Positions 1-64,000 of a DNA stretch of 64,000 nt are shown here, in pieces. The notes below the pieces were generated by a model. That model searched no databases, had not been told where the DNA came from, and saw only the letters and a list, made by a program, of their open reading frames with translations. How positions within the stretch are numbered: position 1 is the stretch's first letter; the number at the start of each line of letters is the position of its first letter. Made by a program: the position numbers and the translations under genes. The stretch lies in the sequence record MZ475892.1; one strand, given 5' to 3'.

Positions 1-163
1 ACACAGAACCCGTTGGCGTAATGTCCATCTGAGATGTGTTATTGCTAAACGTACCACCAGCAACACGAAACGTCAGGACGTCGGTATGACCAGAAATCGT
101 TACGCTATCTGACCACGTAACTGGACCGCTGGCCTGCTCGACTACAGGAATCAATTCAGCCAT
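1..163 (-). CDS. Partial ORF (3' end runs off the window), probable virion structural protein
   Basis: Not in track; manual translation MAELIPVVEQASGPVTWSDSVTISGHTDVLTFRVAGG..., ATG at 163 with a GAGGA RBS, open to the window edge. Confidence 0.75.
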   Translation of the reverse strand, partial: MAELIPVVEQASGPVTWSDSVTISGHTDVLTFRVAGGTFSNNTSQMDITPTGSV

Positions 164-188
164 TGCTTTTCCTCACGATGTAGAAACT

Positions 189-212
189 AAAAAGGGCGGC
201 CGAAGCCACCCT
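189..212 (-). terminator. Intrinsic terminator (UUCG-loop hairpin plus U tract)
   Basis: Minus strand AGGGTGGC-TTCG-GCCGCCCT-TTTT just after the stop of 226..1398. Confidence 0.8.
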
Positions 213-225
213 GTGAGGAATAGGC

Positions 226-1398
226 TTAGGCGCCTGAAGTTGGAGCTGGGTCTGCCGCTTTGTAGCCACGCAGGAAGAAGACACGCATACCGGTGTTGTT
301 CGGACTGTTAGCAGTCAGAGCTTTATAGGTACGCTTCTTCGGCGTAGTGCCATCGCTTTCCATCTCGTTGTACACCTGCACGTCGAGGTCGGTACCGTTC
401 GATACAACGTCAGCAGACGCGTAACCAACAATATCCATCTCGTACGGGTAGCTGTAGCGCTGCGTGTTGAAGCCAGCAGGCAGACGGAAGTCGAAGTGGT
501 TATCCTCAGAGAATGGAACCATCTGATATGGGTTGATAACCGCTGAGCAGTCAGCACTGTGCAGATGCGCAGGAGCTGGAGCAGTCGGCGCATTCACATC
601 AGATTCACGCACGGTAAAGCGCATGAGCTGGTACGAACCTGGGCTGTACGTGATAGGACGCACTTCGGTGTTGTTATCCGCAGCGCCGCCACCGTTAACG
701 GTGAACATACAGAACAGAGGAGCTTTACCATCGACAACCACAGTACCATCGCTGTTGATAGCACGCTGAACAACGAACCACGCAGCACGGCAGCCATCAG
801 AGTCATGGCCTTCTGCCTGAATGTGAACAGCGAAGCCGTGCTCAGTCAGAGAGATGTGGTAAGTGAACGGCGTAGCTTCTGGGTCAGCGAAGATCAGACT
901 GTCTGGGTTAGTCTGAGTTGGCGTGGTAACGTTCTGTGGGAACGCCATAGTGCCGCTGTAGTACACGCTGTTTTGGTTAGCACCAGCAATACCACGATGC
1001 CAGAAGCATACTTCGGTATCACCAGTTGCACCCTGAGTACCAGTGAAGCGAGCACCAATCTGACCTGAATACTCAGGCATAGAGTTGGAGGTGGTACCAG
1101 TAGTGCCTGTCTTAGACACAGTGCCCGTGTCAGAGATCTGCGTAGGCGAAGCAACATAAAGCTGCGTGCGCTTATCAGTTCCCTTCATGGCCACACGCCA
1201 TTTCTGCGTAGCAGCCAGCGGATCAATGGTATCAGTCGCTTCGATTACGAAGGACGACAGGTCGGTAGAAGGCACAGTGGTTGCTGCCGTACCGTTGAAG
1301 CTGATCAGCTTAAAGCCATTAGCCAACAAATCATTCAGAATGTCTTTCCACATCTTCAGGTTGTTGGTGTAGCCTGATTTAACAATCAGTTTGTTCAT
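226..1398 (-). CDS. Putative tail fibre/whisker-associated virion protein (paralogue of 1417..2403)
   Basis: 390 aa, T/S/G-rich; shares blocks HGxAxHxxAEG, WFVVQR, SADC, GYxSADV and GMR with the neighbouring gene; lies in the tail module. Confidence 0.6.
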   Translation of the reverse strand: MNKLIVKSGYTNNLKMWKDILNDLLANGFKLISFNGTAATTVPSTDLSSFVIEATDTIDPLAATQKWRVAMKGTDKRTQLYVASPTQISDTGTVSKTGTTGTTSNSMPEYSGQIGARFTGTQGATGDTEVCFWHRGIAGANQNSVYYSGTMAFPQNVTTPTQTNPDSLIFADPEATPFTYHISLTEHGFAVHIQAEGHDSDGCRAAWFVVQRAINSDGTVVVDGKAPLFCMFTVNGGGAADNNTEVRPITYSPGSYQLMRFTVRESDVNAPTAPAPAHLHSADCSAVINPYQMVPFSEDNHFDFRLPAGFNTQRYSYPYEMDIVGYASADVVSNGTDLDVQVYNEMESDGTTPKKRTYKALTANSPNNTGMRVFFLRGYKAADPAPTSGA

Positions 1399-1416
1399 GT
1401 TTCAAATCCCCTAAGA

Positions 1417-2403
1417 TTAAGCTGAATCGCCGGCAGCAACAGGAAGCATCAGACGCATACCACGGTTGTCTTTACCGTTAGCGTTCATACCCTGATACAC
1501 GGTCTTATCAGCAGCTTTCAGCGGGTTCAGTTGCACCTGAGAGCCAGAAGACAGCACGTCGGCAGAGGTGTAGCCCAGCATGTCCAGTGTAGCGAAGTAC
1601 ACGTAACGCTGAGTGTTAATCATCTGCGGGAACAGCACGATAGCGCGGTTACCTTCGGCAATCATAACCTGTTGCATTGGGTTGATGATTGGGCCGCAGT
1701 CAGCGCTTGCCTGTACAGCAGACACAGGAACGGTAGCAGCATAGATGCCGTTCTCGATAACAACGTAGCGCTGAATCGATTCAGGCTTCAATGTATCAGG
1801 GTCGCCTGCCAGACCACCGCCACATGAGAACACAGCGAACAACGGACTCTGGTCACCAGGCTTAGTGTCGCCTTCCTGAACGCCGCGCTGAACAACGAAC
1901 CACGAGAACGCAGTACCGGTGTTGTCGAAGCCTTCTGCATTCACATGCAGTGCTACGCCGTGGTCAGTAACAACCAGATCGTAGGTCAGTGGGTAAGCGG
2001 TAATATCAGCAGCCGCATCCATCTTCCAGTCAGCAATCTGATCGATGAAGAAGCTGGTCAGCAAACCAGACTTAGCCATACGACCGACCTGAACTGTAGC
2101 AGAACGCATAGCAGCAGTGTAGTCTTCGGCATCAACCTGAAGATCAGGCAGGACGTTGACCGACATCTGTTTGTTTGCGTTATCAGCGGTCAGGATGATG
2201 CCCCACTTCTGAGAGGTATACAGCGGGTCTACTGACGCACTAGCCAGCAGATAGAACGACTTGCCGGTAGGGGTGACAGTAGTGCCAGCCTTACCATCGA
2301 CAGCGACCAGGGCAAAGCCTGACGTGATCAATTTAGCAACCAAGTCACGGGTCAGTGCTTCCAGACCGATGAGCTTAGTCACATTAGTGTGTTGAATTGC
2401 CAT
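1417..2403 (-). CDS. Putative tail fibre/whisker-associated virion protein (paralogue of 226..1398)
   Basis: 328 aa; same conserved blocks as its neighbour; tail module context. Confidence 0.6.
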   Translation of the reverse strand: MAIQHTNVTKLIGLEALTRDLVAKLITSGFALVAVDGKAGTTVTPTGKSFYLLASASVDPLYTSQKWGIILTADNANKQMSVNVLPDLQVDAEDYTAAMRSATVQVGRMAKSGLLTSFFIDQIADWKMDAAADITAYPLTYDLVVTDHGVALHVNAEGFDNTGTAFSWFVVQRGVQEGDTKPGDQSPLFAVFSCGGGLAGDPDTLKPESIQRYVVIENGIYAATVPVSAVQASADCGPIINPMQQVMIAEGNRAIVLFPQMINTQRYVYFATLDMLGYTSADVLSSGSQVQLNPLKAADKTVYQGMNANGKDNRGMRLMLPVAAGDSA

Positions 2404-2410
2404 ATGTCAA

Positions 2411-3196
2411 TCACTCCAATACAAGATAGGTGACAGTGAGTTTAGGTTTTGCAGGGGACGTGCCGATATTCTTCATCCGCCACGAAACAACGTTGGTGTT
2501 ATCTCGGTTAGCCAAGAAGCTATAACGACGCAGCTTTTTCAAGACAGGGTTACCGTCAGCATCCTCGTCGTAGAATACGCCATCATCTACCAAGAAATTA
2601 GCAGTAGAGCGGAATAAATACGGGTTTCTGTCAGAACGATCAGAGGATTCGAACGCAGACAACTCAATGTCGAAAGCATTTGTCTCCACGCGTATGAGCA
2701 TACACGATTTGTTCATCGTCAGGTCGAAGTCAAGTTGTTGGCCAGGCGTGAGATACGCACCAGCTTCGAACTCAACAGTTTTACGCACGCCCTGGTTTTC
2801 GTTGCCGCTCATATCAACCCACATCATCGTACCGTTAGCGCCAGAGGTGAGGGTCATACCCGCATACTCAGGTTCAGGCACTTGCTTATTGGGATCGATA
2901 CCAACAACAGTTAAACCAGTTTCATCTACAGCGGTTACGAACGGAGCATCAAAACGATAGTTCGATCCTCCGAATTTCGCTTCCTCCCATGTTACGTTGT
3001 CTGTACCAAGTTGATACATCTTCTTGGTCTCTGTGACGTAACACAACATCCCAGGCTTTTTATTACCTACAGACATTGCGTTACGATCAGCAAGAGTTGG
3101 CAGACAGCGCATACCCCCTCGAAGATATTTGTCCTCGAGGAGATATGGGAGAGCTGTAGATGCAGGCACCAAGAACGAAGTCATGTTGACCGGCAT
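2411..3196 (-). CDS. Putative tail fibre-associated structural protein
   Basis: N-terminal LLEDKYLRGG...LADRNAM...GMLCYV.ETKKMYQL resembles a module common in phage fibre/appendage proteins; GGAG RBS. Confidence 0.5.
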   Translation of the reverse strand: MPVNMTSFLVPASTALPYLLEDKYLRGGMRCLPTLADRNAMSVGNKKPGMLCYVTETKKMYQLGTDNVTWEEAKFGGSNYRFDAPFVTAVDETGLTVVGIDPNKQVPEPEYAGMTLTSGANGTMMWVDMSGNENQGVRKTVEFEAGAYLTPGQQLDFDLTMNKSCMLIRVETNAFDIELSAFESSDRSDRNPYLFRSTANFLVDDGVFYDEDADGNPVLKKLRRYSFLANRDNTNVVSWRMKNIGTSPAKPKLTVTYLVLE

Positions 3197-3208
3197 CTAC
3201 TTTCTCCT

Positions 3209-6200
3209 TTACGCAGTACCTGAGCCTGGGGTAGAAGAACCATAGGTCAGTTTGAACGTATACGCCAGATTATCAAACGGGAAGTCGTTGCGGTAAACAA
3301 CATAGTCCACGCCGTTAATCTGAACTTCCGCAGGACCTGCAAAGTTGAAGTCGTCAAACTCCAACGCGCCATCCCATGAACCAGCAAAGCCCTGTGCAGA
3401 CTCCACGAAGTAACCGTAACCCAGAGACTTAGGCCACGCAACGTAGAAGAACACGTTGTTGCTACTTGTACTGGTGTTAGCAGGGCACGTCAGCGTCTGT
3501 TGACCGCTAAGCGTCAGCGCATTTTGCAGACCAGAAACGAACTGTGCATCGTAGTTCGTAACAGAGGTCACCTTAGTGCGATAGCCGAAGCGAGCACCCA
3601 GGTCAGCAACCTGCTCTTTCTTCAACGTCACGTCTTTGGTTGCAGTCTTGCTTACACCGTTCTTGGTATAAGTCAGAGTGATTGTGACAACAGCATCAGC
3701 AGTCACTTTGTCAGACTTGAGCAAGCCGCCTACAACGCTCAGGCCAGTAGCAGTACCAGACTTAACAGCAACAGACCACACGCTACCGCTATCAGCAGTT
3801 ACGTCAGGCGTGGTGCCATCAGACATAGTAGCAGTACCAGTGTACTGAGTGTTCACGCCGCCGATGATTGAATCACTACCAGTGATAGTAACTGAATCAG
3901 GTGTCGCAGGAGCAGGCGTGTTCGTTACAGTCAGGTTCGCAGTTTGCGCTTGGCTGTTATACGAAGCAGTACCAACGATGATCGTCTGTTGCGCGGACGT
4001 CACAGTGTTACCAACGATCTTGTCCGTGCCGTTAAACGTAAACGCAGTAGAGCTACCGCTTGAACGACTAACAACAGGAGTCAGGTCAACCGTGCTACCG
4101 CCAGAAAGAGTCAGACGCAGGACATAAGTACCGGTCTCACCTTTGTTGACAGCAGTTGGACCCACCAGCTCGCGCTTAGTGATGGTCTCAGCTTGGTTGA
4201 TAATCTGAATCGTTTTCTCTGGCGTGTACGCAGTACCATCAACAGTGACGTTAGCAGCACGCAGCGTTGCGGTTTGGTTCTGGCTGATCGTGTTCGCAGG
4301 AACATTAACTTTCGTGCGGCTCGCGGTCGTACCAGACAGCAACTGAGCATAAGCAGCACCTTGAGGCAGTGTCCACGTTGGGTTAGTAGCGGTGTATTCT
4401 ACCACAGTGCCGGACAGACGCGTCACACGCACATAGTATTCACCAGCAGTACCGCCCTCAGTGATTGAGTCAGGACCTACAATGTCTACAGTGCTTACGG
4501 TGTCAGTCGGACCAGTTACAGTGAAGCTAACAGTACCAGTCTTCGTCACGCCGCCAACAGTTGCAGTAACGTTGATAGTGAACGTCAGACTTCCGTAGAA
4601 CCCGTTAAGAGCTTTCGTGGTACGAATGCGCCAGCCAGTTGTTCCGCCAGCAACGATCTCGAAATACTGAGCAGTCGCAGCAGGCAAGGTGTAGCTGAGT
4701 TCCGCACTTGTGCCTTCACGCGTAGAGTTATCGCTGAACGTCAGAGTGCTATGCAGGTCCTTCGCAGTCTGTGCAGCATCGTTAAATGCATACGCAGGTG
4801 TAGGAGCAGCAGGCTGAACCGACAGCAGACTGATAACGACCACGTTCTTGACCAACACGGATTTCTGTGCAGTCAAGCCACCAGCAGTCGCACGAATCAA
4901 TGCAGTGCTATCCTGAGTTACTTCGCCAGCAGTCAACACACCCGTTTGAGCGATTGATGCGAACGCGCTACCCTGAATAACTGACCACGTAGGTGAGGCC
5001 ACCTGAACTTCACTTCCATCACTGTAGATTGACCATGCAGTGTATGGGCTGGTGGAGTTCTCGTTCATCTGGTCTGCGCCACGCACTTCCAGACTAACAA
5101 CAGTCGGTGGATTACCAACGATTGATACAGGCAGCGTTGCAGTCTTCGTAATACCGTTTTCAGTATACGAGGCGTAGATGGTCACGCTAGACGTAGCGAC
5201 AGGAACAGCACCAACAGTCAACGTTGAGTTATCGAATGTAGCGTACTGGTTAGTCGCTTGCAGACGGAACTCATTCGGGCTAACTGTTTCTGTATGACCA
5301 TCAGAGTAAGTAGCGAGCACGGTGTAACCCGTCTGCGTCTTCTCTTGCACTGACGATGGACCGATAATCTGAATCTTCGTCAGGTCAACAACAGGCACCA
5401 CATTGACGACAGTCAGATTGAGCGTAGCGTTGACCGTGTGAGTACCTTCTTTGTAAGAAGCGGACAGCACGACAGGAACGTCAGCAGTCACAGTACCAGC
5501 AGTAACGGTCTTGTTGACGATGGTCACAATATCCAGACGGTCAGCAGTAAACGTCAGAGGGTCAACGGTACGCGTGTGGCCATCAGAGTAAGTTGCGAGG
5601 AAAGTATAGTTCGCACTTTCGCCGCTGCGAATCGTGTTCGCACCCTGAATTGCCAGAGCAGTAACGAAGATCTCTTCTGCTTCATGGATGATTGTGATAG
5701 GCTTGGTGCCTGTAATCGTCTGCGAGCCTGACGTGTAACTTGCATTCAGCATAACAGCGCGATCTTGTGCTGTCTCTTTGCGTGCAGTAACGACATTGGC
5801 ATCGATAGCGGTGTAGGTAGCAGGAGACGCTGTGAATGAATTGGCAGTTACCATTTCAGTGTCACCGTTCGACCAAGTTACCTTGAACGTGTACGAGGCA
5901 GAAGCCTGTGACGCGATGGTATCTTGTCCGAGAATCTCCAGCTTAGTCATCACCTGCGCCTTGACTGTTACGTCTTTGGTCGCTGTGAAATCTACGCCGT
6001 TATAGGTGTACGTTGCAGTCAGAGTAGAAACGGTATCAGTCGCAACTTTCTGTGCGGTACCCACCAGACCAACAAGCGACAGCACATCCGTTTTAGATGA
6101 GGTGAAGTTATTAGGCTGGACAGTTGCAACAGCGCCTGACTTATAGCGAGCAGTCACGCTGTAGGTTTCTTTCTGCTTGTACAACAGGCTGCTAGAACCA

Positions 6201-7222
6201 ATGATGGCGATAGATACCAGCTCATCATTTGGGATGAATGCGTTCTTAATCAGCAGGTCGTAAGTAGCTGTTACCGTATTGCCGTACACAGGGTCAATCT
6301 TGGTCGCAGTCACTTTGAGAACTACGTCAGCAGACAAATCAGGAGCGGTAACAGTACCGTCTTCTGAGATAGTCACACCGATAACGTTCTCTTGAATCGT
6401 CCACACAACGCCAGTAGGATTGTGCTCGATACGGTCAGACCATTCAGCGTCGATAGCCAGCTTAACGCTAGAGTTATCTGACATGTACGAAGCTGAACCA
6501 GGCAGGCTGATACGCAGATTCATTAAGTGAGGAGATTCCCACTCAACGTTGTCTGACACAGGCTTGATCCACTTACCAATGTATTTGTTCGCATTGGCTG
6601 GGTCCTGATCAACGATTGCCAGAACGTAGCCAGGCTGCGGCTGATTCGAAGAAGCTACCTCAACAAACGCTGAGGAGTTAAGACGAATCATCGTGCGAGG
6701 ATAGTCTGGATGATCGTGATTGGTCGGATAGCGTGGGTCTGACATACGTGGGTCAGAGCCAGATACCGCAATAGGGTCTTCTGCATCAGCAGGGTCCGTC
6801 TTCGTCTGCACACTACCGATACGATTCGTAGTAGCGTGAGGGATTTCGAGATCCCCTTCTTCGATGCCCAGGTCACCAGCATTCTCCACAACGCGGCGGA
6901 AGAACTGCTTAGAGTTAAACAGCGAAGCGTAGTCAGGAACGGACACCCAAGAACCACGGTGATTGCCGTCAGACACATGGCTGGTGCGGCGCAGCACATA
7001 CTGATACTGTGGGCTGCCTGAGTTAGCATCAATCCAAATCAGATTGTATGGCTTCTCAGAGAATGACGGCTCTGTCAGCGACACTACAACTTGATACACA
7101 TCGGTCTGATCGTTCGCATTGGGACGAAACAGGAACGTGATTGGGTTGCGTGGAGTCAGGCCGCGAGTACGGGCCAAAGCGATGTACTGCTTGGCGAATC
7201 CGTCAATGGTGGTCACACTCAT
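3209..7222 (-). CDS. Large Ig-like-repeat virion protein (tail fibre/whisker)
   Basis: 1337 aa; roughly nine ~90-aa beta-rich repeats of pattern I.G...I......YTV.ATYSDG....V; distinct N- and C-terminal domains each duplicated in neighbouring genes. Confidence 0.75.
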   Translation of the reverse strand: MSVTTIDGFAKQYIALARTRGLTPRNPITFLFRPNANDQTDVYQVVVSLTEPSFSEKPYNLIWIDANSGSPQYQYVLRRTSHVSDGNHRGSWVSVPDYASLFNSKQFFRRVVENAGDLGIEEGDLEIPHATTNRIGSVQTKTDPADAEDPIAVSGSDPRMSDPRYPTNHDHPDYPRTMIRLNSSAFVEVASSNQPQPGYVLAIVDQDPANANKYIGKWIKPVSDNVEWESPHLMNLRISLPGSASYMSDNSSVKLAIDAEWSDRIEHNPTGVVWTIQENVIGVTISEDGTVTAPDLSADVVLKVTATKIDPVYGNTVTATYDLLIKNAFIPNDELVSIAIIGSSSLLYKQKETYSVTARYKSGAVATVQPNNFTSSKTDVLSLVGLVGTAQKVATDTVSTLTATYTYNGVDFTATKDVTVKAQVMTKLEILGQDTIASQASASYTFKVTWSNGDTEMVTANSFTASPATYTAIDANVVTARKETAQDRAVMLNASYTSGSQTITGTKPITIIHEAEEIFVTALAIQGANTIRSGESANYTFLATYSDGHTRTVDPLTFTADRLDIVTIVNKTVTAGTVTADVPVVLSASYKEGTHTVNATLNLTVVNVVPVVDLTKIQIIGPSSVQEKTQTGYTVLATYSDGHTETVSPNEFRLQATNQYATFDNSTLTVGAVPVATSSVTIYASYTENGITKTATLPVSIVGNPPTVVSLEVRGADQMNENSTSPYTAWSIYSDGSEVQVASPTWSVIQGSAFASIAQTGVLTAGEVTQDSTALIRATAGGLTAQKSVLVKNVVVISLLSVQPAAPTPAYAFNDAAQTAKDLHSTLTFSDNSTREGTSAELSYTLPAATAQYFEIVAGGTTGWRIRTTKALNGFYGSLTFTINVTATVGGVTKTGTVSFTVTGPTDTVSTVDIVGPDSITEGGTAGEYYVRVTRLSGTVVEYTATNPTWTLPQGAAYAQLLSGTTASRTKVNVPANTISQNQTATLRAANVTVDGTAYTPEKTIQIINQAETITKRELVGPTAVNKGETGTYVLRLTLSGGSTVDLTPVVSRSSGSSTAFTFNGTDKIVGNTVTSAQQTIIVGTASYNSQAQTANLTVTNTPAPATPDSVTITGSDSIIGGVNTQYTGTATMSDGTTPDVTADSGSVWSVAVKSGTATGLSVVGGLLKSDKVTADAVVTITLTYTKNGVSKTATKDVTLKKEQVADLGARFGYRTKVTSVTNYDAQFVSGLQNALTLSGQQTLTCPANTSTSSNNVFFYVAWPKSLGYGYFVESAQGFAGSWDGALEFDDFNFAGPAEVQINGVDYVVYRNDFPFDNLAYTFKLTYGSSTPGSGTA

Positions 7223-7851
7223 GCTTTTTTCTCCAGAATATCGGTCGCAAGCAATTGACCATATGAAGCCTTAACTGTCGAATCAGCAACAAACGTAGAA
7301 CCATTCTGACCGACGGTAGCATCCATGTTGACTTTATCCTGCACGGTCTTCACTTCGACTAGAGGCTTCTCTGGGTGCATCTCATCGTGAGGCAGCGGTG
7401 TACGCTTGTCAGTATTGCGTGGGTCAGATACAGCAACAAACGTTGGACGACCAACAGAAGCAGGCTCAGTTGTGAGACGAGCAATACCATACTCATCCAC
7501 AGCAGCATTAGGAATATCTGCGCCGCCTTCAAGGTCAGCCGGATCGTAATACTGCGGTGCCCAGAACGAGTTGAAGTTCTTCACTTCTTCCCAAGTGTTC
7601 TGATAGCCACCAGACGGTTGCTTGTTCTTACGCGCAATGAACTTGCGGTAGAAGGCGCTGTTAACATCCATGCACAACCAGACGACATTCATCGGCAACA
7701 CAACGCCAACAGGCTCTTGCGATGCAACAATGTGCGTGCAGCTAATGTTGAGTGTCGGGTTAATCTGGCGCACGATTTGGTCTTTCGTCGTATCGTCAGC
7801 GAAACCAGTAACGGCCAACAGAGCAGCGGCCAGATCATTCAGTGTAGTCAT
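7219..7851 (-). CDS. Virion protein paralogous to the N-terminal domain of 3209..7222
   Basis: Start moved to ATG 7851 (MTTLNDL..., GGAG RBS); shares N.[IV]W[IL], W..V and SDPR..D.R.P..H..HP motifs. Confidence 0.65.
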   Translation of the reverse strand: MTTLNDLAAALLAVTGFADDTTKDQIVRQINPTLNISCTHIVASQEPVGVVLPMNVVWLCMDVNSAFYRKFIARKNKQPSGGYQNTWEEVKNFNSFWAPQYYDPADLEGGADIPNAAVDEYGIARLTTEPASVGRPTFVAVSDPRNTDKRTPLPHDEMHPEKPLVEVKTVQDKVNMDATVGQNGSTFVADSTVKASYGQLLATDILEKKA

Positions 7852-7861
7852 AACCGCTCCA

Positions 7862-8500
7862 TTAGTTGGAAGGTGAGGCGAGTTCGGACTCACGTACTTT
7901 ACGCCATTGAAGCGTGTTGTCTTCAAGCACCATAATCTGGTTAACTTGAGGTACGTTCTGGTCCTTAATCGGAACAAACTCTTCGCCGTAGCTACCGTTG
8001 ATACTGATCATGGTGGCAGGCTTCTCGGGGTGCGTGTGATCTTTCGGGTCACGGTTATTCGTCAGTGTTTCATCACCTTCGAGGATAACACGAGATTCAG
8101 CTTCTGGATAAGACAGATAGCCGACACCACGAGTAAGAGAAGTGGCCAGAGGAGGCAGCGACTGATTAATGACTTTGAGATCATCTGGGTCATATTGCTG
8201 GTCAGTCATCGCATCTTCATAGAAGTACAGCTGGGTCCATACGTCTTTGTACGGATCGATTGGGTCTTTCACTGTACGCTTGAAAGCAGTACGGAAAGTG
8301 GAAGACTCTGGGTCCAAGTCAATCCAGATACCATTGACAGGCAGGACCACATAACGCGGAATCGCATACGAGCAGTAGAACAACAGACCTAACTGCGAAC
8401 CGTCTTTGGGCAGACGAAACATGATTGGGTTTTTGTTCTGCTGGTGGATATTCGTAAGCAACTCAACGTTACTGATGAACTGTTCAAGTTTCAGTTCCAT
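7862..8500 (-). CDS. Virion protein paralogous to the N-terminal domain of 3209..7222
   Basis: 212 aa; PIMFRLP, NGIWIDLDPES and DHTHPEKP match the family; GGAG RBS. Confidence 0.65.
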   Translation of the reverse strand: MELKLEQFISNVELLTNIHQQNKNPIMFRLPKDGSQLGLLFYCSYAIPRYVVLPVNGIWIDLDPESSTFRTAFKRTVKDPIDPYKDVWTQLYFYEDAMTDQQYDPDDLKVINQSLPPLATSLTRGVGYLSYPEAESRVILEGDETLTNNRDPKDHTHPEKPATMISINGSYGEEFVPIKDQNVPQVNQIMVLEDNTLQWRKVRESELASPSN

Positions 8501-8531
8501 TGTGTTCTCCGTGTAACCATAAGCGGTGATT

Positions 8532-8539
8532 AAAATTAT
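8532..8539 (-). promoter_or_regulatory. Putative late-class phage promoter motif ATAATTTT
   Basis: Recurrent MTAATTTY motif, about 32 bp upstream of ATG 8500. Confidence 0.5.
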
Positions 8540-9222
8540 ACAGGGTCGCCGGACTTGTTGCTGGTACTGCCGTATTTAATACGGAATACATAATCGAGGC
8601 TGTCGAATGGGAAGTCGTTACGATAAACGACATAATCATAACCGCCTAAAGATACTTCGGCTGCACCTTCAAAGTTGAAGTCGTCAAACTCCATTGCACC
8701 ATCCCACGAGCCTGTAAAGCCTTGCGCTGTCTCTTGGAAGAATCCATACATGAGACGCTTAGGCCAAGCAACATAGAAGAAGCGTTTGTTGTCAGACGTA
8801 GATTCATCCGGAGGGCACGTAATGAGCTGGTCGCCTGTCTCTGTAAGAGTAGCGAGCGTAAGCGATCGGAAGAATGCGTCATCGTAATCGGTAAGCGACA
8901 TAACTTTGTCATGAATACCAAAGCGAGGTCCGTACTCACCGCTGAACGGAACGGAGACATGCACCGTGTTTGAGACACGCAGCGGCGTATCTGTATTGCC
9001 ATACACCTTAGCAGTCAATCGATGTTCGCCCGTATCAAGAGTCAGGTCAGGCGCATCCAGACGAACAGTTCCTGTGCGTGAATACAGGACCTTACCGTTC
9101 TGATCTTCGATTGTTGTTTTGGTGACGCCCGTAGTGTTGTCATTAGAAATGGTGGACTGCATAGTATACGCACGAGGAAGCGCGATATAGTCCATGCTGT
9201 TACCAACGGCCAAAATGAACAT
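8536..9222 (-). CDS. Virion protein with a C-terminal domain duplicated from 3209..7222
   Basis: Shares FFYVAWPK, GF.GSWDGA.EFDDFNF and YVVYRNDFPFD with the C-terminus of the 1337-aa protein; GAGGT RBS. Confidence 0.7.
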   Translation of the reverse strand: MFILAVGNSMDYIALPRAYTMQSTISNDNTTGVTKTTIEDQNGKVLYSRTGTVRLDAPDLTLDTGEHRLTAKVYGNTDTPLRVSNTVHVSVPFSGEYGPRFGIHDKVMSLTDYDDAFFRSLTLATLTETGDQLITCPPDESTSDNKRFFYVAWPKRLMYGFFQETAQGFTGSWDGAMEFDDFNFEGAAEVSLGGYDYVVYRNDFPFDSLDYVFRIKYGSTSNKSGDPV

Positions 9223-9239
9223 ATGACCTCACAATACGA

Positions 9240-9264
9240 AAAAGGAGGACCGAAGCCCTCCCTT
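9240..9264 (-). terminator. Intrinsic terminator after tail sheath
   Basis: Minus strand AGGGAGGGC-TTCG-GTCCTCCT-TTT. Confidence 0.75.
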
Positions 9265-9268
9265 ATGA

Positions 9269-10945
9269 TTACAGACTCAGACTGGTGGAGGTGCTGCCTG
9301 ATGGGTTGATGTTGAAACGATAGATCAAACGCTTAGTGGTACGCGTCGGGTCAAGAACAATATCCAGAATCAGGTCGCCGTTAGCGATTGTCTGATTGGT
9401 GTTGTTCGTTTCGTCACACACAACTTGATAGCCACGAGAACCAGAGCTACCACCACGCAAGCCACGAGCCAGTTTGATCTCTTCGAGGAACTTCTCGACC
9501 ATCGCTTTGAGCTGCTCACGCAACACGTTATCGTTGGGATCAAACAGGCCAGTACGCGCTGAACGAGAACACACTTCAAGCACATAGCCAACCATACGCT
9601 GAATCTGAATCTGCTGGAATGCAGAACTCTGATTGTACAGCGTACTTGCCTCCCACACGGCAAAGCCACCGCCACTAATGTCAGGCAGTTTGCGGATGTA
9701 GTTGACCTGCTCACGGGTCAGCGCATCTCGGTCGTCCTGATCATACTTCTGAGTAAGAGCAAGAATGTTCAGTGGACTTGATGCAGTGATACCAGCAGGT
9801 GCGAACCAGCTACCGCGATTGTTATCCGTGTACGCGAACACAGCACAGATCTGACCAACACAAGCCACCAGCAAGTAGCGACCAGTGTCTTCGTCAAAGA
9901 TCTTAATATCAGGCGTATACAGTGCCATGTTTGTATCGTTCAGGTTCAGCGTCTGACGGCGATAACGAATCGCTTTGGATACTGACTGCTCGGCAGTAGG
10001 AACACCACAGATAACAAAGCAGTTGATGTGGGCAGCAGCGGCAGCTTTCATGCCACGGTGCACGATGTAGTCCTGAATAGGGCTAAGCAGCAACGTAACA
10101 CGAATCTCTTCAGGGTCACCGAAGTAATCCTGATAAGCAGCAGCCAGTTGGTCGGAGGTAACAGTATCACCGTCAGCACCACCTTTGAAGAAGATGAAGT
10201 CTGAGCCGAAGAAACTGATATCCGTAGTGAAGTACGGGTTACGGATGAAACGATAGTTGGAGCTTTCGTTTTCCATAACTGTATCAAGGCGGTACTGACG
10301 ATCAAACTCATCTGAGTAATCGTACAGGCTTGCCTGATAGCTGTTTACAGGGTTAGACCCGTTGATGTAGTTCTCGTACTCGTCGATGTAGAACAGTTTG
10401 CTGTTATACTTCGTACGGTCGTCAAACGCAGACAGGCCTTTAGGCACGGCAGAACGAATCTGGAGCGCCATGTTGTTGTTCCAGTCACCTGGGTTTTCCA
10501 GACAGATGTAGCCGATGATGTTATCATTCAGCGGGTCAGTCGGCAGGAAGCCCAATTGAGCTGGGTCGTCAACGCCAACAACGTTACCGTCTGCGTCAGT
10601 GTATGGAGTTACACGAACAACAGGCTGCAATGCAGTTGGGTCGTCAACAGTCAGCACACCAACAGCATACTTGGCGTTCTTAGTGATACGCACATAGGTA
10701 AGCTGGTTGGTTTGCTCTGAAACAGGAAGAGCCAGATACAGGCCTAGACCGTATTTTGGATCTTTGGAACCGAAAGTGTTTTTCAACACGTCTTTACTGC
10801 GAACAGAAACACGCTGGTTAACAGGGCCACGAGAAGCCTGTCCAACGATGCCTACTACTGCTGTAGATAAAGACGTTGCACCAACGGAGAGATCCTTGAC
10901 ACCAGTGTAGACACCAGCAGAGGGATGCGTTGAGTTAACGGGCAT
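9269..10945 (-). CDS. Contractile tail sheath protein
   Basis: 558 aa; HPSAGVY N-terminus, VGIVGQASRGPVN, WFAPAG, LTREQVNYI and IQIQRMVGYV followed by a sheath-type C-terminus; AAGGAG RBS. Confidence 0.92.
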   Translation of the reverse strand: MPVNSTHPSAGVYTGVKDLSVGATSLSTAVVGIVGQASRGPVNQRVSVRSKDVLKNTFGSKDPKYGLGLYLALPVSEQTNQLTYVRITKNAKYAVGVLTVDDPTALQPVVRVTPYTDADGNVVGVDDPAQLGFLPTDPLNDNIIGYICLENPGDWNNNMALQIRSAVPKGLSAFDDRTKYNSKLFYIDEYENYINGSNPVNSYQASLYDYSDEFDRQYRLDTVMENESSNYRFIRNPYFTTDISFFGSDFIFFKGGADGDTVTSDQLAAAYQDYFGDPEEIRVTLLLSPIQDYIVHRGMKAAAAAHINCFVICGVPTAEQSVSKAIRYRRQTLNLNDTNMALYTPDIKIFDEDTGRYLLVACVGQICAVFAYTDNNRGSWFAPAGITASSPLNILALTQKYDQDDRDALTREQVNYIRKLPDISGGGFAVWEASTLYNQSSAFQQIQIQRMVGYVLEVCSRSARTGLFDPNDNVLREQLKAMVEKFLEEIKLARGLRGGSSGSRGYQVVCDETNNTNQTIANGDLILDIVLDPTRTTKRLIYRFNINPSGSTSTSLSL

Positions 10946-10970
10946 GATTTATCTCCTTTTAAGACTGGTA

Positions 10971-10978
10971 GAAATTAT
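10971..10978 (-). promoter_or_regulatory. Putative late-class promoter motif ATAATTTC
   Basis: 26 bp upstream of the sheath ATG, immediately downstream of a terminator. Confidence 0.55.
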
Positions 10979-10999
10979 CGTCAATTAGGAGATAAATGC

Positions 11000-11025
11000 A
11001 AAAAGGGCAGCCGAAGCCACCCTTT
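11000..11025 (-). terminator. Intrinsic terminator
   Basis: Minus strand AAAGGGTGGC-TTCG-GCTGCCCTTTT after the DHH gene. Confidence 0.8.
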
Positions 11026-11028
11026 AGG

Positions 11029-12108
11029 TTAACATGCACAGCTTGCTTGTTCGTGATCGAATTTAACACTCAGATCAATATTCGGATAAGCAGCCACAAA
11101 CTCTTCCAGACTTACATTAAAGCCTGCGGCATTCGCATGACCATCACCGCCGTGCAAACGCGCCGTATGTTTCGCAGAACCTGACTCAGCACCAGTTTTG
11201 AAATAACCACTACGCACTGAAATATACACACGGTCTTTGTTCTCACCGCCGAGACGCGGCATGATAACTGTGTGGAAGCGATTGTGGTTTTCATAGACGT
11301 AGGCAGCGAGTTGAGAACCGATACCACGACCAGCAGGAACAACAACGTGAGGTCCGTGACAGATTTCGTTAGCTTCTGAGAAGAACGCGTGTTCATTCAA
11401 ATGCTCTTGGAACTTCTGCTCACGGTTTTCAGCGCGTTGCTGGCCACGAGTAATGATCTGCTCAATGTCACCGTGGACCAGAACATCGATAGCACGTTCA
11501 ACAGTGCTTGGCGTGCTCACATACAACACACCGTGCGGTTCCACCTTCTTAAATGTTTCCGGCGCGTGACCGTCGTAGAAGAAGAACGCACGTTTGTTCT
11601 GGCGCTGCCACGTATCGTAATCAGACACCAACTGAGCCATGCGAATGACGTTGTTAGCGCTACGACCAGACAGCGACTGGAAGCGAGAGATATGATGGAA
11701 GTAGGCAAGCAGTGCACCACTACCACCAGCAGTGAACGTAAGCTGTAGAGGCTGTGCACCAATGCGGCGACACTCTTCGGCATACAGTTCATGCGAACGG
11801 CAGTTGTGGTGATCGAGCACAACAAAGTTGGCTTGATAGCGCTGCGTCAACACAGCCATCTGGCGTTCGGTCAATGAGAAGTCAACGATGATGATCTCTT
11901 TATACAGAGCATCAACGTCTTTGTCTGATTGTCGAACTCCTACCATGTCTTCGATAGCAGTACCATCAGCAAGAGCAATAGGTGCATTGTCTTTTGCGTA
12001 ATGGGCAGGCAGGTAATGGATGTCGTCAGTCGAACGCGCTAGTGCGGTGATGGCTGCTGCGAAAGAACCATCCGCACATCCTTGATGATAAATCACAAGT
12101 GTAGTCAT
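11029..12108 (-). CDS. DHH/DHHA1-family phosphoesterase
   Basis: Motifs YHQGCADG, IIIVDFS, VLDHH, VSDYD and C-terminal GGDGHANAAG. Confidence 0.88.
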   Translation of the reverse strand: MTTLVIYHQGCADGSFAAAITALARSTDDIHYLPAHYAKDNAPIALADGTAIEDMVGVRQSDKDVDALYKEIIIVDFSLTERQMAVLTQRYQANFVVLDHHNCRSHELYAEECRRIGAQPLQLTFTAGGSGALLAYFHHISRFQSLSGRSANNVIRMAQLVSDYDTWQRQNKRAFFFYDGHAPETFKKVEPHGVLYVSTPSTVERAIDVLVHGDIEQIITRGQQRAENREQKFQEHLNEHAFFSEANEICHGPHVVVPAGRGIGSQLAAYVYENHNRFHTVIMPRLGGENKDRVYISVRSGYFKTGAESGSAKHTARLHGGDGHANAAGFNVSLEEFVAAYPNIDLSVKFDHEQASCAC

Positions 12109-12111
12109 TGC

Positions 12112-12957
12112 TTATGCCCAATGAGTAAAGGAAGATTGTTCAGGCGGGTTGGTGATTTTGTTCACCATTTCCTGAAGGCCCGCAATTGTTGCGTCTAAGC
12201 CCATCTGGTACTGCTTATGTGCAGTATCAAGACCGTAACGTAATGCCACACAATACAACTGCCATTCGTCAGAGGACTGGAGCATGGCAATCTTTTTGCG
12301 GTAAGCATCACGCTTCTGGCGAGCACGCAACAGACGCTGCATCAAATTAAGATTTGAGACAATTCCAGTCAGCTTCTCTAACAACTGCTCCAGACCTTCG
12401 AGGTCATCTACCATCAACTTGAGTTTGGCTTCAAGGAAGATAGCCTGACGCTCATGCTTCTGGTCTATGGAAAGATTACGGCACTTATCTGGATGCGTCA
12501 GCTTAGCGATCTTGCGATAGACCTGCTTGCATTTGATTTGCAGTAAGGTCGCTTCGACTTCACCTGCATTCATACCATCTCTGGTAGCTTCGTCGTCCTC
12601 TTCTACGACAAAGTTTTCTTCCATCTCTTTGCGCAGTTCTTCCGCAGCCAGCTTGTCTTCCAGATCATCTGATTCATCCAGATTGATTTGGTGCGCTTCG
12701 AGGATAGCAGTCAGACGGTTTACTTCCGCGATACGATCACGGTTAAACTCGTTCAGCTTGTTGATGCAGTTCGTGCAGCGGTCGCGGTCGGCAGTGAAGC
12801 GAAGTTCAAGAGCATCGGCTTCGGCCTTGACGTCTTCGAGAGTTTCGTCAGCTTCTGCCTGTTCGAATGCCTGTTGATCTTCGTACTCTGCCAGCTCAGT
12901 AGACCCGTGAACAATCAGGCCGTGTTCAGCCACAACAACCAGTTCAGTTCCTGTCAT
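12112..12957 (-). CDS. J-domain (DnaJ-like) coiled-coil protein
   Basis: YRKIAKLTHPDK (HPD motif); start moved to ATG 12957, which has a GGAG RBS and overlaps the upstream stop (ATGA). Confidence 0.8.
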   Translation of the reverse strand: MTGTELVVVAEHGLIVHGSTELAEYEDQQAFEQAEADETLEDVKAEADALELRFTADRDRCTNCINKLNEFNRDRIAEVNRLTAILEAHQINLDESDDLEDKLAAEELRKEMEENFVVEEDDEATRDGMNAGEVEATLLQIKCKQVYRKIAKLTHPDKCRNLSIDQKHERQAIFLEAKLKLMVDDLEGLEQLLEKLTGIVSNLNLMQRLLRARQKRDAYRKKIAMLQSSDEWQLYCVALRYGLDTAHKQYQMGLDATIAGLQEMVNKITNPPEQSSFTHWA

Positions 12958-13148
12958 GGGCGAGTAAGCTCCGAGATAGGTTTGGCTAAGAGTTCTGCAA
13001 TGCGTGCCGGGCACTCAGGGTTGCGCTTTAAGTTCTTGTGCAACCACTGCAAGTTACCGCCTGACGCAGATACTTCGCTACGGAACGCAGGAAGTTTCAG
13101 TACAGCGCCGTGCTTGTTCAGCAACGCATTCAGTTCTTTCAGTAACAT
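12954..13148 (-). CDS. Hypothetical protein
   Basis: 64 aa; AAGGA RBS; fills the gap with translational coupling. Confidence 0.65.
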   Translation of the reverse strand: MLLKELNALLNKHGAVLKLPAFRSEVSASGGNLQWLHKNLKRNPECPARIAELLAKPISELTRP

Positions 13149-13157
13149 CGTTTATCC

Positions 13158-13790
13158 TTAAAGAGATGAGGTCATTAAATCGAGAAGGTTTGAGACTACA
13201 TGAGCAGGACCGATTGAGATACCCGCTTGCACTGGCAGATGAACACGACGAGTAAACAACTCCATCGGGTCAGGGCCACCGCCAGTTACTACGATACGAG
13301 GTATCTTTGGAAACATCTCAAGGATATCACGCAGTCTTTCAATCTTATAGCTGGTGCTGTCTATCGTCACGTTCGATATGATCAGCATTGACGGTCGCTT
13401 GCTTTTGAGTTGTTCATAGTCGAAGCGATCACCATACAGCGTAACCCAACGCGGCTTCAAGGCTGTTGTCTCTGAATCTTCAACAGCCGCATGGAAGATA
13501 GATAACGCTGCCATCTTCGCACGGTAGTCTGACGGGAAGCTACTGATAACCGTGATGCGTGGGTCAAGGCCAAACGGACTTTCAATCATCTTTGCAAGAT
13601 GCGTCATCTGCTTGGTCTTTGAAAAAATCTTGCCTTTAAAGTAAGGCGACATTGGCTTAAAGTCTTGCGAGGCTTCGACCACATCGAATGTCTCACGTTT
13701 GCCGAAAAGAAGCTGAGGGTCAACTCCCAGCGTCTGCATCTGCTTTGCTACTGCGGGTTCAAAGTCAAAAGTTAACACAATACCCTCCAT
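13158..13790 (-). CDS. Hypothetical protein, possibly a degenerate DnaC/IstB-like P-loop fold
   Basis: MLIISNV...ERLRDIL...PRIVVT resembles the post-Walker-B region of helicase loaders; no intact Walker A. Confidence 0.35.
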   Translation of the reverse strand: MEGIVLTFDFEPAVAKQMQTLGVDPQLLFGKRETFDVVEASQDFKPMSPYFKGKIFSKTKQMTHLAKMIESPFGLDPRITVISSFPSDYRAKMAALSIFHAAVEDSETTALKPRWVTLYGDRFDYEQLKSKRPSMLIISNVTIDSTSYKIERLRDILEMFPKIPRIVVTGGGPDPMELFTRRVHLPVQAGISIGPAHVVSNLLDLMTSSL

Positions 13791-13806
13791 TGTTCTTATC
13801 GGGTAT

Positions 13807-14163
13807 TTACAGTTTCTGCGTCACACGCTGCCACACGGCGAACTTAACGTTCAAGGCGCATTCTTCGAGTTCGGCCTCACGTCTAGGCTCATACTTAGGT
13901 GCATACTGTTGAAGGTGCTCAGGACGCTCTACGGCTGCAAGACTGAATACACGTATTGGGTTCGTCACCTGAGAGTACGAATAGTCTTCAATGATAACGA
14001 GATTTTCGATTCGGAGAACACCAGGAACTTCAAACACTTCAGGCAAGGTGCAGGGTTCGATTACTGTTCCCATAACCTTTTCTTGGTAGTCAACAAGTGC
14101 CTTAATTAAAGCGCGACCAACACTAGTAGACAGTGTAAGATTATACTCTGTGCGGAATTCCAT
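13807..14163 (-). CDS. Hypothetical protein
   Basis: 118 aa; GAGGAG RBS; operon context. Confidence 0.7.
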   Translation of the reverse strand: MEFRTEYNLTLSTSVGRALIKALVDYQEKVMGTVIEPCTLPEVFEVPGVLRIENLVIIEDYSYSQVTNPIRVFSLAAVERPEHLQQYAPKYEPRREAELEECALNVKFAVWQRVTQKL

Positions 14164-14179
14164 GGTGTTCTCCTCAATA

Positions 14180-14560
14180 TTACATCAGCGCCAGAGTCGG
14201 GTCGACGTAGGTATATTGGAATACTACGTTCCAACCCGATGGCGTGTTTTTGTTTGGGTGATAGCGATAGCCATACACCATGATAATGCCTTTCACTTTG
14301 TCTGGGTCTTCGAGAATAGGATTGTATTCAACGTAAGACGGTTCCAGTTTGAGTGCGTCAGCGATGTTGATTGCCCAGTCGTCCAAGTCGTAAGGACTAT
14401 CAGGCACTGGCCATGAATACGAATACTTAGGCCAGTGCTCAGCCTGCATATCAGTATCTTTTGAAATCCAATCCAGATGGCGGTAACCCATACGAAGGGC
14501 GACAGCATGAATCAGGCCTCGGTTGTTCATGTAGCTTTGAAGCTGCTTGACAGTAAGCAT
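14180..14560 (-). CDS. Hypothetical protein
   Basis: 126 aa; GGAG RBS. Confidence 0.7.
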   Translation of the reverse strand: MLTVKQLQSYMNNRGLIHAVALRMGYRHLDWISKDTDMQAEHWPKYSYSWPVPDSPYDLDDWAINIADALKLEPSYVEYNPILEDPDKVKGIIMVYGYRYHPNKNTPSGWNVVFQYTYVDPTLALM

Positions 14561-14631
14561 GGAAGTTCTCCATCAGGTAAAAGACAACAGGCACCGAAGT
14601 GCCCGTCAGAATCTCAGCGAGATGGCTTAAA

Positions 14632-15102
14632 TTACTTACTAAGTCCGCGAAGCAGGATAGTTGCTGTTTTAACGAATTGCTTGCGCTTATCGTCGGGCAG
14701 TTTGGCATACTCACGCAGCAGGTTCTGCACTTCTTTTTCGTTCCCGACGTAACTATCAGTACCGCGATCACCTTCGATACCGTCAATGCCTTTCAGCACA
14801 TTGGTCTTAGTGACACGCATCTTGAAGGTAGCGCGAACGACTTCACAGGCACGCGTTCTATCATTGACGGTGCTGATAGTGGAAATGTCGTAGATCGCCT
14901 GAACAGAAAAGCCTTCAGGGTAAGCAGCGAACACTTCTGCCAGATCGATATGCGCCATGTTATCAGGAGCTGGGATTTTAGCTTCCATACTAACAGTGAA
15001 CGTCTCGCCGTCTTCGGTACTGTTGTTACCATCAAAGGCGATTTTACCATCCTGTCGCATCGTGTATGCAATCAGTTGATACAGTGGATCAACTAAACTC
15101 AT
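14632..15102 (-). CDS. Hypothetical protein
   Basis: 156 aa; TGATG overlap with the helicase stop. Confidence 0.7.
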   Translation of the reverse strand: MSLVDPLYQLIAYTMRQDGKIAFDGNNSTEDGETFTVSMEAKIPAPDNMAHIDLAEVFAAYPEGFSVQAIYDISTISTVNDRTRACEVVRATFKMRVTKTNVLKGIDGIEGDRGTDSYVGNEKEVQNLLREYAKLPDDKRKQFVKTATILLRGLSK

Positions 15103-16703
15103 CAGAATCTCCTCATGCCCAAGTTGGACGGCTGTCCTTTAACAGGGGCTTCTGGTTCAAAGAAGTCAGGCAGTTCAGCATCGAGCGCTTCTCCTCTCGA
15201 TATGACGCCCATCCAATTACGCAGTTTCTTCGGCGTGCGCTTGGCTTTCGCATAACCAAACTTCCAACAGAACTTCAACACACCTCGCGCGAAGCCCATC
15301 GACTTCTCCATCTTAGGATCGATGAAGACACGAATCACAGGCGTGCGCTTGTTATCCATCGGCGTAAGAATACGACACGACTCCTGCTTCCAGTTCGGTT
15401 CGTTATTCATCGGCATGATGTAGTACAACGTATCCCAACGAGGAACGTTCAGGCCGCGCTGCATCAGCTTACGCATACCTACCACACAACGAATCTTACC
15501 CGCACGCGCATCATCGATAATCGGCTTACGGCGTTTCGCTTCTTTAGCTCCGCCTAAGAATACAGCCGCCACTTCTTCCATGTAGTGTTCGTTGATACGC
15601 TGCACAAGCCGTCGTGCCTGATCGGTAAAGTTGATTGGGATTGCAAGCGAGCGACCCGCATCAAGATCTCGAATAATCCACTCAAAGATCTTATCGTTAC
15701 GATCAGGGTGGTTGGCAAGGAACTTACAGAAGTTCGTCCAACCCGCTTTGCCTGTGAACTTGTTGTTGCTCTGCACCTTCTTCGACGTTTTATGAATCGT
15801 CACTTTAGGTACAAGCTCCTCAACAAACGCTTCTGCAATCACAGGACCGAAGATTGATTCAATCAGATAGTGACGACCGTCTTTACGCTTCGGCGTTGCT
15901 GTCAAACCAAATCGATACTTCATTTTAAGAGACGCCAGCACACGGCTGTAGCAGCTTGCGTTACCAGCATGGCACTCATCGACAAACAGCGTACCGTAGT
16001 TCTCGTTCAACAACTTGAGTCGCTTCTTCGAGTTCTTACTGTCGCTAATCAATGACTGATAGGTCACCAGAATGATCTGGAAGTTCTTATAGTCATCGAG
16101 TGTCTTTGGAAAGCCATACAACTTCTTGCCGTACTTCTCTTCAAGCTCAGGCAAGTTCGTCATCTGCTGGATAGTCTCTAAGAAACCATCAAGGAAGTCT
16201 TTCTGGTCAGCCATGATAACTGTACGGAAACCCGAATGACATGCACCCGCAGTACCGATAACAGTCTTACCAGAACGTGGAGGTGCTTTGAACACACCAC
16301 ACAGTTCATCGAACATATCCGCGAACGGTTGCTCTTGGTACTCACGCAGCTTACCTGTGAACTTCACTTTATAATCGTACGGCACACGACTCGTACCGTT
16401 AACGAACTTCACCTCGCTCAGACTAAGACCAGCAGTCTTTTCGAAGCGATGCATCTCACCGTACGGGATCGAAACGTAGCGCTTACCCTTAATCTCAGAG
16501 TATTTGGCAAGGACGGTAATATCAATCAAGCCACCACGAGAACACGAACGGCATTCTTCTGATGGTCTGATTGAACGAAACTCACAGCCCTTACACGCAG
16601 CATTATCGAACTCGTAGTGAGTCATCTTCTTTATGATGTTATCGGCATCAACAGCCTTAACAGGAATGTGCAGACGACTATCGACCAGTACTTTTGCGGT
16701 CAC
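15102..16703 (-). CDS. SF2 DNA helicase (UvsW/Res-III-like) with an N-terminal Zn-binding motif
   Basis: Q-motif LREYQ, Walker A APPRSGKT, DECH box, GLTAT, GLNVP, QESCRILT; CKGC...CRSC at the N-terminus. Confidence 0.88.
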   Translation of the reverse strand: MTAKVLVDSRLHIPVKAVDADNIIKKMTHYEFDNAACKGCEFRSIRPSEECRSCSRGGLIDITVLAKYSEIKGKRYVSIPYGEMHRFEKTAGLSLSEVKFVNGTSRVPYDYKVKFTGKLREYQEQPFADMFDELCGVFKAPPRSGKTVIGTAGACHSGFRTVIMADQKDFLDGFLETIQQMTNLPELEEKYGKKLYGFPKTLDDYKNFQIILVTYQSLISDSKNSKKRLKLLNENYGTLFVDECHAGNASCYSRVLASLKMKYRFGLTATPKRKDGRHYLIESIFGPVIAEAFVEELVPKVTIHKTSKKVQSNNKFTGKAGWTNFCKFLANHPDRNDKIFEWIIRDLDAGRSLAIPINFTDQARRLVQRINEHYMEEVAAVFLGGAKEAKRRKPIIDDARAGKIRCVVGMRKLMQRGLNVPRWDTLYYIMPMNNEPNWKQESCRILTPMDNKRTPVIRVFIDPKMEKSMGFARGVLKFCWKFGYAKAKRTPKKLRNWMGVISRGEALDAELPDFFEPEAPVKGQPSNLGMRRF

Positions 16704-16705
16704 AT

Positions 16706-17254
16706 CTATTTCCTTGAGTTCGGTAGACCGTACTCACGCTGATTGATGATGTTCAGAGTATCGACAAGCGCACGATAAGCAAACCCGCACTTGTCAATGT
16801 CCTTGATATAGAGGTCAAGCTCTGCGACCACCGTTTCGAGATTATCAGCGTAGCGGTAATATTCCACCATTACGTTTCTGACACAGCGCTCACGTTCTTT
16901 CGCAGCACCTACGGCTTTCAAGTCTTTGGCATACGTAACCGAAGCATAATCTTGAAAACGTTCCAGCATATCATTTAACAGTTTTGAGGCTGAATGAATG
17001 GTGGTCAGTATCTCGGTCATGCGGCTACGATAAGCCTGGTCTTGAATTATCGACTCAGCCACTTTGCTTAGCGCGTTAGTATCAGAGATATTCAACGTTC
17101 TGATCTTACGCATCTTAAACAGTTTGCGGGCTTCTTCTTGGTACTCAGCCAGAGGTAACTGGAACAAGTCGTTGGTTTTGAAAATGTCGCGGACTTTTTT
17201 GTAGCGCTTATCGTCCTTAATCTTTAGGCGAATGCGTTTTAGATCGTCCATCAA
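16706..17254 (-). CDS. Hypothetical helical protein
   Basis: 182 aa; overlaps the stop of the upstream gene 17251..17685. Confidence 0.7.
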   Translation of the reverse strand: MMDDLKRIRLKIKDDKRYKKVRDIFKTNDLFQLPLAEYQEEARKLFKMRKIRTLNISDTNALSKVAESIIQDQAYRSRMTEILTTIHSASKLLNDMLERFQDYASVTYAKDLKAVGAAKERERCVRNVMVEYYRYADNLETVVAELDLYIKDIDKCGFAYRALVDTLNIINQREYGLPNSRK

Positions 17255-17685
17255 TCACCTTTATCAGTAACGAGCAGCGGACTTTCAGGCGTCTTGTGTG
17301 GCATAGCAAAGAAGCTGCCGTGATCATCACGATACACAAGCAAGCCACCAGACGGACCCTCAGTCGGGCATGTGAAGTTAAACAAACGTTCGAGCGGAGG
17401 CATGTAGCCTACAGACACAGCATTGAACGTACACCACTTGGCAGATACTTCAATCAGTGAACCGACAACTGTTTCAGCGAGACGCAGATACGATTGACGG
17501 AAGTGATAGCTGTGCTCTATTGGGGACGCGCTATCAATCACTAACTCATTGCCGTACACTGCTTTATAAATCAGGCAGAAGCGACGGCGACCACGAGGTG
17601 CATTCGGTATTTCATACAGCACATCATGTATGATGGAAGAAACGTCCCCAACGAGAACGTTTCTTTTGACAGCAAGGCTGATCAT
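17251..17685 (-). CDS. Hypothetical protein
   Basis: 144 aa; ATGA overlap with the clamp gene. Confidence 0.65.
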   Translation of the reverse strand: MISLAVKRNVLVGDVSSIIHDVLYEIPNAPRGRRRFCLIYKAVYGNELVIDSASPIEHSYHFRQSYLRLAETVVGSLIEVSAKWCTFNAVSVGYMPPLERLFNFTCPTEGPSGGLLVYRDDHGSFFAMPHKTPESPLLVTDKGD

Positions 17686-18860
17686 TGAGGCAGATAACCG
17701 AAGTACAACAGGCTATGCGTGTCGAACTTGTAGTTAAGGCTGAACGCCGTTAACTTGTTGATGTTCGCACCGTGGAAACCCATCGAGTGTTTTTCTTCAC
17801 GCCCGATAGACTTCAACAGCTCACGCATGATACGCAGATCGAGATGTGCGCTCAGTTCACGCTCAACAGGCTTGGCCAGTGACATACTGTCCTGCACGTT
17901 ACCTGCGTCAGTACCAAACTTGAACTTGATCTCTTTCTTCTTCAAGATGATCTTCGCACTGGTGTTGCCCTTCTTCTCAATCAACGTCGAGATGTTGGTG
18001 AACGGTGCAGACAGATCGCCTTTAACAACAACGCCAATCAACGGCTTGCCGAGTTGCACCAACATGTTATCCATGTAACGGTAATCTTCATCACTTGCCT
18101 GAATCGGAGGCAGCGTCAAAACGAATGAATCAGACTCGGCGGCAAACGAACTACTGTCAACGTGGAACGTTACCTTCTCTTCACCGCAGAAGCGATAAAC
18201 GAGGTCGAACATCGCACCTGTCAGACTGAAACGGAACGGTTCTGCTTTCTTTTTCAGATCACAGACATAACGAGAAGACGTCCAGTGACCAGGACTTTGA
18301 ATCTTCATCGATTTACCATCACACACAACACGACAGATAACGGTCTGGTTAGTGATCGTATCTTTCATGCTAGTCAGACGCACACCCTGAGTCATTGCGT
18401 CGATTACTTCACGCGACATAGGATGACCGCCAGAGATGTGGTGCTTGAGACCCTGCTCAACCATCGGGATCTGTTCGTCAGACAGCGGACGGATTTTGAA
18501 ATCAGCTTTGTACTTACCGTTCTGCTCTGCAATAGCAACTTGCTTACCATCAAACGTCAGGATCAATTCTTTACGCTTGGTGATCAGACCGTTCAGGCTA
18601 TTCGGGTCGATGTTGAATACCGTATCAGTGTCAGCAGTTGCGCCAGGCACCTGATAAGCAACGAACGTATCAGGCGTACGGCCCAGAACGAAAACATCCG
18701 ACTTGTAGGTTACGATCAGATGGATGTGCGTCAGCTTATCATCTGATTCAGAGAAACGAGTAACGCTATCAACACGCTTTAAAATGTCAGACAACAACGT
18801 GCCTGTAAGCGTAATGTTGCAGGACTTTGATGGTTTTTTAGGAAGTCGGCAGGTCTTCAT
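17682..18860 (-). CDS. dnaN: Probable DNA sliding clamp (Pol III beta-like)
   Basis: 392 aa; three repeated alpha/beta units of about 125 aa; two genes from the polymerase, and a DnaX-like loader is in the window; no single diagnostic motif. Confidence 0.55.
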   Translation of the reverse strand: MKTCRLPKKPSKSCNITLTGTLLSDILKRVDSVTRFSESDDKLTHIHLIVTYKSDVFVLGRTPDTFVAYQVPGATADTDTVFNIDPNSLNGLITKRKELILTFDGKQVAIAEQNGKYKADFKIRPLSDEQIPMVEQGLKHHISGGHPMSREVIDAMTQGVRLTSMKDTITNQTVICRVVCDGKSMKIQSPGHWTSSRYVCDLKKKAEPFRFSLTGAMFDLVYRFCGEEKVTFHVDSSSFAAESDSFVLTLPPIQASDEDYRYMDNMLVQLGKPLIGVVVKGDLSAPFTNISTLIEKKGNTSAKIILKKKEIKFKFGTDAGNVQDSMSLAKPVERELSAHLDLRIMRELLKSIGREEKHSMGFHGANINKLTAFSLNYKFDTHSLLYFGYLPQ

Positions 18861-19122
18861 TTTTGTCCTCTAAAACAAATTGGAGAATACCCTCAATGTT
18901 TACAGCTTTCAGTTGCTGCCCTGTCTGCATCAACAGGCCATTGAGCACGCCGAGTAAATCAGCGCTGTGGCAATTGGGTGCAATCTGATGAACGAAAATA
19001 TCGTCAGGGATATCACCAGGATTAAGCTGCCAAGCAGTACGCAAGGCAGCTCCCATGAATGACGGCCGTTCCACCAGTTGCTTGTTCAGGAACGAACAAA
19101 CATCTTCGGCGCTCAACATCAT
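18838..19122 (-). CDS. Hypothetical protein
   Basis: 94 aa; ATGA overlap with the polymerase stop. Confidence 0.6.
   Translation of the reverse strand: MMLSAEDVCSFLNKQLVERPSFMGAALRTAWQLNPGDIPDDIFVHQIAPNCHSADLLGVLNGLLMQTGQQLKAVNIEGILQFVLEDKNEDLPTS
18897..18905 (-). promoter_or_regulatory. Putative replication-class promoter motif CTGTAAACA
   Basis: 37 bp upstream of the clamp ATG, matching the spacing of other copies; lies inside a CDS. Confidence 0.45.
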
Positions 19123-22100
19123 TTCTTCGTAATCCTCTTGACTGCGTTCTTGAGGAGACTGCGGCTGATTTTGATTTTCTTCTTCGCATCACCAGCAGCT
19201 GCGGCAGCTTTCTTGGCCTTCTCTTCGGCTTCGTATGCTTCCCACTGCTTGATGTTCTTCGGAAGTTCTTTCTTCCACAGATCGATGTTCTTCTGATCTT
19301 TCTTGGTCAGAGGATTCACTTTGCCCATAGAACGAATCTTGATACCGTTAGCCCACAGTTGCTTCTGCATCCACGTGGACATGAGATGGTACTGGTCTTC
19401 CATGATGCTATCAAGTTTCTTATCGACGTCAAGATCAGCTTCGCCCAACTCATCACGCTTCTGCTCAAGGCCAGCACGAATATGCTTCCTGAGTTGTTCG
19501 TAAGAGAAGTCCCAACCTTCAACGTCTTTCTCTGATGCACCGATCTCAAAGTCGATCTCAGGCACAGATGTGAACTCAAACCCTGGATGACGCTTCTGCA
19601 CAAGTTCGACCACCGCACTTGTCATGGCACGCTCAATCATATCAAGCGCGAGGAAAATCCAATCATAGTGACAGTCAACGGTCAAGGAGTCGTGTACCGA
19701 TACGTTCATATCAAAGTCAGGATAGACACCGTTTGCTTTCCAGTACTCAAACTTCATGCGGTCCAGAATACGAATCGCACTCATCATCAAGTCAGAACCA
19801 AAGCCCTGAACTGGACTGTTTACCGCACGACGGTTACATGCTGCATGAACCATGTTCGCGTCTTTGTGCGACTCAGGTAACATGAAGCCCCACAGGTAAC
19901 GACGACGACCAACAGGTGATTCAACGAAGAAGTTCTGATGAGCAAAACTCTGAATCTTATCAAACCACTTCAAGCCAACAGGGAAGCGTTTAAGGAACTT
20001 GCCTTTGATCTCTTCGATCTCACCAACTTCACGACCAGTTGACTTCGCAAGACCTTTGTTACCCTGCTGGTAGATCAGTCCGAAGATTACTGTCTTAACC
20101 GCGTTACGTACGGACTTTGTTACGTCCATTACGTTTGGAATACCGAAGAAGTATGCGGCGTTAATCTTATGCACGTCACCTTCTGCTTCTACGCGGTGCT
20201 TAATCCACGGGTCAGGCACGGTACGATAACGATGACGCAACTCACGACCTTGTTCGAATACGTCTGCTACACCTTGGTCACCCGAGATGATTGACCAACC
20301 TCTAACTTCGTGCGCCGAGTAGTCGACCTTGATTAACAGGCGATTCTTACGCGCAATCAGAATACGTTTGATCAACTTACCCATCTCACTACGACTCGGA
20401 ACCTGTTGTAAGTTCGGGTCAGATGCAGATGTACGACCTGTCACAACTTTTAGATAGCTGTACGTTGGTCGAATCGAACGGTCATGCTTGAAGTCCTCAC
20501 TCTCGCCCCACAGCTTGAGAAGGCTGTTAACGTAGGCGTTCTTGAGTTTGTACGCTTTACCTAACTTGGTATATAGCGAGACAAGAGGAAGTTCTTTGTA
20601 CGCCTCTTGGAAGTCTTTATCGAGCTTCGCAGACTTCTTACCGTTATCACGGAGTTGCTCACCTTCCTTGAGAGGCTTTAAGCGCATCACATCGATGAAC
20701 AGGATTTGCTTATGCTCCTGCTTCGACATATCGAACTTCGTGACCTCGACTTTGCCCATAAGACCCATCTTAGGAACATTGTCGTCTCTGCATATCACGG
20801 CATTCGCTGCTTTGACCTCAGGACTCGACATGAACTCGCGTTCAACGTTTCGAATCTCTTCATTGATTGGACTGTTTGGCAGGTTGAGCTTAAACAGGTA
20901 ATCAATGTCAGCACCAGCGCCTGTTGTTTCCAAGACACTGAACGCATGAATCTGGTCGGAGATTTGCTCACCCACCAGCGACTCATACTTCGTGTACTTG
21001 CTATCGACGCCACGCTTAATCTGAGACAGATAGATACGGAATGGAACGATAACGTCAAGTCCCGCATACTCCTGCACAGCTTCGTCAAGGTCAGAGTCGG
21101 CGATTGTCGCACGCATCTCCTTACCAAACGATACTTCGTGATAAACAGTCGTACCGTACTGCATTGCGAGGTTGGCTAAGTTGTAATAACCTTGGCCAGT
21201 AACGGTCAACAGCGACTTCGCGTTTTCATCGTTACCAAACTCACCCGCTTGAATATCCCAGACGTCAGCGCAATAACTACGAATGCCAAAGTTGGAACGC
21301 ATTACGTTCAGGTCAAACTTCGCATTCGTATAGATCTGAACCTTGTTGTCGTTGTCTTCGAAGTAGTCACGGAACATATCACTAATTCGACGCAACTCTT
21401 TACCGCTGAACGGACTGTCCCTGTGATAGATTGGAATCACATAGGCTGTCTCACCGTCGCACGACAACTGCACGGTCTGAATCTTGTTTTTTATTCGATT
21501 CAGGTTCTCGGTTTCTGTATCGACTGCGACCAGCTTAGCACGCTTCATCTTTTTCAAGATCTTCTCAAGCTGCTTAACTTTGGTCACATACACCAGCTTC
21601 CAGTTGCGGTTCTTACCACAGGTAACTGGCTTGATCGCATAACGCATACCCTTGTTGAGCCAAGGCAACATCCAGCGCGCCATGTAACCAAGAGTATACG
21701 ACGATGCGTTTATCACAGCAGGGTTCAGGACTGTGTGATAACTAACGTTCGGCAGATGGATGAAGCTGTGCTTCTTACCATCATGCTTGAGCTTGGTGGG
21801 TATCTCAACTCCATACCAGTGCTCATAGTGTTCTTTTGAATACTGAATCCTTTCATTGTTGAGCGCCTTGAACGGAGCTTTACCAAAAGTCAGAACGTAG
21901 TCTGGCTTGTAGTCAACAATCAGATCACGAATACGATCAGCGAATGCTTGGTCAGCATCTTCCTTGTACTGCTCAGACTTGTCATACGTCTTGAACATGT
22001 TGTAGCTAACAACAAGGAAGTTCCAATCGTCTAACGTGGTCTTTGTCGGGAACACGTCTTCGAGATACTGAATCTGATTCAGGAACAATTCACCTTCTGT

Positions 22101-22283
22101 GCTGCTAAAGATTTTACCATTACGCAGGTCATCAGTTGGCATGTGATCGAGGACAAGTAGTGCTTTACCGCCTTTGGCGCTTTTACTAACGCCTTTTAAA
22201 ATACGAACCCCGTCATAAGTCTGCACGTCGGCAAACTGTTCAGGTGGATCGAAGTCAAGAGCAACGTGCTTGATTTTCACCAT
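19119..22283 (-). CDS. polA: Family A DNA polymerase with a 3'-5' exonuclease domain and an N-terminal UDG-like domain
   Basis: ExoI AVDTET, ExoII NAKFD, ExoIII YAGLD; TGRTSASDPNLQQVP, motif A DYSAHE, motif B AVKTVIFGLIY, NSPVQGFGSD, motif C VHDS. Confidence 0.95.
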   Translation of the reverse strand: MVKIKHVALDFDPPEQFADVQTYDGVRILKGVSKSAKGGKALLVLDHMPTDDLRNGKIFSSTEGELFLNQIQYLEDVFPTKTTLDDWNFLVVSYNMFKTYDKSEQYKEDADQAFADRIRDLIVDYKPDYVLTFGKAPFKALNNERIQYSKEHYEHWYGVEIPTKLKHDGKKHSFIHLPNVSYHTVLNPAVINASSYTLGYMARWMLPWLNKGMRYAIKPVTCGKNRNWKLVYVTKVKQLEKILKKMKRAKLVAVDTETENLNRIKNKIQTVQLSCDGETAYVIPIYHRDSPFSGKELRRISDMFRDYFEDNDNKVQIYTNAKFDLNVMRSNFGIRSYCADVWDIQAGEFGNDENAKSLLTVTGQGYYNLANLAMQYGTTVYHEVSFGKEMRATIADSDLDEAVQEYAGLDVIVPFRIYLSQIKRGVDSKYTKYESLVGEQISDQIHAFSVLETTGAGADIDYLFKLNLPNSPINEEIRNVEREFMSSPEVKAANAVICRDDNVPKMGLMGKVEVTKFDMSKQEHKQILFIDVMRLKPLKEGEQLRDNGKKSAKLDKDFQEAYKELPLVSLYTKLGKAYKLKNAYVNSLLKLWGESEDFKHDRSIRPTYSYLKVVTGRTSASDPNLQQVPSRSEMGKLIKRILIARKNRLLIKVDYSAHEVRGWSIISGDQGVADVFEQGRELRHRYRTVPDPWIKHRVEAEGDVHKINAAYFFGIPNVMDVTKSVRNAVKTVIFGLIYQQGNKGLAKSTGREVGEIEEIKGKFLKRFPVGLKWFDKIQSFAHQNFFVESPVGRRRYLWGFMLPESHKDANMVHAACNRRAVNSPVQGFGSDLMMSAIRILDRMKFEYWKANGVYPDFDMNVSVHDSLTVDCHYDWIFLALDMIERAMTSAVVELVQKRHPGFEFTSVPEIDFEIGASEKDVEGWDFSYEQLRKHIRAGLEQKRDELGEADLDVDKKLDSIMEDQYHLMSTWMQKQLWANGIKIRSMGKVNPLTKKDQKNIDLWKKELPKNIKQWEAYEAEEKAKKAAAAAGDAKKKIKISRSLLKNAVKRITKK

Positions 22284-22322
22284 CTAGTCCTATCAGAGTG
22301 TGTAACACAATATGATGGCTGT

Positions 22323-22332
22323 TATTTACAGA
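22323..22332 (-). promoter_or_regulatory. Putative replication-class promoter motif TCTGTAAATA
   Basis: 40 bp upstream of the polA ATG, directly after a terminator. Confidence 0.6.
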
Positions 22333-22344
22333 TTTAGAAACGAG

Positions 22345-22369
22345 AAAGGGCAGCCGAAGCCACCCTTTT
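22345..22369 (-). terminator. Intrinsic terminator
   Basis: AAAAGGGTGGC-TTCG-GCTGCCCTTT on the minus strand. Confidence 0.8.
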
Positions 22370-22374
22370 GGTTT

Positions 22375-23622
22375 TTATTTACATGCTTTGATTGCATCAG
22401 TGATGAGGTACTGCATGTTCAACAGAGTAGGCTTGTTCACAGACTTAGCGCCAGTGAACTTGCCGCCCATTGTCTGAGCGGTGATCTCCCAATCGTTGAT
22501 GTCGCCATCAAAGGCAGAGAAAGGTGCCTGAATAGAGACTGTCTTGCACTTGTGTTCTTCGATAGTTGCTTCATAGTGCCAGTCTGGACCTTGGCCCATA
22601 CCATCTCCATGAACTGCGCGGAACTTGTATTTGCCGCCTGTAGCTCGCGTCAATTGATCTGCGATTTTGTTATGCTGCGCTTGAGTGAATTTCTCAGACT
22701 TGGCAGGAGTAACTTGCGCAAAAGCAATGTCGCCACCTAATGGCTGGACAGGAGGGAACAGAACATATGGACCCTTCTTAGCTGCACCGCCTTTACCATC
22801 CGTGCTTTGCACGCCAGCAACGAATGCAGCGAACGCCTTGTCGAAGTCGTTGAACGTACCCAGCTGTTTAACTTTACGATCTTCTGGATTACCATGAACA
22901 ACCTCTTCAATGTGCTCACCGAACTTCACGCTGGCCACAGTGAATCTACCTCTGCCTATGAGGTCCTTATAGGAGAATTTCATGTCAGCGCTTTCACCGA
23001 AAATGATAGCAGTGTTCGGTCCGTCGGGCGACGGTGTATAGAAGTAGAAGGAGTCGCTTGAGCCATCTGCGGCCATGCCTCCGATAGCGGAGCCAGGAAC
23101 TTTCTTCAATCCCGAGAACTTAGCAATACGCTTACCTGACAATACGTCATCGCCATCATCAGGCTCAAACAGAGTTTGGAATTGTTCCATCGTGTGAACG
23201 ACTACGCCGGAAGCAGCAGAGCCAGCAGCCTTGCCAGACTTAGCATTAGTAGCAGCTACACCACGCTTAGTTGTAGCAGCAACAGCGTTACCCGCAGCAG
23301 GTTTGATTTTGATTGCACGCAGTGCATTAATGGTAGCCACCAACGTCTTCGCTTTGTACAGGTTACGCACAGCGGTGACGAGGGTTTTACCAGCAGCTTT
23401 CTTGGCGAGGCTCTGAGTAGCATCTTCGTCTTTCAGCACGTCCAGCAGCGTGGACAACTTAGACGTGTCCAGCTCTTTGATCTTAACCAGCTCCTCCAGA
23501 CGCTTGATAATCACAGCAGCGTTCTTACCAAACAGGATAGCGGCGTTAGCCAGTTGCGACTTAGTCGCAGATTCAGACTTAACCGTCTGCTCTTTATCGA
23601 AATTCAATTTAATCAGTGACAT
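22375..23622 (-). CDS. Lys/Ala-rich putative internal head protein
   Basis: 415 aa; leader MSLIKLNF...KSESA similar to 42071 and 43077. Confidence 0.5.
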   Translation of the reverse strand: MSLIKLNFDKEQTVKSESATKSQLANAAILFGKNAAVIIKRLEELVKIKELDTSKLSTLLDVLKDEDATQSLAKKAAGKTLVTAVRNLYKAKTLVATINALRAIKIKPAAGNAVAATTKRGVAATNAKSGKAAGSAASGVVVHTMEQFQTLFEPDDGDDVLSGKRIAKFSGLKKVPGSAIGGMAADGSSDSFYFYTPSPDGPNTAIIFGESADMKFSYKDLIGRGRFTVASVKFGEHIEEVVHGNPEDRKVKQLGTFNDFDKAFAAFVAGVQSTDGKGGAAKKGPYVLFPPVQPLGGDIAFAQVTPAKSEKFTQAQHNKIADQLTRATGGKYKFRAVHGDGMGQGPDWHYEATIEEHKCKTVSIQAPFSAFDGDINDWEITAQTMGGKFTGAKSVNKPTLLNMQYLITDAIKACK

Positions 23623-23631
23623 GTTAAGTCC

Positions 23632-24186
23632 TTACTTGCGGTTTTTAGTCCAGTTAGAATTTTGAGGTTTCTTTTCGCTTTGTGGCGAAGTGTTCTCCTC
23701 GTTAATCTCTTCCTCCTCGTCCTCATCTTCGTCCTCAACGACAGGCTCAGCAGCAGGCGCGGCTTCGATCTTAGTCACTTCGAGAATTTGAGAGGGCAGT
23801 GGATTCTGATTTACAGATGAAGCGACAGCAGCAGGTTCGCTTACTGTAGGCTCTACATCAGCAGTCGCACCTACAACATGTTCGTGGACGATCTGCTTAG
23901 TCAGCAACGCACCTTTCTCAGCGAGAATCTGATCAGCACGTTCTTGGTCCCACTTAACCCACAGGATATCGAGACCCTTGTGTGCGTACATGAAACCCTG
24001 AGGCAGCTTACCACGGCCGTTGAACGGCAGACCGTTAGAAGGAACGCCTGGCTCGAACTCGTCCATCAGTTCCCACTTGCGTTTAGCCGTGATACACTTC
24101 GGTCCCCATACACCATCACACGCACCATCGTACAGATCGAGCATGGTCATGATGACTTGGAGCTTCTGATAGAATTTATTCAGCAT
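23632..24186 (-). CDS. Protein with an N-terminal peptidoglycan-binding (PG_binding_1-like) domain and an acidic tail
   Basis: KLQVIMTMLDLYDGACDGVWGPKCITA matches the LQ..L...g.y.g..DG.wGp.t..A pattern; EDEDEDEEEE tract. Confidence 0.6.
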   Translation of the reverse strand: MLNKFYQKLQVIMTMLDLYDGACDGVWGPKCITAKRKWELMDEFEPGVPSNGLPFNGRGKLPQGFMYAHKGLDILWVKWDQERADQILAEKGALLTKQIVHEHVVGATADVEPTVSEPAAVASSVNQNPLPSQILEVTKIEAAPAAEPVVEDEDEDEEEEINEENTSPQSEKKPQNSNWTKNRK

Positions 24187-24448
24187 CTTTCTTTTTCTCC
24201 GGACGAGGGACGTCTTTGCCGATGATACGTTTGAACAAACGCAGAGCCATAACAGCTTCGGTTTGAGCCATGCGAGATTGCTGCTGGAACTGCATCGGAT
24301 TTTCTTTCATCCAATCAACTACACGCTGCAACTCACGCGCAGTAATCAGCTTCTGCGCCAGCTTACCTTGAAGGTACACACGAACACCAGTAGTCGAAAT
24401 CTTCGCTGCACTGGTGCTCTCTGCCAAATTGATCACAATCTTAGTCAT
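24176..24448 (-). CDS. Small basic protein with the shared leader (MTKIVINLAESTSA)
   Basis: 90 aa; AAGGA RBS. Confidence 0.65.
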   Translation of the reverse strand: MTKIVINLAESTSAAKISTTGVRVYLQGKLAQKLITARELQRVVDWMKENPMQFQQQSRMAQTEAVMALRLFKRIIGKDVPRPEKKKDAE

Positions 24449-24465
24449 TGTCTTTTCCTTAAAAG

Positions 24466-24484
24466 AAAGGGGCCGAAGCCCCTT
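24466..24484 (-). terminator. Intrinsic terminator after the SNF2 gene
   Basis: AAGGGGC-TTCG-GCCCC-TTTCTTTT. Confidence 0.75.
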
Positions 24485-24487
24485 ATC

Positions 24488-27400
24488 TTACACTGACTTG
24501 TCTTTCGACGCAGTGAGTTTCAGTTTGGTCAACGCAGCCAGACACTGTTTCATGTTCGGGATGCTGTAGCCAGCTTTCTGAATACGGTTGATACGCGCTT
24601 TCGCACCAGCAACGTTCTTCACGAAACTAATCCACATACCAGACGAAAGGCTGAACGTACCGAACTTACGAGTGTTCGGGATTTTCGTTCCCACGAAGCG
24701 TTTCACTTTCGGGTTAGTCGCAAGGTCGAACATGATACGCAGACGATCTTCCATCACCATCGGATATGCTTTGATGTGCTTAACATCTTTCGCAGAGGTG
24801 TGACGAATCTGGAAGAACTGTTTCAACTGCGACTGTGCCTTAACAGCCAGCTGGTAGTTGAAGCTCAGCTTAGGCGTAGACTCATCGAAGAAGTCCTGAA
24901 CGAACTCCAGACGGCGAGAGGACGGACCGTCAAAGTCCAGCTTCTTAGCCTCGATGAAGTCCAAGAACTTCTCAAAGTCAGAGTAGTACGCGCAATCGAT
25001 ATACACGTAATCCCCGAACTCGGTGAACTCGAAGTCCTTGAGCGCTTTCGCATCTGGGTCGGTCGCATCTGCGTACAGAGCAACGAAGCCGTTGTACACG
25101 GTAGGCGTCAGTTCCAGAGACATATCGGTACCGTCGTCCAGTGTAACAGCAGCACCACGAACAGCCTTGCGCACTTTGTTGTCCAGCGGAGGAAGCTCAG
25201 CGGCCTTACGACGACGAACACGGGCAGCTGCCTGCTCTACGCCTTCGTTGATTGGCTTACCTTCTTCTTTGTTCGCTTTACGTTGAGTAACGCGGGCGTT
25301 CTTACGCTCTTGAGCCTCAACTTTCTTCTCGGTTGCTTTCGAGTCGGCAGTTTGAGTCTCATCGGTCACGGTGTCTTCGACTTCAACGCGCTTGGCTTCT
25401 GCTTCAACACGCTTACGGTCTTTAGCTGTCGCCCACGGCTTACGCACTTCAAAGAAGCGTTTCAGATCAGCAGGAGATACCTTACCAGCGTAATGCACTT
25501 TGTTCGCAGGCACAGTAACGATTTCCTCGCCACCAGCAAGACGAACACGCACGGTACTGATAGGGCTGTCAGCACGCAGCTTACCGTCAGCAGTACGAAC
25601 CGTAACGCTCACGATGATACCGTTACCGAACTCAGTCACAACAGGTGCACGGTTCAGCGCGTCTTTCACGTTCTCACCTGAGGAGAAGTTCTGGTTGCGT
25701 GCCCAATCAAGCAGACGCTCCAGTCCCCAGTTATGACGGTCTGGGATCTTCTGGTTAGCAACGATAGGTACCTGCTCCATGATACGGAAGTCACGCAGAG
25801 CCGGAGTAGCAGGCAGCGGCTGCATTGCTGCAATCGTTGTCTTACGCATCTCTTGGAACTCTTGCGCTTCAATATCGTTCAGGTCACGCTTGGCCAGGAA
25901 GTACGGTTTAAAGTCTTCCATCGTGTTGTTATCAATCAACAGACTTGCATTCATCTTGATTGGAGCAAGCTGATACTGGTCGAGTTTTTCGTAGCGCTGG
26001 TTACCTTTCTCGTCGAAACGAGTTTTCTCCAACGTCTTCCACATCAGACGTGCAACCTTACCTACTTCAAGAGTCTTGTTCGTCATCACCCAATCGATGA
26101 ACACGGCTTCGCGTTTCATATCGCCGGGCTTACCGTTCTCATCAAGCACGGCAGCAGCAACGTCAGGACGGAAGATACGCGCAGTAGACTGATCGTATGT
26201 ACCTGGAGACCACGGGGTGTCGCAGCGAATGATACGACTACCCATCTGCATGTTGTGGCCTTCACTGATTGCCTGTTCGTTAGCAATCAGAATCTGCACA
26301 CGGTCATCGGTCTTGAACGCGTCAAGGTTGGCCTCTTTGTTCTGGCCTAACTTACCGACTTCACCGTGATACACAACAGCGACCTTCTTATAGTTCTCAG
26401 GCAGAGAGTTATAGATTGCGTTTGCAGCACGCGTGTAGCGAGTGAACACAATCAGCTTGCCCTGAACCTCTGGCTTCCAGTAGTCCGGGTCTTCCGGAGG
26501 TGGAACCATTGAAGGAGGCAGTGTTTGACGCTGGAACTCTTCGGACTGTTTACGCGCCAGATACTTCTGACCCTGATAGACAGCCATGTCCAGTTCACGA
26601 GGAGTAACGCCCTGCGTCCAGTTAAAGATTTGCTGCTCTTTGACCAGCGGGTCACGTTCAGGCTGCACTTCAAAGTGCTTGCGAATACGCTCGATGATAG
26701 TCAGGACTTTCGCAGAAACGAACTTAGTGACACCAGCGTTTTCAAACGTCAGACGAGCAACGTCATCGCCCATCGGGTCGGTCAGCATCATCTCCATGCG
26801 CTGGAAGTACATGTTGAGGTCAGCGTTACCTGCGAGCAATGCGCCCAGGTCATCACCTTCTTCAATATCATCTTCATCAATGTCGTCAGAGGCAGTAGCT
26901 TCTGCACCGTCCTCTTCGTCATCTTCACCAGCAGATGCAGCACGGCGTTTGGCGTTGTTAGCAGCTTCCTGCAACTTCTCCAACACCTGAGCATACATCG
27001 CGTTATACACCTCTTGGTGCAGCGATGAGTTAGGCACAGTCGGGTCATCAATCTCAACCTGAATGAAGGTATCGATTGGGTTCGGCAACATGAACGCCCA
27101 GTTCTTACGCTTGAACGAGATGAACGCCGTGTGGTTAGACATACGCGAGTGAGCACGACGAATCATTTCAATGTCGTCTTTCGCGCCGTCGTATGCAACG
27201 TCGAGAGAGTCACCGAACATCGCAGGCGTCATCAATGCAGCCTGACCAACAATGTCACGCACGCGGTCAGTTACCAGAGTACCAGTAGCGATACGCGCAT
27301 AGCGAACAGATGGTGCGGTGAATACTGCTTTGGTGTTGAAGTGCACCTGAGAGCCAGACTGGCCGCCAGAGAAGTTCTTAACCTTGTGCGACTCATCCAG

Positions 27401-30322
27401 CATAACGTAGCTGAAATTGAAGCGGTTAACGAACTCAACAGCACCACGTACGCGAACACGCACACCACCAATGTCAACGTTGAACGTACCGGTCTGCAAG
27501 AAGCTCAGGCCAACGATGAAGAGGGTGTTCTGAGGAGCCTGCTTAATCACGTCGTACATACGGTCTTCACCCCAGGAGTTCACGGTGTCAGACGTAATAG
27601 GTACGGCGTTCCAACCATCAGCAATCTTGTGCAAGTCATCACACCAGTTCGATACGAGGTTGGTAGGGCAGATGATCAGAGGACGAATGTTCTCTTCACC
27701 TAGATCACTCAGCTCCTGAATGGTAGCAGCAATATCGGACAGACCGATGATTGTCTTACCACCGCCAGGCGCGATAAAGACTGTAGCGTAACGCGGACGA
27801 CGGCGAAGTGTTTTGTGCGCTTCTACCTGATGAGGTAAGAGTGCTGCACCAGCTTTGAGTCCAGGAATACGAATGTCTTCAATCGTGATACCCTGATCAG
27901 GCTTGAGGCGTTCAATCTCAGTTTCCGCAGATTCGAAGATCTCCAGAGACTTAGGAATGACAGCGCTATACATCTTGGAGAACGGCAGAATGATTTGCTG
28001 CAAACGTTCTGCGCCTGGCGCTTCGTCGCTTTCAACCAGAGAGCTAAACAGCTTCTTACGATCAGCATTGCCGATAGCAGCAGCCAGCTCACGATACAGC
28101 GCACCACCGAAGTAGTTGTTCAGTCTCGCCATGTCGCTGATTTTGGCAGTCTGACCCATCACAAAGTAATGCGTGTGATTAGGCAGAGACTCCATAGCAC
28201 CAGCAATGTCGCCGCTCATCTCAGTAACGGTAGTCGCTACCATGTTAGAGCCGCGCAGGCCAGATGCATCGTTGAGCACGCGCAGCATGATACGCATAGC
28301 AATCAGACCAGAATCACCCTGAGCCAGAGTAAAGTCATTCTCAATCAGACCCGCGTACAGGTTGTTGTCGAGAGAGCTTTCGGTCAGTGACGCGTTCTCT
28401 GCATCCATACCGATTGCAGCACGCGCTTGCTTGATCAGCGTAGGCAAATCAGGCACCAGCTTGTGGTTGAATGCGAAAGAATACGCAGCCACAGTCTGTG
28501 CGATGATGCTAACAAGGCCATCAACTTCCGAGTCTTCGGTAGTCGTGAACACGATGGTCTTGTCGTTGACGCTATCGATCAGTTTGCCTTTCGCAGCTTC
28601 CAGTTTAGCCGCCTGCAACAGCAGGTCATTAGCAACACGATACGAGGTCATGTTACCGCTAGACTGATTGCTCATGATGTTGCGGATAACGTTCGACGCT
28701 GAGCGGAAGTTAGGCGTTTCGCCAGGCTCTGCAAAGTCGTAACCCAGCATATCAGCAACGTCTAACGAGTTAGGCGCTTTCATACCGACAGTACGGGTTT
28801 CGTTAACCGACAGACCACCACCGTTCGAGGTGTTAACCACCAGCGCGAAGTCTGGGTCGACGCCGATACACACGTTGCTGAATCGCGTTAACGATTTGGC
28901 TTCCGCCTGCATCGAGTTATCGAAGTCGAGGTTGCCGTTCTGAATAGCGAAGATGTTGGTACGCAGCGTCTGGTGTTCAGTAGACAGCGGTACGCCTTTC
29001 GCAAACAGATGCTCCAGCACGCGGTTCAGTTCGGTTTCGTAGTTGCGCACCATCTCAACGTCAATGTCTTCACGGCGGGGCAACACAGACAGCGTACCGT
29101 TAGGCATGATGGTCAGATCGTTTTCATCTGCCACAACATCATGCACAGCGTAGCCGAACTTCTCACGCAGTTGTTTGAGCGCAGGCAGGCCAGTAGCAGA
29201 GGTAACGTAACGTGGGATACGCGCAGCACGCGTGATACCAGTACGAGTAGAACCACTGATACGGAAGTAATAGCTCGTCCAGCCCTGGAACCAACGATAC
29301 AGACACATGGTCTGAGTGTCAGCACCCTGAGAGATGTACTCAACCATCTCTTTGCTAAGGTTAACAATCAGGCCGCCTTCTGCACGAATGTCGGTAGCAA
29401 TTGCTACTTCGTTGAACTCCAGCGGATAGTCGTGGCTGATCTTCATCGCTTCGAGTTTGCGATCAATCATCTGCTTGCCTGGGATAGAGCGCAGGCCCAG
29501 AGTCATGAAGTCGCCGAGCGCATCAACAACGTCTTTGTCCAGATTACGGAACAGGTTGATATCCAGATTGTGCATCTTCGGGTGCACACCACGAAGCGCC
29601 GCATTGTAGATAGACCAGTCTTTGCCGAGAGGGATACGAACAACTTTGGTCTGGAACACGTTGGCGTTGGTACGCGCTTCACCGAAGATATCCTTGTACA
29701 GGGTCTTCGCGGCGTTGATAGCTGCCTGAGCAATGTCAGAGCTATACACCTGAATGTTCATCTGCTCAAAGTTAGAGTCGTTATCGACACGAGGACGATC
29801 ACTACCCTGACTGTTCGTAACGTTGAAGTTACCCGCACCAGCAGCTGGAGACTGCGGGCATGGCGTGCCTGACATGATAATGTCTTTGCCGCCTGGGTAC
29901 ACGGTACTGTTTTCGATGATAGCGCCTGAGGTGTTGCTCAAGTTTTCCGCTAACGCCGTTTTGATTTCACGCGACAGCTTACCGCTGTTCAGCAGCACCT
30001 GAATCTTGTTCGTGGACATGTCCACATATTGCTGCACACGCTTGGTGAACTCTTCTGGCGCTACTTCCAGAATGTCTTCGAACTCAGCACCATTACGGAT
30101 GATGTAGTTGAGCAAGTCGAATGCTGCATAGATACGGGCGACAGTTGACGCAGAGAACACGGCCAGTGTTTCATAGTGACGGCGTGCTTTGCCTGTCACG
30201 TACATCTTGGCCATGAGCTGCTCGGAGCCGAACGGTACAGGTTTTACCGCCAGCGCCTGATTAAAGCTATCAGCAATTTGCTGGGTCGCTGTGGCGGAGG
30301 TACTGATAATCTGATTCATCAT
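24488..30322 (-). CDS. Giant SNF2-family (SF2) helicase/translocase
   Basis: 1944 aa; LLPHQ, APGGGKT, LIICP, LDESHKVKN, ATGT, SEGHNMQ, WSPGTYDQSTARIFR; about 800 aa unassigned N-terminus. Confidence 0.9.
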   Translation of the reverse strand: MMNQIISTSATATQQIADSFNQALAVKPVPFGSEQLMAKMYVTGKARRHYETLAVFSASTVARIYAAFDLLNYIIRNGAEFEDILEVAPEEFTKRVQQYVDMSTNKIQVLLNSGKLSREIKTALAENLSNTSGAIIENSTVYPGGKDIIMSGTPCPQSPAAGAGNFNVTNSQGSDRPRVDNDSNFEQMNIQVYSSDIAQAAINAAKTLYKDIFGEARTNANVFQTKVVRIPLGKDWSIYNAALRGVHPKMHNLDINLFRNLDKDVVDALGDFMTLGLRSIPGKQMIDRKLEAMKISHDYPLEFNEVAIATDIRAEGGLIVNLSKEMVEYISQGADTQTMCLYRWFQGWTSYYFRISGSTRTGITRAARIPRYVTSATGLPALKQLREKFGYAVHDVVADENDLTIMPNGTLSVLPRREDIDVEMVRNYETELNRVLEHLFAKGVPLSTEHQTLRTNIFAIQNGNLDFDNSMQAEAKSLTRFSNVCIGVDPDFALVVNTSNGGGLSVNETRTVGMKAPNSLDVADMLGYDFAEPGETPNFRSASNVIRNIMSNQSSGNMTSYRVANDLLLQAAKLEAAKGKLIDSVNDKTIVFTTTEDSEVDGLVSIIAQTVAAYSFAFNHKLVPDLPTLIKQARAAIGMDAENASLTESSLDNNLYAGLIENDFTLAQGDSGLIAMRIMLRVLNDASGLRGSNMVATTVTEMSGDIAGAMESLPNHTHYFVMGQTAKISDMARLNNYFGGALYRELAAAIGNADRKKLFSSLVESDEAPGAERLQQIILPFSKMYSAVIPKSLEIFESAETEIERLKPDQGITIEDIRIPGLKAGAALLPHQVEAHKTLRRRPRYATVFIAPGGGKTIIGLSDIAATIQELSDLGEENIRPLIICPTNLVSNWCDDLHKIADGWNAVPITSDTVNSWGEDRMYDVIKQAPQNTLFIVGLSFLQTGTFNVDIGGVRVRVRGAVEFVNRFNFSYVMLDESHKVKNFSGGQSGSQVHFNTKAVFTAPSVRYARIATGTLVTDRVRDIVGQAALMTPAMFGDSLDVAYDGAKDDIEMIRRAHSRMSNHTAFISFKRKNWAFMLPNPIDTFIQVEIDDPTVPNSSLHQEVYNAMYAQVLEKLQEAANNAKRRAASAGEDDEEDGAEATASDDIDEDDIEEGDDLGALLAGNADLNMYFQRMEMMLTDPMGDDVARLTFENAGVTKFVSAKVLTIIERIRKHFEVQPERDPLVKEQQIFNWTQGVTPRELDMAVYQGQKYLARKQSEEFQRQTLPPSMVPPPEDPDYWKPEVQGKLIVFTRYTRAANAIYNSLPENYKKVAVVYHGEVGKLGQNKEANLDAFKTDDRVQILIANEQAISEGHNMQMGSRIIRCDTPWSPGTYDQSTARIFRPDVAAAVLDENGKPGDMKREAVFIDWVMTNKTLEVGKVARLMWKTLEKTRFDEKGNQRYEKLDQYQLAPIKMNASLLIDNNTMEDFKPYFLAKRDLNDIEAQEFQEMRKTTIAAMQPLPATPALRDFRIMEQVPIVANQKIPDRHNWGLERLLDWARNQNFSSGENVKDALNRAPVVTEFGNGIIVSVTVRTADGKLRADSPISTVRVRLAGGEEIVTVPANKVHYAGKVSPADLKRFFEVRKPWATAKDRKRVEAEAKRVEVEDTVTDETQTADSKATEKKVEAQERKNARVTQRKANKEEGKPINEGVEQAAARVRRRKAAELPPLDNKVRKAVRGAAVTLDDGTDMSLELTPTVYNGFVALYADATDPDAKALKDFEFTEFGDYVYIDCAYYSDFEKFLDFIEAKKLDFDGPSSRRLEFVQDFFDESTPKLSFNYQLAVKAQSQLKQFFQIRHTSAKDVKHIKAYPMVMEDRLRIMFDLATNPKVKRFVGTKIPNTRKFGTFSLSSGMWISFVKNVAGAKARINRIQKAGYSIPNMKQCLAALTKLKLTASKDKSV

Positions 30323-30816
30323 TCACCCAGTTTAGTGTAGTTGTCAATCACTGACTGCCACAAAGCAGGCACCTGAAGGCGACGATCAGCAGCAATGTCC
30401 GAGAGAGTCATTGCCAATGCGTAGGCACGCAGAGGTTTGAGTCCTTCAAACTTATCACGAGTGAACACCGAACCTAATTGCTCGTTGGTCAGTTCGTTAT
30501 ACTGCTCGCGGTATTCTGCACGATACTTAACGTAGTTACCGTCATCAACAGGAGTGGTGTCAGGCGCGGACTGTGCGAATTGAATCGTCTTAGCCATAGC
30601 ATCCATCAACAGCAGAAGGTCTGCTTGATCGTATGGCGAAATGTCAGGTACGCCAGCTTTACCCAAAAGGTCCACAACTGATTGCGGCAATTGGATAGGC
30701 TCACGCGAATCTGACACGGACTGCATAATCCCTTGAGCTGCACCAGCGTAGCGTTTATCACTACCAGCCAGTTCAGCCAAGAGAGAAACGAGTCGTGCGT
30801 TAATCTCTAAACTCAC
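30319..30816 (-). CDS. Hypothetical protein
   Basis: 165 aa; GTG start with AGGAG RBS; ATGA overlap with SNF2. Confidence 0.7.
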   Translation of the reverse strand: MSLEINARLVSLLAELAGSDKRYAGAAQGIMQSVSDSREPIQLPQSVVDLLGKAGVPDISPYDQADLLLLMDAMAKTIQFAQSAPDTTPVDDGNYVKYRAEYREQYNELTNEQLGSVFTRDKFEGLKPLRAYALAMTLSDIAADRRLQVPALWQSVIDNYTKLGE

Positions 30817-30826
30817 GGTGATTCTC

Positions 30827-31609
30827 CTAAGTAAAAATGCTCTTGACCAAACTGTTGAGTTTCTTCTCTACGGCAGTGCGCTTGTGAGAAGTCAAAAAAC
30901 AGCACAGTCTGCGAGACTGTAAGTGCAACGCAAAAGCATTACCCTTAACGCGCATACAGCTAATCCCCAGGTCCAGATTCCATGGATGCCACTGACGCGG
31001 TAATAACATGGCTTGCTGAATCGCCGGATAAGTGTCCGTAACAACAGGCGAAGGGGACTTTGCAAGTTTCTGAGTCAAATTATCAGTCTTGAACAAAGCC
31101 TTAGGCTGTTTGTTAGAAAACCAGTAAGGAACCTGTCTGTGGAGTATCTCACCCACTTTAGGGATTCCTGTGCGATTAGTCTGCGGCACGTATACCAAGT
31201 ATATATCAACTGTCGTGTTAATGCAATTGGCTACGCGATTAAAATCGCTGGTGGTTCGTGAGTGCACCTCAGCAAGACGAAACTTGCTATTGAACTCAAT
31301 ACGTTGCAGCCAGCGTTTCAGATCTGTCTGTTGCAGTTTAAGCAGCGCACGCGCACTATCGATTGAATGACGAGTGACACGCGGCACAGGACGAATCAAA
31401 TACTTTGTGCTGGTGCGAGACAGAGAAGACAGGAAGCCATCAACAACACGTTCCATGCCAAGAGGCTGTGGCAGCGAGTTGAACAAATCTACCGCTGTTT
31501 GTGTTGAGATGTACGATCCCCAAGCATCAAGATACTCAGGGTCTACGCAATCGGGGAAGTTCCGCAGATCGAGACCGACAGCAGAACCATAGGCTTTCAA
31601 ACGACTCAC
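30827..31609 (-). CDS. Hypothetical protein
   Basis: 260 aa; GGAGG RBS. Confidence 0.65.
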   Translation of the reverse strand: MSRLKAYGSAVGLDLRNFPDCVDPEYLDAWGSYISTQTAVDLFNSLPQPLGMERVVDGFLSSLSRTSTKYLIRPVPRVTRHSIDSARALLKLQQTDLKRWLQRIEFNSKFRLAEVHSRTTSDFNRVANCINTTVDIYLVYVPQTNRTGIPKVGEILHRQVPYWFSNKQPKALFKTDNLTQKLAKSPSPVVTDTYPAIQQAMLLPRQWHPWNLDLGISCMRVKGNAFALHLQSRRLCCFLTSHKRTAVEKKLNSLVKSIFT

Positions 31610-31971
31610 CGTCTACCTCCATGAAGCAACTTCGAACCTCTTCGGTTCGCTGAGCCTATCTGGTTATTATCACAATCATGGCATAGCAACTCCAGATTGT
31701 GTTTGAGATTGCTTCCACCACGTGAGTGGGGAACTTTGTGGTTAAGAATCAGTTGTGGTGTGCGCTTACCGCAACGTTCGCACGCTTGACCACGCTCATC
31801 GATGATCTGCATTTTGAATGCGTGCCACTCTGAACGGTCCATACGAACATGCGTACCAGCACGCGCACGCTCCATACCTGAAACACCAGCAAGGCGTTGA
31901 GTAGTAGACAGGCTACGACCCCGACCGCCATTCTGTCTTGCAGCGATACCGCCACGCGCTCTATATACCAT
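31606..31971 (-). CDS. HNH endonuclease
   Basis: CERC...NHKVPHSRGGSN...NLELLCHDC; GGAGG RBS. Confidence 0.88.
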   Translation of the reverse strand: MVYRARGGIAARQNGGRGRSLSTTQRLAGVSGMERARAGTHVRMDRSEWHAFKMQIIDERGQACERCGKRTPQLILNHKVPHSRGGSNLKHNLELLCHDCDNNQIGSANRRGSKLLHGGRR

Positions 31972-32004
31972 GAGAACCTCCTACAGTTTATTTTACAGTT
32001 GTTT

Positions 32005-32826
32005 TTATGCTGAGGAGCTGAATATCTCAACTGTTTTATTCAAGCCCGCCTGGTACGCCATCTCAATGTCTTTGGCAGCGTTACGGATAATCTGCGTAAC
32101 AGCAGCATCGGCTTTGGCGATCTCTTCGATAGCGAGGTTCTTTTTGTTCCACGCTTTGATCAGATGGTTAACACCAACAAGAATCGTACCAGCAGACTCT
32201 GCAAATGGGCCCATAACTTCGGCATTAAGGATTTCAGCAAGCTGGGAAACGTCACGCAACGCACGAAGGTCAGCAATGATCTCACGCATCTGATTGTATA
32301 GCTGCATCAGCGCATAAATGTCACGGCTTTGTTTTTTGTCGCGGTAGTTCTCCTCACAGATACGAGCCATAGACTGACACTGACCAAACATTGTCATGTA
32401 CTCGGCGATCTGTTCATTCTCTTGCTTGATAACGTCAGGTACTTCTGACAGCACTTCCATCAGTTCGCCTTCTAAGGCAACGAGGTCAGTACCACCCATA
32501 GACTTGACTTTCTTTTTCTTCTTCGCCTCTTTGATTGTCTCAACGGCGTTAGTTTTCTTTTTCTTTTTCTTCGCTTTCTTTTCTTCTTTCACGGCCAATG
32601 CTTTCTGTGTGGCCGCAATATCCGCATACATCTCATCGGCATCAATGCGCGTAGGCATAATGTCTTTCGAGCTATCGGATTTCTTTTTCTTTTTAACCTT
32701 CACGCCTTTGCTAACTGTCTTAGCTTTCTTGACGGAAGTCTTTGCCTTCACCGTCGCCTTCTTTTTCTTCTTGACAGGAAGAGGCTGAGCGTGTGAGCCA
32801 ATGTCGTCCAAGCTTATGGCTGGCAT
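32005..32826 (-). CDS. Poly-Lys N-terminus plus helical C-terminal domain; possible terminase small subunit or DNA-binding protein
   Basis: Multiple K4-K6 tracts; adjacent to HNH in the head block; function is inference only. Confidence 0.35.
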   Translation of the reverse strand: MPAISLDDIGSHAQPLPVKKKKKATVKAKTSVKKAKTVSKGVKVKKKKKSDSSKDIMPTRIDADEMYADIAATQKALAVKEEKKAKKKKKKTNAVETIKEAKKKKKVKSMGGTDLVALEGELMEVLSEVPDVIKQENEQIAEYMTMFGQCQSMARICEENYRDKKQSRDIYALMQLYNQMREIIADLRALRDVSQLAEILNAEVMGPFAESAGTILVGVNHLIKAWNKKNLAIEEIAKADAAVTQIIRNAAKDIEMAYQAGLNKTVEIFSSSA

Positions 32827-32850
32827 AGTGAAATCCTCTGAGGAAATGAA

Positions 32851-32876
32851 AAAGGGAACCCTGTTAGGCTCCCTTT
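32851..32876 (-). terminator. Intrinsic terminator
   Basis: AAAGGGAGCC-TAACAG-GGTTCCCTTT-TT. Confidence 0.75.
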
Positions 32877-32884
32877 AGGGTTTG

Positions 32885-33685
32885 TTAGAAGCTGTGTGCG
32901 CGAATACGATCAGCCAGAAGCGAGAAGTATTCAGGGCTGTAGCGATATACCTTAGCGTAGTAGTCGAGCAGCTTAGGCACATCAACACCAGCAGCGGCAG
33001 ACACGCTATCCAGCGCAGGGAACTGGCGCTCGTCAAGCTCATCGCTCGGCAGCACAGCTACCATTGAAGCTGAGGTGATTTGTTCGTTGTTACCTTCGAA
33101 GTCAACAACAAGGAAGCTGTTGTCGTCAGTAACACGCGCAGCAACGAAGCCAACAGTCAACGCACCAGACGCAGACACGAAGCTAATCATGTCACCGCCC
33201 TGAGCACCAGCACGGTCAGCAGCGTTAGCAGACAGAGCCTGGGCAACTTCTGGCAGACGTGCGTTCAGGTTGAAAGCAGCAGCACCAGACACAGAGCGAA
33301 TCATATCGATCAGGTCGGCGTTATCGTTTGCTTCTGACTGGCGTACCAGAACATCTTCACCGCTTTCAGATTTGCGAACAGCCCACATGCGCTCTTGTTT
33401 GTCCATGTACATGTTCTTGGACAGAGCCTGGAACTCATCGCCCATCTGAGCAACAGGAACGATATCCTGCATGCGGGTCAGAATGGTACGAACGAAGCTG
33501 GAGGTTTTACCCTGCTCAATCATCGAGGTCGCACCCTGAACAGGCATGAACTCGCGATCACAGGAAGCGCTCACGATAGCACCGAAGTTATCGGTAATAT
33601 CTTCGTTTGGGGTATGTGTAACTTGCACGATGGCCACACTCTGGGTGTCGTTGAGCTGGTCAATCTGCTTGATGAAAGCGTCCAT
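32885..33685 (-). CDS. Putative virion structural protein
   Basis: Start moved to ATG 33685 (AGGAG RBS); late-class motif upstream. Confidence 0.6.
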   Translation of the reverse strand: MDAFIKQIDQLNDTQSVAIVQVTHTPNEDITDNFGAIVSASCDREFMPVQGATSMIEQGKTSSFVRTILTRMQDIVPVAQMGDEFQALSKNMYMDKQERMWAVRKSESGEDVLVRQSEANDNADLIDMIRSVSGAAAFNLNARLPEVAQALSANAADRAGAQGGDMISFVSASGALTVGFVAARVTDDNSFLVVDFEGNNEQITSASMVAVLPSDELDERQFPALDSVSAAAGVDVPKLLDYYAKVYRYSPEYFSLLADRIRAHSF

Positions 33686-33715
33686 TGTCATCTCCTGGGA
33701 TATGTTTGACAATAT

Positions 33716-33723
33716 GAAATTAG
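33716..33723 (-). promoter_or_regulatory. Putative late-class promoter motif CTAATTTC
   Basis: 31 bp upstream of ATG 33685, intergenic. Confidence 0.5.
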
Positions 33724-33734
33724 TATTTCGAGGG

Positions 33735-34898
33735 TTACCTGGTCACGCTGTAACGCGCATTTACCCAGATACTTCGGTTACCAACAGTTGCCCACTTGGT
33801 AGTAGGAGCGTTTGTGATGCCGAGCTTGCCGAGAGAACGCGCGCCATCGATAGCACCAGAACCCTGAGAACCATCACCATCGTTGATACCAGCTTTCGAC
33901 AGTTTGTTCTTCAAGTTGGTGACAGGACCTTGTATCTGTGTTTCGATTCTGCCTAAAGCAGCTTCGATAGCAGGGGTGCGGTCCATATTGAGGTTGACTA
34001 CTTGCCCAGTGAAGTCAAAGGCCATACTGCCCTCTGCTTGCAACTGAGCGGCGAGCGCATAGTAACACGCACACGTTAGCCAACCATCAAGTATTGTACC
34101 TTGCATGTTCGTACCACTAAAGCCCGTAACACGAGGGCCTACCATGTTGAACAGCGCAAGGCCACGATAGAGATAACCAATCAGATCAGCCTGAGTATAT
34201 TCCAACTCAGGTATCACGTTAAACGCACGCGCTTTGTTGATGTGGTCTTCGACAAAGGAAGCAGCGAGCAACACTTGAGGAGTGATTACCCACAGCTTAT
34301 ACGTGTACATCTTGGTTGTCTTACGTGTCGCAGAAGTGTGTGAGGCGATAAGCGAGATAGGTTCGAGGCGACGAGTCGCTACCCATACAGGCACTTTGAA
34401 CACGCAGGTATCAGCGCGATTCACAATCATCTTAACACCTGCATCGCTGGAACTAATGTCCGTCGCAATGATTTGGTTGTTGAGAGACAACTGGAAGCGC
34501 AGCTTATCACCACGAGTATCAAAATGAAAAGGCAACGTTAGCTCAAACGTTTCTTCATCGCCAAACAAACACACAATGTCTGTTACACGGTTTTCAGTCA
34601 GAGGCTCAACGGTCAGTTCTTGGCGCGACTGCACGAGTCCCTCTTCGGACTCATATCGCCATGAGACAGTCAGACGTTTAGCGTCCGTAAGCCCCATGTT
34701 AGGAACTGCAAGGTCTGCGGTCCAATAGCCAGGCACTTCACCTGTTGTGGCAACCACTTGAGCAAGCACAGAACGATCTGAGGGATCGATGAGCGTTACC
34801 ACAGGCCCCATGTCGTCTGACTGAGGATAAATCGGTTCGTCTAGATCATTGAAGAAACCTTCCTCAATGACCAATACGTTACCTTCAACAGTGCGCAT
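33735..34898 (-). CDS. Putative head-tail adaptor/neck-like structural protein
   Basis: Start moved to ATG 34898; two beta-rich N-terminal domains plus a helical C-terminus (YTQADLIGYLYRGL...FDFTGQVVNLNMDR) reminiscent of neck proteins. Confidence 0.4.
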   Translation of the reverse strand: MRTVEGNVLVIEEGFFNDLDEPIYPQSDDMGPVVTLIDPSDRSVLAQVVATTGEVPGYWTADLAVPNMGLTDAKRLTVSWRYESEEGLVQSRQELTVEPLTENRVTDIVCLFGDEETFELTLPFHFDTRGDKLRFQLSLNNQIIATDISSSDAGVKMIVNRADTCVFKVPVWVATRRLEPISLIASHTSATRKTTKMYTYKLWVITPQVLLAASFVEDHINKARAFNVIPELEYTQADLIGYLYRGLALFNMVGPRVTGFSGTNMQGTILDGWLTCACYYALAAQLQAEGSMAFDFTGQVVNLNMDRTPAIEAALGRIETQIQGPVTNLKNKLSKAGINDGDGSQGSGAIDGARSLGKLGITNAPTTKWATVGNRSIWVNARYSVTR

Positions 34899-34899
34899 A

Positions 34900-36006
34900 T
34901 CAACCTGCCTTAGTGAGTCCCAGGTACTCAATTAAATTGCGTAGCTGGTCATTGAACCCACCGGATATAAGCGCTCTCGCCATATTCAAGTGATTCGAAG
35001 AAACTGCACGCACAACCTTAGCCTGATACTCTGGAACGTTTTGCATGTTCTGAGTCAGGTTGTAGAAATAGCTGCGCACAAAGTTAGTTCGCTCCACATT
35101 GCTCGCTTCCATATCAGACGTATCTTGCGTCGGAGTAAGAAGCATATACAGGGCAGCAAGCAGTTCAGGAGTCGGGTCAACAATCTGCGATGCGATAGCG
35201 GCACTAAGTTTCATCATGCCTTTCGCAACGAAGTCCGCGACAGTTTTGTCGATATACTCGGTGCCAGACTTGCCTACGTTCGGAAGATACAGTTTCGGCA
35301 GAATGTACATGCAGAAGTAAAGAGGGAAGTCTTTACGCATAACGTCCGAGATAAGCATCTCTGAATAGTCTTTCCAGATGTTCACGTTGTAGTGCCATTC
35401 ATCGTACGGCACAGTGCGCATCAGGTTAGACACACTCAGGTCGAGCACCTGATTGGCTGTCGTAGCCAAGTCGATGTAGTTCGCGGCAGGCGAAAGGGAC
35501 GCACTCGAAACCAATTGAACGTAGTTACGAGTCACAGCACCAACAGTGTTATAGATAACATTGAGGAACTCAAGTCCGTTGCCGTTAAGCGCAAACAACA
35601 CAGAGCGAGGTAGACCGACAGTCAGGTATTCGTTATTGTCAGCTACACCCCATAAACGCCAATAGCGCCCACGACCAAGCTGCGTCAGAGGTTGAGGCAG
35701 CACGCGGTTGGGGCGCGGCTTGAGGCAAAACGTGAAGCAGATACCGCTGTCAATCATGATCACTGAATCATCGGGGCGATTCGAGTAACCCATCGACATT
35801 TGATTGTCGGTACTGAATACGTTAACCAGAGTGAAGTTCAGGGCTTTGGTGAAAGGCATCTGAGCTTCAATTATCTGGGAGATGACTTGACGCAAGATAG
35901 TGTCAAGCACATAAGGAGAAGCACTTCGCATTTGTTGCGGTCGATACTGACCACCGAAAGTGCTTTCCTTGAATGTGCGATCTACCTTGTAGTGGGTCAT
36001 TGCCAT
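34900..36006 (-). CDS. Hypothetical protein, probably virion-associated
   Basis: 368 aa; translationally coupled in the late operon. Confidence 0.65.
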   Translation of the reverse strand: MAMTHYKVDRTFKESTFGGQYRPQQMRSASPYVLDTILRQVISQIIEAQMPFTKALNFTLVNVFSTDNQMSMGYSNRPDDSVIMIDSGICFTFCLKPRPNRVLPQPLTQLGRGRYWRLWGVADNNEYLTVGLPRSVLFALNGNGLEFLNVIYNTVGAVTRNYVQLVSSASLSPAANYIDLATTANQVLDLSVSNLMRTVPYDEWHYNVNIWKDYSEMLISDVMRKDFPLYFCMYILPKLYLPNVGKSGTEYIDKTVADFVAKGMMKLSAAIASQIVDPTPELLAALYMLLTPTQDTSDMEASNVERTNFVRSYFYNLTQNMQNVPEYQAKVVRAVSSNHLNMARALISGGFNDQLRNLIEYLGLTKAG

Positions 36007-37295
36007 TACTTGACCGACTGTTTAAGCAGACGCTTCTGTTGAGGACTCAGACCCATAACGTCGGAGATTTGATCAATCTTCGCCAGAGTCAGAACGCCTT
36101 TAGCAGTACCGCTAGAACCAGTCAGGCTGATCTTAACGAACTCACGTCCTTCACGACCTGTGACCAGCTGGTGGATAAGAGTGTTCTTACCGCTACGGCC
36201 TGCACGCAATGCGCTGCTCGCCATGCCCAGAATTTCGGTAACAGCTTCGCGCTTCTCAGAAGGAGACAGGCCAGGAACGAGACGCACATAAAGGCTGTCG
36301 TTCTGCACACGCACGGAGTCGAAGATTTCTTTCTTGCGACCACGAACGGTATGCTGGCGTTGACCCAACTGAGTCATGTTACGCAGGTCATCAGTCGAAC
36401 GATTGATAGGCTTACGTTCGCTGTAGTTCAGGAATCCATCCAGAGCCATCAGCTGGTTGATAGCACGCTTCATTTCAGGAGCGGTTTCAATCAGACGGCC
36501 CAGCGGGAATGAGTTAGGAACTTTCTCATCCACCAGCGAGGTGATGTAGTTTTCACTCAGACCAGTAGCCACTGCAATCTTGGTAGAGACTACGATAGCA
36601 TAGGTCGGATAGTGCAGGCCATCAGAGTTCACGAAGTTATCGATGAACACATAGGTCTGGAAGATGATTGGGTCAGTACCCTGCGCGATGAAAGTACGTG
36701 TACGAATCTTAGAGTAATCTTCTTTACTCAGAATCTTCGACAGATAGTTAGCGATGGTAGCAGCCAACTTGGTGTGTTCTTTCGGTGCGCCGTTCTTAAC
36801 GTCAATGCTCATCAAACGCACCAGCTGGGTTTGCTGGTCTTTCGCCTGATTGATAACACTAAGCAGTGACTTGGAAGCGCCTGTCTGATCTTTGAAGGCA
36901 CTGAACGTTTTGCTATTCAGAATCTGATAAGCAACGGACAACTCGCCGATAGCCTGAGACAACTGACTGACCTGAGCGTTATATTTAGCTTTGTTCTGGA
37001 CGTCAGAAATATCAATCTTCGACAAGTCGATCACTTGGTTCAGATCGATTGACTTGGCCTGTTTACCTTTGATTGAGCCTTCCAGATCAGAAAGTTCAAT
37101 CGCTTTAGGGCTGGCGCTAACAGACAGCAGCTTCTTAGGAATGGTTACAGAAGTAGCAAGAGAGATAACGTTTTCAAGTACCTTCTTGAACTCTTTAGCA
37201 GTACGTGCATTACGCAACGCCACCATGTTCCCAGAGCCGTAATCAACGGATGCGCTGATGCTGCTAACTTCATTGTTTTTGGCAGTCTTAGCCAT
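36006..37295 (-). CDS. Putative virion/head protein
   Basis: Start moved to ATG 37295 (GAGGA RBS), MAKTAKNNEVSSISAS; late motif upstream. Confidence 0.6.
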   Translation of the reverse strand: MAKTAKNNEVSSISASVDYGSGNMVALRNARTAKEFKKVLENVISLATSVTIPKKLLSVSASPKAIELSDLEGSIKGKQAKSIDLNQVIDLSKIDISDVQNKAKYNAQVSQLSQAIGELSVAYQILNSKTFSAFKDQTGASKSLLSVINQAKDQQTQLVRLMSIDVKNGAPKEHTKLAATIANYLSKILSKEDYSKIRTRTFIAQGTDPIIFQTYVFIDNFVNSDGLHYPTYAIVVSTKIAVATGLSENYITSLVDEKVPNSFPLGRLIETAPEMKRAINQLMALDGFLNYSERKPINRSTDDLRNMTQLGQRQHTVRGRKKEIFDSVRVQNDSLYVRLVPGLSPSEKREAVTEILGMASSALRAGRSGKNTLIHQLVTGREGREFVKISLTGSSGTAKGVLTLAKIDQISDVMGLSPQQKRLLKQSVK

Positions 37296-37332
37296 GATTA
37301 TCCTCGGCTGGGGCAATTGTTCGAATCGAGTA

Positions 37333-37340
37333 AAAATTAG
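37333..37340 (-). promoter_or_regulatory. Putative late-class promoter motif CTAATTTT
   Basis: 38 bp upstream of ATG 37295, intergenic. Confidence 0.55.
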
Positions 37341-37408
37341 CGACAAGGAGCTGTTTATTTCTGATCTTAGCGCAGGAAGACTTTACAAATTTTTTGACTG
37401 AGAATGAC

Positions 37409-37436
37409 AAAAGGGCCACCCGAAGGCAGCCCTTTT
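37409..37436 (-). terminator. Intrinsic terminator (possibly bidirectional)
   Basis: AAAAGGGCTGCC-TTCG-GGTGGCCCTTTT, with T tracts on both strands. Confidence 0.8.
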
Positions 37437-37468
37437 GTTTTCGCATCTGTGTAGCTGACCGAAGTCAA

Positions 37469-38134
37469 TTAAACAGTTACTTTACCTTTTGCTTTGGTCT
37501 TGGCAGCTTTCTTAGCGCCAGTCTTCTGAGCAGCGGTACCTTTGTGGTGAACAGCTTTAGCAGTAGTCTGCTTGCCACCTTTCAGACGCGGTAACGGCTT
37601 AAGGGTAGGCTTCTTCAGGGTAACTGCCTTCGGCGCCACTTTCGGAGTCACGATCTTACCGGCCTTGATGGTCGGCTTGTTCGCTTTACGCGCGGCCAGA
37701 CGAGCTTTCTGTTTCGCGATCAGGTTGCTGTAACCAGCTTTCTGTTTCGCGGCCAGGTTGCTACGTGCAACTTTCTGACGGGCCAGCAGCAGTTTACGCA
37801 CACGGCTCTGAGAAGCTTGGGTAGCTTTCAGACCTTTGGCGTATTTAGCCTGGCGCTCTTTCAGACGCTGCTCAATGCTTTTGCCTTTGGCGCGAGCTTT
37901 GGTTTTACGCAGGTGGGTAGCACGTTCACCATCGAACTTTTTCTCAGCAGCGGTTTTCTTCGCAGCAGGCTTTTTAGCCGCAGCTTTTTTCGCTGTTGGA
38001 GTTTTGGTGCCAGCAGTTTTAGGCTTACGTGCAGTGGTTTTCTTCGCAGCAGGTTTTTTAGCAGCGGTTTTCTTGGCTTTAGATCCACCTTTAACCGGGT
38101 CGGTAGGTGAAGTCAGTTTGCGTTTTACGGCCAT
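37469..38134 (-). CDS. Histone H1-like (Hc2/AlgP-type) basic DNA-binding protein
   Basis: 221 aa dominated by K/A/T/P; repeats KKPAAKKT, AKKAAAKKPAAKK; almost no acidic residues. Confidence 0.75.
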   Translation of the reverse strand: MAVKRKLTSPTDPVKGGSKAKKTAAKKPAAKKTTARKPKTAGTKTPTAKKAAAKKPAAKKTAAEKKFDGERATHLRKTKARAKGKSIEQRLKERQAKYAKGLKATQASQSRVRKLLLARQKVARSNLAAKQKAGYSNLIAKQKARLAARKANKPTIKAGKIVTPKVAPKAVTLKKPTLKPLPRLKGGKQTTAKAVHHKGTAAQKTGAKKAAKTKAKGKVTV

Positions 38135-38199
38135 GATTATATCCTCAAGTTACAATGAAACTTCGTCCTATGGACATTAAGTTTTGAAATCAGCAAGTA

Positions 38200-38207
38200 A
38201 AAATTAG
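38200..38207 (-). promoter_or_regulatory. Putative late-class promoter motif CTAATTTT
   Basis: 66 bp upstream of the H1-like ATG, intergenic. Confidence 0.5.
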
Positions 38208-38249
38208 TATAATCCCCGTAGGAATAAACAGGAAATTTCCTAAACATTT

Positions 38250-39329
38250 TTACTGTACTGTATATCCGATTTCAGACAACACCGCGTCCAATTCTTTCCG
38301 TGCTCGCACACGCAAAGACTTTTTAATTCCCGATGCCTTAAGGTAATCCTTTAGGCCATCACGTGGGTCGATATCCGCAAGCGCCAACTCACTAACATCA
38401 ACTGTATCTATATTATCGAGATCGACACGTTTATTCGTGGAATTTATTTGGGAAATGTTAGGCACGCGTGTGCGTATGTCTGCTGGGATAGAGACTTCTT
38501 CTTTCACTATAACTCGATAACGAATAGCAGAGTTGGCTTCGAGACGCGACCAATCCTTTTGAGTTTCAATCAATACTGTTTCCAGTCTAAAGCCAGGCTT
38601 GCTATCAACAAACTTCTGCTTGACCACCAGCTCTTTGTTCTTGTACTGCGCCTTGAAGTGAATGAAACCTTTAGGCAGAGACTCGCCGAATGTCTTTTGA
38701 TACGGTGCACCACAGTACGTGAAACGTTTCTTCTCCAGCACTTGATGCAAATGAATGTGGCCACTGATCGTGTAATCGCGTGGGTCAACTTTAATGTCGT
38801 GCTTAGCTTTGAGAGGACGACCGTTATCACCCAGAGCACCAACAGCTTCAACGTGACAGAAGTTAAGACATGGCTTCTTGTGCTTGATGCTCTCCTTTGC
38901 AGGGTGCGGCAGGAAGTTAACAACGATGCCGTCAATCTCAACCTGTTCTGGTCTGAGGTAGATGTGCAGCGACTTGAGGAACGACCACTCACAGAATGTC
39001 TTGATCAAGTCCATGCTGGTGGTTGTCATATCCGCCCAGTCATGGTTGCCGCCACAGTAATGACTTTCAATGATACCGTCATACTTGATGAAGTGCTGCA
39101 TCAGTCTGCGCTTCGTCTCATCGTCCATGCGGAACTTATCAGTAATGTCGCCTGGGATAAAGATGTGTTTGATGCCGTGCTCAAGGGCATACTGGTAGAT
39201 GCGATCAATTGTTTCGAGTTGACGGTCAACGTGATCTTGTGGGAAGTGATTCGATAAACCTTCCAAGTGCCAGTCAGCGGTTGCAAGTGCTTCAAGGAAC
39301 GCAGTGGCGATCTTACTCTTTTTCATCAT
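38250..39329 (-). CDS. sbcD: SbcD/Mre11-like metallophosphoesterase nuclease
   Basis: ADWH, PGDITD, GGNHD, FCH and SGHIH motifs; SbcC-like partner at 46687..49008. Confidence 0.9.
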   Translation of the reverse strand: MMKKSKIATAFLEALATADWHLEGLSNHFPQDHVDRQLETIDRIYQYALEHGIKHIFIPGDITDKFRMDDETKRRLMQHFIKYDGIIESHYCGGNHDWADMTTTSMDLIKTFCEWSFLKSLHIYLRPEQVEIDGIVVNFLPHPAKESIKHKKPCLNFCHVEAVGALGDNGRPLKAKHDIKVDPRDYTISGHIHLHQVLEKKRFTYCGAPYQKTFGESLPKGFIHFKAQYKNKELVVKQKFVDSKPGFRLETVLIETQKDWSRLEANSAIRYRVIVKEEVSIPADIRTRVPNISQINSTNKRVDLDNIDTVDVSELALADIDPRDGLKDYLKASGIKKSLRVRARKELDAVLSEIGYTVQ

Positions 39330-39355
39330 TCTGTTCCATACGTTTTAGTGTAAGC

Positions 39356-39365
39356 TATTTACAGA
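39356..39365 (-). promoter_or_regulatory. Putative replication-class promoter motif TCTGTAAATA
   Basis: 27 bp upstream of sbcD, directly after a hairpin. Confidence 0.55.
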
Positions 39366-39450
39366 ATAAAGGGAAGCCGAAGCCGCCCAATGTTGGTCAG
39401 ATGATAAAAATTATTGTACAAATAGAAAACGCCCCGTTAGGAGCGTTTGC

Positions 39451-40221
39451 CTATAGATCAGTATAGGAGCGAGTGAAATACGACTGTACCATAGGACGAG
39501 TACCTGCAATCAAGTTTTGACCGAAGAATATATCGTCAGCACTAAATCGAAACAGTCGATTGTTAAACACGCATTCATACTTGAAGGGATTTCGTGGCGT
39601 ATCGTTTTCTGTCGTGTCCAAATACAGAATCATGTCGGAATCATCATAGCTGGTGTAGCTGTATGATGAGGCATTGATAGTCATAGACTCACAGCGAATG
39701 TAGCGGAAGGTGGGCGGGTTATCCACGAAGTTATAGGTGTCTAGTTCGACCTTACCTACTCGCGCAACACGAAAACTATTATTGGCATCCGTTACCATCA
39801 ATGCGCTAATAGTCAGAGAAGGCGACTGGGCTCCTGTACGAACATGAGTGCGCCCGTAAAACATCCGACTGCGTAACGTTGTGTCGTTAGAAAAGAAAAT
39901 TGTATTGCACGGAGTCCATGCAAGCGCAGTCACCTCTTGACCTAGAGAACAACCTCCAGCCAGAGTAGTGCCCGTGTGGATGTTGCTTGCGTTAGGCGTA
40001 GCAGTGTATGCCCACTTTAGGTTTGACGCATATCGTTTGGCCGAAGCCACACCACTAACAGTATTAGCCTGACCATTTATACCAAGCGTGAACAGCGATT
40101 TGTTCACGACGTCTAACGGCGAAGCCGCGTTGTCAAGCAGTGAGGTCTGATCGTCAAACGCAAACACTTGAGGACACAGCTTGTCGAATACACCGTAATT
40201 GGTTAGATGATATTGCATCAT
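39451..40221 (-). CDS. Hypothetical beta-rich protein (possible fibre/receptor-binding-like)
   Basis: 256 aa, S/T/N-rich; weak terminal similarity to 40734..41558. Confidence 0.55.
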   Translation of the reverse strand: MMQYHLTNYGVFDKLCPQVFAFDDQTSLLDNAASPLDVVNKSLFTLGINGQANTVSGVASAKRYASNLKWAYTATPNASNIHTGTTLAGGCSLGQEVTALAWTPCNTIFFSNDTTLRSRMFYGRTHVRTGAQSPSLTISALMVTDANNSFRVARVGKVELDTYNFVDNPPTFRYIRCESMTINASSYSYTSYDDSDMILYLDTTENDTPRNPFKYECVFNNRLFRFSADDIFFGQNLIAGTRPMVQSYFTRSYTDL

Positions 40222-40724
40222 GACCTCTCTTTAAATCTCAGCCAGTCATTCCACCAGTAATCAACAGGAATGGATTTGCGTAGAGCATAGTCAATACAGT
40301 TCTGAGTTCCTGAAGGAGCACCACAGCACAATGATGCAAGTCTGTCCGTGTTATCTACCATGAAGTGATTGCGCTTGTTCAACGCGAACCCTACATTGCC
40401 GTCCATGTGAAGCACGTCTTCTTTCGAACTGACTATGTGGACTTCGTGGCTTTTGTTCAGCAGCACATCGAGATCCCAAACGCTCTCAGTAGGCCAGCGT
40501 TCGTTGAAGCCCAAATAAGGAATGCAAGACACGATGCGGTGACCCTGAGCAAGACCGGCAGCAGCGACAGCTTGGTCGAAGCCTAACGCACAGCCTACCC
40601 AAAGTTCCACATCTGTGTCTATCTTTAACAACTGACGGTGGGCGAACTTATAGAGGCGTTGCTTTGCCTCAGAACCGTACCCACCTAAATACTGTGGACG
40701 GTGACCAGTGAATGAAAGTTTCAT
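40218..40724 (-). CDS. YspA-like SLOG-superfamily protein (DUF1273-like)
   Basis: SFTGHRP, GCALGFDQ, IPY, RNHFMVDNTD and SGTQNCIDYA motifs. Confidence 0.82.
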   Translation of the reverse strand: MKLSFTGHRPQYLGGYGSEAKQRLYKFAHRQLLKIDTDVELWVGCALGFDQAVAAAGLAQGHRIVSCIPYLGFNERWPTESVWDLDVLLNKSHEVHIVSSKEDVLHMDGNVGFALNKRNHFMVDNTDRLASLCCGAPSGTQNCIDYALRKSIPVDYWWNDWLRFKERS

Positions 40725-40733
40725 GATCACTAT

Positions 40734-41558
40734 TTACAGTTGTATGGTAGCCCTACTGCGTATCGAAAGAGAAGGCTTAGTGCCAGGCGCAACAGGCAAA
40801 TTGATTTGATCGCTTACTACCAGTTCGTCTTTGAGTTTGACGATCACTCGCAGTGCGGGAGAGTACATGATACCTAAGTCCAGTATAGGCTTCTCGTCCG
40901 CAGGCACGAAATTGCCTGTTAGCCAAGAGATGCAGTTAGAGCTTATGAGCGCTGCTCGTCCGCCATAGCCAGGACGTTCGTGTCCGTAAGAGGCTTGGCC
41001 TCGCATGATAAGCAACTCAGGCAGAGCCGGACCAAAGGAATATTTGGGATTGTCGTAGCGGTAGGTTTCGTACGAGGCAGTGTTACCCAGCGTGTATATG
41101 TCTGTGCCTGTATTCGTGTTCATGCGAGCAACGTATGTATAGGAGTAACCTCCTCCGTACGCACCGTAACAACCAAACAGCGGCATAGACATTGCAACTG
41201 TTGCATCACGAGCAACTTCTGGAAAAACAGCAGCGAGGGAATTTGATGCGCTGTGTGCTACACCCATAATAGTATCTGCACCGACGTTATACGAACCTAT
41301 CACAGGATTCGTTATCATGTCACTGAATTTTGTTCGGCGGGTATTGAACATGAAATTGGTCATATAGTATTTGTCGCCAAGTTGGCCTACAACACCATTG
41401 ACGAATGTTTTGCCTGCAATGCCGCGCGCTTTAGGCGTCAGTGCAACTATCTGATCAGGTGACTCTATCTCATCGATGTTGATTGCATCGCGTGAGTCAA
41501 ACATTACCAGCTCACCAAATTGTTCGAATGTAGTATTTGCTTGCGCTAGATATAGCAT
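40734..41558 (-). CDS. Hypothetical protein (possible fibre/receptor-binding-like)
   Basis: 274 aa, G/Y-rich; AAGGA RBS. Confidence 0.55.
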   Translation of the reverse strand: MLYLAQANTTFEQFGELVMFDSRDAINIDEIESPDQIVALTPKARGIAGKTFVNGVVGQLGDKYYMTNFMFNTRRTKFSDMITNPVIGSYNVGADTIMGVAHSASNSLAAVFPEVARDATVAMSMPLFGCYGAYGGGYSYTYVARMNTNTGTDIYTLGNTASYETYRYDNPKYSFGPALPELLIMRGQASYGHERPGYGGRAALISSNCISWLTGNFVPADEKPILDLGIMYSPALRVIVKLKDELVVSDQINLPVAPGTKPSLSIRSRATIQL

Positions 41559-41658
41559 ACAAAATTCCTTAGAGGCAGGTCAGAGCAAACGTGGAACGCT
41601 TACTTGCTGAACTTTGGAGGGAGTTAGGCACAGAGCACTTCCATGTGCTCACCTACTG

Positions 41659-42024
41659 TTACGCGATGACTGTGATCTCGTGGTCTTTAGACGCCCACAC
41701 TTTCTCACGGATGTTACGAGGCATAACGATGCAACCGTTCGATGCTGTGCCTGGTGCTTTGATGCTATCGCCATGCATCTGGAAAGACGCACGACCAAAC
41801 ATCTCATTATCCTTGTGCGGCACTAAGTCCATAATGTACGGACCAGTCTTCTGACTAGTGCGCGGAGCACTGCACGTATAAATACCCTGAGGCAGTGGGC
41901 CTTCGTTCTTGACTGACTGCGACTGAGGGTCATTCTTGTGGGCACCCAGACCAGCATAGCCACGAGCCACCAGCTGGTGGTTGGCGTCAAACAGTTCGCC
42001 TGTACTTTGTTTATAAGTCCACAT
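41659..42024 (-). CDS. Tlde1/DUF2778-like L,D-transpeptidase-fold peptidoglycan enzyme
   Basis: Start moved to ATG 42024 (AGGAG RBS); GPLPQGIY, RASFQMHG and ASNGCI (H...SxGC catalytic pattern). Confidence 0.8.
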   Translation of the reverse strand: MWTYKQSTGELFDANHQLVARGYAGLGAHKNDPQSQSVKNEGPLPQGIYTCSAPRTSQKTGPYIMDLVPHKDNEMFGRASFQMHGDSIKAPGTASNGCIVMPRNIREKVWASKDHEITVIA

Positions 42025-42046
42025 ATGATTCTCCTGAGAAATGAGA

Positions 42047-42066
42047 AAGCCCCAATTAAGGGGCTT
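42047..42066 (-). terminator. Intrinsic terminator
   Basis: AAGCCCC-TTAATT-GGGGCTT-TCT. Confidence 0.65.
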
Positions 42067-42070
42067 AGGT

Positions 42071-43066
42071 TTATTTACGTTTGGCTTTCTTAGCCACACC
42101 GTACTCTGGGTTCTTGTCAGAGATATTGTACTGACGGCCACCAGCTTCCTGGATCATGTCAGGCAGTTCATCCAGTCCAGTTTTCTCGGCGTGAGCACCT
42201 GTGAACTGGTAAGTCTTACCATCTTTAGCCATGATCTCAATTGAACCATTCTTACCGATAGAATAATTCATGTGCTTGAGGTCAGACTTACGGAAGCCAG
42301 GGATTTCTTTCTTGGCGTTGGCCAGCATAGTTTTTTCTTCTGCTTCCCACTGCTTGCGCATTTGTGCCAAACGCTTCGCACCGCCTGGTTTCATTTTCTT
42401 CATTGCACCAGGACGAACTTGTTTCTGTGCAGGCTTCTTCCTTAGCATCGGTTTAGTAGCTGCATCTACTTCATCCATGGACAGAACGCGGCCTTTAGCC
42501 GGCGCTTTCTTAGCTGCTTTGGTGATAGTCTTGCTGCCCAGCGCATCGAACTTGGCAGAAGCCAGGAACTTAGGCTTGAACTGACCACGCTTACCAGTAA
42601 CACCGAACTCGTTCAGTTTGGCAGTGCGCAGCGCAGCTAACACCTTAGGTGCTTTTTCAGTGATGCCCTGAAGAGAAGTTGAGGTCAGGCCCATCTTCAA
42701 GCCAGACAGTCCGTGCTTACGTGCATAAGACGCAGACTCTTTCAGATGCAACTTGGCTTCTTTCAGTGCAGCGCTGCCCTTAGCTTTATAGTCAGCAGCT
42801 TTGGCAGAAGCGCGAGACTTTGCATCACCGGTCAGCGTTTTGACTTTAGCGCGGGCCTTGCTCCACGCATCGATGTTACGCGCAGCACTAACGCCAGCAG
42901 TCTTAGCTTTCTTCAAATGACCAAGGATGGTCGTCAGTTCTGCTTTCTTCTCTGAGTTAATAACCAGAGTAGCAACGCCATTCACCTTAGCGATTTTGTA
43001 GCTAGGCTTTTTAGCAGCAGACTCCGACACAGCGTGATCTGCAAGATTGATTTTAATGAGTGACAT
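42071..43066 (-). CDS. Lys/Ala-rich basic putative internal head protein (paralogue of 43077..44078)
   Basis: MSLIKINLADHAVSESAAKKPSY; N-terminal half aligns with its neighbour. Confidence 0.6.
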   Translation of the reverse strand: MSLIKINLADHAVSESAAKKPSYKIAKVNGVATLVINSEKKAELTTILGHLKKAKTAGVSAARNIDAWSKARAKVKTLTGDAKSRASAKAADYKAKGSAALKEAKLHLKESASYARKHGLSGLKMGLTSTSLQGITEKAPKVLAALRTAKLNEFGVTGKRGQFKPKFLASAKFDALGSKTITKAAKKAPAKGRVLSMDEVDAATKPMLRKKPAQKQVRPGAMKKMKPGGAKRLAQMRKQWEAEEKTMLANAKKEIPGFRKSDLKHMNYSIGKNGSIEIMAKDGKTYQFTGAHAEKTGLDELPDMIQEAGGRQYNISDKNPEYGVAKKAKRK

Positions 43067-43076
43067 AGAGATGACC

Positions 43077-44078
43077 TTATGCGTTGTATTGAGTCAATGG
43101 CCGTGGCTTACGTTTAGGCAAACGTTTTGTTTTTATACCAGCAGCTTTATCTGAGGCGCGTTTATCTTCGCGTGCAGAGACGCCAACTGTTTGTGACAGG
43201 TAGCTGGTCAATGAAGCCTTAGACAAGGTTTCTTTGCGCTTGCCTGAGTCAACAACATATGAATTGCCCGAAGCGTGTGTGATCTTGAGCTTGAGCTTAC
43301 CATTGTCATAATGGATGTTGCCGTCAGCATCACCGTACAGTTTGGCAGACGCAGCTTTTTCCTGATACTTCTCCAGCTTGCCGATAACGCTACGCAGAGC
43401 GCTACTGCTTTTGTAGATATTGTTCAGGTGCTTCTTACCTTCGTCCACTTTAGGCGCGGCAGCTTTCTTCGTCACAGGCTTTGTAACTAAACGCTTGGTA
43501 GTTTTCACAGCAGGTGCTTTACCCGAAGCTGCGATCTTCTCACCAATCTTATCGAACTTATCACCAGTAGCATATCGAGGCTTCAAAGGTACTGTGCGAT
43601 GTGCACCGTCTTTTGCACGGAAGCTATCAGGCTTCGCTTTACTGATCTTGCCTAACGTATAGGTCGGGTCAGTTTGTGTGATATAGGACGCTTTGATGGA
43701 CAGGTCGAGCGCACTCAATCCAGCTTTCTTCAAAAGGTCAGCAGCAGCTTTAGCAAGTGCTTTGGCTTCTGTTACACCGTGCTTGATAGCTGCTTTGTTA
43801 TCACTAATCTTTTCACGAATAGGCGCTTTCTTTGCAGGGGTCTGAGCCTGACTTAGCTTGAGTTTCAATTTCTCAGTAGCAACACCAAGCTTTGCCGCAG
43901 ACACACCGAGAGTTTTGGCCTTCTTGAGATTAGCAACGGCCTTCGTAACAGCGGACTTGTGTTTGCTGTCAATTACGAGGGCCTGTGCACCGCCGATAGG
44001 AACGAGATGATAAGCTGGCTTAGCTTTGGCCGATTCAGATACTGCAAACTCCGCCAAATTGATTTTGATAAGTGACAT
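43077..44078 (-). CDS. Lys/Ala-rich basic putative internal head protein (paralogue of 42071..43066)
   Basis: MSLIKINLAEFAVSESAKAKPAY; shared LKKAKT.GVSAA and KP.(F/Y)....KFD.(I/L)G blocks. Confidence 0.6.
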   Translation of the reverse strand: MSLIKINLAEFAVSESAKAKPAYHLVPIGGAQALVIDSKHKSAVTKAVANLKKAKTLGVSAAKLGVATEKLKLKLSQAQTPAKKAPIREKISDNKAAIKHGVTEAKALAKAAADLLKKAGLSALDLSIKASYITQTDPTYTLGKISKAKPDSFRAKDGAHRTVPLKPRYATGDKFDKIGEKIAASGKAPAVKTTKRLVTKPVTKKAAAPKVDEGKKHLNNIYKSSSALRSVIGKLEKYQEKAASAKLYGDADGNIHYDNGKLKLKITHASGNSYVVDSGKRKETLSKASLTSYLSQTVGVSAREDKRASDKAAGIKTKRLPKRKPRPLTQYNA

Positions 44079-44087
44079 AGCTGTTCC

Positions 44088-44684
44088 TTAGACTCTGCCG
44101 GTCATAGTAAATTCTTTGCCCGCAGAGTAATCTCCTAAGGCCGCATAAAGAGAATCACGCAACATCTTCTGAATGATATCCGAGTTATACGCGGACGCGT
44201 CGCGGAAAGCGACTTCAACAGTTTCAGTGCGTGGGTTGATCACAGCATAACGCAAAGGTGCAATCTCCTGAGCGTCACACCACAGATCGACAACGTGCTG
44301 TAGTCCAGGCGTGATCTGAATTTTGAAATCAGACAGCAAGAACACAGCACTTTGAATCGGAGGCGGAGCAGACTGAGAGACAACAGCATTGTCTCCAAGT
44401 TTCTCCATAGCCATAGATGCATTGTACACTGAGGAGAATTTCGTTCTCAGTGCAGAAGTCTGTACTACCTTATAGCTATTCGATGAAATGCCTTGACGAC
44501 GCAGCTTGGCGATACGCACAACGTAATCACCAGAATCGTCTGAGGCAAATGCAACGTAAGCGTAGCTCACGAAGCCAGGCTCCTCACTAAGCAGCTTGTG
44601 GTCGAGGGCACGAACACCCAAGACAGCACTAAGTGCCTGTAGGCCCATCTGAACTTCGCGGGACAGAGACACGTACATTTCCAT
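44088..44684 (-). CDS. Hypothetical protein with the shared leader MEMYVSLS
   Basis: 198 aa; between endolysin and the basic paralogues. Confidence 0.6.
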   Translation of the reverse strand: MEMYVSLSREVQMGLQALSAVLGVRALDHKLLSEEPGFVSYAYVAFASDDSGDYVVRIAKLRRQGISSNSYKVVQTSALRTKFSSVYNASMAMEKLGDNAVVSQSAPPPIQSAVFLLSDFKIQITPGLQHVVDLWCDAQEIAPLRYAVINPRTETVEVAFRDASAYNSDIIQKMLRDSLYAALGDYSAGKEFTMTGRV

Positions 44685-44691
44685 TAGCGAA

Positions 44692-45261
44692 TTATTTAAC
44701 CCCTACGTGTTTGGCAAGATTGATAACGCGAGTAACCCAACCATACACGTTCTCTTCTTGGTCTTCTGACTTCTTCGCCAGATTAAGCAAGAATGCTTTA
44801 CGCATTGAGTTGAAGCTATCTGTAAGTACAGAAATGTCACGCACCTTAGCATACAGGCCTAAGGTTGATAACGTTTTAGGTCCGATGTTTGGTGCAGGCA
44901 CAAAATCGGGATACAACTTCTGGCGATTGTTGAATACGTTCAGCAGGCCTTGAAGCTCCAGCGCAGCAGTACCCGCACCTGAGTTGACTGCATAGTCAAA
45001 CACATAGATGGCCAGTTCTTCGCTGTACTTGGCAATGTCATCGCACTTGCACAATTCCCAATAGTTCTTGGCGTAGATCGCTTCTGCGGTTTCACGAGGC
45101 AATACTTTCATATCACCCTGATAACCATAAGCGCGAGCGACTGGCTGAGTGATACCCCAGCGAGTGGGGCCGCCACGGTCAGCAGCGCGATTTGTGTAAC
45201 GTTCGCCACCTTCTCGGTCGATAAGCTCTGAGGTAGCGCGAATAGCTAATTGACTAGGCAT
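44692..45261 (-). CDS. Endolysin, glycoside hydrolase family 108 with a PG-binding C-terminus
   Basis: Start moved to ATG 45261; REGG..YTN...DRGGPTRWGIT, Y...YW, FDYAVNSG, G.IGP.TL-like and YGW..RV motifs. Confidence 0.88.
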   Translation of the reverse strand: MPSQLAIRATSELIDREGGERYTNRAADRGGPTRWGITQPVARAYGYQGDMKVLPRETAEAIYAKNYWELCKCDDIAKYSEELAIYVFDYAVNSGAGTAALELQGLLNVFNNRQKLYPDFVPAPNIGPKTLSTLGLYAKVRDISVLTDSFNSMRKAFLLNLAKKSEDQEENVYGWVTRVINLAKHVGVK

Positions 45262-45287
45262 GATATTTACCTTTACGAAGTGTACGA

Positions 45288-45295
45288 GAAAATTA
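45288..45295 (-). promoter_or_regulatory. Putative late-class promoter motif ATAATTTC
   Basis: 27 bp upstream of the endolysin ATG, just after a terminator. Confidence 0.55.
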
Positions 45296-45309
45296 TCATA
45301 GGGAACGAC

Positions 45310-45329
45310 AAAAGGGGCCGAAGCCCCTT
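45310..45329 (-). terminator. Intrinsic terminator
   Basis: AAGGGGC-TTCG-GCCCCTTTT. Confidence 0.8.
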
Positions 45330-45667
45330 CAGAATAGCCATCTAATTGAATAGCAGAACAAGCCTGACCAAAAGCCAATATGAGCGCAGTACGCATGTTG
45401 CATGAAACGTGATTGCACATACGGCTTTAGGAAGCAGTCGTACAGCGCACCATACATGCCACCAAGCGAGGCGAACACTACCATCGTGAAAGCAAGCTGC
45501 ATCTGAGGCATCTCTACGACAAAGATACCAACAAGGACGATCAGCACTTCAACGATTACCAGATGATAGATGTTCAGCGGTTTGGTGAAGCCACCGCACA
45601 CAAGAGGTCTGAGGTCAGCAGACGCAACCATCAAAAACAGGATTAGAAATTGATAGTCGATTGACAT
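45329..45667 (-). CDS. Small integral membrane protein (3-4 TM helices)
   Basis: 112 aa, highly hydrophobic segments; upstream of the endolysin but separated from it by a terminator. Confidence 0.6.
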   Translation of the reverse strand: MSIDYQFLILFLMVASADLRPLVCGGFTKPLNIYHLVIVEVLIVLVGIFVVEMPQMQLAFTMVVFASLGGMYGALYDCFLKPYVQSRFMQHAYCAHIGFWSGLFCYSIRWLF

Positions 45668-45972
45668 GCGTGATCGACCTCATCGGTTGTGATGCGTTGT
45701 TGACGTCTGGCCTTGAGGGCGACTTGTGCCATCACACCGTTCTTGACCATTTGCTGCAACTCTTCGTCAGTCAGTGCGCTCATTGCCTGTTTGATATGAC
45801 TGAGGTTAGCTAGGTCACGAGGGTCGAAGTGATCAGAATGTTTGTGGACGACCGCACTGCCAAGACGCCCAACATCCATTCCAGCACAACGATTCCAAAC
45901 TTCATCCGCATCAGGGTCAGTCTGCACAAGCAGCGTTCCGTGACGCTCAACGTCATGAATGTTACGACTCAT
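45643..45972 (-). CDS. Hypothetical protein
   Basis: Start moved to ATG 45972 (GGGAG RBS), MSRNIHDV... Confidence 0.65.
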   Translation of the reverse strand: MSRNIHDVERHGTLLVQTDPDADEVWNRCAGMDVGRLGSAVVHKHSDHFDPRDLANLSHIKQAMSALTDEELQQMVKNGVMAQVALKARRQQRITTDEVDHACQSTINF

Positions 45973-45973
45973 A

Positions 45974-46687
45974 TCAAACTCCCTGATTAGCAACGTAGGT
46001 GTCGGTGATGTTTGCAGTCTTCTCAACGTTACCGCGAATGTAACCAATCTCAAACACCTGCACACTATGTTTGACCACAGCTTCACCGTCAGTCTCACAT
46101 GCACCGCTATGAATGTCCAAGAAAGCCTGACACAGACGGTCAGTAACAGGCTTGGCCAAGATCTTCATCAGCGTGTGCTTCTGGACAGCGGTCATCTTGA
46201 TCGGCAGCGCATCAATCTCACGCTCGATAGATTTGCGCCCACCGCCGTACACCCAACGACAAATAGTGTTAGTGATTGGCTTCTGGTGCGTCTTGCTAGG
46301 CAGCTTGTAGATGAATGTCATCAGGCTGTAGAACAAGCTACCATCAACTGCGCGTTTCTTCAGATCATCAAGATAAGCACCGACAGGTGACAGCTTACCT
46401 TTCTGAGGAACTAACTGGTCGAGCTTGAGATCAACATCAAGCCCGTAGCGGTTAAGCACCTCAGAGTGGCCGAACACAAAGACGATGTGCTCAGGCATAT
46501 CACGAATCGCAATCGCGTTGCGACTGTAATCACGCGAGCCTACAATGAAAATGTATTTGCGGTATTTCTTCGCTGGATTTAAGAACCCATTAGACGGCAC
46601 GAAGGTGACGCGCTGTGCTTCACCTTTCTTTTTAAGCCATCCCATCACCTGCTCTGGGCTCTGTCGCGTTACTGCAATTACTGGCAT
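45974..46687 (-). CDS. Hypothetical protein
   Basis: 237 aa; TGATG coupling to sbcC. Confidence 0.7.
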   Translation of the reverse strand: MPVIAVTRQSPEQVMGWLKKKGEAQRVTFVPSNGFLNPAKKYRKYIFIVGSRDYSRNAIAIRDMPEHIVFVFGHSEVLNRYGLDVDLKLDQLVPQKGKLSPVGAYLDDLKKRAVDGSLFYSLMTFIYKLPSKTHQKPITNTICRWVYGGGRKSIEREIDALPIKMTAVQKHTLMKILAKPVTDRLCQAFLDIHSGACETDGEAVVKHSVQVFEIGYIRGNVEKTANITDTYVANQGV

Positions 46688-49008
46688 CAGATCACCTTAC
46701 GACTAAGAGACGACACACCAGACTTCTTAGTGACCGTCCACTGATTGTTAGAGAAGTGCTCAACATCGTTTGGAGTTATCCAGTAGATGTTAGGAATGAT
46801 CTGCTTGAGAATCGGCAGGAAGTTGTTGACGATGTGACTGCTCACAGCAGGGCTGCAACTGTTGTCAGGCTCGTCCAGAACGATGAAGTTGGTGCGTCGG
46901 TTAGCTGGGATGAACGGCATGATCGCTACAGCAAACAGCAATCTAAAGCAGTTCGTCTCTGCACCACTCATGATACCAATGTCCGTAGTCTTCTTAGAGA
47001 TCATACGAGTCACGGTAGCACCGACACCCTGCTTGGTCGTGAACAAATCAAAGTGCATCGGCTCAGGGAACACAAGCGAGGAGTATTCGTTCAGCTTCTT
47101 CTCAATCTGTTTCAAACGACCTTCGACGGCTTTCAGTTTCAGCGCGTTGTTCGAGTATGCTTTGTATAGCACCTCAAACACTTTGCGCTTATCGATCAGA
47201 GGCTGCAAGTCCGCGAGCTTACCACGAAGTTCCTTGAGAGTCTCCTCGTAGTGCTCATGCTCTTGGATGCGCATCTTGATCTTCTGGGCCTTGTGCTCTT
47301 TCTTATCAATGTCGTCTGTCAGCTTCTCAACTTCCTGAGTAACCTTCTTGAACTCGGCATCAAGCAAATAGAAGTCGTTGGAGGGTTTGCCTACAGCTTT
47401 GAGCGCACCAAGCAATTCACGCAACGTCTCAAGGTCTTCAATGCGACCCTCAATGACTTTACGCTTCTTCTTAGGCTTCTCAATCTTCTTCGGCTTCTTC
47501 AATGAATCGAGACGAGTGTTGAGCTTGTCATACTTCTTGGCAGACTCAAACTGCTCTTCCATTTTATCCAGCAGCTTACCGACCTTCTTCATACGAGCTT
47601 GAAGTTCTTCACGGTCGAGCTTCGGCTTCTTGACCTTGCTGTCCTTTAGCGCTTGGAGTTCAGCGGACAACGCATAATAGTCCAGAGCTTCGATGCAGTC
47701 ATCAACAGTAGCCCGTGCACGGGTTGCAGCTTTAGCCATCGACTTCATATCAACATCCTGAGAACACGTAGGGCACTTTGTACCTTCAACATGTTCGGAC
47801 AGATGCTCAAATGCTTTTACGATTGCTCGCGCTTCTGCTCGCGCATCACGAGCTTCTTCCTCAGTTCGTTTAGGACTTTTGAGCTTAGATAACCGCTTTT
47901 CCAATTGTTTGACTGAGGACTGCCATGCTCGGTATTCTTCTTGCTGGCCATCAATCTCCTCCAGGAGCTGTTCGATTTCTTCCTCTTCGGCCACCAGCTT
48001 GCGATGCTTCTTGCTTGCGGCTTTGCTGTCAAAGTCCGAGCAATCGCCGAGTTCTTCAAGTTGCTTGTGCAGCTTTTTCAGATCTGCCTTATACTCTTCC
48101 AGCAGTTCCTCATACTCGGCGTACATGTCATGCAGTGCAAGGTCGGAGCGGAGTTTCTTTAGCTCCTGTTTGGGATCGTCTGACTCAATACCAAGCGTGT
48201 CGAGTTGATGCTTAATCTTCTCATACTTCTTGGCAGTGTTGCGTTCAGTGCTTACTTCAACCAGACGCTCGGACAAGTTGTTGCGCTTGGCCTTGAGCTT
48301 GTCGATCATGCTGATGATACTTTTCAGCGTGTTCTTTTCTTCTGCATGGATGTCCAGCGCGTTTTGCTTACGCTGCATAACGTCCAGCATATCGGCCAGG
48401 CCCTTAGATTCTGTCTCGGCATCTTTTGCCAGATCAAGTTTCTTCTTGAGCGCTGCGCGAATGTTATCGAACACATCGAGGTTGAATAAGCTGGTCAGGT
48501 ACTTGAGGCGATCAGCAGGAGCAGCACGCTGGAACGGATGAGAGATCTGCGACTGGATGTAGCAGTAGCTGTAGAACTCATCCTTAGACAGAGGCCAGTG
48601 CTTCTGTACCCAAGAGCGTGCAACGTCCTGACGACCAACCTTCTGGTCTTCGCCGTTGTAGAATACCTGATACTTGGTAGACGACTGCACGACACGAACA
48701 ATGCCACCAAGCGGTGACTTCCATGACAGGTCAATCGAGCTACCCTTGCCGAGCATGTTACCCTTGTCTTTCTTTTTCATCGCAAGGGGATCAGCTTCAT
48801 ACAGCAAGGTAGGTATTGCAGCGAACAGCATACTCTTACCTACGCCGTTCGTGTTTTCCTTAACGTCTGGACTATCGAGGTTCTTTCCGCAGATTGTTGC
48901 GAAGCCCTCTTTGTCAAGGCCATCAATGTCGAGTTCCTTGTACACGCCAACGTCGCGCAAGTGAATCTCTTTCAGGCCAATACCGTGTTGCTGTTTTACT
49001 TTCGCCAT
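46687..49008 (-). CDS. sbcC: SbcC/Rad50-like ABC ATPase
   Basis: Walker A G.N...NGVGKS, Q-loop YIQSQ, long coiled coil, zinc hook CPTC, signature MSGAE, Walker B VLDEPD. Confidence 0.92.
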   Translation of the reverse strand: MAKVKQQHGIGLKEIHLRDVGVYKELDIDGLDKEGFATICGKNLDSPDVKENTNGVGKSMLFAAIPTLLYEADPLAMKKKDKGNMLGKGSSIDLSWKSPLGGIVRVVQSSTKYQVFYNGEDQKVGRQDVARSWVQKHWPLSKDEFYSYCYIQSQISHPFQRAAPADRLKYLTSLFNLDVFDNIRAALKKKLDLAKDAETESKGLADMLDVMQRKQNALDIHAEEKNTLKSIISMIDKLKAKRNNLSERLVEVSTERNTAKKYEKIKHQLDTLGIESDDPKQELKKLRSDLALHDMYAEYEELLEEYKADLKKLHKQLEELGDCSDFDSKAASKKHRKLVAEEEEIEQLLEEIDGQQEEYRAWQSSVKQLEKRLSKLKSPKRTEEEARDARAEARAIVKAFEHLSEHVEGTKCPTCSQDVDMKSMAKAATRARATVDDCIEALDYYALSAELQALKDSKVKKPKLDREELQARMKKVGKLLDKMEEQFESAKKYDKLNTRLDSLKKPKKIEKPKKKRKVIEGRIEDLETLRELLGALKAVGKPSNDFYLLDAEFKKVTQEVEKLTDDIDKKEHKAQKIKMRIQEHEHYEETLKELRGKLADLQPLIDKRKVFEVLYKAYSNNALKLKAVEGRLKQIEKKLNEYSSLVFPEPMHFDLFTTKQGVGATVTRMISKKTTDIGIMSGAETNCFRLLFAVAIMPFIPANRRTNFIVLDEPDNSCSPAVSSHIVNNFLPILKQIIPNIYWITPNDVEHFSNNQWTVTKKSGVSSLSRKVI

Positions 49009-49202
49009 TAGATATACTCGAAGGCTTCTTCCTGAATCAAACCTTTACCGTGAGTCTGCTCGAAGATTTCGATTTCATCATCGGTGTAAGGCTCAGCAGA
49101 TTCTGCGATTACGTGATACGCAATGCTTTCATCGCGGTTGGCCAGATGCTCAGGCTTTACGATACGCCACACTGGAACTTGAATTGGTTCGCGATCAATC
49201 AT
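49008..49202 (-). CDS. Hypothetical protein
   Basis: Start moved to ATG 49202 (ATGA overlap with the upstream stop). Confidence 0.6.
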   Translation of the reverse strand: MIDREPIQVPVWRIVKPEHLANRDESIAYHVIAESAEPYTDDEIEIFEQTHGKGLIQEEAFEYI

Positions 49203-49411
49203 TGGTAAACAGTCTCCGTTACTACCCACATGTCAGGATCATTATACTTTTGACGCAGTTCTTGGAGAGCTTCGTCGGAAAGAGGTTGGCTGGTGGTGCA
49301 GACGCATTGAGCAACGACCTCCGGCTTAGAAGTAACAGGGTTAATGTCGTGATCGTGACGCATCACGTTCCACTGTTGCTTAGGGGTCATTGAAATATAA
49401 AGGTGTTCCAT
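49199..49411 (-). CDS. Hypothetical protein
   Basis: 70 aa; promoter-like motif 38 bp upstream. Confidence 0.6.
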   Translation of the reverse strand: MEHLYISMTPKQQWNVMRHDHDINPVTSKPEVVAQCVCTTSQPLSDEALQELRQKYNDPDMWVVTETVYQ

Positions 49412-49448
49412 AGCGCTTGCCTATGTGTAGTGTATTGTTGATGGACGT

Positions 49449-49457
49449 TATTTACAG
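49449..49457 (-). promoter_or_regulatory. Putative replication-class promoter motif CTGTAAATA
   Basis: Heads the operon containing sbcC; directly after a terminator. Confidence 0.55.
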
Positions 49458-49481
49458 TATTTGAGGCATACAGACAAAAAG

Positions 49482-49506
49482 AAGGGCCACCATCTAGGCA
49501 GCCCTT
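49482..49506 (-). terminator. Intrinsic terminator
   Basis: AAGGGCTGCC...GGTGGCCCTT followed by CTTTTT. Confidence 0.7.
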
Positions 49507-49513
49507 GCATGTC

Positions 49514-49960
49514 TTAATATCTACGAGGCTTCTTAGGCTTCTTGATCGTAGACTTAGGACGCTTGATAGCCCGCAGTGCTTTGCGTGCTTCCACAATTTG
49601 TTTGGCTACAGTGGAACGACGAGCTTTGACCTGGTCCGTATCTTGGTCAGTGCCTTTCAGCTTATCGAGTCTGTTCCACTCTTGCACCAGACGATCAACA
49701 ACACCAGCGCGACCGACGCGTTGCTGGTTGATGCGCACAATGTCCTGATGAGTCTTCACGGAGTTTTGTGCGTCTTTCTGTTTAGCACGCGCAGATGCAA
49801 CGTGATCAGAGTTACCCTCAGCAGACTTCTCGTTAAGCTGCTTACGTCTAAGTGCCAGACGGCGTTGCGCTTGCTTGAGTTCGTCTTTGGAGTTCTCCAG
49901 TTGCGTCTGCATGTCTTCAAGAGGACTTGAGCGTGCGCTCAGACTAACGAGAAGTTCCAT
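49514..49960 (-). CDS. Basic coiled-coil protein with the shared leader MELLVSLSA
   Basis: Start moved to ATG 49960 (GAGGA RBS); K/R-rich C-terminus. Confidence 0.65.
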   Translation of the reverse strand: MELLVSLSARSSPLEDMQTQLENSKDELKQAQRRLALRRKQLNEKSAEGNSDHVASARAKQKDAQNSVKTHQDIVRINQQRVGRAGVVDRLVQEWNRLDKLKGTDQDTDQVKARRSTVAKQIVEARKALRAIKRPKSTIKKPKKPRRY

Positions 49961-49967
49961 AGGTTCC

Positions 49968-50519
49968 TCACACAGGCTGTATGGTAATGATCTGGACGCC
50001 TTGTTCATTACGCGACTTGAGAATGCGGAAGCGGAAGTCTATTGGATAAATCCATTCGAGTTCATCCATAAGACCATCAAGAATCATCTCACGTTCTTCT
50101 TCGTCACCACCGAACTCTTTATCAAGATCAGCAGCCATGATAAGATTGTACGTGCGCTGCCAATAGTTGAAGGCTTTGTTCTTTGGCCCAGGAAGAATCT
50201 CCAGCATCGTATCTGTCTTGCCTGCCTTTGCAAAACCTTTAGCAGTAGCGAAGTCTTGACTGAACGACAGGTACTTGTTGATCATCACGAAAGGATTCTT
50301 AGCCTGCTTAAACAGAGCCATGAGTTCTTTTTCATACAGACCACGATACAGAGGCATCTCAGGACGTTCGGGATATTTAGCGATCAGATCATCAAGCGCA
50401 GGGCTGGAGCGATTAGCGTCAATCACATGCCCTTTATCGTGGAGCATAGTCCACATAATGTCTTGCTGTCTGTCGGTGTAGGCAGGTATCTTAGCACTGA
50501 GGCTAACCATGAGTTCCAT
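49968..50519 (-). CDS. Putative ADP-ribosyltransferase (R-S-E clade, VIP2/T4 Alt-Mod-like)
   Basis: LYRG, YLSFS and ELEWIYP (ExE) followed by FRILK; leader MELMVSLSA. Confidence 0.7.
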   Translation of the reverse strand: MELMVSLSAKIPAYTDRQQDIMWTMLHDKGHVIDANRSSPALDDLIAKYPERPEMPLYRGLYEKELMALFKQAKNPFVMINKYLSFSQDFATAKGFAKAGKTDTMLEILPGPKNKAFNYWQRTYNLIMAADLDKEFGGDEEEREMILDGLMDELEWIYPIDFRFRILKSRNEQGVQIITIQPV

Positions 50520-50530
50520 ACAGGTTCCTT

Positions 50531-50558
50531 AAAAGAAAAGGCGGACCGAAGCCCGCCT
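50531..50558 (-). terminator. Intrinsic terminator directly upstream of the ART RBS
   Basis: AGGCGGGC-TTCG-GTCCGCCT-TTTCTTTT. Confidence 0.7.
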
Positions 50559-50647
50559 CTGAGTAATGTGCGCTATGCACTCGACGGTTAAGTCTCCTGC
50601 TATTGTTTTACCTCGTTGCAGTAAACGAGGAGATAAGGATCACCTCC

Positions 50648-51196
50648 TCAGACGGTACCTAATACTTCAAGCACATCTTCGTCGTCCACACTTGCAGACC
50701 ACGAACGCATAACAGAAGCATTGCCGCGATTGCCTGTCAGCATTGATTTAACTGCTGGTGTGGCTTCGATTTCGGCATAGTGTTCCAAGAGAGCTTTGTC
50801 ATCTTTGAACCACATAATGGAGTTACCGTCCTTAGGGACGATCAAGAATTGGGTAGGCTTCTGGGTGACGTTCAACGTCAGGTAGTAATCACCAGCACCT
50901 TTAGGAGTCAGCATCGGCATTGGCTTCATCGCATACATGAAGTCCTTAGCGTGCATTAGTTTCTGATCGCCGAGCAACCAGATTGCGCCTTCTTCACCTT
51001 GACGCACAGCAGACAAATCGCCTTTACGTGTTGCAATCGTTCCGAATACATCTTTATCGAAACGTGACAGACCGAAGATCAGCGATGCGAGACGCTTCAG
51101 GTCCGGGGTCGTGCATGGACTGTTGATTACAGCCATACCCTCAGACCCAAGTGTGAATTTAGAGAGTGAAATAAAGAGTTCCATCGTAACGTCCAT
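50648..51196 (-). CDS. Hypothetical protein with the shared leader MELFISLS (alternative start 51184)
   Basis: 182 aa; late motif upstream. Confidence 0.6.
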   Translation of the reverse strand: MDVTMELFISLSKFTLGSEGMAVINSPCTTPDLKRLASLIFGLSRFDKDVFGTIATRKGDLSAVRQGEEGAIWLLGDQKLMHAKDFMYAMKPMPMLTPKGAGDYYLTLNVTQKPTQFLIVPKDGNSIMWFKDDKALLEHYAEIEATPAVKSMLTGNRGNASVMRSWSASVDDEDVLEVLGTV

Positions 51197-51217
51197 ACCG
51201 TCTTATGAATGTATGGT

Positions 51218-51225
51218 AAAATTAG
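51218..51225 (-). promoter_or_regulatory. Putative late-class promoter motif CTAATTTT
   Basis: After a terminator, upstream of the MELxxSLS gene cluster. Confidence 0.55.
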
Positions 51226-51251
51226 TGTTCCTTAAGACATTTCTGAAATAA

Positions 51252-51279
51252 AAAAGGGCGACCCTTAGGCCACCCTTTT
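51252..51279 (-). terminator. Intrinsic terminator after dnaX
   Basis: AAAAGGGTGGCC-TAAG-GGTCGCCCTTTT. Confidence 0.8.
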
Positions 51280-51294
51280 GTTAGTTATTTACCA

Positions 51295-52572
51295 CTACTT
51301 CTTCTTTTTCTTTTTCTTGGGCTTTTCGTCTTCGTCGTCATCTTCGACTTCGTTACCCAATTTCACAGACAGCTTGCCTTCATAAATGTCGGCCATCAGA
51401 CTGAGGATAGTTGCTTCCAACATAATGTCAGCAGGCACGGAGGTACTGTTGAATGCTACCTCTGCTTCTGCCAGTGCTTTCTGCAAATAAATCAGGCAAA
51501 CAAGATTGACCTTAATCTTCTCTTGCTTAACCATATTCAGGAACATCTTGAGGCCAGCAGACTGCCACTTGTTTGTGTCAGAGTAATGACCAAGCGCACC
51601 GTGAAGTACCCAGCGTGCTTTCGCTACGATTGCTCGTGGGTTGTTTGCTTCACGCAGGAACTGAATGACGCCGATAAGGTCCATCGCAATGAACGCACCG
51701 ATAGTCTGAACTGCTTTGCCTTCCATTTCAATTTCTGGATCGGCCGCTGCAAGTTCTGCCACCAGCTTCTTATCAAACGCTTCACCACCTTTGACTGACG
51801 CAAAGATGTTTTGCATCATCGTGATTGCACCGCGCATCTGACCGCCTGCATACTCGGCAACCTGATGCAACGCTGATTCAGCTTTATCACGCGCTTTATC
51901 TTTCTTAGGCATGATGCCAAGAATATCAGCGATTTCTGACAGACGCTTCGCAATGATGTCGGTAGGAATCGGCCTGATAGGAAGTTGTGTCATACGACTG
52001 ATCATCGTATCTTTCATCTTCTCAGGGTTCGTGGTCACGAAGATGAACACGACATGCGCTGGTGGTTCTTCAATGATCTTGAGGAACTTCGATTCGGCTG
52101 CGCTCGACATGAGGTGAGCTTCATCGAGAATGAACACACGGCGTTTGAACGTAGGCGCCAGAGGTGCTGAGTCAACGATACGCTGTGAGCCTTCAACTTT
52201 ACCAGAGTCGCTACCCATATCGAACTCTTGCACGTCAGGGTGCTGGCCGTTATTGTACACCATGCGACACGAGGCACACTTACCACACGCGCTAAACGAA
52301 TCACAGTTGATGTACTTTGCGACGAGACGCGCAAACGTTGTTTTACCACTACCCAGATGGCCTGTAATGATCATCGTTGATGGAACTGTTTTCGACTTCT
52401 GCCAACCGTTCATGATCTTAACGATGTGGTCTTGACCTACATAGTCTTCGATGCGTTTCGGTCGAAACTGAGCGGCAAAGTTTACCGTAGTCAGTTCAGT
52501 AGAAGACTCGGACTTGGAACTACTTGAACCAAAGTCACGTTTCTTCTTCTTTTTCTTTTCTTCTTTCGCCAT
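51295..52572 (-). CDS. dnaX: Clamp loader ATPase, DNA Pol III gamma/tau-like
   Basis: FAAQFRP...DYVGQ, GHLGSGKTT, Cys4 zinc motif, ILDEAH, LKIIEEPP, TISR-like sensor MISR, GQMRGA. Confidence 0.9.
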   Translation of the reverse strand: MAKEEKKKKKKRDFGSSSSKSESSTELTTVNFAAQFRPKRIEDYVGQDHIVKIMNGWQKSKTVPSTMIITGHLGSGKTTFARLVAKYINCDSFSACGKCASCRMVYNNGQHPDVQEFDMGSDSGKVEGSQRIVDSAPLAPTFKRRVFILDEAHLMSSAAESKFLKIIEEPPAHVVFIFVTTNPEKMKDTMISRMTQLPIRPIPTDIIAKRLSEIADILGIMPKKDKARDKAESALHQVAEYAGGQMRGAITMMQNIFASVKGGEAFDKKLVAELAAADPEIEMEGKAVQTIGAFIAMDLIGVIQFLREANNPRAIVAKARWVLHGALGHYSDTNKWQSAGLKMFLNMVKQEKIKVNLVCLIYLQKALAEAEVAFNSTSVPADIMLEATILSLMADIYEGKLSVKLGNEVEDDDEDEKPKKKKKKK

Positions 52573-52608
52573 GATGCTATTGCCCTTTAGTTTGATGCTT
52601 ACTGTCGA

Positions 52609-52618
52609 TATTTACAGA
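52609..52618 (-). promoter_or_regulatory. Putative replication-class promoter motif TCTGTAAATA
   Basis: 37 bp upstream of dnaX, after a terminator. Confidence 0.6.
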
Positions 52619-52632
52619 TTTTAGACAAAAAG

Positions 52633-52662
52633 AAAGGACCACATCCAAAATGGAGGGTCCTT
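52633..52662 (-). terminator. Probable intrinsic terminator
   Basis: AAGGACC..TCCA-TTT-TGGA..GGTCCTT followed by TCTTTTT. Confidence 0.6.
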
Positions 52663-52713
52663 AAAAAGTCTATCTCTGGTATGGGACAGCTATCACTAGT
52701 GGCAACAGGTGAT

Positions 52714-52923
52714 TCATGCAAAGCTCATCTCCCAGCGGGGCGTCACGCGGGAAAAGAGTTTAAATTCTTCAGGTGGGTTAGACTTGATTTCGTTGATGGC
52801 TGCTTCAACGTCATCGTAATCGTGAAGTCCAGCTTGTACGGTCTGCGTAACGAACGTACCATCTGAATTGATCAAGTCAGCGACGACTCGATAACTTGGG
52901 CGACTCTGTTGCATCCTAAACAT
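52714..52923 (-). CDS. Hypothetical protein
   Basis: 69 aa; AGGAG RBS; promoter-like motif 40 bp upstream. Confidence 0.7.
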   Translation of the reverse strand: MFRMQQSRPSYRVVADLINSDGTFVTQTVQAGLHDYDDVEAAINEIKSNPPEEFKLFSRVTPRWEMSFA

Positions 52924-52962
52924 AACATCTCCTGAATATTAAACCTCAACGTTCTTGAATTA

Positions 52963-52972
52963 TGTTTACAGA
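52963..52972 (-). promoter_or_regulatory. Putative replication-class promoter motif TCTGTAAACA
   Basis: 40 bp upstream of ATG 52923. Confidence 0.5.
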
Positions 52973-52975
52973 TTG

Positions 52976-53372
52976 CTTCGGTCCGTCCTTGCGATCTAAA
53001 GTCAGAATAGTCTTAAACTCCAATAAGCTCTTGTTAGAACGTATTGGAGTCCACCCTGTCAGATGACGGTCGTTCAGGGCTTTCTCCCCGCACACTTATA
53101 TAGCGCCGTGCGGCAGGCTGCGCTCGCGAGGTCTTATGTTTTCCACAGCAGGTGGTCCAGGAGGTAGCGTCCTCTGAAAAGATACCCGCCGCACAACAGC
53201 CTCGCTATCGGCCAATCAGCGATACGCGGTGTTACGCTGAATCGACCTAAGTGACTCTGGCCGAGTCGTGTACAAAAAAGAGTTCGGTCCCAATCAAAAA
53301 GATGGCGAAAAAGAAAGGGACCGAACAAAAGGCACTCAGCGCAAACTCCTTATGCACTGTTTTTGTACTTGG
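52976..53372 (-). ncRNA. Candidate structured non-coding RNA region
   Basis: About 400 nt without a credible ORF; at least six inverted repeats; late-class motif at its 5' edge. Confidence 0.35.
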
Positions 53373-53373
53373 G

Positions 53374-53381
53374 AAAATTAG
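53374..53381 (-). promoter_or_regulatory. Putative late-class promoter motif CTAATTTT with no downstream CDS
   Basis: Exact motif match, pointing into the non-coding region. Confidence 0.45.
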
Positions 53382-53408
53382 TGACATTCCCTTTTATTCA
53401 GAAAATTC

Positions 53409-53984
53409 TTAGTCGATGGTTAATTGCATCTGACGCAGAGTTTTGAGAAAATGTCTGCGTTGGAAAGATTCGATGCGGTACGGATGATCGATATGTTTGT
53501 TCCAGCCCTGATTAAATAGCATAATGTTGTCGGGCAATTTCTCGGCACCATTCCACTTCGGTTTATCATCTACAAGCAGGTAATTGCCTGCACCATGAAC
53601 CGAATCAAGGAACGCAATTTTATCAGGGTAAATCAGTGGACTAATCACATGGAAGTGATCTATCACGTGGAGGAGTCCGCGCATCGCCAGACGCGAGTAA
53701 CGAGTTCCAAGTTCGTGATAGCCACGATGAGTGCAAACACCAACAGAGTAACCTTGCTGCACAAGATACTCCAGTGTTCCCTTTGCGTACTGACGCATAC
53801 GCGCATCGAGCATGAACGTCGGACTGTTCAGTATCTCACTGAAATGAATACCGCCATTCTCAGGCGTAATGTATTCACCTTCACCGATAGTAACTCCTTT
53901 AGCAGCAAGTTTCTTGCGCATCACAGGGTGAGTCTCAAAGAACGTATCATCCAAATCGAAAAAGATTTTCTTTAGCTTTTGCAT
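53409..53984 (-). CDS. HAD-family 5'(3')-deoxyribonucleotidase-like protein
   Basis: FFDLDDT, CTHRG, LLVDDKP and FNQGWN motifs. Confidence 0.82.
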   Translation of the reverse strand: MQKLKKIFFDLDDTFFETHPVMRKKLAAKGVTIGEGEYITPENGGIHFSEILNSPTFMLDARMRQYAKGTLEYLVQQGYSVGVCTHRGYHELGTRYSRLAMRGLLHVIDHFHVISPLIYPDKIAFLDSVHGAGNYLLVDDKPKWNGAEKLPDNIMLFNQGWNKHIDHPYRIESFQRRHFLKTLRQMQLTID

Positions 53985-54319
53985 TAATGCCTCGTGCTGT
54001 TAAAGAGCATGGGAATGTCGTTGATGTGTCCGAGATTGAGAAGTAGGTCTGTGTGTAGCAGGCGCATCTCATCCGCGTTGCAAATGACAATGACTTCTTG
54101 CAGTGGGTCAATTAAGAATCGAGGCACCTCAAGCAATTCGACGGTCATGCCATCATCAAGCTCGTCAACAAGGTGCGCACCCTCCATCCATGTTCTACCT
54201 TCAGCATCATCTTTCAAATGACCGATAAAGTATTCGTCATCCAGCTCTATCATCATTAGTGCTGTGTGATCAATTTCTAGATCATCAAATTCAAAATGAA
54301 AGTCATCGTCGTTGCACAT
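53984..54319 (-). CDS. Acidic hypothetical protein
   Basis: 111 aa; GAGGG RBS; TAATG coupling. Confidence 0.65.
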   Translation of the reverse strand: MCNDDDFHFEFDDLEIDHTALMMIELDDEYFIGHLKDDAEGRTWMEGAHLVDELDDGMTVELLEVPRFLIDPLQEVIVICNADEMRLLHTDLLLNLGHINDIPMLFNSTRH

Positions 54320-54321
54320 GG

Positions 54322-54912
54322 CTATGCCCTCAGGTCAACCAATATAGATCCGCTTAGGTCACGCAGCATCTCTCGACCAAGAGGCGTGTACATGATTTGA
54401 TGCACAGCAATACGTTCGAGGAACTGCTTGCTGGAATGCACATCGTGTCCTGTACGCTTTCGAACAAACTCTATGATCGAGGGAGCAGGTTGAATGAGGA
54501 ACGTCAGTATCTCCGCATCGTGGAGAACACTACCCATGTCAGTGATTGGCTTTAGCTCAGTCTCCTGATCAAGGATATATCGGATAACGCGTTCCTCGTT
54601 ACCAGTTTTAGGATTATGCTTAAAGAAGGCGCGAGCAGATTCAACCATAAGTTTGAAATCATACTCGTCATCCGCAGTAGGCATTCTGAGAAAGAGAGCA
54701 GCAAGCAACAAATTTATTTCCACCTGTGGACCACGTTCAATGTTGAGCATCGCGTGTGCGGTGAGCACTACATCAAGCGCATAGTCACGGGTATACAGAG
54801 GATGAGAGGCTACTGTTCTGTCAAAATAGTCAAGGGCTGTGCGAAGTCCGTGACGAGATAACAGGTGCTCTGCCTTAACACGAGCTAGGCGTTGCACCCT
54901 AGTCTTCTCCAC
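54322..54912 (-). CDS. Hypothetical protein, possible degenerate HD-domain
   Basis: LLLAALFL and LHDAEIL at HD-like positions, but the metal-binding His/Asp are missing. Confidence 0.4.
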   Translation of the reverse strand: MEKTRVQRLARVKAEHLLSRHGLRTALDYFDRTVASHPLYTRDYALDVVLTAHAMLNIERGPQVEINLLLAALFLRMPTADDEYDFKLMVESARAFFKHNPKTGNEERVIRYILDQETELKPITDMGSVLHDAEILTFLIQPAPSIIEFVRKRTGHDVHSSKQFLERIAVHQIMYTPLGREMLRDLSGSILVDLRA

Positions 54913-55873
54913 CGATCTCTTTGAGACTGTTCTTGATTGCTTTGCGCAGCGTCTTGCCTACGTCAATGCCATCAACATGTTTTGCAAACACATGCGCAAA
55001 CAGCGTCGTCGGATTTTTCATGATTGCTTTATCGAGGTCAGGACGACCCTCAGCGATTTGCATTTCGCCAGGCCACAGTTCAGCAACGGCGGAGCTATCG
55101 TTAGCGGCGATAAGCTCAAGCTCGCGGACTGAGATAGAGTTCTGGCGTGCAATCGTTCGGAAGATGAGATCAACGAAAGGCAGGAGATCTTCTGACACAA
55201 CGTTCTTCACGTCTTTGGCATCGCCAGCACGCTGGAAGTCTTCCATGAGATCTGTCAGGACTTTCTTGTCGATCTTATGCACGTTGCGCAGTTTGTTGAA
55301 CAACACCATCCAGCGAACTTTACGCTTGGAACTAATCAGGTGCGTCCACACACTTTCACCGAGAGCAATCAGCAAACGATTATACACGTCAACTGAAACT
55401 GACTCACGGCTAACGAACACGGTCAGCTCATCATACCACTCGTCTTTCTTAAACTTAGAACGGAACGAGTGTGTCTTGGATCCTGACTGCTGGACGAAGT
55501 TGATGCGCTTACAGCGGCGCAGTGCTTCATGCAGCTTGTACTTCTCGATCACTTTCGGGAGTCGCTTCACTCCCTTACGACACGCTTTGGCGCAATCGGT
55601 TTCACGACCGTAGAGCGCGAGAGAAGGAAGGCCAGACATTACAGCGAGGCTCGCGTAAGGTCGGACAGTAACTCCACAAACAGACATGCCGGGTTCCGGG
55701 TCTTTGCCCAGTACGGCAAGAACATCGCCTGCTTTAGGACTGAACTTAATTGACTCTGGGTCAGGAGTACCGAGTGTTGCAGCCAGAAGGCCGACGGTCT
55801 TGCCTGTCGCCAGAACCAAATGATTTTTGTTGCCCTGCCTCACGACAAGGTAATCTTGCTCACTATGTTTCAT
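54899..55873 (-). CDS. Hypothetical protein
   Basis: 324 aa; operon context. Confidence 0.7.
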   Translation of the reverse strand: MKHSEQDYLVVRQGNKNHLVLATGKTVGLLAATLGTPDPESIKFSPKAGDVLAVLGKDPEPGMSVCGVTVRPYASLAVMSGLPSLALYGRETDCAKACRKGVKRLPKVIEKYKLHEALRRCKRINFVQQSGSKTHSFRSKFKKDEWYDELTVFVSRESVSVDVYNRLLIALGESVWTHLISSKRKVRWMVLFNKLRNVHKIDKKVLTDLMEDFQRAGDAKDVKNVVSEDLLPFVDLIFRTIARQNSISVRELELIAANDSSAVAELWPGEMQIAEGRPDLDKAIMKNPTTLFAHVFAKHVDGIDVGKTLRKAIKNSLKEIGGED

Positions 55874-55884
55874 AACAACCCTAG

Positions 55885-56397
55885 TTAACGAGGAATGTAA
55901 TCAGAGACGTTAGCTTCCTTAGCGTCTGCTGTACGGTGGCGAATCAGGCGACTTGTTGTATCTGCTGGTGGAAAGCAGACAATAGGCTTGACTACCATGA
56001 CTGTCAGTTGTTGCGGCCACATGTCGTGATCGATCATACGCGAGGCAATAATATGTGCGGCGCGTTCTGCTTCTTCACGCAAATGGTCAAACTCCAACAG
56101 CAACACCTGAGGCTTTTGATCAATCTCGTTAACAGCGTGATCGAGTTCCATCAGGTTCGTAGCAACATAGCTTCGGCAAGGCAGCGTTCCAGAGTAATCA
56201 CGCGGTCCGATATAGACAACGTTCTCTGGGTCAACATCATCGATTGCATTGCAGATGAAATCAGGGACGAACTTGCCCAAGTCCCCCTCCAGTGCGACAA
56301 AAGACATATCAAAAGGATCGTGCCTCATAACGGTCATGACAGCACGTCCATAGCCAGACAGATAGTTCATCAGTCTGTATACGAGATCACTATGCAC
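55885..56397 (-). CDS. Hypothetical protein
   Basis: 170 aa; GTG start with GAGGT RBS. Confidence 0.65.
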   Translation of the reverse strand: MHSDLVYRLMNYLSGYGRAVMTVMRHDPFDMSFVALEGDLGKFVPDFICNAIDDVDPENVVYIGPRDYSGTLPCRSYVATNLMELDHAVNEIDQKPQVLLLEFDHLREEAERAAHIIASRMIDHDMWPQQLTVMVVKPIVCFPPADTTSRLIRHRTADAKEANVSDYIPR

Positions 56398-56408
56398 GTT
56401 AACCTCTT

Positions 56409-56564
56409 TTAGAATGCGGGAGTGTAGGTGTATTTGCGCTTCTTCAACTTCGCTGCCGCGTTTTCACGGTCTAAGTCGTCGAAGATACCAACCCGTCGGT
56501 GGTAACGAAATTTCGGATGAACGGAAATATGTTTGACGATAGCACTTACGGGTTCGGTAGGCAT
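56409..56564 (-). CDS. Small basic protein (51 aa, not in track)
   Basis: MPTEPVSAIVKHISVHPKFRYHRRVGIFDDLDRENAAAKLKKRKYTYTPAF; GAGGTG RBS; fills the gap between neighbours. Confidence 0.7.
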   Translation of the reverse strand: MPTEPVSAIVKHISVHPKFRYHRRVGIFDDLDRENAAAKLKKRKYTYTPAF

Positions 56565-56576
56565 ATATCACCTCGA

Positions 56577-57080
56577 TTATTTATTTCTGGACTTTTGAAT
56601 ACGTTTCACATATTCATACCATTTCTTATTGCAGTATTGAGTGAACTCCAATGTATCGACACGCCCAGCGTAACGTTTGTGCCAAGAACCTGGTTTGTCT
56701 GTTACGCCAGAACGACCATATAGAGAAAATACCAAATGAGGTAGTCCCCACATGATAGGGAAATTCGTTTTCCGAATCACACGAGACAACTCCTGCGTAA
56801 GGTCGGACCAGTTGAAGTCTTTGAAAATAAGTTCGAGTTGTTTCTCAACCCAAGCCTGCTTCTTTGGATCAAATTGATCAAGAAGCGGGTACTCAGAACC
56901 TTTTTTCCAACCACGCATCCAAGCAACCGGAGGCATACGGCCTTTATATGAATTAGGACTTTGGTACTTGATGCTGTCTATCATCAACGCCTCTTCGAAT
57001 ACAGTTAATATCTGCGCTCGTTTGGTGAAGAATTTAGGCGGCTCTTGCTTTATGGTAAGTTTTCTTTTCACTCTAGGCAT
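56577..57080 (-). CDS. Hypothetical aromatic-rich protein
   Basis: Start moved to ATG 57080 (MPRVKRK); promoter-like motif upstream. Confidence 0.6.
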   Translation of the reverse strand: MPRVKRKLTIKQEPPKFFTKRAQILTVFEEALMIDSIKYQSPNSYKGRMPPVAWMRGWKKGSEYPLLDQFDPKKQAWVEKQLELIFKDFNWSDLTQELSRVIRKTNFPIMWGLPHLVFSLYGRSGVTDKPGSWHKRYAGRVDTLEFTQYCNKKWYEYVKRIQKSRNK

Positions 57081-57102
57081 AATAGAACTCAACAATAGTG
57101 CA

Positions 57103-57112
57103 TGTTTACAGA
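57103..57112 (-). promoter_or_regulatory. Putative replication-class promoter motif TCTGTAAACA
   Basis: Intergenic, 23 bp upstream of ATG 57080. Confidence 0.45.
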
Positions 57113-57113
57113 A

Positions 57114-57638
57114 TCAATCGGCAGTAGACCCGATGCGCTCTAATTCGTAGGTCAAGTAAGCATCCCACGAATAGAATCCATCTTTAGCCAACACAGAATC
57201 AAACTGTCGGCTGATCTTCGTACCTTTAGGAAAGCGAATGCGATCAGACAGACGTTGAAGTCTGGCGTAGGTCATCTCAACTTTCTTCACAATTGGGTGT
57301 GTGCTCGGTAAATGATTCTGCAGGAACTTGCAGCTAAAGATCAGCGGGAATTCTTTGAGGAGCTCCACTGATTCTTTTTGAGCAGCCACCAGCCTGCTAT
57401 AGTCATTCACCTGCTCATGGATTTCAGGATGAGCATAGTACCAATCGTCGAGAGACTCTAACCCAAGACGTTCTTCGTACATCATTGACTCGTACATTAC
57501 CATCAGTACGGGCTTCTCTTCCTTCTTATCCTTGAAAGCAACAAACAGTTTGGGATAAGTTCCAAACTTCTTTTCCATAAAGACTTCGAGGATTATCGCA
57601 TAACGAAGAATCTCAAATTCGGTTAGTACCTTGCTCAT
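57114..57638 (-). CDS. Hypothetical protein
   Basis: 174 aa; AAGGT RBS. Confidence 0.65.
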   Translation of the reverse strand: MSKVLTEFEILRYAIILEVFMEKKFGTYPKLFVAFKDKKEEKPVLMVMYESMMYEERLGLESLDDWYYAHPEIHEQVNDYSRLVAAQKESVELLKEFPLIFSCKFLQNHLPSTHPIVKKVEMTYARLQRLSDRIRFPKGTKISRQFDSVLAKDGFYSWDAYLTYELERIGSTAD

Positions 57639-57641
57639 ACC

Positions 57642-59246
57642 TTACTCCGAAATATCTTTGTCACAAAACTTTTTAGCAATGAACGTGGCATCGGTACTTT
57701 CAATGCTGTCGCCCTCAACACAAAGCAAAGCGCCATCATGCTCAAGAGAATAAACGCCTTTGATATTCGGGCAATTGAGAATCGCATCGAACAGGTACTT
57801 ACTCTCCCAGCCTGCAAGCATGTGGTTTAACACGCGGCGCCTTATCTTCTTATCACTTTCGCCTTCTTCTGGATCGTAGTTAGACCCAGTGGCGCACGTC
57901 AGCACACCATATTCAGGTCGCTTCGCCTTTTTGTTTTTCCGAAACTGCTTTGCGTACTCGTTAAGCAAATCTCGTATTGAGAAATAGAGCAACGATGTTC
58001 TGGTGTTCCAGTCCTCCATAGCAGTGCGAACTTTATACTTCGGCATCGTCTTACGAAGTTCTTTGTAGACGTTGCTGTACGGGTTGATCTCCAGTTGACC
58101 AGCGGAGAAGATGGTGGCGTACAAACAAATCTTTGCCGTCTTCTTATCCATCTGAGATATACGGGCCATGTCTTCCACAGACTTAATATCGTCGAAGAAT
58201 CCGTAGTCAATCGAATACGAGGCCAACTCGTTTCGTAACACGTTGAACTGGCTGGACTTCATGTCCCAGTTAGTACCGACAGTAAAGCAGGCTTGTTTAA
58301 GAATGCTCGGCAAGTTTTGAAAACCACCGCCGATTTCAAACAAGCGACCACCAATCTGAGACAATCGGTATCGAGGCCAGTAGCGAATAGTTAACGGGTT
58401 AGTGTTAGCAATCTGCACAGGTCCAGAAACGATTGTGTCCAAGAGAGCTTTAACCTGCAAATACTGTTTCTTTGCTTTGTTGTTAGCAATCAAGGACTTC
58501 TCTTCAAGGTATTCAAGTATCGGCTCGATGTTAACCTCATTCGGCAGCATCTTGTCCAATACCTTGCGATACAGTAGCCTGCCCGTTAAACCTTTTCCGC
58601 GGTCCCTGTTTCTATCAAGGGACTTGAGATCGTGCTGCGGTCTAATAAAAGGCAGCTTAGAATTTTTCTCAATCATCGACCAAACAGTCACCCCATAGTC
58701 TTCTCGCAGTATGCGTACAGGACTATAGAAACGGACACGCTTTAGAATGTCCTCTGACGTGTGATGATTGATATGTTGGTACATCCCGTCAAGAATCTCC
58801 TGACGTATGCGGAACTCTCTGCTAAGGCCCTTTTTCTTATCGTAAGGCTTCGTCTCAAAGACGTTAACCATTAACCAGTCCAAGGATCTACTGAAAGTAC
58901 CTTCTTTTTTAGCATACTTGCCGACAGCAACGCTATTTCCGCCTCTACGGAAGCCAAATACCATCGGAAGCTCTGTTTGCCCTAAAATCTTAGGAAAAGG
59001 TACCCATACACGGCCAAACTTCTTCTTTTTGTGTTTGCGCGATGGGTACAAGCTGCATTGAAGAATGTGCCAGAAGAAAAGATTCAATTGAGTACGAAAC
59101 TCACGCTCGGAGTCCGCAGGCCCCGTATAAGGACATGCGTTTACCACGTTGCTTTTCACCCAAAGAACGACTTCTTTCTCCTGGTAGGAGGGGTTCTTGA
59201 TCAGAACGGCCCCCTGACCGGAAACGATTCGTTTTTTCATACTCAC
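57642..59246 (-). CDS. Divergent family-A/T7-like polymerase-fold protein (TV-Pol-like), with no exonuclease domain
   Basis: GGRLF..GGGFQNLP, WDMKSSQ, AKICLYATIFS and LEHDG occur in the order of PolA motifs 2, A, B and C. Confidence 0.6.
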   Translation of the reverse strand: MSMKKRIVSGQGAVLIKNPSYQEKEVVLWVKSNVVNACPYTGPADSEREFRTQLNLFFWHILQCSLYPSRKHKKKKFGRVWVPFPKILGQTELPMVFGFRRGGNSVAVGKYAKKEGTFSRSLDWLMVNVFETKPYDKKKGLSREFRIRQEILDGMYQHINHHTSEDILKRVRFYSPVRILREDYGVTVWSMIEKNSKLPFIRPQHDLKSLDRNRDRGKGLTGRLLYRKVLDKMLPNEVNIEPILEYLEEKSLIANNKAKKQYLQVKALLDTIVSGPVQIANTNPLTIRYWPRYRLSQIGGRLFEIGGGFQNLPSILKQACFTVGTNWDMKSSQFNVLRNELASYSIDYGFFDDIKSVEDMARISQMDKKTAKICLYATIFSAGQLEINPYSNVYKELRKTMPKYKVRTAMEDWNTRTSLLYFSIRDLLNEYAKQFRKNKKAKRPEYGVLTCATGSNYDPEEGESDKKIRRRVLNHMLAGWESKYLFDAILNCPNIKGVYSLEHDGALLCVEGDSIESTDATFIAKKFCDKDISE

Positions 59247-59275
59247 ATCGTGATTACCTGAGTTTTTCTATCTGA

Positions 59276-59285
59276 TATTTACAGA
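59276..59285 (-). promoter_or_regulatory. Putative replication-class promoter motif TCTGTAAATA
   Basis: 30 bp upstream of ATG 59246. Confidence 0.55.
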
Positions 59286-59527
59286 TTCAGACTTATCTTA
59301 TTGACCCGTACGATACAGCGCTTGGTACGGCTACAGCTACTACAGCGGAGCTAGCGGGATACGCGCTTGGCTTGCTCGAAACATGGAAGGAGAGGTACAT
59401 CTTTAGGCGGCACGTTTTGTAGAGGCTGAATCCGAGAGATTAGCACTATCAATGCCCCTCCACCCATGCTGGAGCTGCTTAGAATAGCATTCTGTTAGGA
59501 TAATTTAGGTCGTCTAAACCGTGTAAA

Positions 59528-59622
59528 TTTTCCCGAGAAAACAGACGATTTTCCGTAAAACACGCCCGTTTTCAGACAAAAACCAGAAAAATCTTAATAA
59601 AATCAAGGACTTTTCCGAAAAC
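59528..59622. repeat. Four phased TTTTC-n-AAAAC quasi-palindromes (candidate origin iterons / bent DNA)
   Basis: Copies start at 59528, 59549, 59569 and 59611 (spacings 21, 20, 42 bp). Confidence 0.6.
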
Positions 59623-59633
59623 TACTCAGGAAA

Positions 59634-60293
59634 TCACTTCTTGCGAGAGATCTGTTGGTTCAATTTCTTACCAATTTGAGACAAAACGCGCTCAACGGTC
59701 TCTCCGTCACGCTCCCCGATAGCCATAGCGAGCCTTTCGCCCTGTTCACGCGATAGCTCAGGCATAATCAGCTTGAGCATCTTTGATCGCGCCTTTGCAG
59801 ACTTTGATTTGCCTTTTGACAGCGATTGCGTTTCCATTTCGGCAGCAACACGGCTCATTGTGCGCTGCACGCGACGATCTGCGAATATATCACCGAAGAT
59901 ATTGCCAAACAGGTCCTGGAACGAGCGTCCGCCACCAAAGATCTCATCCTTAGTGAAGCGCACTTCCTTTCCTAGCGCATTACGCTTAACGCTGTGGGTG
60001 CTTTCCACTTCGTTTTGGACGCGTGCACCTTCGATGAAGTTCTCATCAGGCCGCGATTTCTTACCTTCAGCACCGGGCTTAGTAACGCCGTTACGCAGCT
60101 CAGCACGCCCTTCAACGGCCGCATCAGGGTCAAACATGTCATCAGTGTTGACGCTCTGATTAGGGTCAAAGGGAATCTTGTCTGTCAGCTTGTTTTCATC
60201 TGGCCACGAACGAGGGATATCCGACGCCGGTTGTGGGCTATTCGTCATATCACCGTTCTTCTCGCTGTTCAGACTCACATAAATCTTGGTCAT
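59634..60293 (-). CDS. Low-complexity putative internal head protein with leader MTKIYVSL
   Basis: 219 aa; AGGAG RBS. Confidence 0.55.
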   Translation of the reverse strand: MTKIYVSLNSEKNGDMTNSPQPASDIPRSWPDENKLTDKIPFDPNQSVNTDDMFDPDAAVEGRAELRNGVTKPGAEGKKSRPDENFIEGARVQNEVESTHSVKRNALGKEVRFTKDEIFGGGRSFQDLFGNIFGDIFADRRVQRTMSRVAAEMETQSLSKGKSKSAKARSKMLKLIMPELSREQGERLAMAIGERDGETVERVLSQIGKKLNQQISRKK

Positions 60294-60302
60294 TTGTTTC
60301 TC

Positions 60303-61409
60303 CTAGAGAATTTTAAAGCCCTTGAAAATGTTATACGCGTATTCTTTGCGTTGTACGGCACGGGTGGTGCACACCCATTCCCATTGATCGTTCTTTGCTG
60401 TGCGCTTCTTCGGCGCTTCCATCACTTTCAGCACATAGTTTTTGAAAGGCAGAACCAGCAAATCTTCAGGCTCAAGCGGGCCACAACGCGCAGGCAGAAC
60501 AACACTCAGGTTACCTACAGTCAGTTCCTGATCGTAATCCAGCACGTTTGCTTCTTCGCTGATATTGCCTTTAACGTAAGGCACGCCCAGATCGAATATC
60601 ATTGTGGCATGTGTGAAAGCCTCAACGCCACCGATTCTGATCGTTACGTTCTTGCCACGAAACTTATCCAGCGTTTCCGCTTTTAACTCAACCGCTACGC
60701 CGTTCAGCATCAGCATAGGACGTGGGAAAGCAGGAAGCACTTTCTCATTCAATCTGACCGAATAAGTCGCCTGCGTAAAGTATTTTGGAATAAGCTGATC
60801 GAACTCAACGAAGCCGTCTTTGCGTACCTGACGGAACGTTGAAGGGCTGGTGGACTGATCGTATGTGTAGCCTTCAATACGTAGCGCATGGTGCTGCATC
60901 ATAACGTTGTACACGAAACCTGTGCTAATGAATCCAGGCACGATGCCTTGACGGAAGCACACAGCACAGTTGGCGTTGTTACCGCCATCCCATTTGACGC
61001 TCATCTCTTCTTCGGTGTCGCCCATGAGATCTGCTGCGCTCAACGTTGCGTTCTCACCTTCGTCGAGGTCATCAAGGCTAACCGTTTGACGTCCACCACC
61101 AAACATGCCTTTCGACACAGTGTTCAGCTTGACGTTACCCTGAGTGCCGAGGCTTGAACGGCCAACGCTTTTCATTCCACCCAAGTTGGAATCAAAGTCG
61201 TCGTTGACTGTTTTGTTGCAACTGCACGTCAGACCGAATTTTGCTTTCTTGAATATGATAATGTCCGTAGCATCGACGGCTAATGCCTGTTCTACCTTGG
61301 ACTTGACCACTTCCTGAATGGAGTCGAGGCGCTGCTGCACTCGCTTTGTCTCGTAGGTCTTGTGGCGATCATATTTATTACGGGGTTTGCCACGTTCAAT
61401 CCAGCTCAT
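60303..61409 (-). CDS. Putative head-closure/neck protein with a Zn-binding motif
   Basis: TCSC...NCAVCFRQG resembles the CxC..CxxC motif of large-myovirus neck proteins; late motif upstream. Confidence 0.45.
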   Translation of the reverse strand: MSWIERGKPRNKYDRHKTYETKRVQQRLDSIQEVVKSKVEQALAVDATDIIIFKKAKFGLTCSCNKTVNDDFDSNLGGMKSVGRSSLGTQGNVKLNTVSKGMFGGGRQTVSLDDLDEGENATLSAADLMGDTEEEMSVKWDGGNNANCAVCFRQGIVPGFISTGFVYNVMMQHHALRIEGYTYDQSTSPSTFRQVRKDGFVEFDQLIPKYFTQATYSVRLNEKVLPAFPRPMLMLNGVAVELKAETLDKFRGKNVTIRIGGVEAFTHATMIFDLGVPYVKGNISEEANVLDYDQELTVGNLSVVLPARCGPLEPEDLLVLPFKNYVLKVMEAPKKRTAKNDQWEWVCTTRAVQRKEYAYNIFKGFKIL

Positions 61410-61430
61410 ATTAATCTCCTTTGTTGCTCT

Positions 61431-61438
61431 GAAATTAT
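61431..61438 (-). promoter_or_regulatory. Putative late-class promoter motif ATAATTTC
   Basis: 22 bp upstream of ATG 61409 in the divergent intergenic region. Confidence 0.5.
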
Positions 61439-61507
61439 TGTGCTGTTTCCGTGCCTTTCACATCAAAAATATTTATTTAGTAGCACAATGAAAATACGGA
61501 GTTTCAT

Positions 61508-62056
61508 ATGCGCGTTCTTTCAGGCGACCCGGGTAAGGTTAACTTCGCGCTGTCTGTCCAGGAGTTCAAGGACAAACGCATTACTGTTATAGGCACTCGC
61601 ATGTTCCGCAGTCCTATTCAGAACCTGCATTACGATATGCGTCAGCCCACAAAAGAGTTTCTTGCCGAGCTTGAGCTAATATGGAAACTCTACGGACCGT
61701 TCGATGCCATGTGCTTTGAGCGCTTCCAGTCGCGTGGTCTTGGCGGCAACACCATTGAAGCTATCAGCCTCATGCTCGGTGTCATATCGTTCTTTGCGTT
61801 GAAGAAGAAATGCCCCCTTGATTTAATCACTGCTAGTCAGTGGAAAAATGCTTTCAACCGTAGCATGGACCTTAAAGGCTATTATGCGGAATATAATCTG
61901 ACGTCAAAGAAAAGCCAAAAAGCAATTCATGAATTTGATGCGAGCCTCATTGGCGTCTATACCTTCTATCGTCATTCAGAAATCAAACCGTTTGCAGGCT
62001 TCAATCGTATCATCGATGCGTATGTTCCACGATTCCTGGAAGCACCTGTTCTTTGA
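61508..62056 (+). CDS. ruvC: RuvC-like Holliday junction resolvase
   Basis: VLSGDPG, CFERFQ, ASQWK and HEFDA acidic catalytic pattern; GGAG RBS. Confidence 0.8.
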   Translation: MRVLSGDPGKVNFALSVQEFKDKRITVIGTRMFRSPIQNLHYDMRQPTKEFLAELELIWKLYGPFDAMCFERFQSRGLGGNTIEAISLMLGVISFFALKKKCPLDLITASQWKNAFNRSMDLKGYYAEYNLTSKKSQKAIHEFDASLIGVYTFYRHSEIKPFAGFNRIIDAYVPRFLEAPVL

Positions 62057-62065
62057 GGAAATGAA

Positions 62066-62401
62066 ATGAGCATTGAACTTGAAACCCGTGTAATGAACAT
62101 GCTGGCAGGTATTAGCCGTCATCTGGTTAAGCTTGGTAAAGGTGATGTGGCTGCCTACCAAGATCGTTTCTTCTTTGAGCATTCATTCAGTACGCTGAAC
62201 AAAGAAGACGACGAGACCGATGTGGTCGCTGTGTTGCGTGAAAAGATTGTGGCAGAACTTGCCGTGCGTGATATTGCACTGGCCGAAGATTATCAGCCTG
62301 TACTTACCTACAGACCGATGATTCTGCATCCGACAAACGAAGGTGAGTTCGTGTCGATCGTGGTTGGTTTCCCACTTGATGCACCAGTGGTCCTGCCATA
62401 A
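62066..62401 (+). CDS. Hypothetical protein
   Basis: 111 aa; GAGGA RBS. Confidence 0.7.
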   Translation: MSIELETRVMNMLAGISRHLVKLGKGDVAAYQDRFFFEHSFSTLNKEDDETDVVAVLREKIVAELAVRDIALAEDYQPVLTYRPMILHPTNEGEFVSIVVGFPLDAPVVLP

Positions 62402-62403
62402 AT

Positions 62404-62412
62404 TCTGTAAAT
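62404..62412 (+). promoter_or_regulatory. Putative replication-class promoter motif TCTGTAAAT
   Basis: The motif flips to the plus strand together with the genes; 34 bp upstream of ATG 62446. Confidence 0.5.
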
Positions 62413-62445
62413 GATCTTACTTGGTTAACCTGTAGGATATTTGCG

Positions 62446-63105
62446 ATGGCGAAGTCAGTGAAAGAACGAAAAGCGGTTACGAAGATCGCTAAAACAAAGA
62501 AGGGAAAAATTCCTATTCGCATTATCGAGGACACGCGCCCAATAGTCATTTGCCCCGAGATGGAAGACAAACCTCGTCCGTTTCGTTTTCGCGGTCAGTG
62601 CCCGATAACAACCTGCCAGTATTGCACACGCGAAACTGCAACTGGCTGCATGTCGTTAGACCGTAAAGAGTCTTCCGACCGTTCTATCTCTAACCGCGAG
62701 ATTGCGTACTATAAGCGTAGCCTCTTTCCTGAACTTAAAGAGATGGATCAGAAACAGTTGGACACGACTGTTCGACGGGCACAGACTCGTACCCGTACTG
62801 CTATCTGTCTCAATATGTTTATTGCCTCCGTTGATGATTCTGATTCTGATCGTTCATTTCAGTACGTGAAAGGCAGACACCCGTCAGTGGACAATGTGCA
62901 TAACTACATGGTTCAAACCTTTACCGACTACAGACCTTGGATGCTCGCCTATCTTGATGATGAGCAGCGCTTCGAAGAACTGGTCGGTAAGATAGCAAAT
63001 TCTGAATTTAATTTAGGTACAGCTCTGCGTCTTACGCCTCGTAAGTATCAGGTGTTCTGCAAAGCTCTAAACGACCTTAAACAATCTGGAGAAACCAATG
63101 AGTGA
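62446..63105 (+). CDS. Hypothetical protein with a Cys cluster and basic N-terminus (possible Zn-binding DNA-binding protein)
   Basis: CPITTCQYC...GC; AGGA RBS. Confidence 0.6.
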   Translation: MAKSVKERKAVTKIAKTKKGKIPIRIIEDTRPIVICPEMEDKPRPFRFRGQCPITTCQYCTRETATGCMSLDRKESSDRSISNREIAYYKRSLFPELKEMDQKQLDTTVRRAQTRTRTAICLNMFIASVDDSDSDRSFQYVKGRHPSVDNVHNYMVQTFTDYRPWMLAYLDDEQRFEELVGKIANSEFNLGTALRLTPRKYQVFCKALNDLKQSGETNE

Positions 63106-64000
63106 TAACTTCATTACTCTTGAGCAATATCGCGCGATGATTGAACGCAACATCCTGACCGAACCCGCGATGTTAGTCAAGAACCAGACTCAGCCACTTG
63201 GGCGAATCATCTTCCAAGCGCTGGGCGACAACATGCAGATGAAGGACATCATTGTTCCTGACTCTCGCAACGCGATTGACCTGACGCAGCAAGCGCCGCT
63301 GTCTAACCTGCTGGCCAGCTCGCAACTCAAGTCGCTGATTCAGCTTCGCCGTCTGGTAATCTTGAATCCGGATGATATGCCTGCACCAGAGCAAGGCATT
63401 AAGAAGCCTACTCTGTCGCAAGAGCCTGTTGCTGGCGCTACCTCGATCGATGGTACTACGATTCCAAACGCGACTGTTATCGTTGAGCAAAACGGTAACG
63501 TCTGGACTGGTACTTCAAACGGTAGCGGTGCTTTCACTGTTGACGTGTCTGGCCTTGCAGAAGGTCCATTCAGCGTAACAGTCACTGCCGACAACTATGC
63601 GCCTTCGCGCTTCACCTACACTGCTGGTCCTCAGCCGTTGCAGCCGTACCCTGAACCTACTATTCATGCAGTCTTCAAAGAGACTCAGGTGACAGGTACT
63701 ACTGTGGCTGACGCGAACATCGTCGTCGAATTCGGCGGCAAGTCGTTCACAGGTCAGGCTACTAACGCCGGGGACTTTACCGTACCAACTGACGCGCTGC
63801 CGTTCGACACCATCGTCGTCAAATTTGTCGCCGAAGGTTATCTGGATGCGCAGCGTAGCGTCAACACTTCATCCGTACCAGGCACTGCTACCATCAGCGA
63901 TCTCAAGTACCTCGTTACTGAAATCAATGGTACTGCAAGCCCTAGCGCTCAAGTCGAAGTGCTGGTGGATGGTCAGTCTAATCAGATCGTTAACGCGAAC
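63098..64000 (+). CDS. Partial Ig-like (Big)-repeat virion protein, runs off the window end
   Basis: Not in track; ATG 63098 with GGAG RBS, open for 301 codons: MSDNFITLEQY...GTTIPNATVIV...GAFTVDV...GTTVADANIVV...GTASPSAQVEV. Confidence 0.8.
   Translation, partial: MSDNFITLEQYRAMIERNILTEPAMLVKNQTQPLGRIIFQALGDNMQMKDIIVPDSRNAIDLTQQAPLSNLLASSQLKSLIQLRRLVILNPDDMPAPEQGIKKPTLSQEPVAGATSIDGTTIPNATVIVEQNGNVWTGTSNGSGAFTVDVSGLAEGPFSVTVTADNYAPSRFTYTAGPQPLQPYPEPTIHAVFKETQVTGTTVADANIVVEFGGKSFTGQATNAGDFTVPTDALPFDTIVVKFVAEGYLDAQRSVNTSSVPGTATISDLKYLVTEINGTASPSAQVEVLVDGQSNQIVNAN

Follow-up and report, generated by a model that had tools for sequence, protein, structure and literature searches.

Encapsulin cargo-loading peptides are short, modular and transferable; they occur on unrelated enzymes and bind inside an HK97-fold shell. 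Phage P1, for its part, packages its Dar antirestriction proteins into heads, among them the large helicase/methyltransferase DarB, via N-terminal determinants. In phage T4, a capsid targeting sequence (CTS) lies at the N terminus of the internal proteins IPI to IPIII and of Alt and is removed by the prohead protease gp21, and in phage SPN3US the paralogues gp53 and gp54 share an identical 15-residue N terminus ahead of diverged bodies (PMC5694885). The characterised gp21-type proteases, those of T4, phiKZ and SPN3US, cleave after Glu (PMC5694885).

The DNA analysed here (the window) is a stretch of 64,000 nucleotides from the Erwinia jumbo phage pEa_SNUABM_34, corresponding to record positions 124001 to 188000. 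This phage belongs to the Lu11/PaBG/Y3 ("Lupandier") lineage; a phiKZ-like identity was rejected, given that it groups with Lu11, PaBG and Y3. Unless stated otherwise, motif counts refer to the 341 proteins of the whole genome.

A shared N-terminal tag

At least 12 otherwise unrelated proteins or protein families of pEa_SNUABM_34 carry one N-terminal tag of 8 to 17 residues. The original prediction of about nine carriers was real and understated; others lie outside the window (g232, g242, g251, g252, g139 and g155, besides the Nudix hydrolase g125). The open reading frames and N termini that it cited were all present on the minus strand (Table 1), as were ISTSA in the SNF2 helicase and SSISA in g189. 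The single pattern under which it had united them, phi-x-phi-[SN]-[LFM], was too loose, giving 22 N-terminal matches, several of them spurious, and two classes fitted better. In class B, M-x-phi-phi-[VI]-S-L-S-[A], the core comes immediately after M-x-phi-phi (for example, MELMVSLSA). In class A, M-S-L-I-K-I-N-L-x-[ED]...V-S-E-S-A, an amphipathic strand-like element, [LI]-I-K-[IL]-N-L-x-[ED], stands ahead of it (for example, MSLIKINLAEFAVSESA). The core common to both, [VIL]-S-x-S-A, falls inside the first ∼20 residues. Downstream of the leader, a polar, disorder-prone stretch tends to precede the protein body, and residues 11 to 35 were more disorder prone in the carriers than in the remaining proteins (Mann-Whitney p 0.001).

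Table 1. Leader carriers and candidates (window positions; record coordinates for g125)
Gene	Position	Strand	Length (aa)	Protein	Leader or N terminus
g178	22375..23622	-	415	Paralogue of g252	Class A, MSLIKLNFDKEQTVKSESATK (MSLIKLNFD...VKSESA)
g180	24176..24448	-	90		Class A, MTKIVINLAESTSAAK; N terminus MTKIVINLAESTSA
g181	24488..30322	-	1944	SNF2-type helicase; probable carrier	MMNQIISTSATATQ, including ISTSA
g189	36006..37295	-	429	Adjoins head-tail connector gene; possible carrier, uncertain	MAKTAKNNEVSSISASV, including SSISA
g196	42071..43066	-	331	Basic, K/A-rich	Class A, MSLIKINLADHAVSESAAKK (MSLIKINLA..VSESA)
g197	43077..44078	-	333	Paralogue of g196	Class A, MSLIKINLAEFAVSESAKAK (MSLIKINLA..VSESA)
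g198	44088..44684	-	198		Class B, MEMYVSLSRE
g205	49199..49411	-	70	Rejected as carrier	MEHLYISMT
g206	49514..49960	-	148	Coiled-coil-like	Class B, MELLVSLSARSSPLED (MELLVSLSA)
g207	49968..50519	-	183	ADP-ribosyltransferase-like	Class B, MELMVSLSAK
g208	50648..51184	-	178		Class B, MELFISLSKF
g220	59634..60293	-	219	Disorder-prone stretch after leader	Class B variant, MTKIYVSLNSEKNGD (MTKIYVSLN)
g125	90981-91436			Nudix hydrolase; outside window	

The leader recurs above chance. [VI]SLS was found at 13 sites, 7 of which start at residues 1 to 9 against 0.48 expected (8 once the start of g198 is corrected; see below). Similarly, N-terminal positions accounted for eight of the nine phi-phi-[VI]S[LIM][SNT] sites and for all four [IV][KV][IL]N[LF] sites, while 10 of the 20 [VIL]S.SA sites lay inside the first 21 residues (1.7 expected). 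An unbiased test of N-terminal 4-mers ranked SLIK at the top (p 6e-9) and VSLS next (p 1e-7); VSLS was observed 6 times, and in 300 shuffles no 4-mer exceeded 4 N-terminal occurrences. As a control, the same regular expressions gave 1 match in 164 kb of unrelated viral DNA versus 8 to 10 in the window.

The serine codons of the motif alternate between TCN and AGY among carriers, which points to selection at the protein level. This bears on the possibility that the leader is a stability or expression signal (a degron or anti-degron for host proteases, or an aid to translation initiation) that many genes acquired under independent selection. Such a signal would suit a motif confined to the extreme N terminus with E, K, S or T often at position 2, and AAA+ proteases do recognise short hydrophobic tags at N termini. 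However, the codon switching argues against an mRNA-level signal, and the motif is also found internally in scaffold-like proteins, in the coat propeptide and in fusion ORFs, and in mirror order at a C terminus, positions that an N-terminal degron would leave unexplained; we regard this explanation as very unlikely. Sec, Tat and lipoprotein signal peptides were rejected: these call for an h-region of about 10 to 15 residues or more behind a basic n-region, with a twin arginine or a lipobox, whereas the hydrophobic run here spans five residues at most and gives way to polar, disorder-prone sequence, with neither an RR motif nor a lipobox cysteine.

Conservation and modularity of the leader

Nine of the 10 carriers originally cited keep the leader in other genera (Y3, AD1, SNUABM_22, JA11, Yoloswag and a Yersinia phage). 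The exception is g205, which had been put forward as a weak member: its orthologues start MEQTFNTRT (Y3), MNQTINIRG (AD1) and MERNTLINIS (SNUABM_22), and its MEHLYISMT, not conserved, is probably due to chance.

Among class-B carriers, the orthologues of g198 start MKIFVSLAAT (Y3), MEIYVSLSKA (AD1), MQIFVSLSKG (SNUABM_22), MEILVSISAA (JA11), MRISISLSAI (Yen9-02) and MEKVVSLSAD (Yoloswag). These N termini support the upstream ATG at 44684 as the true start of g198, 12 nt ahead of the GTG at 44672 annotated in GenBank. Those of g206 start MKILISLSARTSPLED (Y3 and SNUABM_22), MEIMVSLSVRSSPLED (AD1), MQVLISLSKMKSPLEE (JA11), MEILISLSQSK (Yoloswag) and MEIVISLSMRNSPLQE (Yen9-02), and those of g208 start MEIFVSLSKI (Y3, AD1 and SNUABM_22), MRIFVSMSGL (Yen9-02) and MQIVFSLSKV (JA11). 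For g220, in which the stretch after the leader has a disorder proxy of 0.88, they were MRVMISLNSEKNGD (Y3), MTRIMISLNSEANGD (SNUABM_22) and MARIKISLSGEANGD (AD1). The ADP-ribosyltransferase-like enzyme noted among the carriers is g207, residues 14 to 171 of which match phrog_832, "RNA polymerase ADP-ribosylase" (E 2.6e-13). In its seven homologues (66 to 84% identity), S6, L7, S8 and A9 are kept in 7/7, while positions 2 to 5 vary; in its AF2 model, which is poor, the leader is coil and residues 1 to 39 have pLDDT <50.

In class A, the S-x-S-A core is constant among orthologues of g178, whose leaders otherwise vary (MSLIKLGNLDGDVVESTSAV in Y3, ...GAVVSISAATK in SNUABM_22 and ...GTVVSVSAANK in AD1). 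Leaders similar to that of g180 stand on proteins of 110 to 112 aa, likened to it by the leader alone: Y3_196 (MTVIKLNLKDAVPSESSV) and proteins of AD1 (MSLIKLNLKEAVKSESAAA), SNUABM_22 (MTLIKLNLDESVASTSANA) and Yen9-02 (MTAIKLNLGKNVKSESSV). In tblastn searches with g197, distant relatives aligned only over the N-terminal 55 to 190 residues, which makes the N terminus the most conserved part. In Yoloswag gp187 and Yersinia phage gp089, a single ORF contains a g198-like part followed by a g196-like part, so that the leader is internal. As for the two less certain members, I-S-[TR]-S-A of g181 and SSIS[AT] of g189 are kept in Y3, AD1 and SNUABM_22; g189, which matches phrog_36434, has no hydrophobic strand ahead of SSISA.

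The bodies had been described as unrelated except for g196 and g197. This held by BLAST within the cited set, but genome-wide the pairs g178/g252 and g139/g155 are related too. The leader is present on unrelated folds, namely, an ADP-ribosyltransferase and a Nudix hydrolase. The Nudix protein of Y3 has the leader, whereas that of PaBG, gp279, aligns from RKQSG, without the 16-residue leader MMLNVSLSAKLPSEKK. Class-A leaders also occur on PaBG proteins with no BLAST homologue in pEa_SNUABM_34, and JA11 gp180, at the g196/g197 gene position but without BLAST similarity to either, bears a class-B leader. PaBG class-A leaders have no S-x-S-A, and thus the hydrophobic element and S-x-S-A are separable. 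The leader was kept in Snuvirus, Alexandravirus, Sasquatchvirus, Yoloswagvirus, Salmondvirus, the Yersinia phage, PaBG and a 311-kb metagenomic contig. It behaves as a module, more conserved across genera than the bodies that it precedes. The DNA ligase of pEa_SNUABM_34 has a leader-like N terminus that its Y3 and PaBG counterparts lack, suggesting that the pattern is easily gained or lost.

These data largely refute the view that the shared peptide is functionless, a product of chance or the first strand retained by old paralogues. Paralogue pairs do occur among the carriers and the g205 motif is probably due to chance, but the enrichment statistics do not fit chance, the ADP-ribosyltransferase and the Nudix hydrolase are unrelated folds, the PaBG Nudix orthologue lacks the leader, and the leader is conserved while bodies diverge past detection. 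We give this view almost no weight.

The motif in head-assembly and virion proteins

The product of g149 matches the PHROG "head maturation protease" (E 1e-125). In a Foldseek search of the PDB, its top three matches were T4 gp21 (5JBL), with probabilities of 0.87 to 0.90 and all others at or below 0.05, although the match was marginal by other measures (E 0.02; TM 0.34/0.49). We therefore assign it, with moderate confidence, as a predicted prohead protease of the gp21 family (assemblin fold). The motif phi-x-S-x-S-F was found in the first 10 to 25 residues of ∼30 of 42 diverse homologues of this protease, at identities down to ∼40%, and in g149 the segment is predicted to be disordered (AF2 pLDDT <50 at residues 6 to 19 in a confident model, 85.7 overall).

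Within the head gene block, the coat gene and its neighbour are flanked by g144 and g147, two acidic, scaffold-like proteins whose S.S density exceeds that of every other protein among the 341. FDSES occurs four times in g147, plus FDSLST and LVSLSR, and the C terminus of the g144 family, ...DSESS-LIRLRLD, presents both leader elements in mirror order. The coat propeptide segment A-L-S-x-S-T-G-E is kept in pEa_SNUABM_34, Y3, PaBG and L036, altered in Lu11 (LSSATGE) and missing in RSL1; the coat protein also has L-x-E-A near residue 88.

The PaBG virion proteome, determined by MALDI of gel bands, comprised 14 bands (PMC7412058), and two of these, from a distant relative of our phage, carry leader elements. 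One is gp83, a published virion protein with the class-A-type N terminus MLIKINLLEAV... (PMC7412058). The other, identified as band 1 (PMC7412058), is the 221-kDa helicase gp202, which starts MGSLFTLNSLSAAID, with SLSA at residues 9 to 12, and to which g181 is homologous (28.6% identity over about 1990 aa). In PaBG, several virion proteins undergo processing, and ∼20% of the coat protein mass is lost (PMC7412058).

Many carrier genes sit among replication and recombination genes, outside the head gene block. The neighbours of the g205-g208 region, g232, g242 and g251 are replication, recombination and early-type genes rather than head genes, and the carriers include nucleotide- or protein-acting enzymes, as would be expected if the leader docked on a noncapsid hub, such as a phage chaperone, a replication/recombination factory or a membrane-associated complex. 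On that view, the likeness to head-protein motifs would be either coincidence or the mark of a general interface for beta-strand addition. Against this stand the occurrence of S-x-S in the coat propeptide, in the scaffold-like proteins and, throughout the family, on the disordered N terminus of the head protease, and the identity of PaBG gp83 and gp202 as virion proteins. In addition, T4 genes for packaged proteins are likewise scattered outside the head cluster. On balance, a noncapsid hub appears unlikely.

The leader could also be a propeptide or tag for proteolytic control only, a zymogen-like device or a mark for timed destruction in the cytoplasm by g149 or another phage peptidase, with no head targeting. 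The S-x-S core is common to proteins that a head protease should cut, an ADP-ribosyltransferase or a Nudix hydrolase could harm the producing cell and gain from a pro-form, and two further peptidase-like genes are present, g148 (KMPT-N) and g214 (phrog_17197). However, a leader of eight residues would probably be too short to cover an active site, and the PaBG class-A leaders are conserved although they lack S-x-S. Moreover, gp21-type proteases are active inside proheads (PMC5694885), so that being a substrate normally implies being inside. We consider proteolytic control alone quite improbable.

Proposed route and comparison with known systems

By analogy with T4, we find it reasonably probable that the leaders direct proteins into the prohead and mark them for the maturation protease, as the counterpart of the T4 CTS in the Lu11/PaBG/Y3 lineage. 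An address and processing label is the most likely role since the same motif occurs on the head protease, the scaffold-like proteins and the coat propeptide; capsid targeting fits best because a modular leader, with disorder-prone sequence behind it, persists across genera on bodies that diverge, and because PaBG gp83 and gp202, bearing these elements, are published virion components. The original prediction is thus partly supported: its portable, T4-CTS-like label, with S-x-S-A as a processing element, remains the best fit, without its single pattern and g205. Against this reading count the position of many carrier genes outside the head gene block, the PaBG class-A leaders that lack S-x-S-A, the altered or missing coat motif of Lu11 and RSL1, the easy gain or loss suggested by the DNA ligase, the variable x of S-x-S and the marginal gp21 match, and its proteomic link is 2 of 14 bands in a distant relative.

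The hydrophobic strand would dock on a component of the scaffolding core or on the inner face of the shell during head assembly, and g149, with S-x-S-F on its own disordered N terminus, may enter by the same route. Once the shell is complete, g149 would trim the leaders, fragment the scaffold-like g147 and g144 and remove the coat propeptide. Mature cargo would stay beside the DNA inside the head and would probably pass into the host at infection; the putative cargo comprises the ADP-ribosyltransferase, the Nudix hydrolase, the basic K/A-rich proteins, the coiled-coil proteins and, in all likelihood, the SNF2 helicase of 1944 aa. S-x-S may be either the scissile site or a docking/recognition element. 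Its x is not conserved as Glu, which implies that the specificity of g149 differs or that S-x-S is not the cleavage site. Class-A leaders, in which [LIV]-x-[ED] is conserved after IKINL, may instead be cut after this element; class-B leaders have no conserved Glu.

More speculatively, a large, ancient clade including Lu11, PaBG, Y3, AD1, JA11 and uncultivated relatives of 270 to 310 kb could share a transferable code of 8 to 17 residues, strand plus S-x-S-A, that loads arbitrary enzymes into the capsid for injection and is read by a gp21-fold protease with S-x-S specificity. To our knowledge, every characterised gp21-fold protease cleaves after Glu, and we rate this broader proposal as possible but rather doubtful. 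If it were true, the injected-protein set of any such phage could be read straight from its genome, and pEa_SNUABM_34 would inject an ADP-ribosyltransferase, a Nudix hydrolase, an SNF2 helicase, basic DNA-binding-like proteins and several uncharacterised proteins.

Among known systems, P1 Dar offers a parallel in its very large helicase-type head component, the PaBG homologue of g181 being a virion band; the two are unrelated in sequence, and in P1 the signals do not take the form of one short motif common to the proteins. Encapsulin peptides resemble the leader as short linear peptides beside a flexible linker, with the interior of an HK97-fold shell as the proposed target here, but they are usually C-terminal and not removed, and encapsulins have neither protease nor DNA packaging. 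phiKZ, 201phi2-1 and SPN3US are also jumbo phages in which many head-internal proteins are processed by a gp21-like protease. Their head and ejection proteins, however, have propeptides mostly >100 residues long, cut after Glu at S/A/G-x-E or A-x-E, whereas the leader of pEa_SNUABM_34 has 8 to 17 residues, stands on nonparalogous proteins and does not conserve Glu at the motif. The T4 CTS differs in its hydrophobic-x-Glu cleavage site, compared with [VIL]-S-x-S-A and IKINL here. The candidate system of pEa_SNUABM_34 has two leader classes, class B without a conserved Glu, and its lineage is unrelated to T4 by sequence. Nevertheless, both systems have a short (∼10 to 20 residues) N-terminal peptide on unrelated proteins, an ADP-ribosyltransferase among them, together with a gp21-like protease; in both, one short motif recurs in the coat propeptide and in scaffold or core proteins (here, S-x-S in the scaffold-like ones), and conservation is higher in the leader than in the body.

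Leader forms and their occurrence in the proteome

The 64-kb window was identical to positions 124001-188000 of the record of the Erwinia phage pEa_SNUABM_34 (MZ475892.1; 264,306 bp), in which at least about 95% of the CDSs are labeled "hypothetical protein." The original prediction had proposed a leader shared by the N-termini of unrelated proteins, and all 10 N-termini that it quoted were found in place on the minus strand. The single pattern offered to unite them, phi-x-phi-[SN]-[LFM] (phi, hydrophobic; x, any residue), proved too permissive, matching 22 N-termini, several of them clearly unrelated. Two forms of the leader were distinguished. Class A reads M-[ST]-L-I-K-[IL]-N-[LF]-x-[ED]-x(2-6)-[VKA]-S-E-S-A, and class B reads M-x-phi-phi-[VI]-S-L-S-[A/K/R/H/Q]; the proteins bearing them (carriers) are listed in the table below. 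Orthologue comparison showed the S-x-S-A element, previously described as often following or overlapping the leader, to be real and to be the common core of both classes. Thus, the class A carrier g178 contains ...TVKSESATK, and its orthologues contain ...VVESTSAVTK (Y3), ...VVSISAATK (SNUABM_22) and ...VVSVSAANK (AD1); since these vary around [V]-S-x-S-A, this is the constant part, equal to the class B VSLSA. The same element had been noticed near the start of the 1944-aa SNF2-type helicase g181, where I-S-[TR]-S-A is kept at residues 5 to 10 in four phages. The starts of g139 and g155 are ML IFLSESAS and MVLSESAS, likewise in Y3.

Several candidates were discarded. The weakest of the proposed members, g205 (window position 49199; MEHLYISMT), was dropped because its orthologues start quite differently and do not conserve the motif, and g114 (MSLIKVKTSL) because it is one of a set of paralogues that also includes g109, g113 and g115. 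The NAD-dependent DNA ligase g154 starts with MKVRLSISAS / MKVRLSISASVSLK in pEa_SNUABM_34 only; its Y3 orthologue is preceded by a stop codon and has a shorter N-terminus starting MQISLKRL, and those of PaBG and Lu11 lack the motif. The leader-like start of g154 may reflect chance or a recent acquisition. Lu11 and PaBG also have class B-like N-termini with Ala replacing Ser (MKVYLAIAAS, MQLLIAMASA, MIISLAAAAA), too degenerate for a claim. Some proteins of 250 to 310 amino acids have N-termini that resemble one another (MQY..., MQF..., MLY...; for example, MQYHLTNYGVF, MLYLAQANTTF and MQYISSFFGL) and seem unrelated to the leader; they also occur as AD1 gp186 and gp194, SNUABM_22 gp192, gp194 and gp201, and Y3_189 and Y3_190, their number varying by genome.

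Enrichment was assessed over the 341 annotated proteins of pEa_SNUABM_34 (83,909 residues). Among 13 [VI]SLS sites, 7 (8 with the corrected g198 start) begin in residues 1 to 9, against 0.48 expected, and 10 of the 20 [VIL]S.SA sites lie within the first 21 residues (1.7 expected). N-terminal positions were likewise found for eight of nine phi-phi-[VI]S[LIM][SNT] sites and for all four occurrences of [IV][KV][IL]N[LF]. To avoid patterns picked by eye, all 3-mers and 4-mers were also ranked by enrichment in residues 2 to 13: the best 4-mers were SLIK (4/4 genome sites; p 6e-9) and VSLS (6/11; p 1e-7), and the best 3-mer was VSL. The shuffled-control check supported the proposed recurrence, since 300 shuffles yielded no 4-mer with more than 4 occurrences among N-termini. 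Run on 164 kb of DNA from unrelated viruses, the identical regular expressions matched once, versus 8 to 10 times in the 64-kb window. Disorder-promoting residues were more frequent at positions 11 to 35 of the carriers than at these positions in other proteins (p 0.001).

The conserved serines are encoded by both TCN and AGY codons (GTG TCA CTC TCT; GTT AGT CTG AGC; GTA AGC CTT AGC). The conserved entity is therefore the peptide and not a nucleotide signal; this alternation, together with synonymous variation elsewhere in the motif, rules out a promoter, downstream box or other DNA- or RNA-level motif. An N-terminal degron or translation signal fits poorly, being at odds with the codon evidence and with the internal and C-terminal occurrences of the motif described below.

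Coordinates and descriptions of the features discussed (L005, region of MZ475892.1 holding the head gene block)
Feature	Location	Description
g178, g180, g196, g197	window	class A carriers
g252	outside window	class A carrier
g198, g206, g207, g208, g220	window	class B carriers
g125, g232, g242, g251	outside window	class B carriers
g198 (pEaSNUABM34_00198)	window 44088-44684, minus strand	ATG at 44684; GenBank start GTG 12 nt inside gene (44672-44684)
g181	window 24488-30322	SNF2-type helicase
Head gene block	record ~102-120 kb	directly upstream of window
g144	head gene block	134-aa acidic protein
g145	head gene block	major head protein (phrog_2522)
g146	head gene block, between g147 and coat gene	virion structural protein
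g147	L005:8584-10650 (record 108584-110650), two genes upstream of coat gene	688-aa hyper-acidic protein
g148	L005:10729-11859, between scaffold-like and head protease genes	KMPT-N metallopeptidase-like
g149	head gene block	head maturation protease (phrog_18299, E 1e-125)
g152	L005:13803-15035	family-2 glycosyltransferase
g154	L005:15952-17922, outside window	NAD-dependent DNA ligase
g214	window 54899-55873	324-aa "peptidase" (phrog_17197)
Yoloswag gp187	L031:16487-18124	545 aa; g198-like and g196-like in one ORF
fHe-Yen9-02 gp089	L030:16767-18440	557 aa; g198-like and g196-like in one ORF
Counterpart of gp187 and gp089	window 42071-44684	
PaBG gp83		class A leader MLIKINLLEAVAAK
PaBG gp219		class A leader MAAIKINLAEAANRD
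PaBG gp220		class A leader MALIHINADGSFEAV
PaBG unannotated ORF	L024:8957-9193, between gp84 and gp83, directly upstream of gp83	78 aa; fourth class A leader MRIKINLNEALAGD
Sheath-like genes	window 226-2403, 9269-10945; L005:3379-5064	
MQY/MQF/MLY-type proteins	window 39451-40221, 40734-41558	
Gene-free gaps	window 52924-53408, 59247-59633	~390-480 bp

Conservation and modularity of the leader

pEa_SNUABM_7, the near-twin of pEa_SNUABM_34, has been assigned to the genus Snuvirus. The coat protein and published comparisons group the phage with Dickeya phages AD1 and JA11, Erwinia phages Y3, Yoloswag and Alexandra, and Pseudomonas phages PaBG and Lu11, a group named "Lupandier," from which RSL1-like phages are more distant (PMC7412058). 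This position in the Lu11/PaBG/Y3 group rules out a phiKZ-like phage with S/A/G-x-E processing, so that the cleavage rules of phiKZ and SPN3US are not simply transferable. A clamp-loader scan of IMG/VR returned only two close relatives, and tRNA and Rfam scans of the whole window gave no matches. The annotated genes leave two gaps in an otherwise dense minus-strand array. Among several sheath-like genes, two carry the RefSeq name tail sheath (390 and 328 aa); the 558-aa and 561-aa sheath-like proteins have similar starts (MPVNSTHPSAGVY and MLIPNHPSPGVY) and match the two-sheath-protein feature known for the PaBG group.

The leaders recur in Y3 (Sasquatchvirus), AD1 and SNUABM_22 (Alexandravirus), Yoloswag, JA11 (Salmondvirus) and the Yersinia phage fHe-Yen9-02, and essentially all carriers with an orthologue in these relatives retain them. 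Extra carriers, absent from pEa_SNUABM_34, include Y3_193 (MQIFVSLSSP), JA11 gp188 (MQILVSLSNA) and gp190 (MELLISLSKP), Yoloswag gp197 (MEIVISFSAD) and Yen9-02 gp087 (MIITISLSSG). The upstream ATG proposed for g198, which yields MEMYVSLS, is right: orthologues in Y3, AD1, SNUABM_22, JA11, Yoloswag and Yen9-02 start with M-x-I-phi-V-S-L. In Yoloswag and fHe-Yen9-02, the g198-like and g196-like carriers are linked, since they form one continuous ORF with the class A leader internal (...NHD-MSLIRLTIPGQELVSESAKAPSYKF and ...KSN-MKITLSLCSDVISESAKTPSYKF); either translation also starts internally, or a polyprotein is made and then cut at the leader.

The bodies behind the leaders are unrelated by BLAST, in line with the original claim: an all-against-all comparison of the bodies revealed no similarity save three paralogue pairs, which rules out hidden paralogy. 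Pfam and NCBIfam searches with the carriers gave nothing useful. The ART-like carrier was confirmed, g207 matching the PHROG "RNA polymerase ADP-ribosylase" over residues 14 to 171. In seven homologues (66-84% identity, mostly metagenomic), S6, L7, S8 and A9 are invariant and positions 2 to 5 variable; in its AF2 model (8 sequences; poor, pLDDT 57), residues 1 to 39 are unstructured and the leader is not modeled within the fold. Distant relatives of g197 align over the first 55 to 190 residues only (tblastn). Where pEa_SNUABM_34 has the class A carriers g196/g197, the corresponding place in JA11 is taken by a 330-aa protein with a class B leader (MKVILSLSAVAP) and no BLAST similarity to them, so that any equivalence is one of position and size. 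In the Nudix hydrolase g125, the Pfam domain begins at residue 22. Its Y3 orthologue has the 16-residue leader MMLNVSLSAKLPSEKK, whereas PaBG gp279, whose start (MAVRKQSGCVVF...) aligns with ...ARKQSGVVPY of g125, lacks exactly this peptide. No other observation marks the leader so clearly as an add-on module. The enrichment statistics and the Nudix comparison exclude chance or pure paralogy, and we regard it as virtually certain that the leader pattern is real and functional.

The motif in head proteins and in PaBG

Five observations tie the leader to the head machinery. The first concerns the N-terminus of the head maturation protease g149. The AF2 model of g149, built from a 42-sequence alignment, was confident (pLDDT 85.7), and the only PDB structure matches with a probability above 0.05 were three T4 gp21 chains (5JBL; 0.87-0.90, E 0.02, TM 0.34/0.49); PaBG gp226, 47% identical, is annotated by its authors as "prohead core protein protease." PDB sequence searches with g149 and with the ART yielded nothing useful. 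Of the 42 protease homologues, a diverse set, about 30 contain phi-x-S-x-S-F-[DSG] within their first 10 to 25 residues, with the middle residue free (IRSESFD, IPSHSFD, IASTSFD, FSSKSFD, LVSHSFG, MESTSFS, ELSLSFS), and the segment is disordered in the g149 model. A 311-kb metagenomic contig with a 48% identical protease carries MAQIFISESASAK, MEVFISNSATSTQ and MQKIDLSLISESSDK on genes adjoining it, and the leader system thus appears old. The long contigs P0018, P0025, P0033, P0051, P0056, P0060 and P0063 hold homologues of the protease family as well. The potential second protease of the head gene block is g148. The "peptidase" g214, present in all relatives examined, showed no similarity to g149 or to PDB sequences. 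The position of the glycosyltransferase gene g152, adjoining that of the head protease, is conserved clade-wide, distant metagenomic relatives included (Y3, PaBG, Lu11, contigs L035 and L036).

Second, the density of S-x-S is the highest of the proteome in the acidic proteins g144 (3.7 per 100 residues) and g147 (3.2). g147 contains FDSES four times, QSQSSA twice, FDSLST and LVSLSR, the last being the class B leader sequence itself; Y3 gp141 contains [VIF][DE]SES[SG] five times, FDSLSAA and LVSLSRA, and PaBG gp82 contains ILESLSSS, LIESLSSV and LTLSVSS. RefSeq relatives and PHROG call g147 "ATPase," and the PaBG homologue is named "60S ribosomal-like protein"; no ATPase motif was seen in g147, which has repeated FDSES units and the appearance of a scaffolding protein. 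Third, the N-terminal region of the coat protein keeps E-L-A-L-S-x-S-T-G-E (x = Q, E or S) in pEa_SNUABM_34, Y3, PaBG and contig L036, and that of contig L035 has PSVSISNDG; the coat S-x-S is not universal, since Lu11 has LSSATGE and RSL1 lacks it. Fourth, the last residues of g144-family proteins are ...DSESS-[ST]LIR[LI]RLD (pEa_SNUABM_34 and Y3), GRIRIKL (Lu11), GRITIQL (L036) or PIQIIE (L035). This arrangement mirrors a class A leader: an IKINL-like strand closes the protein and, in the Erwinia phages, S-E-S-S comes before it.

The fifth observation comes from PaBG, whose coat protein is 45% identical to that of pEa_SNUABM_34. Its gp83, a class A carrier, was identified in the virion as a 35-kDa band, and the largest virion band was gp202, a 221-kDa helicase (PMC7412058). 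The bodies of gp83, gp219 and gp220 had no BLAST match in the pEa_SNUABM_34 proteome. gp202 is a homologue of g181, with the N-terminus MGSLFTLNSLSAAID; the C-terminal helicase part of g181 gave weak matches, all far below cutoffs, to helicase-containing anti-phage proteins (phospholipase-D-like, DISARM DrmD, Zorya ZorD). A packaged giant helicase is reminiscent of P1 DarB. In the literature searched, virion proteomes were found for none of Y3, AD1 and the Yersinia phage.

Possible role and known systems

We consider it reasonably probable that the leader serves as a signal for prohead targeting or processing. The hydrophobic strand would dock cargo onto the prohead core or inner shell, and the S-x-S element would be what the g149 protease recognizes. 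Alternatively, the leader may be a protease tag without targeting, or a docking motif for some other hub. The known gp21-type proteases (T4, phiKZ, SPN3US) cut after Glu (PMC5694885). In the Erwinia phages, Glu often occupies the center of S-x-S (SES), a position that is free overall; class A leaders have a conserved [LIV]-x-[ED] directly after IKINL (NLAE, NLLE, NLNE, NLKE), and an L-x-E-A occurs around residue 88 of the coat protein (ELFAE-AAAD, ELLAE-AVAD, EVLRE-AMVD). For PaBG, processing of several virion proteins and a ~20% loss of mass by the coat protein are reported (PMC7412058); judged by position, a cut at this L-x-E-A would fit that loss about as well. Either the specificity of g149 is new, or S-x-S serves for docking or recognition and the cut lies elsewhere.

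T4 internal proteins and Alt are described as entering the scaffolding core via a capsid targeting sequence (CTS) of 10 to 20 residues (Mullaney and Black 1996, summarized in PMC5694885); gp21 is described as taking off this sequence, cutting up the scaffold and trimming the coat protein (PMC5694885). Ejection of the carriers into the host would follow by analogy with T4 and SPN3US and from the kind of cargo. As a capsid label, the leader would provide a sequence rule predicting virion-borne, probably host-delivered proteins of poorly annotated jumbo phages; the predicted cargo would include the ADP-ribosyltransferase and the Nudix hydrolase, plausible host-takeover or counter-defense factors. 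A short removable capsid-targeting leader would then exist, with another motif, in a jumbo-phage lineage unrelated to T4, might reveal a new cleavage specificity of the gp21/assemblin protease fold and would offer a very short tag for loading reporter proteins into large capsids. The annotation is corrected for the g198 start, the probable scaffold (g147) labeled "ATPase" and the unannotated PaBG ORF.

No description of a shared leader in the Lu11/PaBG/Y3 group was found in the literature search. Capsid targeting by a short removable leader is experimentally established in T4, and the T4 CTS, the nearest known system, has already been used for packaging reporter proteins. The phiKZ and SPN3US propeptides are akin in concept but much longer and Glu-directed. 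The principle is known; the novelty lies in the motif, the lineage, the possible protease specificity and the predicted cargo list.

Follow-up and report, generated by a model that had tools for sequence, protein, structure and literature searches.

What does a gene of 183 aa do in a jumbo phage of a plant pathogen, and why does its product begin with the same few residues as the products of its neighbours? This question is raised by a locus on the minus strand (49968..50519) of the window, by which we mean the whole stretch of 64,000 nucleotides that was analyzed. A preliminary description had read the gene as a putative ADP-ribosyltransferase (ART) of the R-S-E type that carries a cargo leader and is delivered with the virion. 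Over bases 49400-51300 the window matches Erwinia phage pEa_SNUABM_34 (MZ475892.1) at 100% identity; a window position is the position in that record minus 124000. Eight sister phages of the genus Snuvirus, which comprises 264-kb jumbo myoviruses of Erwinia amylovora, show 98.8-99.3% identity to the same bases. Based on the major head protein, Snuvirus groups with Alexandravirus, Y3, Yoloswag and the Dickeya AD1/JA phages, with the Pseudomonas phages Lu11 and PaBG as more distant members. The set of phages that contains Snuvirus has been named the 'Lupandier' group (PMC7412058). All genome-wide counts given below use the whole pEa_SNUABM_7 RefSeq genome as reference.

The open reading frame stands as it had been proposed, with an ATG start, and the four peptides on which the earlier reading was built are all found in its translation (LYRG at residues 57-60, YLSFS at 83-87, ELEWIYP at 153-159 and FRILK at 164-168). 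Table 1 lists the gene, its parts and the surrounding features. The G+C content of the frame is about the same as that of its surroundings, and no family matches were found for two open reading frames that run antisense to it. RefSeq gives the pEa_SNUABM_7 ortholog the product name 'RNA polymerase ADP-ribosylase', which appears to be a transfer from the family.

Table 1. Features of the ART locus and of the related genes in the window (window coordinates).
Feature	Position	Strand	Remark
Terminator-like hairpin closing the upstream clamp-loader unit	51252..51279	-	
Promoter-like motif CTAATTT ('class A')	51219..51225	-	First leader gene begins 35 nt downstream
First leader gene, 178 aa, PHROG_31786	50648..51184	-	gp210 ortholog
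Conserved structured intergenic RNA-like element	50561..50650	-	
GC-rich terminator-like hairpin with T-run	50537..50560	-	Directly upstream of the ART ribosome-binding site; kept in relatives
Shine-Dalgarno-like AAGGAA of the ART gene	50525..50530	-	5 nt 5' of the ATG
ART gene, 183 aa	49968..50519	-	Ortholog of pEa_SNUABM_7 gp209
Leader, residues 1-9, MELMVSLSA	50493..50519	-	Leaderless Mod relatives align from residue 13-14 onwards
Predicted Mod-type ART domain, residues 14-183	49971..50480	-	
Arg59 of the (Y)RG motif	50343..50345	-	Vis has YRG and modB has FRG in the alignment
Ser85-Phe86-Ser87, S-x-S motif	50259..50267	-	Aligned to Vis and modB
Glu153-Leu154-Glu155, ExE of the ARTT loop	50055..50063	-	Aligned to Vis and modB
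Third leader gene, 148 aa, pI 10.7, PHROG_28362	49514..49960	-	gp208 ortholog
Terminator-like hairpin closing the cluster	49482..49506	-	
Fourth leader gene, MEMYVSLSRE, 198 aa from the leader start	44088..44684	-	gp200 ortholog; adjoins the endolysin gene

The profile search against ART families that had been suggested for this gene places it close to the ModA/ModB enzymes. PHROG_832 ('RNA polymerase ADP-ribosylase') matches the protein at E 2.6e-13, and orthologs at 66-99% identity bear the precomputed Pfam annotation PF26816 (Mod_ADP_RT). Local Pfam and NCBIfam scans gave nothing significant (best DRAT at 0.09); the Mod_ADP_RT model is absent from the local Pfam set that was scanned. An exhaustive search of 1.84 billion representatives yields 82 relatives, mostly of 150-215 aa. 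In an alignment of 75 relatives conservation is highest at the catalytic columns: Arg59 is kept in 74 and Gly60 in all 75, Ser85 in 72, position 87 is Ser in 67 and Thr in 8 (75/75), Glu153 and Glu155 are both invariant (75/75) and Trp156 is found in 72. Chance does not explain these R-S-ExE residues. A search of the PDB required the family profile, since the single sequence returned only spurious matches to pentatricopeptide-repeat proteins. With the profile, Vis (1.5e-4) and ExoT (1e-3) are matched with YRG, SxS and ExE in register, and ExoS and Lmo0066, both solved R-S-E enzymes, are retrieved as well. On the viral side, tblastn leads to genes named modB or 'ADP-ribosylase' in T4-like Enterobacter, Klebsiella and Kosakonia phages. 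With the annotated modB of phage CIP9 the protein shares 29% identity over 173 aa (pairwise E 2e-21; tblastn 2e-6), the alignment starting at query residue 14.

Structure prediction, the other computational check put forward in advance, finds the ART fold. The AlphaFold2 model has a pLDDT of 92.7 and a pTM of 0.87, and residues 1-5 alone fall below pLDDT 50. Foldseek matches it to the solved R-S-E enzymes HopU1, XopAI, ExoS, Tre1, C3, Certhrax, Vis and VIP2, each with a probability of 1.00 (TM 0.47-0.61). Better structural matches are predicted models of ModA/ModB, at TM 0.70-0.78. Beyond the shared PHROG_832 profile there is no specific match to Alt, and the best viral structural matches are ModA/ModB. 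The reading as an R-S-E ART is hence supported by family, catalytic columns and fold, with one refinement: the protein belongs with the small ModA/ModB enzymes and not with Alt. At 183 aa it lies within the range of the Mod family (about 160-210 aa, single domain), a name given to T4 ModA/ModB within the R-S-E clade (PMC9503650). Conserved residues and the predicted model make it very probable that the product is an intact mono-ADP-ribosyltransferase with a single domain, a member of the ModA/ModB family and the R-S-ExE clade.

Judged by its conserved residues the ART is catalytically complete. If it works like its family, it would bind NAD+ (or, like T4 ModB, possibly NAD-capped RNA) and move the ADP-ribosyl group onto arginines; the host proteins modified in this way would probably belong to the machinery of transcription or translation. 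T4 Alt, ModA and ModB are R-S-E ARTs that modify host RNA polymerase and ribosomal proteins; the target of ModA is the alpha subunit of RNA polymerase, and ModB acts on ribosomal proteins S1/L2. As a target is not readable from sequence, we name none for the phage enzyme, and the labels 'anti-defence' and 'toxin' that had been attached to it are guesses.

Two other accounts of the gene itself have to be weighed. The ART fold could have been kept in an enzyme with an acceptor other than protein arginine, such as an NADase, a modifier of nucleic acids or small molecules, or an RNAylating enzyme like T4 ModB. Some fold relatives indeed use other acceptors (Vis has been solved with agmatine), and the phage has further NAD-linked genes, namely a Nudix hydrolase, an NAD-dependent ligase and KptA/Tpt1. 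However, the ExE pair is the signature of arginine-directed R-S-E enzymes and is invariant in the 75 aligned relatives, and the nearest named relatives are ModA/ModB, so that we regard a different acceptor as improbable. T4 ModB bears on both sides of this question: it can use NAD-capped RNA, and it modifies arginines, with the Arg of its own R-S-EXE being essential (PMC10468400). For a decaying or chance open reading frame we found no point in favour. The frame is intact and has a ribosome-binding site, it is 99-100% conserved in nine phages, and orthologs at 43-84% identity keep all catalytic columns. Also, the predicted fold is confident and the antisense frames have no family match; we consider this account refuted.

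What sets the protein apart from a common Mod enzyme is its first residues. The preliminary description had noticed a cluster of three genes with MELxxSLS starts, and this is confirmed: the minus-strand neighbours that start at 51184, 50519 and 49960 begin with MELFISLSKF, MELMVSLSAK and MELLVSLSAR, respectively. The leader can be written as Met, any, aliphatic, any, aliphatic, Ser, aliphatic, Ser. In the six frames of the pEa_SNUABM_7 genome this pattern occurs 11 times, of which eight are gene starts (seven at the RefSeq start codon). The genes are gp210, gp209 (the ART), gp208, gp200, gp243, gp253, gp127 and gp156; gp127 is a Nudix hydrolase (Pfam NUDIX 2e-14), gp156 is an NAD-dependent ligase, and gp243 and gp253 lie on the plus strand within a block of small genes. 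For the five constrained positions the probability is 9.4e-5, so that 0.03 N-terminal matches are expected among 344 proteins against 7-8 seen, which is far beyond chance. Inside proteins, the core pattern is seen six times against 7.8 expected. Apart from the leader the proteins show no relation to each other: they fall into different PHROGs or into none, and their pI ranges from 4.5 to 10.7.

The leader is also kept between phages. Across 25 N-termini from six phages, Met1, the aliphatic residue at position 3, Val or Ile at position 5, Ser6 and Ser8 are present in all 25, and Leu7 in 23. Orthologs with the leader are found in pEa_SNUABM_32 and pEa_SNUABM_1 (Alexandravirus), Y3 (Sasquatchvirus), Yoloswag (Yoloswagvirus), Yersinia phage fHe-Yen9-02 and metagenome contigs, thereby spanning at least four genera. 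The Nudix protein retains it in SNUABM_32, Y3 and Yoloswag, and Ser-Leu-Ser is present in 10/10 ART orthologs down to 43% identity. The leader of the NAD-ligase gp156 is counted as doubtful, since its relatives in SNUABM_32 and Y3 start differently. Distant Mod relatives that have no leader align only from residue 13-20 of the ART, and the first 8-9 residues lie outside the enzyme proper. After Ser-Leu-Ser, positions 9-10 are Ala, Lys, Arg and others, with no conserved Glu. We conclude that the leader is real, that it is a peptide-level feature, and that the ART has it in common with at least six unrelated phage proteins. By analogy, it is probably a sorting tag that brings the tagged proteins to one place.

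It might be argued that the shared N-terminus is in fact a nucleic-acid or translation-initiation element, with the peptide as a by-product. Every leader copy is located exactly at a start codon, and a conserved RNA with an extended Shine-Dalgarno-like 11-mer adjoins the cluster. The codons tell otherwise. The serine codons vary between leader copies (AGC, AGT, TCA, TCT, TCC), and both serines switch between AGY and TCN, which takes two base changes and leaves the residue the same; this shows that selection acts on the peptide and not on DNA or RNA. Orthologous leaders in other genera likewise conserve residues rather than bases, and the sequences upstream of the leader copies are unrelated. 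A DNA-level origin is rejected on this codon evidence as largely refuted, and we give the initiation-element account very little chance.

The layout of the cluster bears on when the ART may be made. In minus-strand order it consists of the clamp-loader gene, a hairpin, CTAATTT, the gp210 ortholog, about 90 nt of non-coding sequence, a second hairpin, the ART, the gp208 ortholog (which has a very basic C-terminus and starts 7 nt after the ART stop) and a closing hairpin. CTAATTT is strongly biased towards non-coding sequence: 14 of its 21 copies are non-coding against 1.2 expected, and they are located 30-50 nt 5' of start codons. Genes with the motif in front of them are those for the tail sheath (PHROG_23, 8e-60) and for a small protein encoded just ahead of the portal, as well as the leader gene gp253; the operon that includes the leader-Nudix has it too. 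Its TAATTT core is found upstream of gp210 orthologs in five phages. The preliminary description had placed the ART in a cluster under a late-class motif. The motif is indeed present and heads the cluster, but it lies upstream of the first gene and not of the ART, which has no promoter-like motif of its own and is separated from CTAATTT by the hairpin at 50537-50560. Expression of the ART would then rely on read-through of this hairpin or on an unrecognised promoter. The term 'late' for CTAATTT derives from one clear structural gene and is plausible but unproven; sharing a motif with the tail sheath gene nevertheless argues, on motif grounds, against early expression of the unit. Another motif, TCTGTAAA, is located 5' of the clamp-loader and sigma-factor genes; it resembles the 'putative middle/late promoter' of the Lu11 record. 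The 'middle/late' annotation of the Lu11 authors thus concerns a motif other than CTAATTT, of the CTGTAAATA type. A large conserved gene annotated as 'peptidase' (gp216 ortholog) is found 4 kb from the ART. Searches of the window revealed no tRNAs.

Within the group the ART is accessory, and the contents of the slot that it occupies vary. Whereas the gp210 ortholog is found in 57 phage records, the ART is present in 11 records of the group (nine Snuvirus and two of SNUABM_32). This slot is bounded by the hairpin and the gp208 ortholog. In pEa_SNUABM_1 and most Alexandraviruses it has no gene, and in Y3 it is taken by an unrelated leader protein of 256 aa. Two metagenome contigs have both a homolog of this 256-aa protein and the ART; in other genomes the ART occupies the slot alone. 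We also considered gp210 and gp208 as dedicated partners or immunity proteins of the ART, and rejected this because both persist without it in pEa_SNUABM_1 and most Alexandraviruses. PDB sequence searches with gp210, gp208 and gp200 gave no matches. The plan of the unit would be a promoter-like motif, a first leader gene, a structured RNA with a leaky-looking terminator, a variable cargo, a basic leader protein and a terminator.

Where, then, would a sorting tag bring these proteins? The best explanation overall, to which we give a chance just short of even, is a Mod-type ART with the leader as a tag for loading into the head. The leader would direct the tagged proteins to a single partner, which would most likely be located in the assembling head, in the way T4 internal proteins are loaded through their capsid-targeting sequence (CTS). 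The ART would travel in the virion and act at the onset of the next infection; T4 Alt is likewise packaged in the head and enters the cell along with the DNA. Head loading is favoured because T4 internal proteins also share just a short N-terminal peptide (PMC3012670), and because in other myoviruses ART and Nudix domains are fused to MuF, portal or protease domains or located among head genes (PMC9503650). Such fusions of ART or Nudix to head proteins are predicted to be injected (PMC9503650). In line with this, the leader-Nudix matches a portal-fused PHROG, and ART models fused to portal or MuF are among the structural matches. The motif common to three tagged units and the tail sheath gene also favours head loading, as does the proteolytic processing of head proteins in this group, seen in PaBG, together with the annotation of the Y3 protease as T4-type. 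Counting against delivery, the ModA/ModB family in T4 is early and not packaged (PMC10468400), the ART sits behind a hairpin with no promoter-like motif of its own, gp243 and gp253 lie on the plus strand, the leader ends in no conserved Glu, and the Lu11 authors gave the 'middle/late' label to a motif other than CTAATTT. By analogy and from hints of co-regulation we put virion delivery of the ART somewhat below an even chance. A literature search on Snuvirus and close relatives gave no usable virion proteome or expression study, and the 14-band virion proteome of PaBG, obtained with an insensitive method, has no relevant protein among its bands. In the Y3 record the leader proteins are called 'hypothetical' and a few others 'virion' or 'structural', labels that do not mark mass-spectrometry hits.

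The main rival keeps the same active Mod-type ART and makes the leader an intracellular docking or turnover tag, with the ART then acting late in the producing cell. Docking would proceed by strand addition to a common phage or host partner, for example a chaperone, a factory for replication or assembly, or a protease that sets when the proteins are removed. Aliphatic residues take turns with others along the leader, as in an edge beta-strand, the monomer model shows it as disordered, the cargo is mixed (enzymes and coiled-coil-like proteins, over the whole pI range given above), and T4 ModA/ModB work inside the producing cell. The conserved 'peptidase' gene 4 kb away would fit as well. Besides, the T4 head protease cleaves after Glu, and the absence of such a cleavage context fits this rival; with no conserved Glu at the leader end, T4-like removal is not evident in spite of the T4-type protease annotated in Y3. 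Against an intracellular tag, the leader sits on an ART and a Nudix, the very domains that other phages fuse to head proteins, the tagged units have a motif in common with the tail sheath gene, and no candidate partner was found. We regard this rival as a real possibility that is well short of probable. Going further than head loading as such, the leader could be a portable cargo-loading peptide of the PaBG/Lu11/Y3/Alexandra phages. Changeable host-directed enzymes (the Mod-type ART, the Nudix and others) would then enter the virion without structural fusion, and new cargo would be swapped in at a fixed place just downstream of the structured RNA and the leaky terminator, both of which would set its dose. 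In this complete form the proposal is a possibility, at well below an even chance.

Compared to known systems the enzyme resembles T4 ModA/ModB in size (183 versus about 200 aa), in its single ART domain and in the residues R / S-x-S / E-x-E. Unlike them it has a leader of 8-9 residues shared with unrelated proteins, its unit begins with a motif that is also found ahead of the tail sheath gene, in contrast to the early modA and modB of T4, and it belongs to a jumbo phage of the PaBG/Lu11 group instead of a T4-like phage. With T4 Alt it has in common that it is an ART of the R-S-E clade in a myovirus, and, should the leader prove to be a packaging tag, both enzymes would be delivered with the genome. 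Alt, however, is much larger and multi-domain and belongs to the Alt/VIP2 family. The leader follows the pattern of the T4 internal proteins: diverse, fast-changing small proteins have nothing but a short N-terminal peptide in common, some of the genes are clustered, and the phage is a myovirus in whose group a T4-type head protease is annotated. In T4 such proteins are host-directed cargo; the likeness is one of pattern. Differences from the CTS are the lack of a conserved Glu cleavage context and a cargo that includes recognisable enzymes (ART and Nudix). ART and Nudix domains fused to MuF, portal or other head proteins, and polyvalent virion proteins (PMC9503650), have the same enzyme domains and the same presumed delivery; the phage ART has no structural-domain fusion, and a short detachable tag would serve instead. 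Looking beyond phages, encapsulin cargo-loading peptides are short terminal peptides as well, which load unrelated enzymes into an HK97-fold shell. Encapsulins are cellular and not viral, and we draw this parallel as an analogy, with no claim of homology.

The enzyme alone is ordinary, being one more ModA/ModB-like ART that RefSeq had already named; what may be new is the sorting tag on this known kind of enzyme. If the leader is a loading tag, an add-on of nine residues would turn a Mod-type ART, which is early and intracellular in T4, into virion cargo. The leader would in that case mark every protein delivered to the cell by these widespread jumbo phages of plant pathogens, and candidate early host-takeover and counter-defence factors could be listed from sequence only.

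A minor point concerns the annotation of Y3_013 as a Macro-domain protein, which was not confirmed for its Snuvirus ortholog. The conserved RNA element beside the ART is a feature separate from the enzyme and, together with the leader, the part worth following. It has no Rfam match, nor has any other part of the window. The element begins with the invariant GGAGGTGATCC, paired with ATCTCCTC (21-mer at 50627-50647). Its extended Shine-Dalgarno-like 11-mer, which we take to be complementary to the 3' tail of 16S rRNA, is invariant and appears to be locked in a hairpin, and a second hairpin of the element shows compensatory changes.

Because its neighbours are an SbcC/Rad50-like protein and a clamp loader, the leader cluster (the gp210 ortholog, the putative ADP-ribosyltransferase or ART, and the gp208 ortholog) lies between replication and repair genes, outside the head module. 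Two classes of promoter-like motif, CTAATTT and TCTGTAAA, are found in the window, each of them strongly over-represented in non-coding DNA. CTAATTT lies upstream of leader units, of the gene adjoining the portal gene and of the tail sheath gene; the clamp-loader, sigma-factor and polymerase-region genes have TCTGTAAA, a class similar to the 'putative middle/late promoter' annotated in phage Lu11.

Between the gp210 ortholog and the ART lies a conserved non-coding element, present once per genome. Over five phages of three genera and one metagenome contig its mean column identity is 77%, far above that of the flanking genes. The element starts with the invariant GGAGGTGATCC, an extended Shine-Dalgarno-like 11-mer that we take to be complementary to the 3' tail of 16S rRNA, and no start codon is found at working distance from it. 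This 11-mer forms a hairpin by pairing with ATCTCCTC. A second hairpin carries compensatory changes in Yoloswag and fHe-Yen9-02, and GCATAGCGC is likewise invariant. An Rfam search with the element gave no match. The 19-mer GGAGGTGATCCNNATCTCC is present in 61 IMG/VR contigs (L022-L082), only 16 of which come from this phage group; the remaining 45 lie outside it, and the same Shine-Dalgarno/anti-Shine-Dalgarno hairpin therefore recurs in unrelated viral contigs.

Coordinates of the motifs, element and genes considered (window positions unless stated otherwise)
Feature	Position	Strand	Remark
CTAATTT class	51219-51225, 53375-53381, 38201-38207, 37334-37340, 33717-33723, 2595-2601	all (-)	
TCTGTAAA class	52611-52618, 52965-52972, 57105-57112, 59278-59285, 39358-39365, 22325-22332, 23810-23817	(-)	
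TCTGTAAA class	62404-62411	(+)	
SbcC/Rad50-like protein	46687-49008	(-)	773 aa; exonuclease SbcC in Y3 annotation
Clamp loader	51295-52572	(-)	
Conserved non-coding element	50561-50650	(-)	3' of gp210-ortholog stop; with hairpin 50537-50560
Asp-for-Ser6 gene	~575 nt 3' of the element		IMG/VR contigs
Leader-bearing Nudix hydrolase	pEa_SNUABM_7 record 91282-91737 (L003:41282-41737)	(-)	outside window
NAD-dependent DNA ligase	pEa_SNUABM_7 record 116241-118211 (L004)	(-)	outside window
KptA/Tpt1 RNA 2'-phosphotransferase	pEa_SNUABM_7 record 220509-221054 (L006:20509-21054)	(+)	Pfam 3.9e-45; outside window

The leader is also found on a Nudix hydrolase of the sister phage pEa_SNUABM_7, which begins MMLNVSLSAK and is encoded amid baseplate genes. 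This leader is retained in SNUABM_32, Y3 and Yoloswag, and the protein also matches a portal-fused Nudix PHROG. The N-terminus of the Snuvirus NAD-dependent DNA ligase is extended by residues that match the leader pattern only loosely; the extension is absent from the SNUABM_32 and Y3 ligases.

Set against the leader, several gene starts in public annotations are misplaced (window 44088-44684; L016:301-759 and L014:4007-4474 in other records). The RefSeq start of gp200 lies 20 codons 5' of the leader Met, the annotated start of the Yoloswag Nudix gene is a GTG within the leader, and that of the Yoloswag gp210 ortholog is the Met within '...VSMSG'. In L038, L039, L042, L073, L076 and L078, which are IMG/VR contigs corresponding to Alexandraviruses and to Dickeya phage AD1, a further gene 3' of the gp208 ortholog has a leader-like N-terminus with Asp for Ser6 (for example MELTVDLSKP). 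This string may be a diverged or decayed tag.

KptA/Tpt1 is, by its Pfam match, a further NAD-using enzyme of the ART superfamily in the pEa_SNUABM_7 genome. The Macro-type annotation of Y3_013 was unconfirmed for its Snuvirus ortholog. A leaderless relative of the ART with 33% identity occurs in a different 222-kb phage contig (L086:5515-6561), and the gene adjoining it weakly matches Acb2/Tad1-hairpin, a Pfam family of counter-defence sponges.

What the first reader, a model, noticed from the sequence alone, without database searches (positions are those of the whole stretch)
57642..59246. A second, minimal PolA-fold enzyme with no exonuclease domain (TV-Pol-like primase or initiator?)
Seen in sequence: this 534-aa ORF carries four segments in the same order as those of the window's own PolA. 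They are GGRLFEIGGGFQNLP vs TGRTSASDPNLQQVP, WDMKSSQF vs VDYSAHEV (motif A Asp), KTAKICLYATIFS vs NAVKTVIFGLIY (motif B) and LEHDG vs SVHDS (motif C Asp). It has no Exo motifs; instead there is a ~250-aa basic N-terminal region. Established knowledge: the TV-Pol family (related to family A DNA polymerases and T7-type RNA polymerases) was predicted to synthesise primers in mobile elements. Inference: this is a dedicated primer synthetase or origin-binding initiator. It is preceded by the replication-class promoter motif and lies directly beside a candidate origin.
Basis: partly seen in the sequence, partly recalled or inferred. Interest (0 to 1): 0.75.

Follow-up and report, generated by a model that had tools for sequence, protein, structure and literature searches.

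The report
TV-Pol-type second polymerase in jumbo phage
This unannotated 534-residue gene of an Erwinia jumbo phage encodes a stripped-down, proofreading-free relative of DNA polymerase I (the TV-Pol family), kept next to the phage's replication genes, so these easily grown phages could be used to test whether such enzymes start DNA synthesis.

Summary
The ORF (window 57642-59246, minus strand; phage pEa_SNUABM_34, annotated hypothetical) carries the four quoted segments in PolA order. Pairwise BLAST against the window's PolA shows nothing. Three other lines support the relationship: the motif residues are almost invariant across 150 relatives; hhalign aligns them to Klenow R668, D705, K758 and H881/D882; and the 43 best Foldseek PDB matches of an AlphaFold model (pLDDT 83) are all family A DNA polymerases. 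There is no exonuclease domain. The basic N-terminal 200 residues match no known fold.

A profile search reaches resolvase- and integrase-linked proteins and Microcystis phage Ma-LMM01 gp030, so this is a TV-Pol family member. The 'dedicated primase/initiator' reading is only partly supported. The phage has its own DnaG-type primase 6.5 kb away. No helicase or conserved OB-fold partner is adjacent. The proposed origin at 59500-59630 has no independent support.

In favour: the gene shares an exact 12-nt promoter-like motif with the PolA and clamp-loader genes. It lies 2.2 kb from the genome's main switch in gene orientation. In a 98%-identical sister phage it is swapped as one cassette with its upstream intergenic region and downstream genes.

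Verdict: new member of a known kind; function (most likely primase-polymerase) untested.

The parts
57642..59246 (-). TV-Pol-family gene, 534 aa (pEaSNUABM34_00219, QYW03521.1); stop codon at 57642-57644
   Evidence: ORF list, translation and GenBank annotation; phrog_30690 of unknown function; no Pfam or NCBIfam match
58647..59246 (-). Basic N-terminal domain, residues 1-200 (pI 10.0); conserved in the clade (C38, P39, F57-H60, W124, L125), fold unassigned
   Evidence: Alignment A1; pI; separate model with pLDDT 79; Foldseek PDB best E=1, with only weak winged-helix-like hints; weak HMM match to the N-terminus of Ma-LMM01 gp030
58392..58646 (-). Residues 201-285: helical segment preceding the palm (helices 221-231, 241-251, 256-273), the presumed short thumb
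   Evidence: Secondary structure of the model.
58308..58352 (-). Beta-hairpin motif GGRLFEIGGGFQNLP (residues 299-313); R301 corresponds to Klenow R668
   Evidence: R301 in 149/150 and Q310 in 147/150 sequences; strands 293-295 and 302-304 in the model
58242..58271 (-). Motif A, NWDMKSSQFN (residues 326-335); D328 corresponds to Klenow D705; Q333 falls at the steric-gate position E710
   Evidence: hhalign; D328 in 149/150, N326 in 147/150, Q333 in 135/150 plus His in 11; strand 325-329 followed by helix 332-343
58104..58145 (-). Motif B / O-helix, KKTAKICLYATIFS (residues 368-381); K372=K758, Y376=F762, F380=Y766
   Evidence: hhalign; K372 in 149/149 and Y376 in 108/150; position 380 is F in 67 and M in 61; helix 368-381
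57801..57827 (-). NHMLAGWES (residues 474-482), counterpart of the PolA 'QGxAAD' helix
   Evidence: hhalign; G479 in 147/148 and E481 in 148/148; family consensus QGxE
57726..57749 (-). Motif C, SLEHDGAL (residues 500-507); H503 and D504 correspond to Klenow H881 and D882, at the turn of hairpin 495-501/505-510
   Evidence: D504 and G505 in 147/147, H503 in 138/147
59276..59287 (-). Promoter-like motif AATCTGTAAATA, 30-40 nt upstream of the start codon
   Evidence: Exact copies upstream of the PolA and clamp-loader genes; 14 sites versus 4.4 expected; TCTGTAAA(T/G)A is kept upstream of the orthologue in pEa_14, JA11 and pEa_5 although the rest of the spacer does not align
59247..59633 (.).
   Evidence: Only short repeats, no AT dip; no Rfam family; a long spacer is kept at this position in JA11 (445 nt) and pEa_5 (492 nt); replaced together with the gene in pEa_14
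57114..57638 (-). 174-aa gene starting 3 nt after the TV-Pol stop codon; possible cassette-specific partner
   Evidence: No Pfam, PHROG or PDB match; found directly downstream in 20 phage records of the Y3/AD1 type only; lies inside the swapped cassette
56577..57095 (-). Second small downstream gene (172-aa ORF; annotated as 135 aa, 56577-56984), last gene of the swapped cassette
   Evidence: no family match

Best explanation
The gene encodes a member of the TV-Pol family. It is a minimal family-A-type (Pol I / T7-like) nucleotidyltransferase made of a short thumb, an Arg-bearing beta-hairpin, a palm and an O-helix fingers subdomain, with no proofreading or 5' nuclease domain. This core is fused to a strongly basic ~200-residue N-terminal domain of unassigned fold.

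It should be catalytically active by the two-metal mechanism. D328 (motif A) and D504 (motif C) would hold the metals, K372/Y376 on the O-helix would hold the incoming nucleotide, and R301 would contact the primer/template. The residues at the sugar-selecting positions suggest that dNTPs are the substrate: Gln at the Klenow E710 position, and Phe/Met rather than the Tyr of T7 RNA polymerase at the Y766/Y639 position.

It is transcribed from the same promoter type as the phage's PolA replicase and clamp loader. It sits in the replication/recombination cluster near the point from which the two gene arms diverge.

Most likely role (inferred, not shown): a DNA primase-polymerase that starts or restarts DNA synthesis for the phage, for example at the origin region or at recombination intermediates. 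It would work alongside the DnaG-type primase that serves the lagging strand, not in its place. The basic N-terminal domain, and possibly the cassette-specific downstream proteins, would supply template binding. In the CcPol-MP primase, the only tested relative, that job is done by the separate MP subunit.

Confidence by step: PolA-fold active polymerase about 0.85; TV-Pol membership about 0.8; DNA rather than RNA product about 0.6; de novo priming/initiator role about 0.35-0.4.
For: Fold: AlphaFold2 model with pLDDT 83. The top 43 Foldseek PDB hits are all family A DNA polymerases (Pol1 6vdd 4e-6, Klenow 1e-5, Taq, Pol theta, Pol nu, T7 DNAP). BFVD hits include TV-Pol-type fusion proteins of Pyramimonas orientalis virus (6e-7) and Qinghai Lake virophage.

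Motifs: hhalign pairs R301/D328/K372/H503-D504 with Klenow R668/D705/K758/H881-D882. These residues are over 98% conserved in 150 sequences.

Family: a profile search gives 378 representatives at E<=1e-3, with no Pfam or NCBIfam coverage. P0058 lies directly after a Resolvase gene. P0146 lies beside an integrase and ParA. Ma-LMM01 gp030, next to IS transposases, is hit at 1.8e-43 by the family HMM and at 5.5e-6 by the clade-only HMM. These match the contexts described in PMC2579912.

Selection: 96.8% nucleotide identity versus 98.9% protein identity with pEa_13. The gene is syntenic in 43+ phage genomes of several genera and intact in JA11.

Co-regulation: an exact 12-mer is shared with the PolA and clamp-loader upstream regions.

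Location: 2.2 kb from the main divergence of gene orientation (window 61409/61508). DnaG primase, Holliday-junction resolvase, RecA, SSB, SbcCD and the clamp loader are all nearby, and the cumulative GC-skew minimum is at record 190,979.

Module behaviour: the intergenic region, the gene and the downstream genes are replaced as one 3.06-kb block between 98%-identical phages.

Precedent for priming by an A-family polymerase: CcPol-MP (PMC7581432, PMC10061031).
Against: No activity has been measured for any protein of this clade.

The phage already has a DnaG-type primase, so a second primase is not obviously needed.

No D5-like or other helicase is fused or adjacent, and that context was the basis of the original TV-Pol primase prediction.

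No conserved OB-fold partner was found. The 174-aa downstream gene is limited to one subclade, and other lineages carry an unrelated ~340-360-aa protein there.

The sequence evidence for the PolA link is weak on its own: hhalign probability 17% (P=0.0015), no Pfam or PDB hit by HMMER. Foldseek TM-scores are only 0.3-0.4.

The Arg of the RxxxK motif is not conserved (K368 here; Val is commonest).

The N-terminal domain has no significant structural match, so DNA binding rests on charge alone.
Confidence: 0.45

Rival explanations
1. It is an accessory, primer-dependent DNA polymerase used for repair, gap filling, translesion synthesis or recombination-dependent synthesis, like Pol theta, Pol nu or Pol I. 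It would have no de novo priming activity.
For: It is exonuclease-less and apparently has a short thumb, like the low-fidelity A-family enzymes. Pol theta and Pol nu are among the top structural hits. The gene sits among recombination genes (SbcCD, Holliday-junction resolvase, RecA, PD-(D/E)XK nuclease). The phage already has DnaG. CcPol without MP only extends primers (PMC7581432).
Against: Sequence-wise the family clusters with mobile-element TV-Pols rather than with repair PolAs. The cassette-wise co-replacement with its upstream spacer is not expected for a generic repair enzyme. The conserved basic N-terminal domain has no counterpart in repair PolAs.
Confidence: 0.3
2. It is the polymerase of a selfish TV-Pol cassette that has settled at one hot spot of these genomes. 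It would serve the cassette's own spread or maintenance rather than phage replication.
For: TV-Pols are typical of transposons and integrated elements, including one inside phage Ma-LMM01 (PMC2579912). The 3.06-kb block is exchanged cleanly between 98%-identical phages. Alleles are extremely divergent (23% identity).
Against: No recombinase, transposase or terminal repeats of a mobile element lie in or next to the cassette. It always occupies the same syntenic slot in 43+ genomes. It shows strong purifying selection. The promoter motif is shared with PolA and the clamp loader and is retained in every allele.
Confidence: 0.1
3. It is a minimal single-subunit RNA polymerase of the T7 type. It would make RNA, either transcripts or an RNA primer at the origin, as T7 RNA polymerase does at the T7 primary origin.
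For: TV-Pols are related to both PolA and T7-like RNA polymerases (PMC2579912). T7 RNAP appears among the structural hits (rank 44, E 3.8e-3). The gene lies next to a long non-coding spacer.
Against: DNA polymerases outrank T7 RNAP by three orders of magnitude in E-value, and the RNAP match has an rmsd of 19.6 A. The position of T7 RNAP Y639 is Phe/Met, and the position of its Gly542 is Gln (the roles of these residues are from prior knowledge). There is no promoter-recognition N-terminal domain or specificity loop in 534 aa. The phage lineage encodes a sigma factor, so it uses the host RNA polymerase.
Confidence: 0.08
4. It is a catalytically dead polymerase fold kept for a structural or DNA-binding role only.
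For: Some MGE 'Pol' partners are reduced to an inactive RRM (PMC10061031). The third carboxylate of PolA (Klenow E883) is Gly here.
Against: Both metal-binding Asp residues, the O-helix Lys and the hairpin Arg are over 98% conserved across 150 very divergent sequences.
Confidence: 0.03

Closest known systems
TV-Pol family (Iyer, Abhiman & Aravind 2008, PMC2579912)
   Same: Both have a minimal thumb / Arg-hairpin / palm / HTH-fingers core with two catalytic Asp and the O-helix Lys, and no nuclease domain. Both are 400-600 aa with an extra N-terminal domain. A sequence-profile link joins this clade to resolvase-, integrase- and transposase-associated members and to the Ma-LMM01 protein.
   Different: Here the gene is a vertically kept, syntenic gene of a jumbo-phage clade that also has a full PolA replicase and a DnaG primase. 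No D5-like helicase, resolvase, integrase or transposase is linked to it. The Arg of RxxxK is not conserved. No TV-Pol of this type has been tested biochemically.
CcPol-MP primase of SCCmec / PolA-SSB primases (PMC7581432, PMC10061031)
   Same: Both are exonuclease-deficient A-family polymerase cores encoded by a mobile genome. CcPol-MP was experimentally shown to make DNA primers de novo with dNTPs using the polymerase active site, and it was listed among the TV-Pols in 2008.
   Different: CcPol is recognisably a PolA, close to the CHEAP subfamily (PMC10201439), and keeps three exonuclease helices. It needs the small OB-fold protein MP and is followed by the Cch2 helicase. The phage protein is not detected by Pfam DNA_pol_A. 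It has its own basic N-terminal domain. It has no adjacent helicase and no conserved small partner.
Family A DNA polymerases (E. coli Pol I Klenow, Taq, T7 gp5, Pol theta/nu) and the window's own PolA (19119-22283)
   Same: They share the palm/fingers fold and the order and identity of the key residues (R668, D705, K758, F762/Y766, H881-D882).
   Different: There is no significant pairwise or HMMER similarity. There is no 3'-5' exonuclease. The N-terminal domain is different. The 'PNLQNIP' segment reads GGGFQNLP, and motif C reads EHDG instead of VHDE.
T7-type single-subunit RNA polymerase
   Same: Same superfamily fold. The T7 enzyme is also encoded next to the origin that it primes (prior knowledge; T7 map).
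   Different: The structural match is much weaker. The protein is 534 aa versus 883 aa. The residues that select rNTPs in T7 RNAP are absent.

Membership tests
TV-Pol | Minimal polymerase core (thumb, hairpin, RRM palm, fingers) with no fused nuclease domain | tested here: met
   The model and Foldseek matches cover palm and fingers. There is no exonuclease Pfam hit. The N-terminal 200 aa match no nuclease fold.
TV-Pol | Beta-hairpin carrying an absolutely conserved arginine | tested here: met
   R301 lies between strands 293-295 and 302-304, is present in 149/150 sequences, and aligns with Klenow R668.
TV-Pol | Two conserved metal-binding aspartates in the palm | tested here: met
   D328 is present in 149/150 and D504 in 147/147 sequences. 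They align with D705 and D882. Their distance in the model was not measurable because no coordinates were available.
TV-Pol | [quoted passage not shown] | tested here: inconclusive
   K372 is invariant (149/149). Position -4 is K368 here but varies in the family (V 50, K 39, R 21 of 150).
TV-Pol | Sequence-profile relationship to acknowledged TV-Pols | tested here: met
   The family HMM hits Ma-LMM01 gp030 at 1.8e-43 and the clade-only HMM at 5.5e-6. BLASTP of gp030 against hits of the clade profile gives 1e-12. P0058, at E 5e-18 to the clade profile, follows a resolvase gene. Caveat: that gp030 is the Ma-LMM01 TV-Pol of the 2008 paper is inferred from its size and its transposase neighbours. 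The paper names only the phage.
TV-Pol | Linked to a D5-like helicase (fusion or neighbour), or to a resolvase, integrase or transposase | tested here: not met
   None lies within about 10 kb in pEa_34, JA11, pEa_5 or pEa_14. The feature is met only in distant family members.
CcPol-MP / PolA-SSB primase | Small OB-fold ssDNA-binding partner encoded directly downstream | tested here: inconclusive
   A 174-aa gene follows after 3 nt, but it is confined to the Y3/AD1-type subclade. It is unrelated to the ~340-360-aa protein that follows the gene in pEa_14, pEa_5 and JA11.
CcPol-MP / PolA-SSB primase | Helicase (Cch2-type) in the same operon | tested here: not met
   None of the neighbouring products has a helicase domain.
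CcPol-MP / PolA-SSB primase | De novo, template-dependent DNA primer synthesis | not testable with these tools
   This needs a biochemical assay.
Family A DNA polymerase (Pfam PF00476) | Match to the curated DNA_pol_A model | tested here: not met
   No Pfam hit even at E<=10. None of 41 diverse relatives has one either. The window's true PolA scores 8.6e-53.
Family A DNA polymerase (Pfam PF00476) | Palm/fingers fold with motifs A, B and C in order | tested here: met
   Foldseek probability is 1.00 to 43 PolA structures. hhalign gives a collinear alignment of 197 columns.
T7-like single-subunit RNA polymerase | Closer structural match to RNAP than to DNAP, with rNTP-selecting Tyr (Y639) and Gly (G542) equivalents | tested here: not met
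   T7 RNAP ranks 44th, at E 3.8e-3 and rmsd 19.6 A. The equivalent positions are Phe/Met and Gln.

The most novel reading that the evidence does not exclude
The TV-Pol, its 387-nt upstream spacer and the downstream small proteins would form an origin-and-initiator specificity cassette. In this reading the enzyme binds its own upstream region through the basic N-terminal domain. It lays down the first DNA primer for the PolA replicase, while DnaG serves only the lagging strand. Sister phages would then exchange whole cassettes the way lambdoid phages exchange ori/initiator modules. That would make a family-A-fold enzyme a third kind of replicative primase in a tailed phage that can be grown in the laboratory.
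Probability: 0.2. Interest if true: 0.75.

Novelty: new member of a known kind. Interest (0 to 1): 0.55.

Why it matters
TV-Pols were predicted in 2008 to be primase-polymerases of transposons, virophages and polinton-like viruses. Apart from the atypical CcPol-MP pair, none has been tested.

This work adds three things. It identifies a previously unannotated TV-Pol that is conserved in 43+ cultured jumbo phages of Erwinia, Dickeya and Yersinia. It shows this TV-Pol coexisting with a complete PolA/DnaG replication set. It shows the gene behaving as an exchangeable module together with its upstream non-coding region.

This gives a system that is tractable genetically and biochemically for asking what a second, proofreading-free A-family polymerase does in a large phage, and whether TV-Pols can prime. 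It also corrects database annotation, which currently reads 'hypothetical protein', 'putative helicase' or a truncated ORF. Finally, it adds about 380 sequence clusters to a family that has no Pfam, NCBIfam or named PHROG model.

Tried and rejected
Searches that found nothing:
- Pfam, NCBIfam and PHROG annotation of the target and 41 relatives.
- phmmer and hmmsearch of the protein and of the clade profile against PDB sequences, which gave only chance hits.
- BLASTP against the window's PolA.
- Rfam on the spacer: nothing above noise.

Technical limits:
- The search for related loci with the broad alignments A2 and A3 failed for lack of a conserved 7-10-column stretch. With A1 it returned a single bacterial MAG locus, L005, which was not examined further.

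Ideas tested and not upheld:
- A CcPol-MP-like conserved small partner. The 174-aa gene is not conserved outside one subclade and has no detectable family.
- A vestigial exonuclease or known DNA-binding fold in the N-terminal domain. Foldseek gave E>=1; the winged-helix hints are not significant.
- The origin at 59500-59630. Only 9-16-nt imperfect repeats are present, GC content is 0.445, and there is no local skew inflection.
- Pseudogenisation in JA11/JA13, suggested by short BFVD entries. The JA11 reading frame is intact over 549 codons; the annotated start is simply too far downstream.

The RNA-polymerase reading and the dead-enzyme reading were considered and ranked low (see the rival explanations).
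Full report
**What the sequence is.** The window is positions 124001-188000 of Erwinia phage pEa_SNUABM_34 (MZ475892.1, 264 kb, a jumbo myophage of the Lu11/PaBG/Y3 'hairy' group) (PMC7412058). The ORF at 57642-59246 lies on the minus strand and has 534 codons. It starts at GTG 59246, or at ATG 59240 as in most homologues. It is annotated 'hypothetical protein'. It belongs to phrog_30690 (function unknown) and matches no Pfam or NCBIfam model.

**Check of the observation.** They occur in the target and in the window's real PolA (19119-22283, minus strand, 1054 aa, Pfam DNA_pol_A 8.6e-53 plus the 3'-5' exonuclease domain). Pairwise BLASTP between the two proteins is not significant. HMMER searches of the protein, or of a 21-sequence clade profile, against PDB sequences return only chance matches. 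On their own, then, the four short segments could be coincidence. Three independent tests say they are not.

- Conservation. In the 21 close homologues the invariant columns coincide with the proposed motifs (GGRLFE.GGGFQ..P; N.DM..SQ.N; K...Y.T; H...G.E; S.EHDGAL). In an alignment of 150 family members, R301 is kept in 149/150, D328 in 149/150, K372 in 149/149, E481 in 148/148, and D504 and G505 in 147/147.
- Profile comparison. hhalign of that family against a PolA alignment (E. coli Klenow, T7 gp5, the window's PolA and 30 relatives) aligns target 290-509 with Klenow 656-887 over 197 columns. It pairs R301-R668, D328-D705, K372-K758, Y376-F762, F380-Y766, 'NHMLAGWES' with 'NAPMQGTAAD', and H503/D504-H881/D882. 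The statistics are modest (P=0.0015, probability 17%).
- Structure. An AlphaFold2 model built on the 21-sequence alignment has mean pLDDT 83. It shows the expected elements: hairpin 293-295/302-304, strand 325-329 followed by helix 332-343, O-helix 368-381, long helix 465-491, and hairpin 495-501/505-510 with H503-D504 at the turn. The first 43 Foldseek matches in the PDB are all family A DNA polymerases: Pol1 of M. smegmatis at 4e-6, Klenow at 1e-5, Taq, Pol theta, Pol nu and T7 DNA polymerase, all at probability 1.00. T7 RNA polymerase appears only at rank 44. TM-scores are 0.3-0.4, as expected when only about 300 of 534 residues are shared.

The model's coordinates are not exposed, so I could not measure the Asp-Asp distance.

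**No exonuclease; a basic N-terminal domain.** No exonuclease model matches. Residues 1-200 were modelled separately (pLDDT 79). They have no significant structural neighbour (best E=1). A scatter of winged-helix proteins among the weak hits is not evidence. The region is strongly basic (pI 10.0 for residues 1-200) and stays basic in all 21 homologues (pI 9.4-10.2). It carries its own invariant residues (C38, P39, F57-H60, W124, L125).

**Which family.** A profile search of 1.84 billion representative proteins with the clade alignment found 378 proteins at E<=1e-3 and 133 at E<=1e-10. Most are 450-600 aa and match the palm/fingers half (profile positions 245-495). None of 41 sampled members has a Pfam or NCBIfam domain. 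Their genomic contexts are those described for the TV-Pol family (PMC2579912):

- P0058 (E 5e-18) lies directly after a serine resolvase gene in two contigs.
- P0146 lies between an integrase and ParA.
- P0024 lies in a phage contig.

Microcystis phage Ma-LMM01 is named in the 2008 paper as carrying a TV-Pol element. Its gp030 (506 aa) sits beside two IS transposase genes. The family HMM hits it at 1.8e-43 and the clade-only HMM at 5.5e-6. It shares G.R.YE.GGG.Q, NYD and HDGAL. The BFVD structural hits just after the phage orthologues include TV-Pol-type fusion proteins of Pyramimonas orientalis virus and a virophage.

I therefore file the protein as a TV-Pol family member, with two reservations. 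The Arg of the RxxxK motif is not conserved. The defining helicase or recombinase linkage is absent in these phages.

**Context in the phage.** The gene is conserved at the same syntenic position in 43 phage records detectable with this protein. More divergent orthologues occur in a further set (Yoloswag, pEa_5, _7, _14, _16, _18, _21, _28, _35, _36, pEp_52). It is under purifying selection: 96.8% DNA identity versus 98.9% protein identity with pEa_13. It is intact in JA11, where the annotated start is too far downstream.

Around it lie replication and recombination genes: clamp loader, SbcC and SbcD, a Holliday-junction resolvase, and, in the annotated relative JA11, RecA, SSB and a sigma factor. 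A canonical DnaG-type primase (CHC2 zinc ribbon plus Toprim, 365 aa) lies 6.5 kb upstream, just outside the window. It is also present in JA11 and pEa_5. This weakens the idea that the TV-Pol is the phage's dedicated primer synthetase. No helicase is adjacent.

**Promoter and 'origin'.** The 12-mer AATCTGTAAATA occurs exactly at three places: 30-40 nt upstream of this gene, upstream of the clamp loader, and upstream of PolA. At up to 2 mismatches there are 14 sites against 4.4 expected, most of them just upstream of minus-strand genes. TCTGTAAA(T/G)A is retained upstream of the orthologue in pEa_14, JA11 and pEa_5, although the rest of the spacer does not align.

The proposed origin (59500-59630) shows only short imperfect repeats. 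It has no AT-rich dip, no skew inflection and no Rfam match.

At the genome scale the neighbourhood does look origin-like. Minus-strand genes run from 46.0 to 185.4 kb. Apart from the DnaG primase and a small ORF overlapping it (189.66-190.87 kb, minus strand), plus-strand genes run from 185.5 kb round to 45.9 kb. The divergence point is window 61409/61508, 2.2 kb from the gene's start. The cumulative GC skew has its minimum at record 190,979 and its maximum at 63,437. Skew and gene orientation are confounded, so this places an origin only roughly.

**A cassette.** pEa_SNUABM_14 is 98% identical to pEa_34 on both sides of this locus. The block at window 56576-59637 holds the whole spacer, the TV-Pol gene and the two small downstream genes. 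In pEa_14 it is replaced by 3.05 kb with no detectable DNA similarity. The replacement carries a 576-aa TV-Pol allele (23% identity over 204 aa) and an overlapping 338-aa gene. That 338-aa protein also follows the TV-Pol in pEa_5 (33%, 2e-50) and JA11 (28%, 1e-24). It shows no similarity to the 174- and 172-aa proteins of pEa_34. The 174-aa gene is restricted to the Y3/AD1-type phages.

The spacer, the enzyme and the downstream gene(s) are therefore inherited as a unit. That fits a cis-site / enzyme / partner module. It also fits ordinary mosaic exchange or a selfish cassette.

**How it most likely works.** Three things are shown: a PolA-type palm/fingers fold, with every residue needed for two-metal nucleotidyl transfer conserved; co-regulation signals shared with the replicase genes; and modular inheritance with the upstream spacer.

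Two things are inferred from prior knowledge of Klenow, T7 DNA polymerase and T7 RNA polymerase. Gln333 sits at the steric-gate position (E710 in Klenow, Gly542 in T7 RNAP). Phe/Met sits at the Y766/Y639 position. Both point to dNTP rather than rNTP use.

By analogy with CcPol-MP, the only A-family enzyme shown to prime (PMC7581432, PMC10061031), and from the original TV-Pol argument, I infer a primase-polymerase role. The enzyme would start or restart DNA chains for the PolA replicase, with the basic N-terminal domain (and perhaps the downstream proteins) holding the template. I give this role about 0.35-0.4. The main rival is a primer-dependent accessory or repair polymerase, at about 0.3.

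**Novelty.** No paper in the searched library links TV-Pol to these phages. Databases call the protein hypothetical, or in pEa_5 'putative helicase'. The kind (TV-Pol) is known, so this is a new member of a known kind found in a new setting. Interest is moderate, because it offers cultivable phages in which the 2008 primase prediction can be tested.

Noticed in passing
window 56576-59637 versus L021:6601-9653 (pEa_SNUABM_14): A 3.06-kb block (spacer, TV-Pol gene and two small genes) is replaced by non-homologous DNA in a phage that is 98% identical on both sides. The breakpoints fall exactly at the ends of the flanking genes.
   Followed up: partly
L021:8637-9653, L011:10701-11735, L004:21673-22761: A conserved protein of 338-362 aa and unknown function follows, and in pEa_14 overlaps, the TV-Pol gene in pEa_14, pEa_5 and JA11 (E 2e-50 and 1e-24). 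It is absent, or unrecognisable, in pEa_34.
   Followed up: partly
L001:4380-5477 (record 189770-190867; would be window 65770-66867, outside the window): A DnaG-type primase (CHC2 zinc ribbon plus Toprim, 365 aa) is annotated as hypothetical. It lies next to the global GC-skew minimum at record 190,979.
   Followed up: partly
window 13804-13815, 18897-18908, 22323-22334, 39356-39367, 40731-40742, 49449-49460, 52609-52620, 52963-52974, 57103-57114, 59276-59287 (all minus strand); 62402-62413 (plus strand): The promoter-like motif (A/T)(A/T)TCTGTAAA(T/C)A recurs upstream of many genes, including PolA, SbcD, the clamp loader and the TV-Pol. There are 14 sites against 4.4 expected. Which RNA polymerase or sigma factor reads it is unknown.
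   Followed up: partly
window 61409-61508; record 45.93-45.99 kb (L018:45930-45995): The genome has two gene arms. They diverge at window 61409/61508 and converge at about 45.96 kb, where a GC-rich hairpin flanked by A and T runs looks like a bidirectional terminator.
   Followed up: partly
window 59250-59263 and 59624-59637: A 14-nt inverted repeat (93% complementary) brackets the whole 387-nt spacer. Its outer arm coincides with the cassette breakpoint.
   Followed up: no
window 60303-61409 and 59634-60293 (minus strand): Two conserved upstream genes of unknown function. The 368-aa protein has CxC and CxxC pairs and is 57% identical to JA11 gp202. The 219-aa protein is conserved only in its C-terminal 60 residues.
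   Followed up: partly
L004:20418-21635 (JA11 gp200); L011:9025-10692 (pEa_5 gp225): Two annotation problems. The JA11 orthologue is annotated 144 codons too short, although the frame is open from about L004:19989. The pEa_5 orthologue is labelled 'putative helicase' and has no helicase domain.
   Followed up: yes
window 24488-30322 (minus strand): A 1944-aa protein with SNF2-related and Helicase_C domains only in its middle. The remaining roughly 1500 residues are unassigned.
   Followed up: no
L005 (Desulfobacula MAG contig NZ_JAQYWD010000037.1, 8001-9380): This was the only bacterial-genome locus recovered with the clade patterns (23% identity, E 1e-10). Its neighbourhood was not examined.
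   Followed up: no
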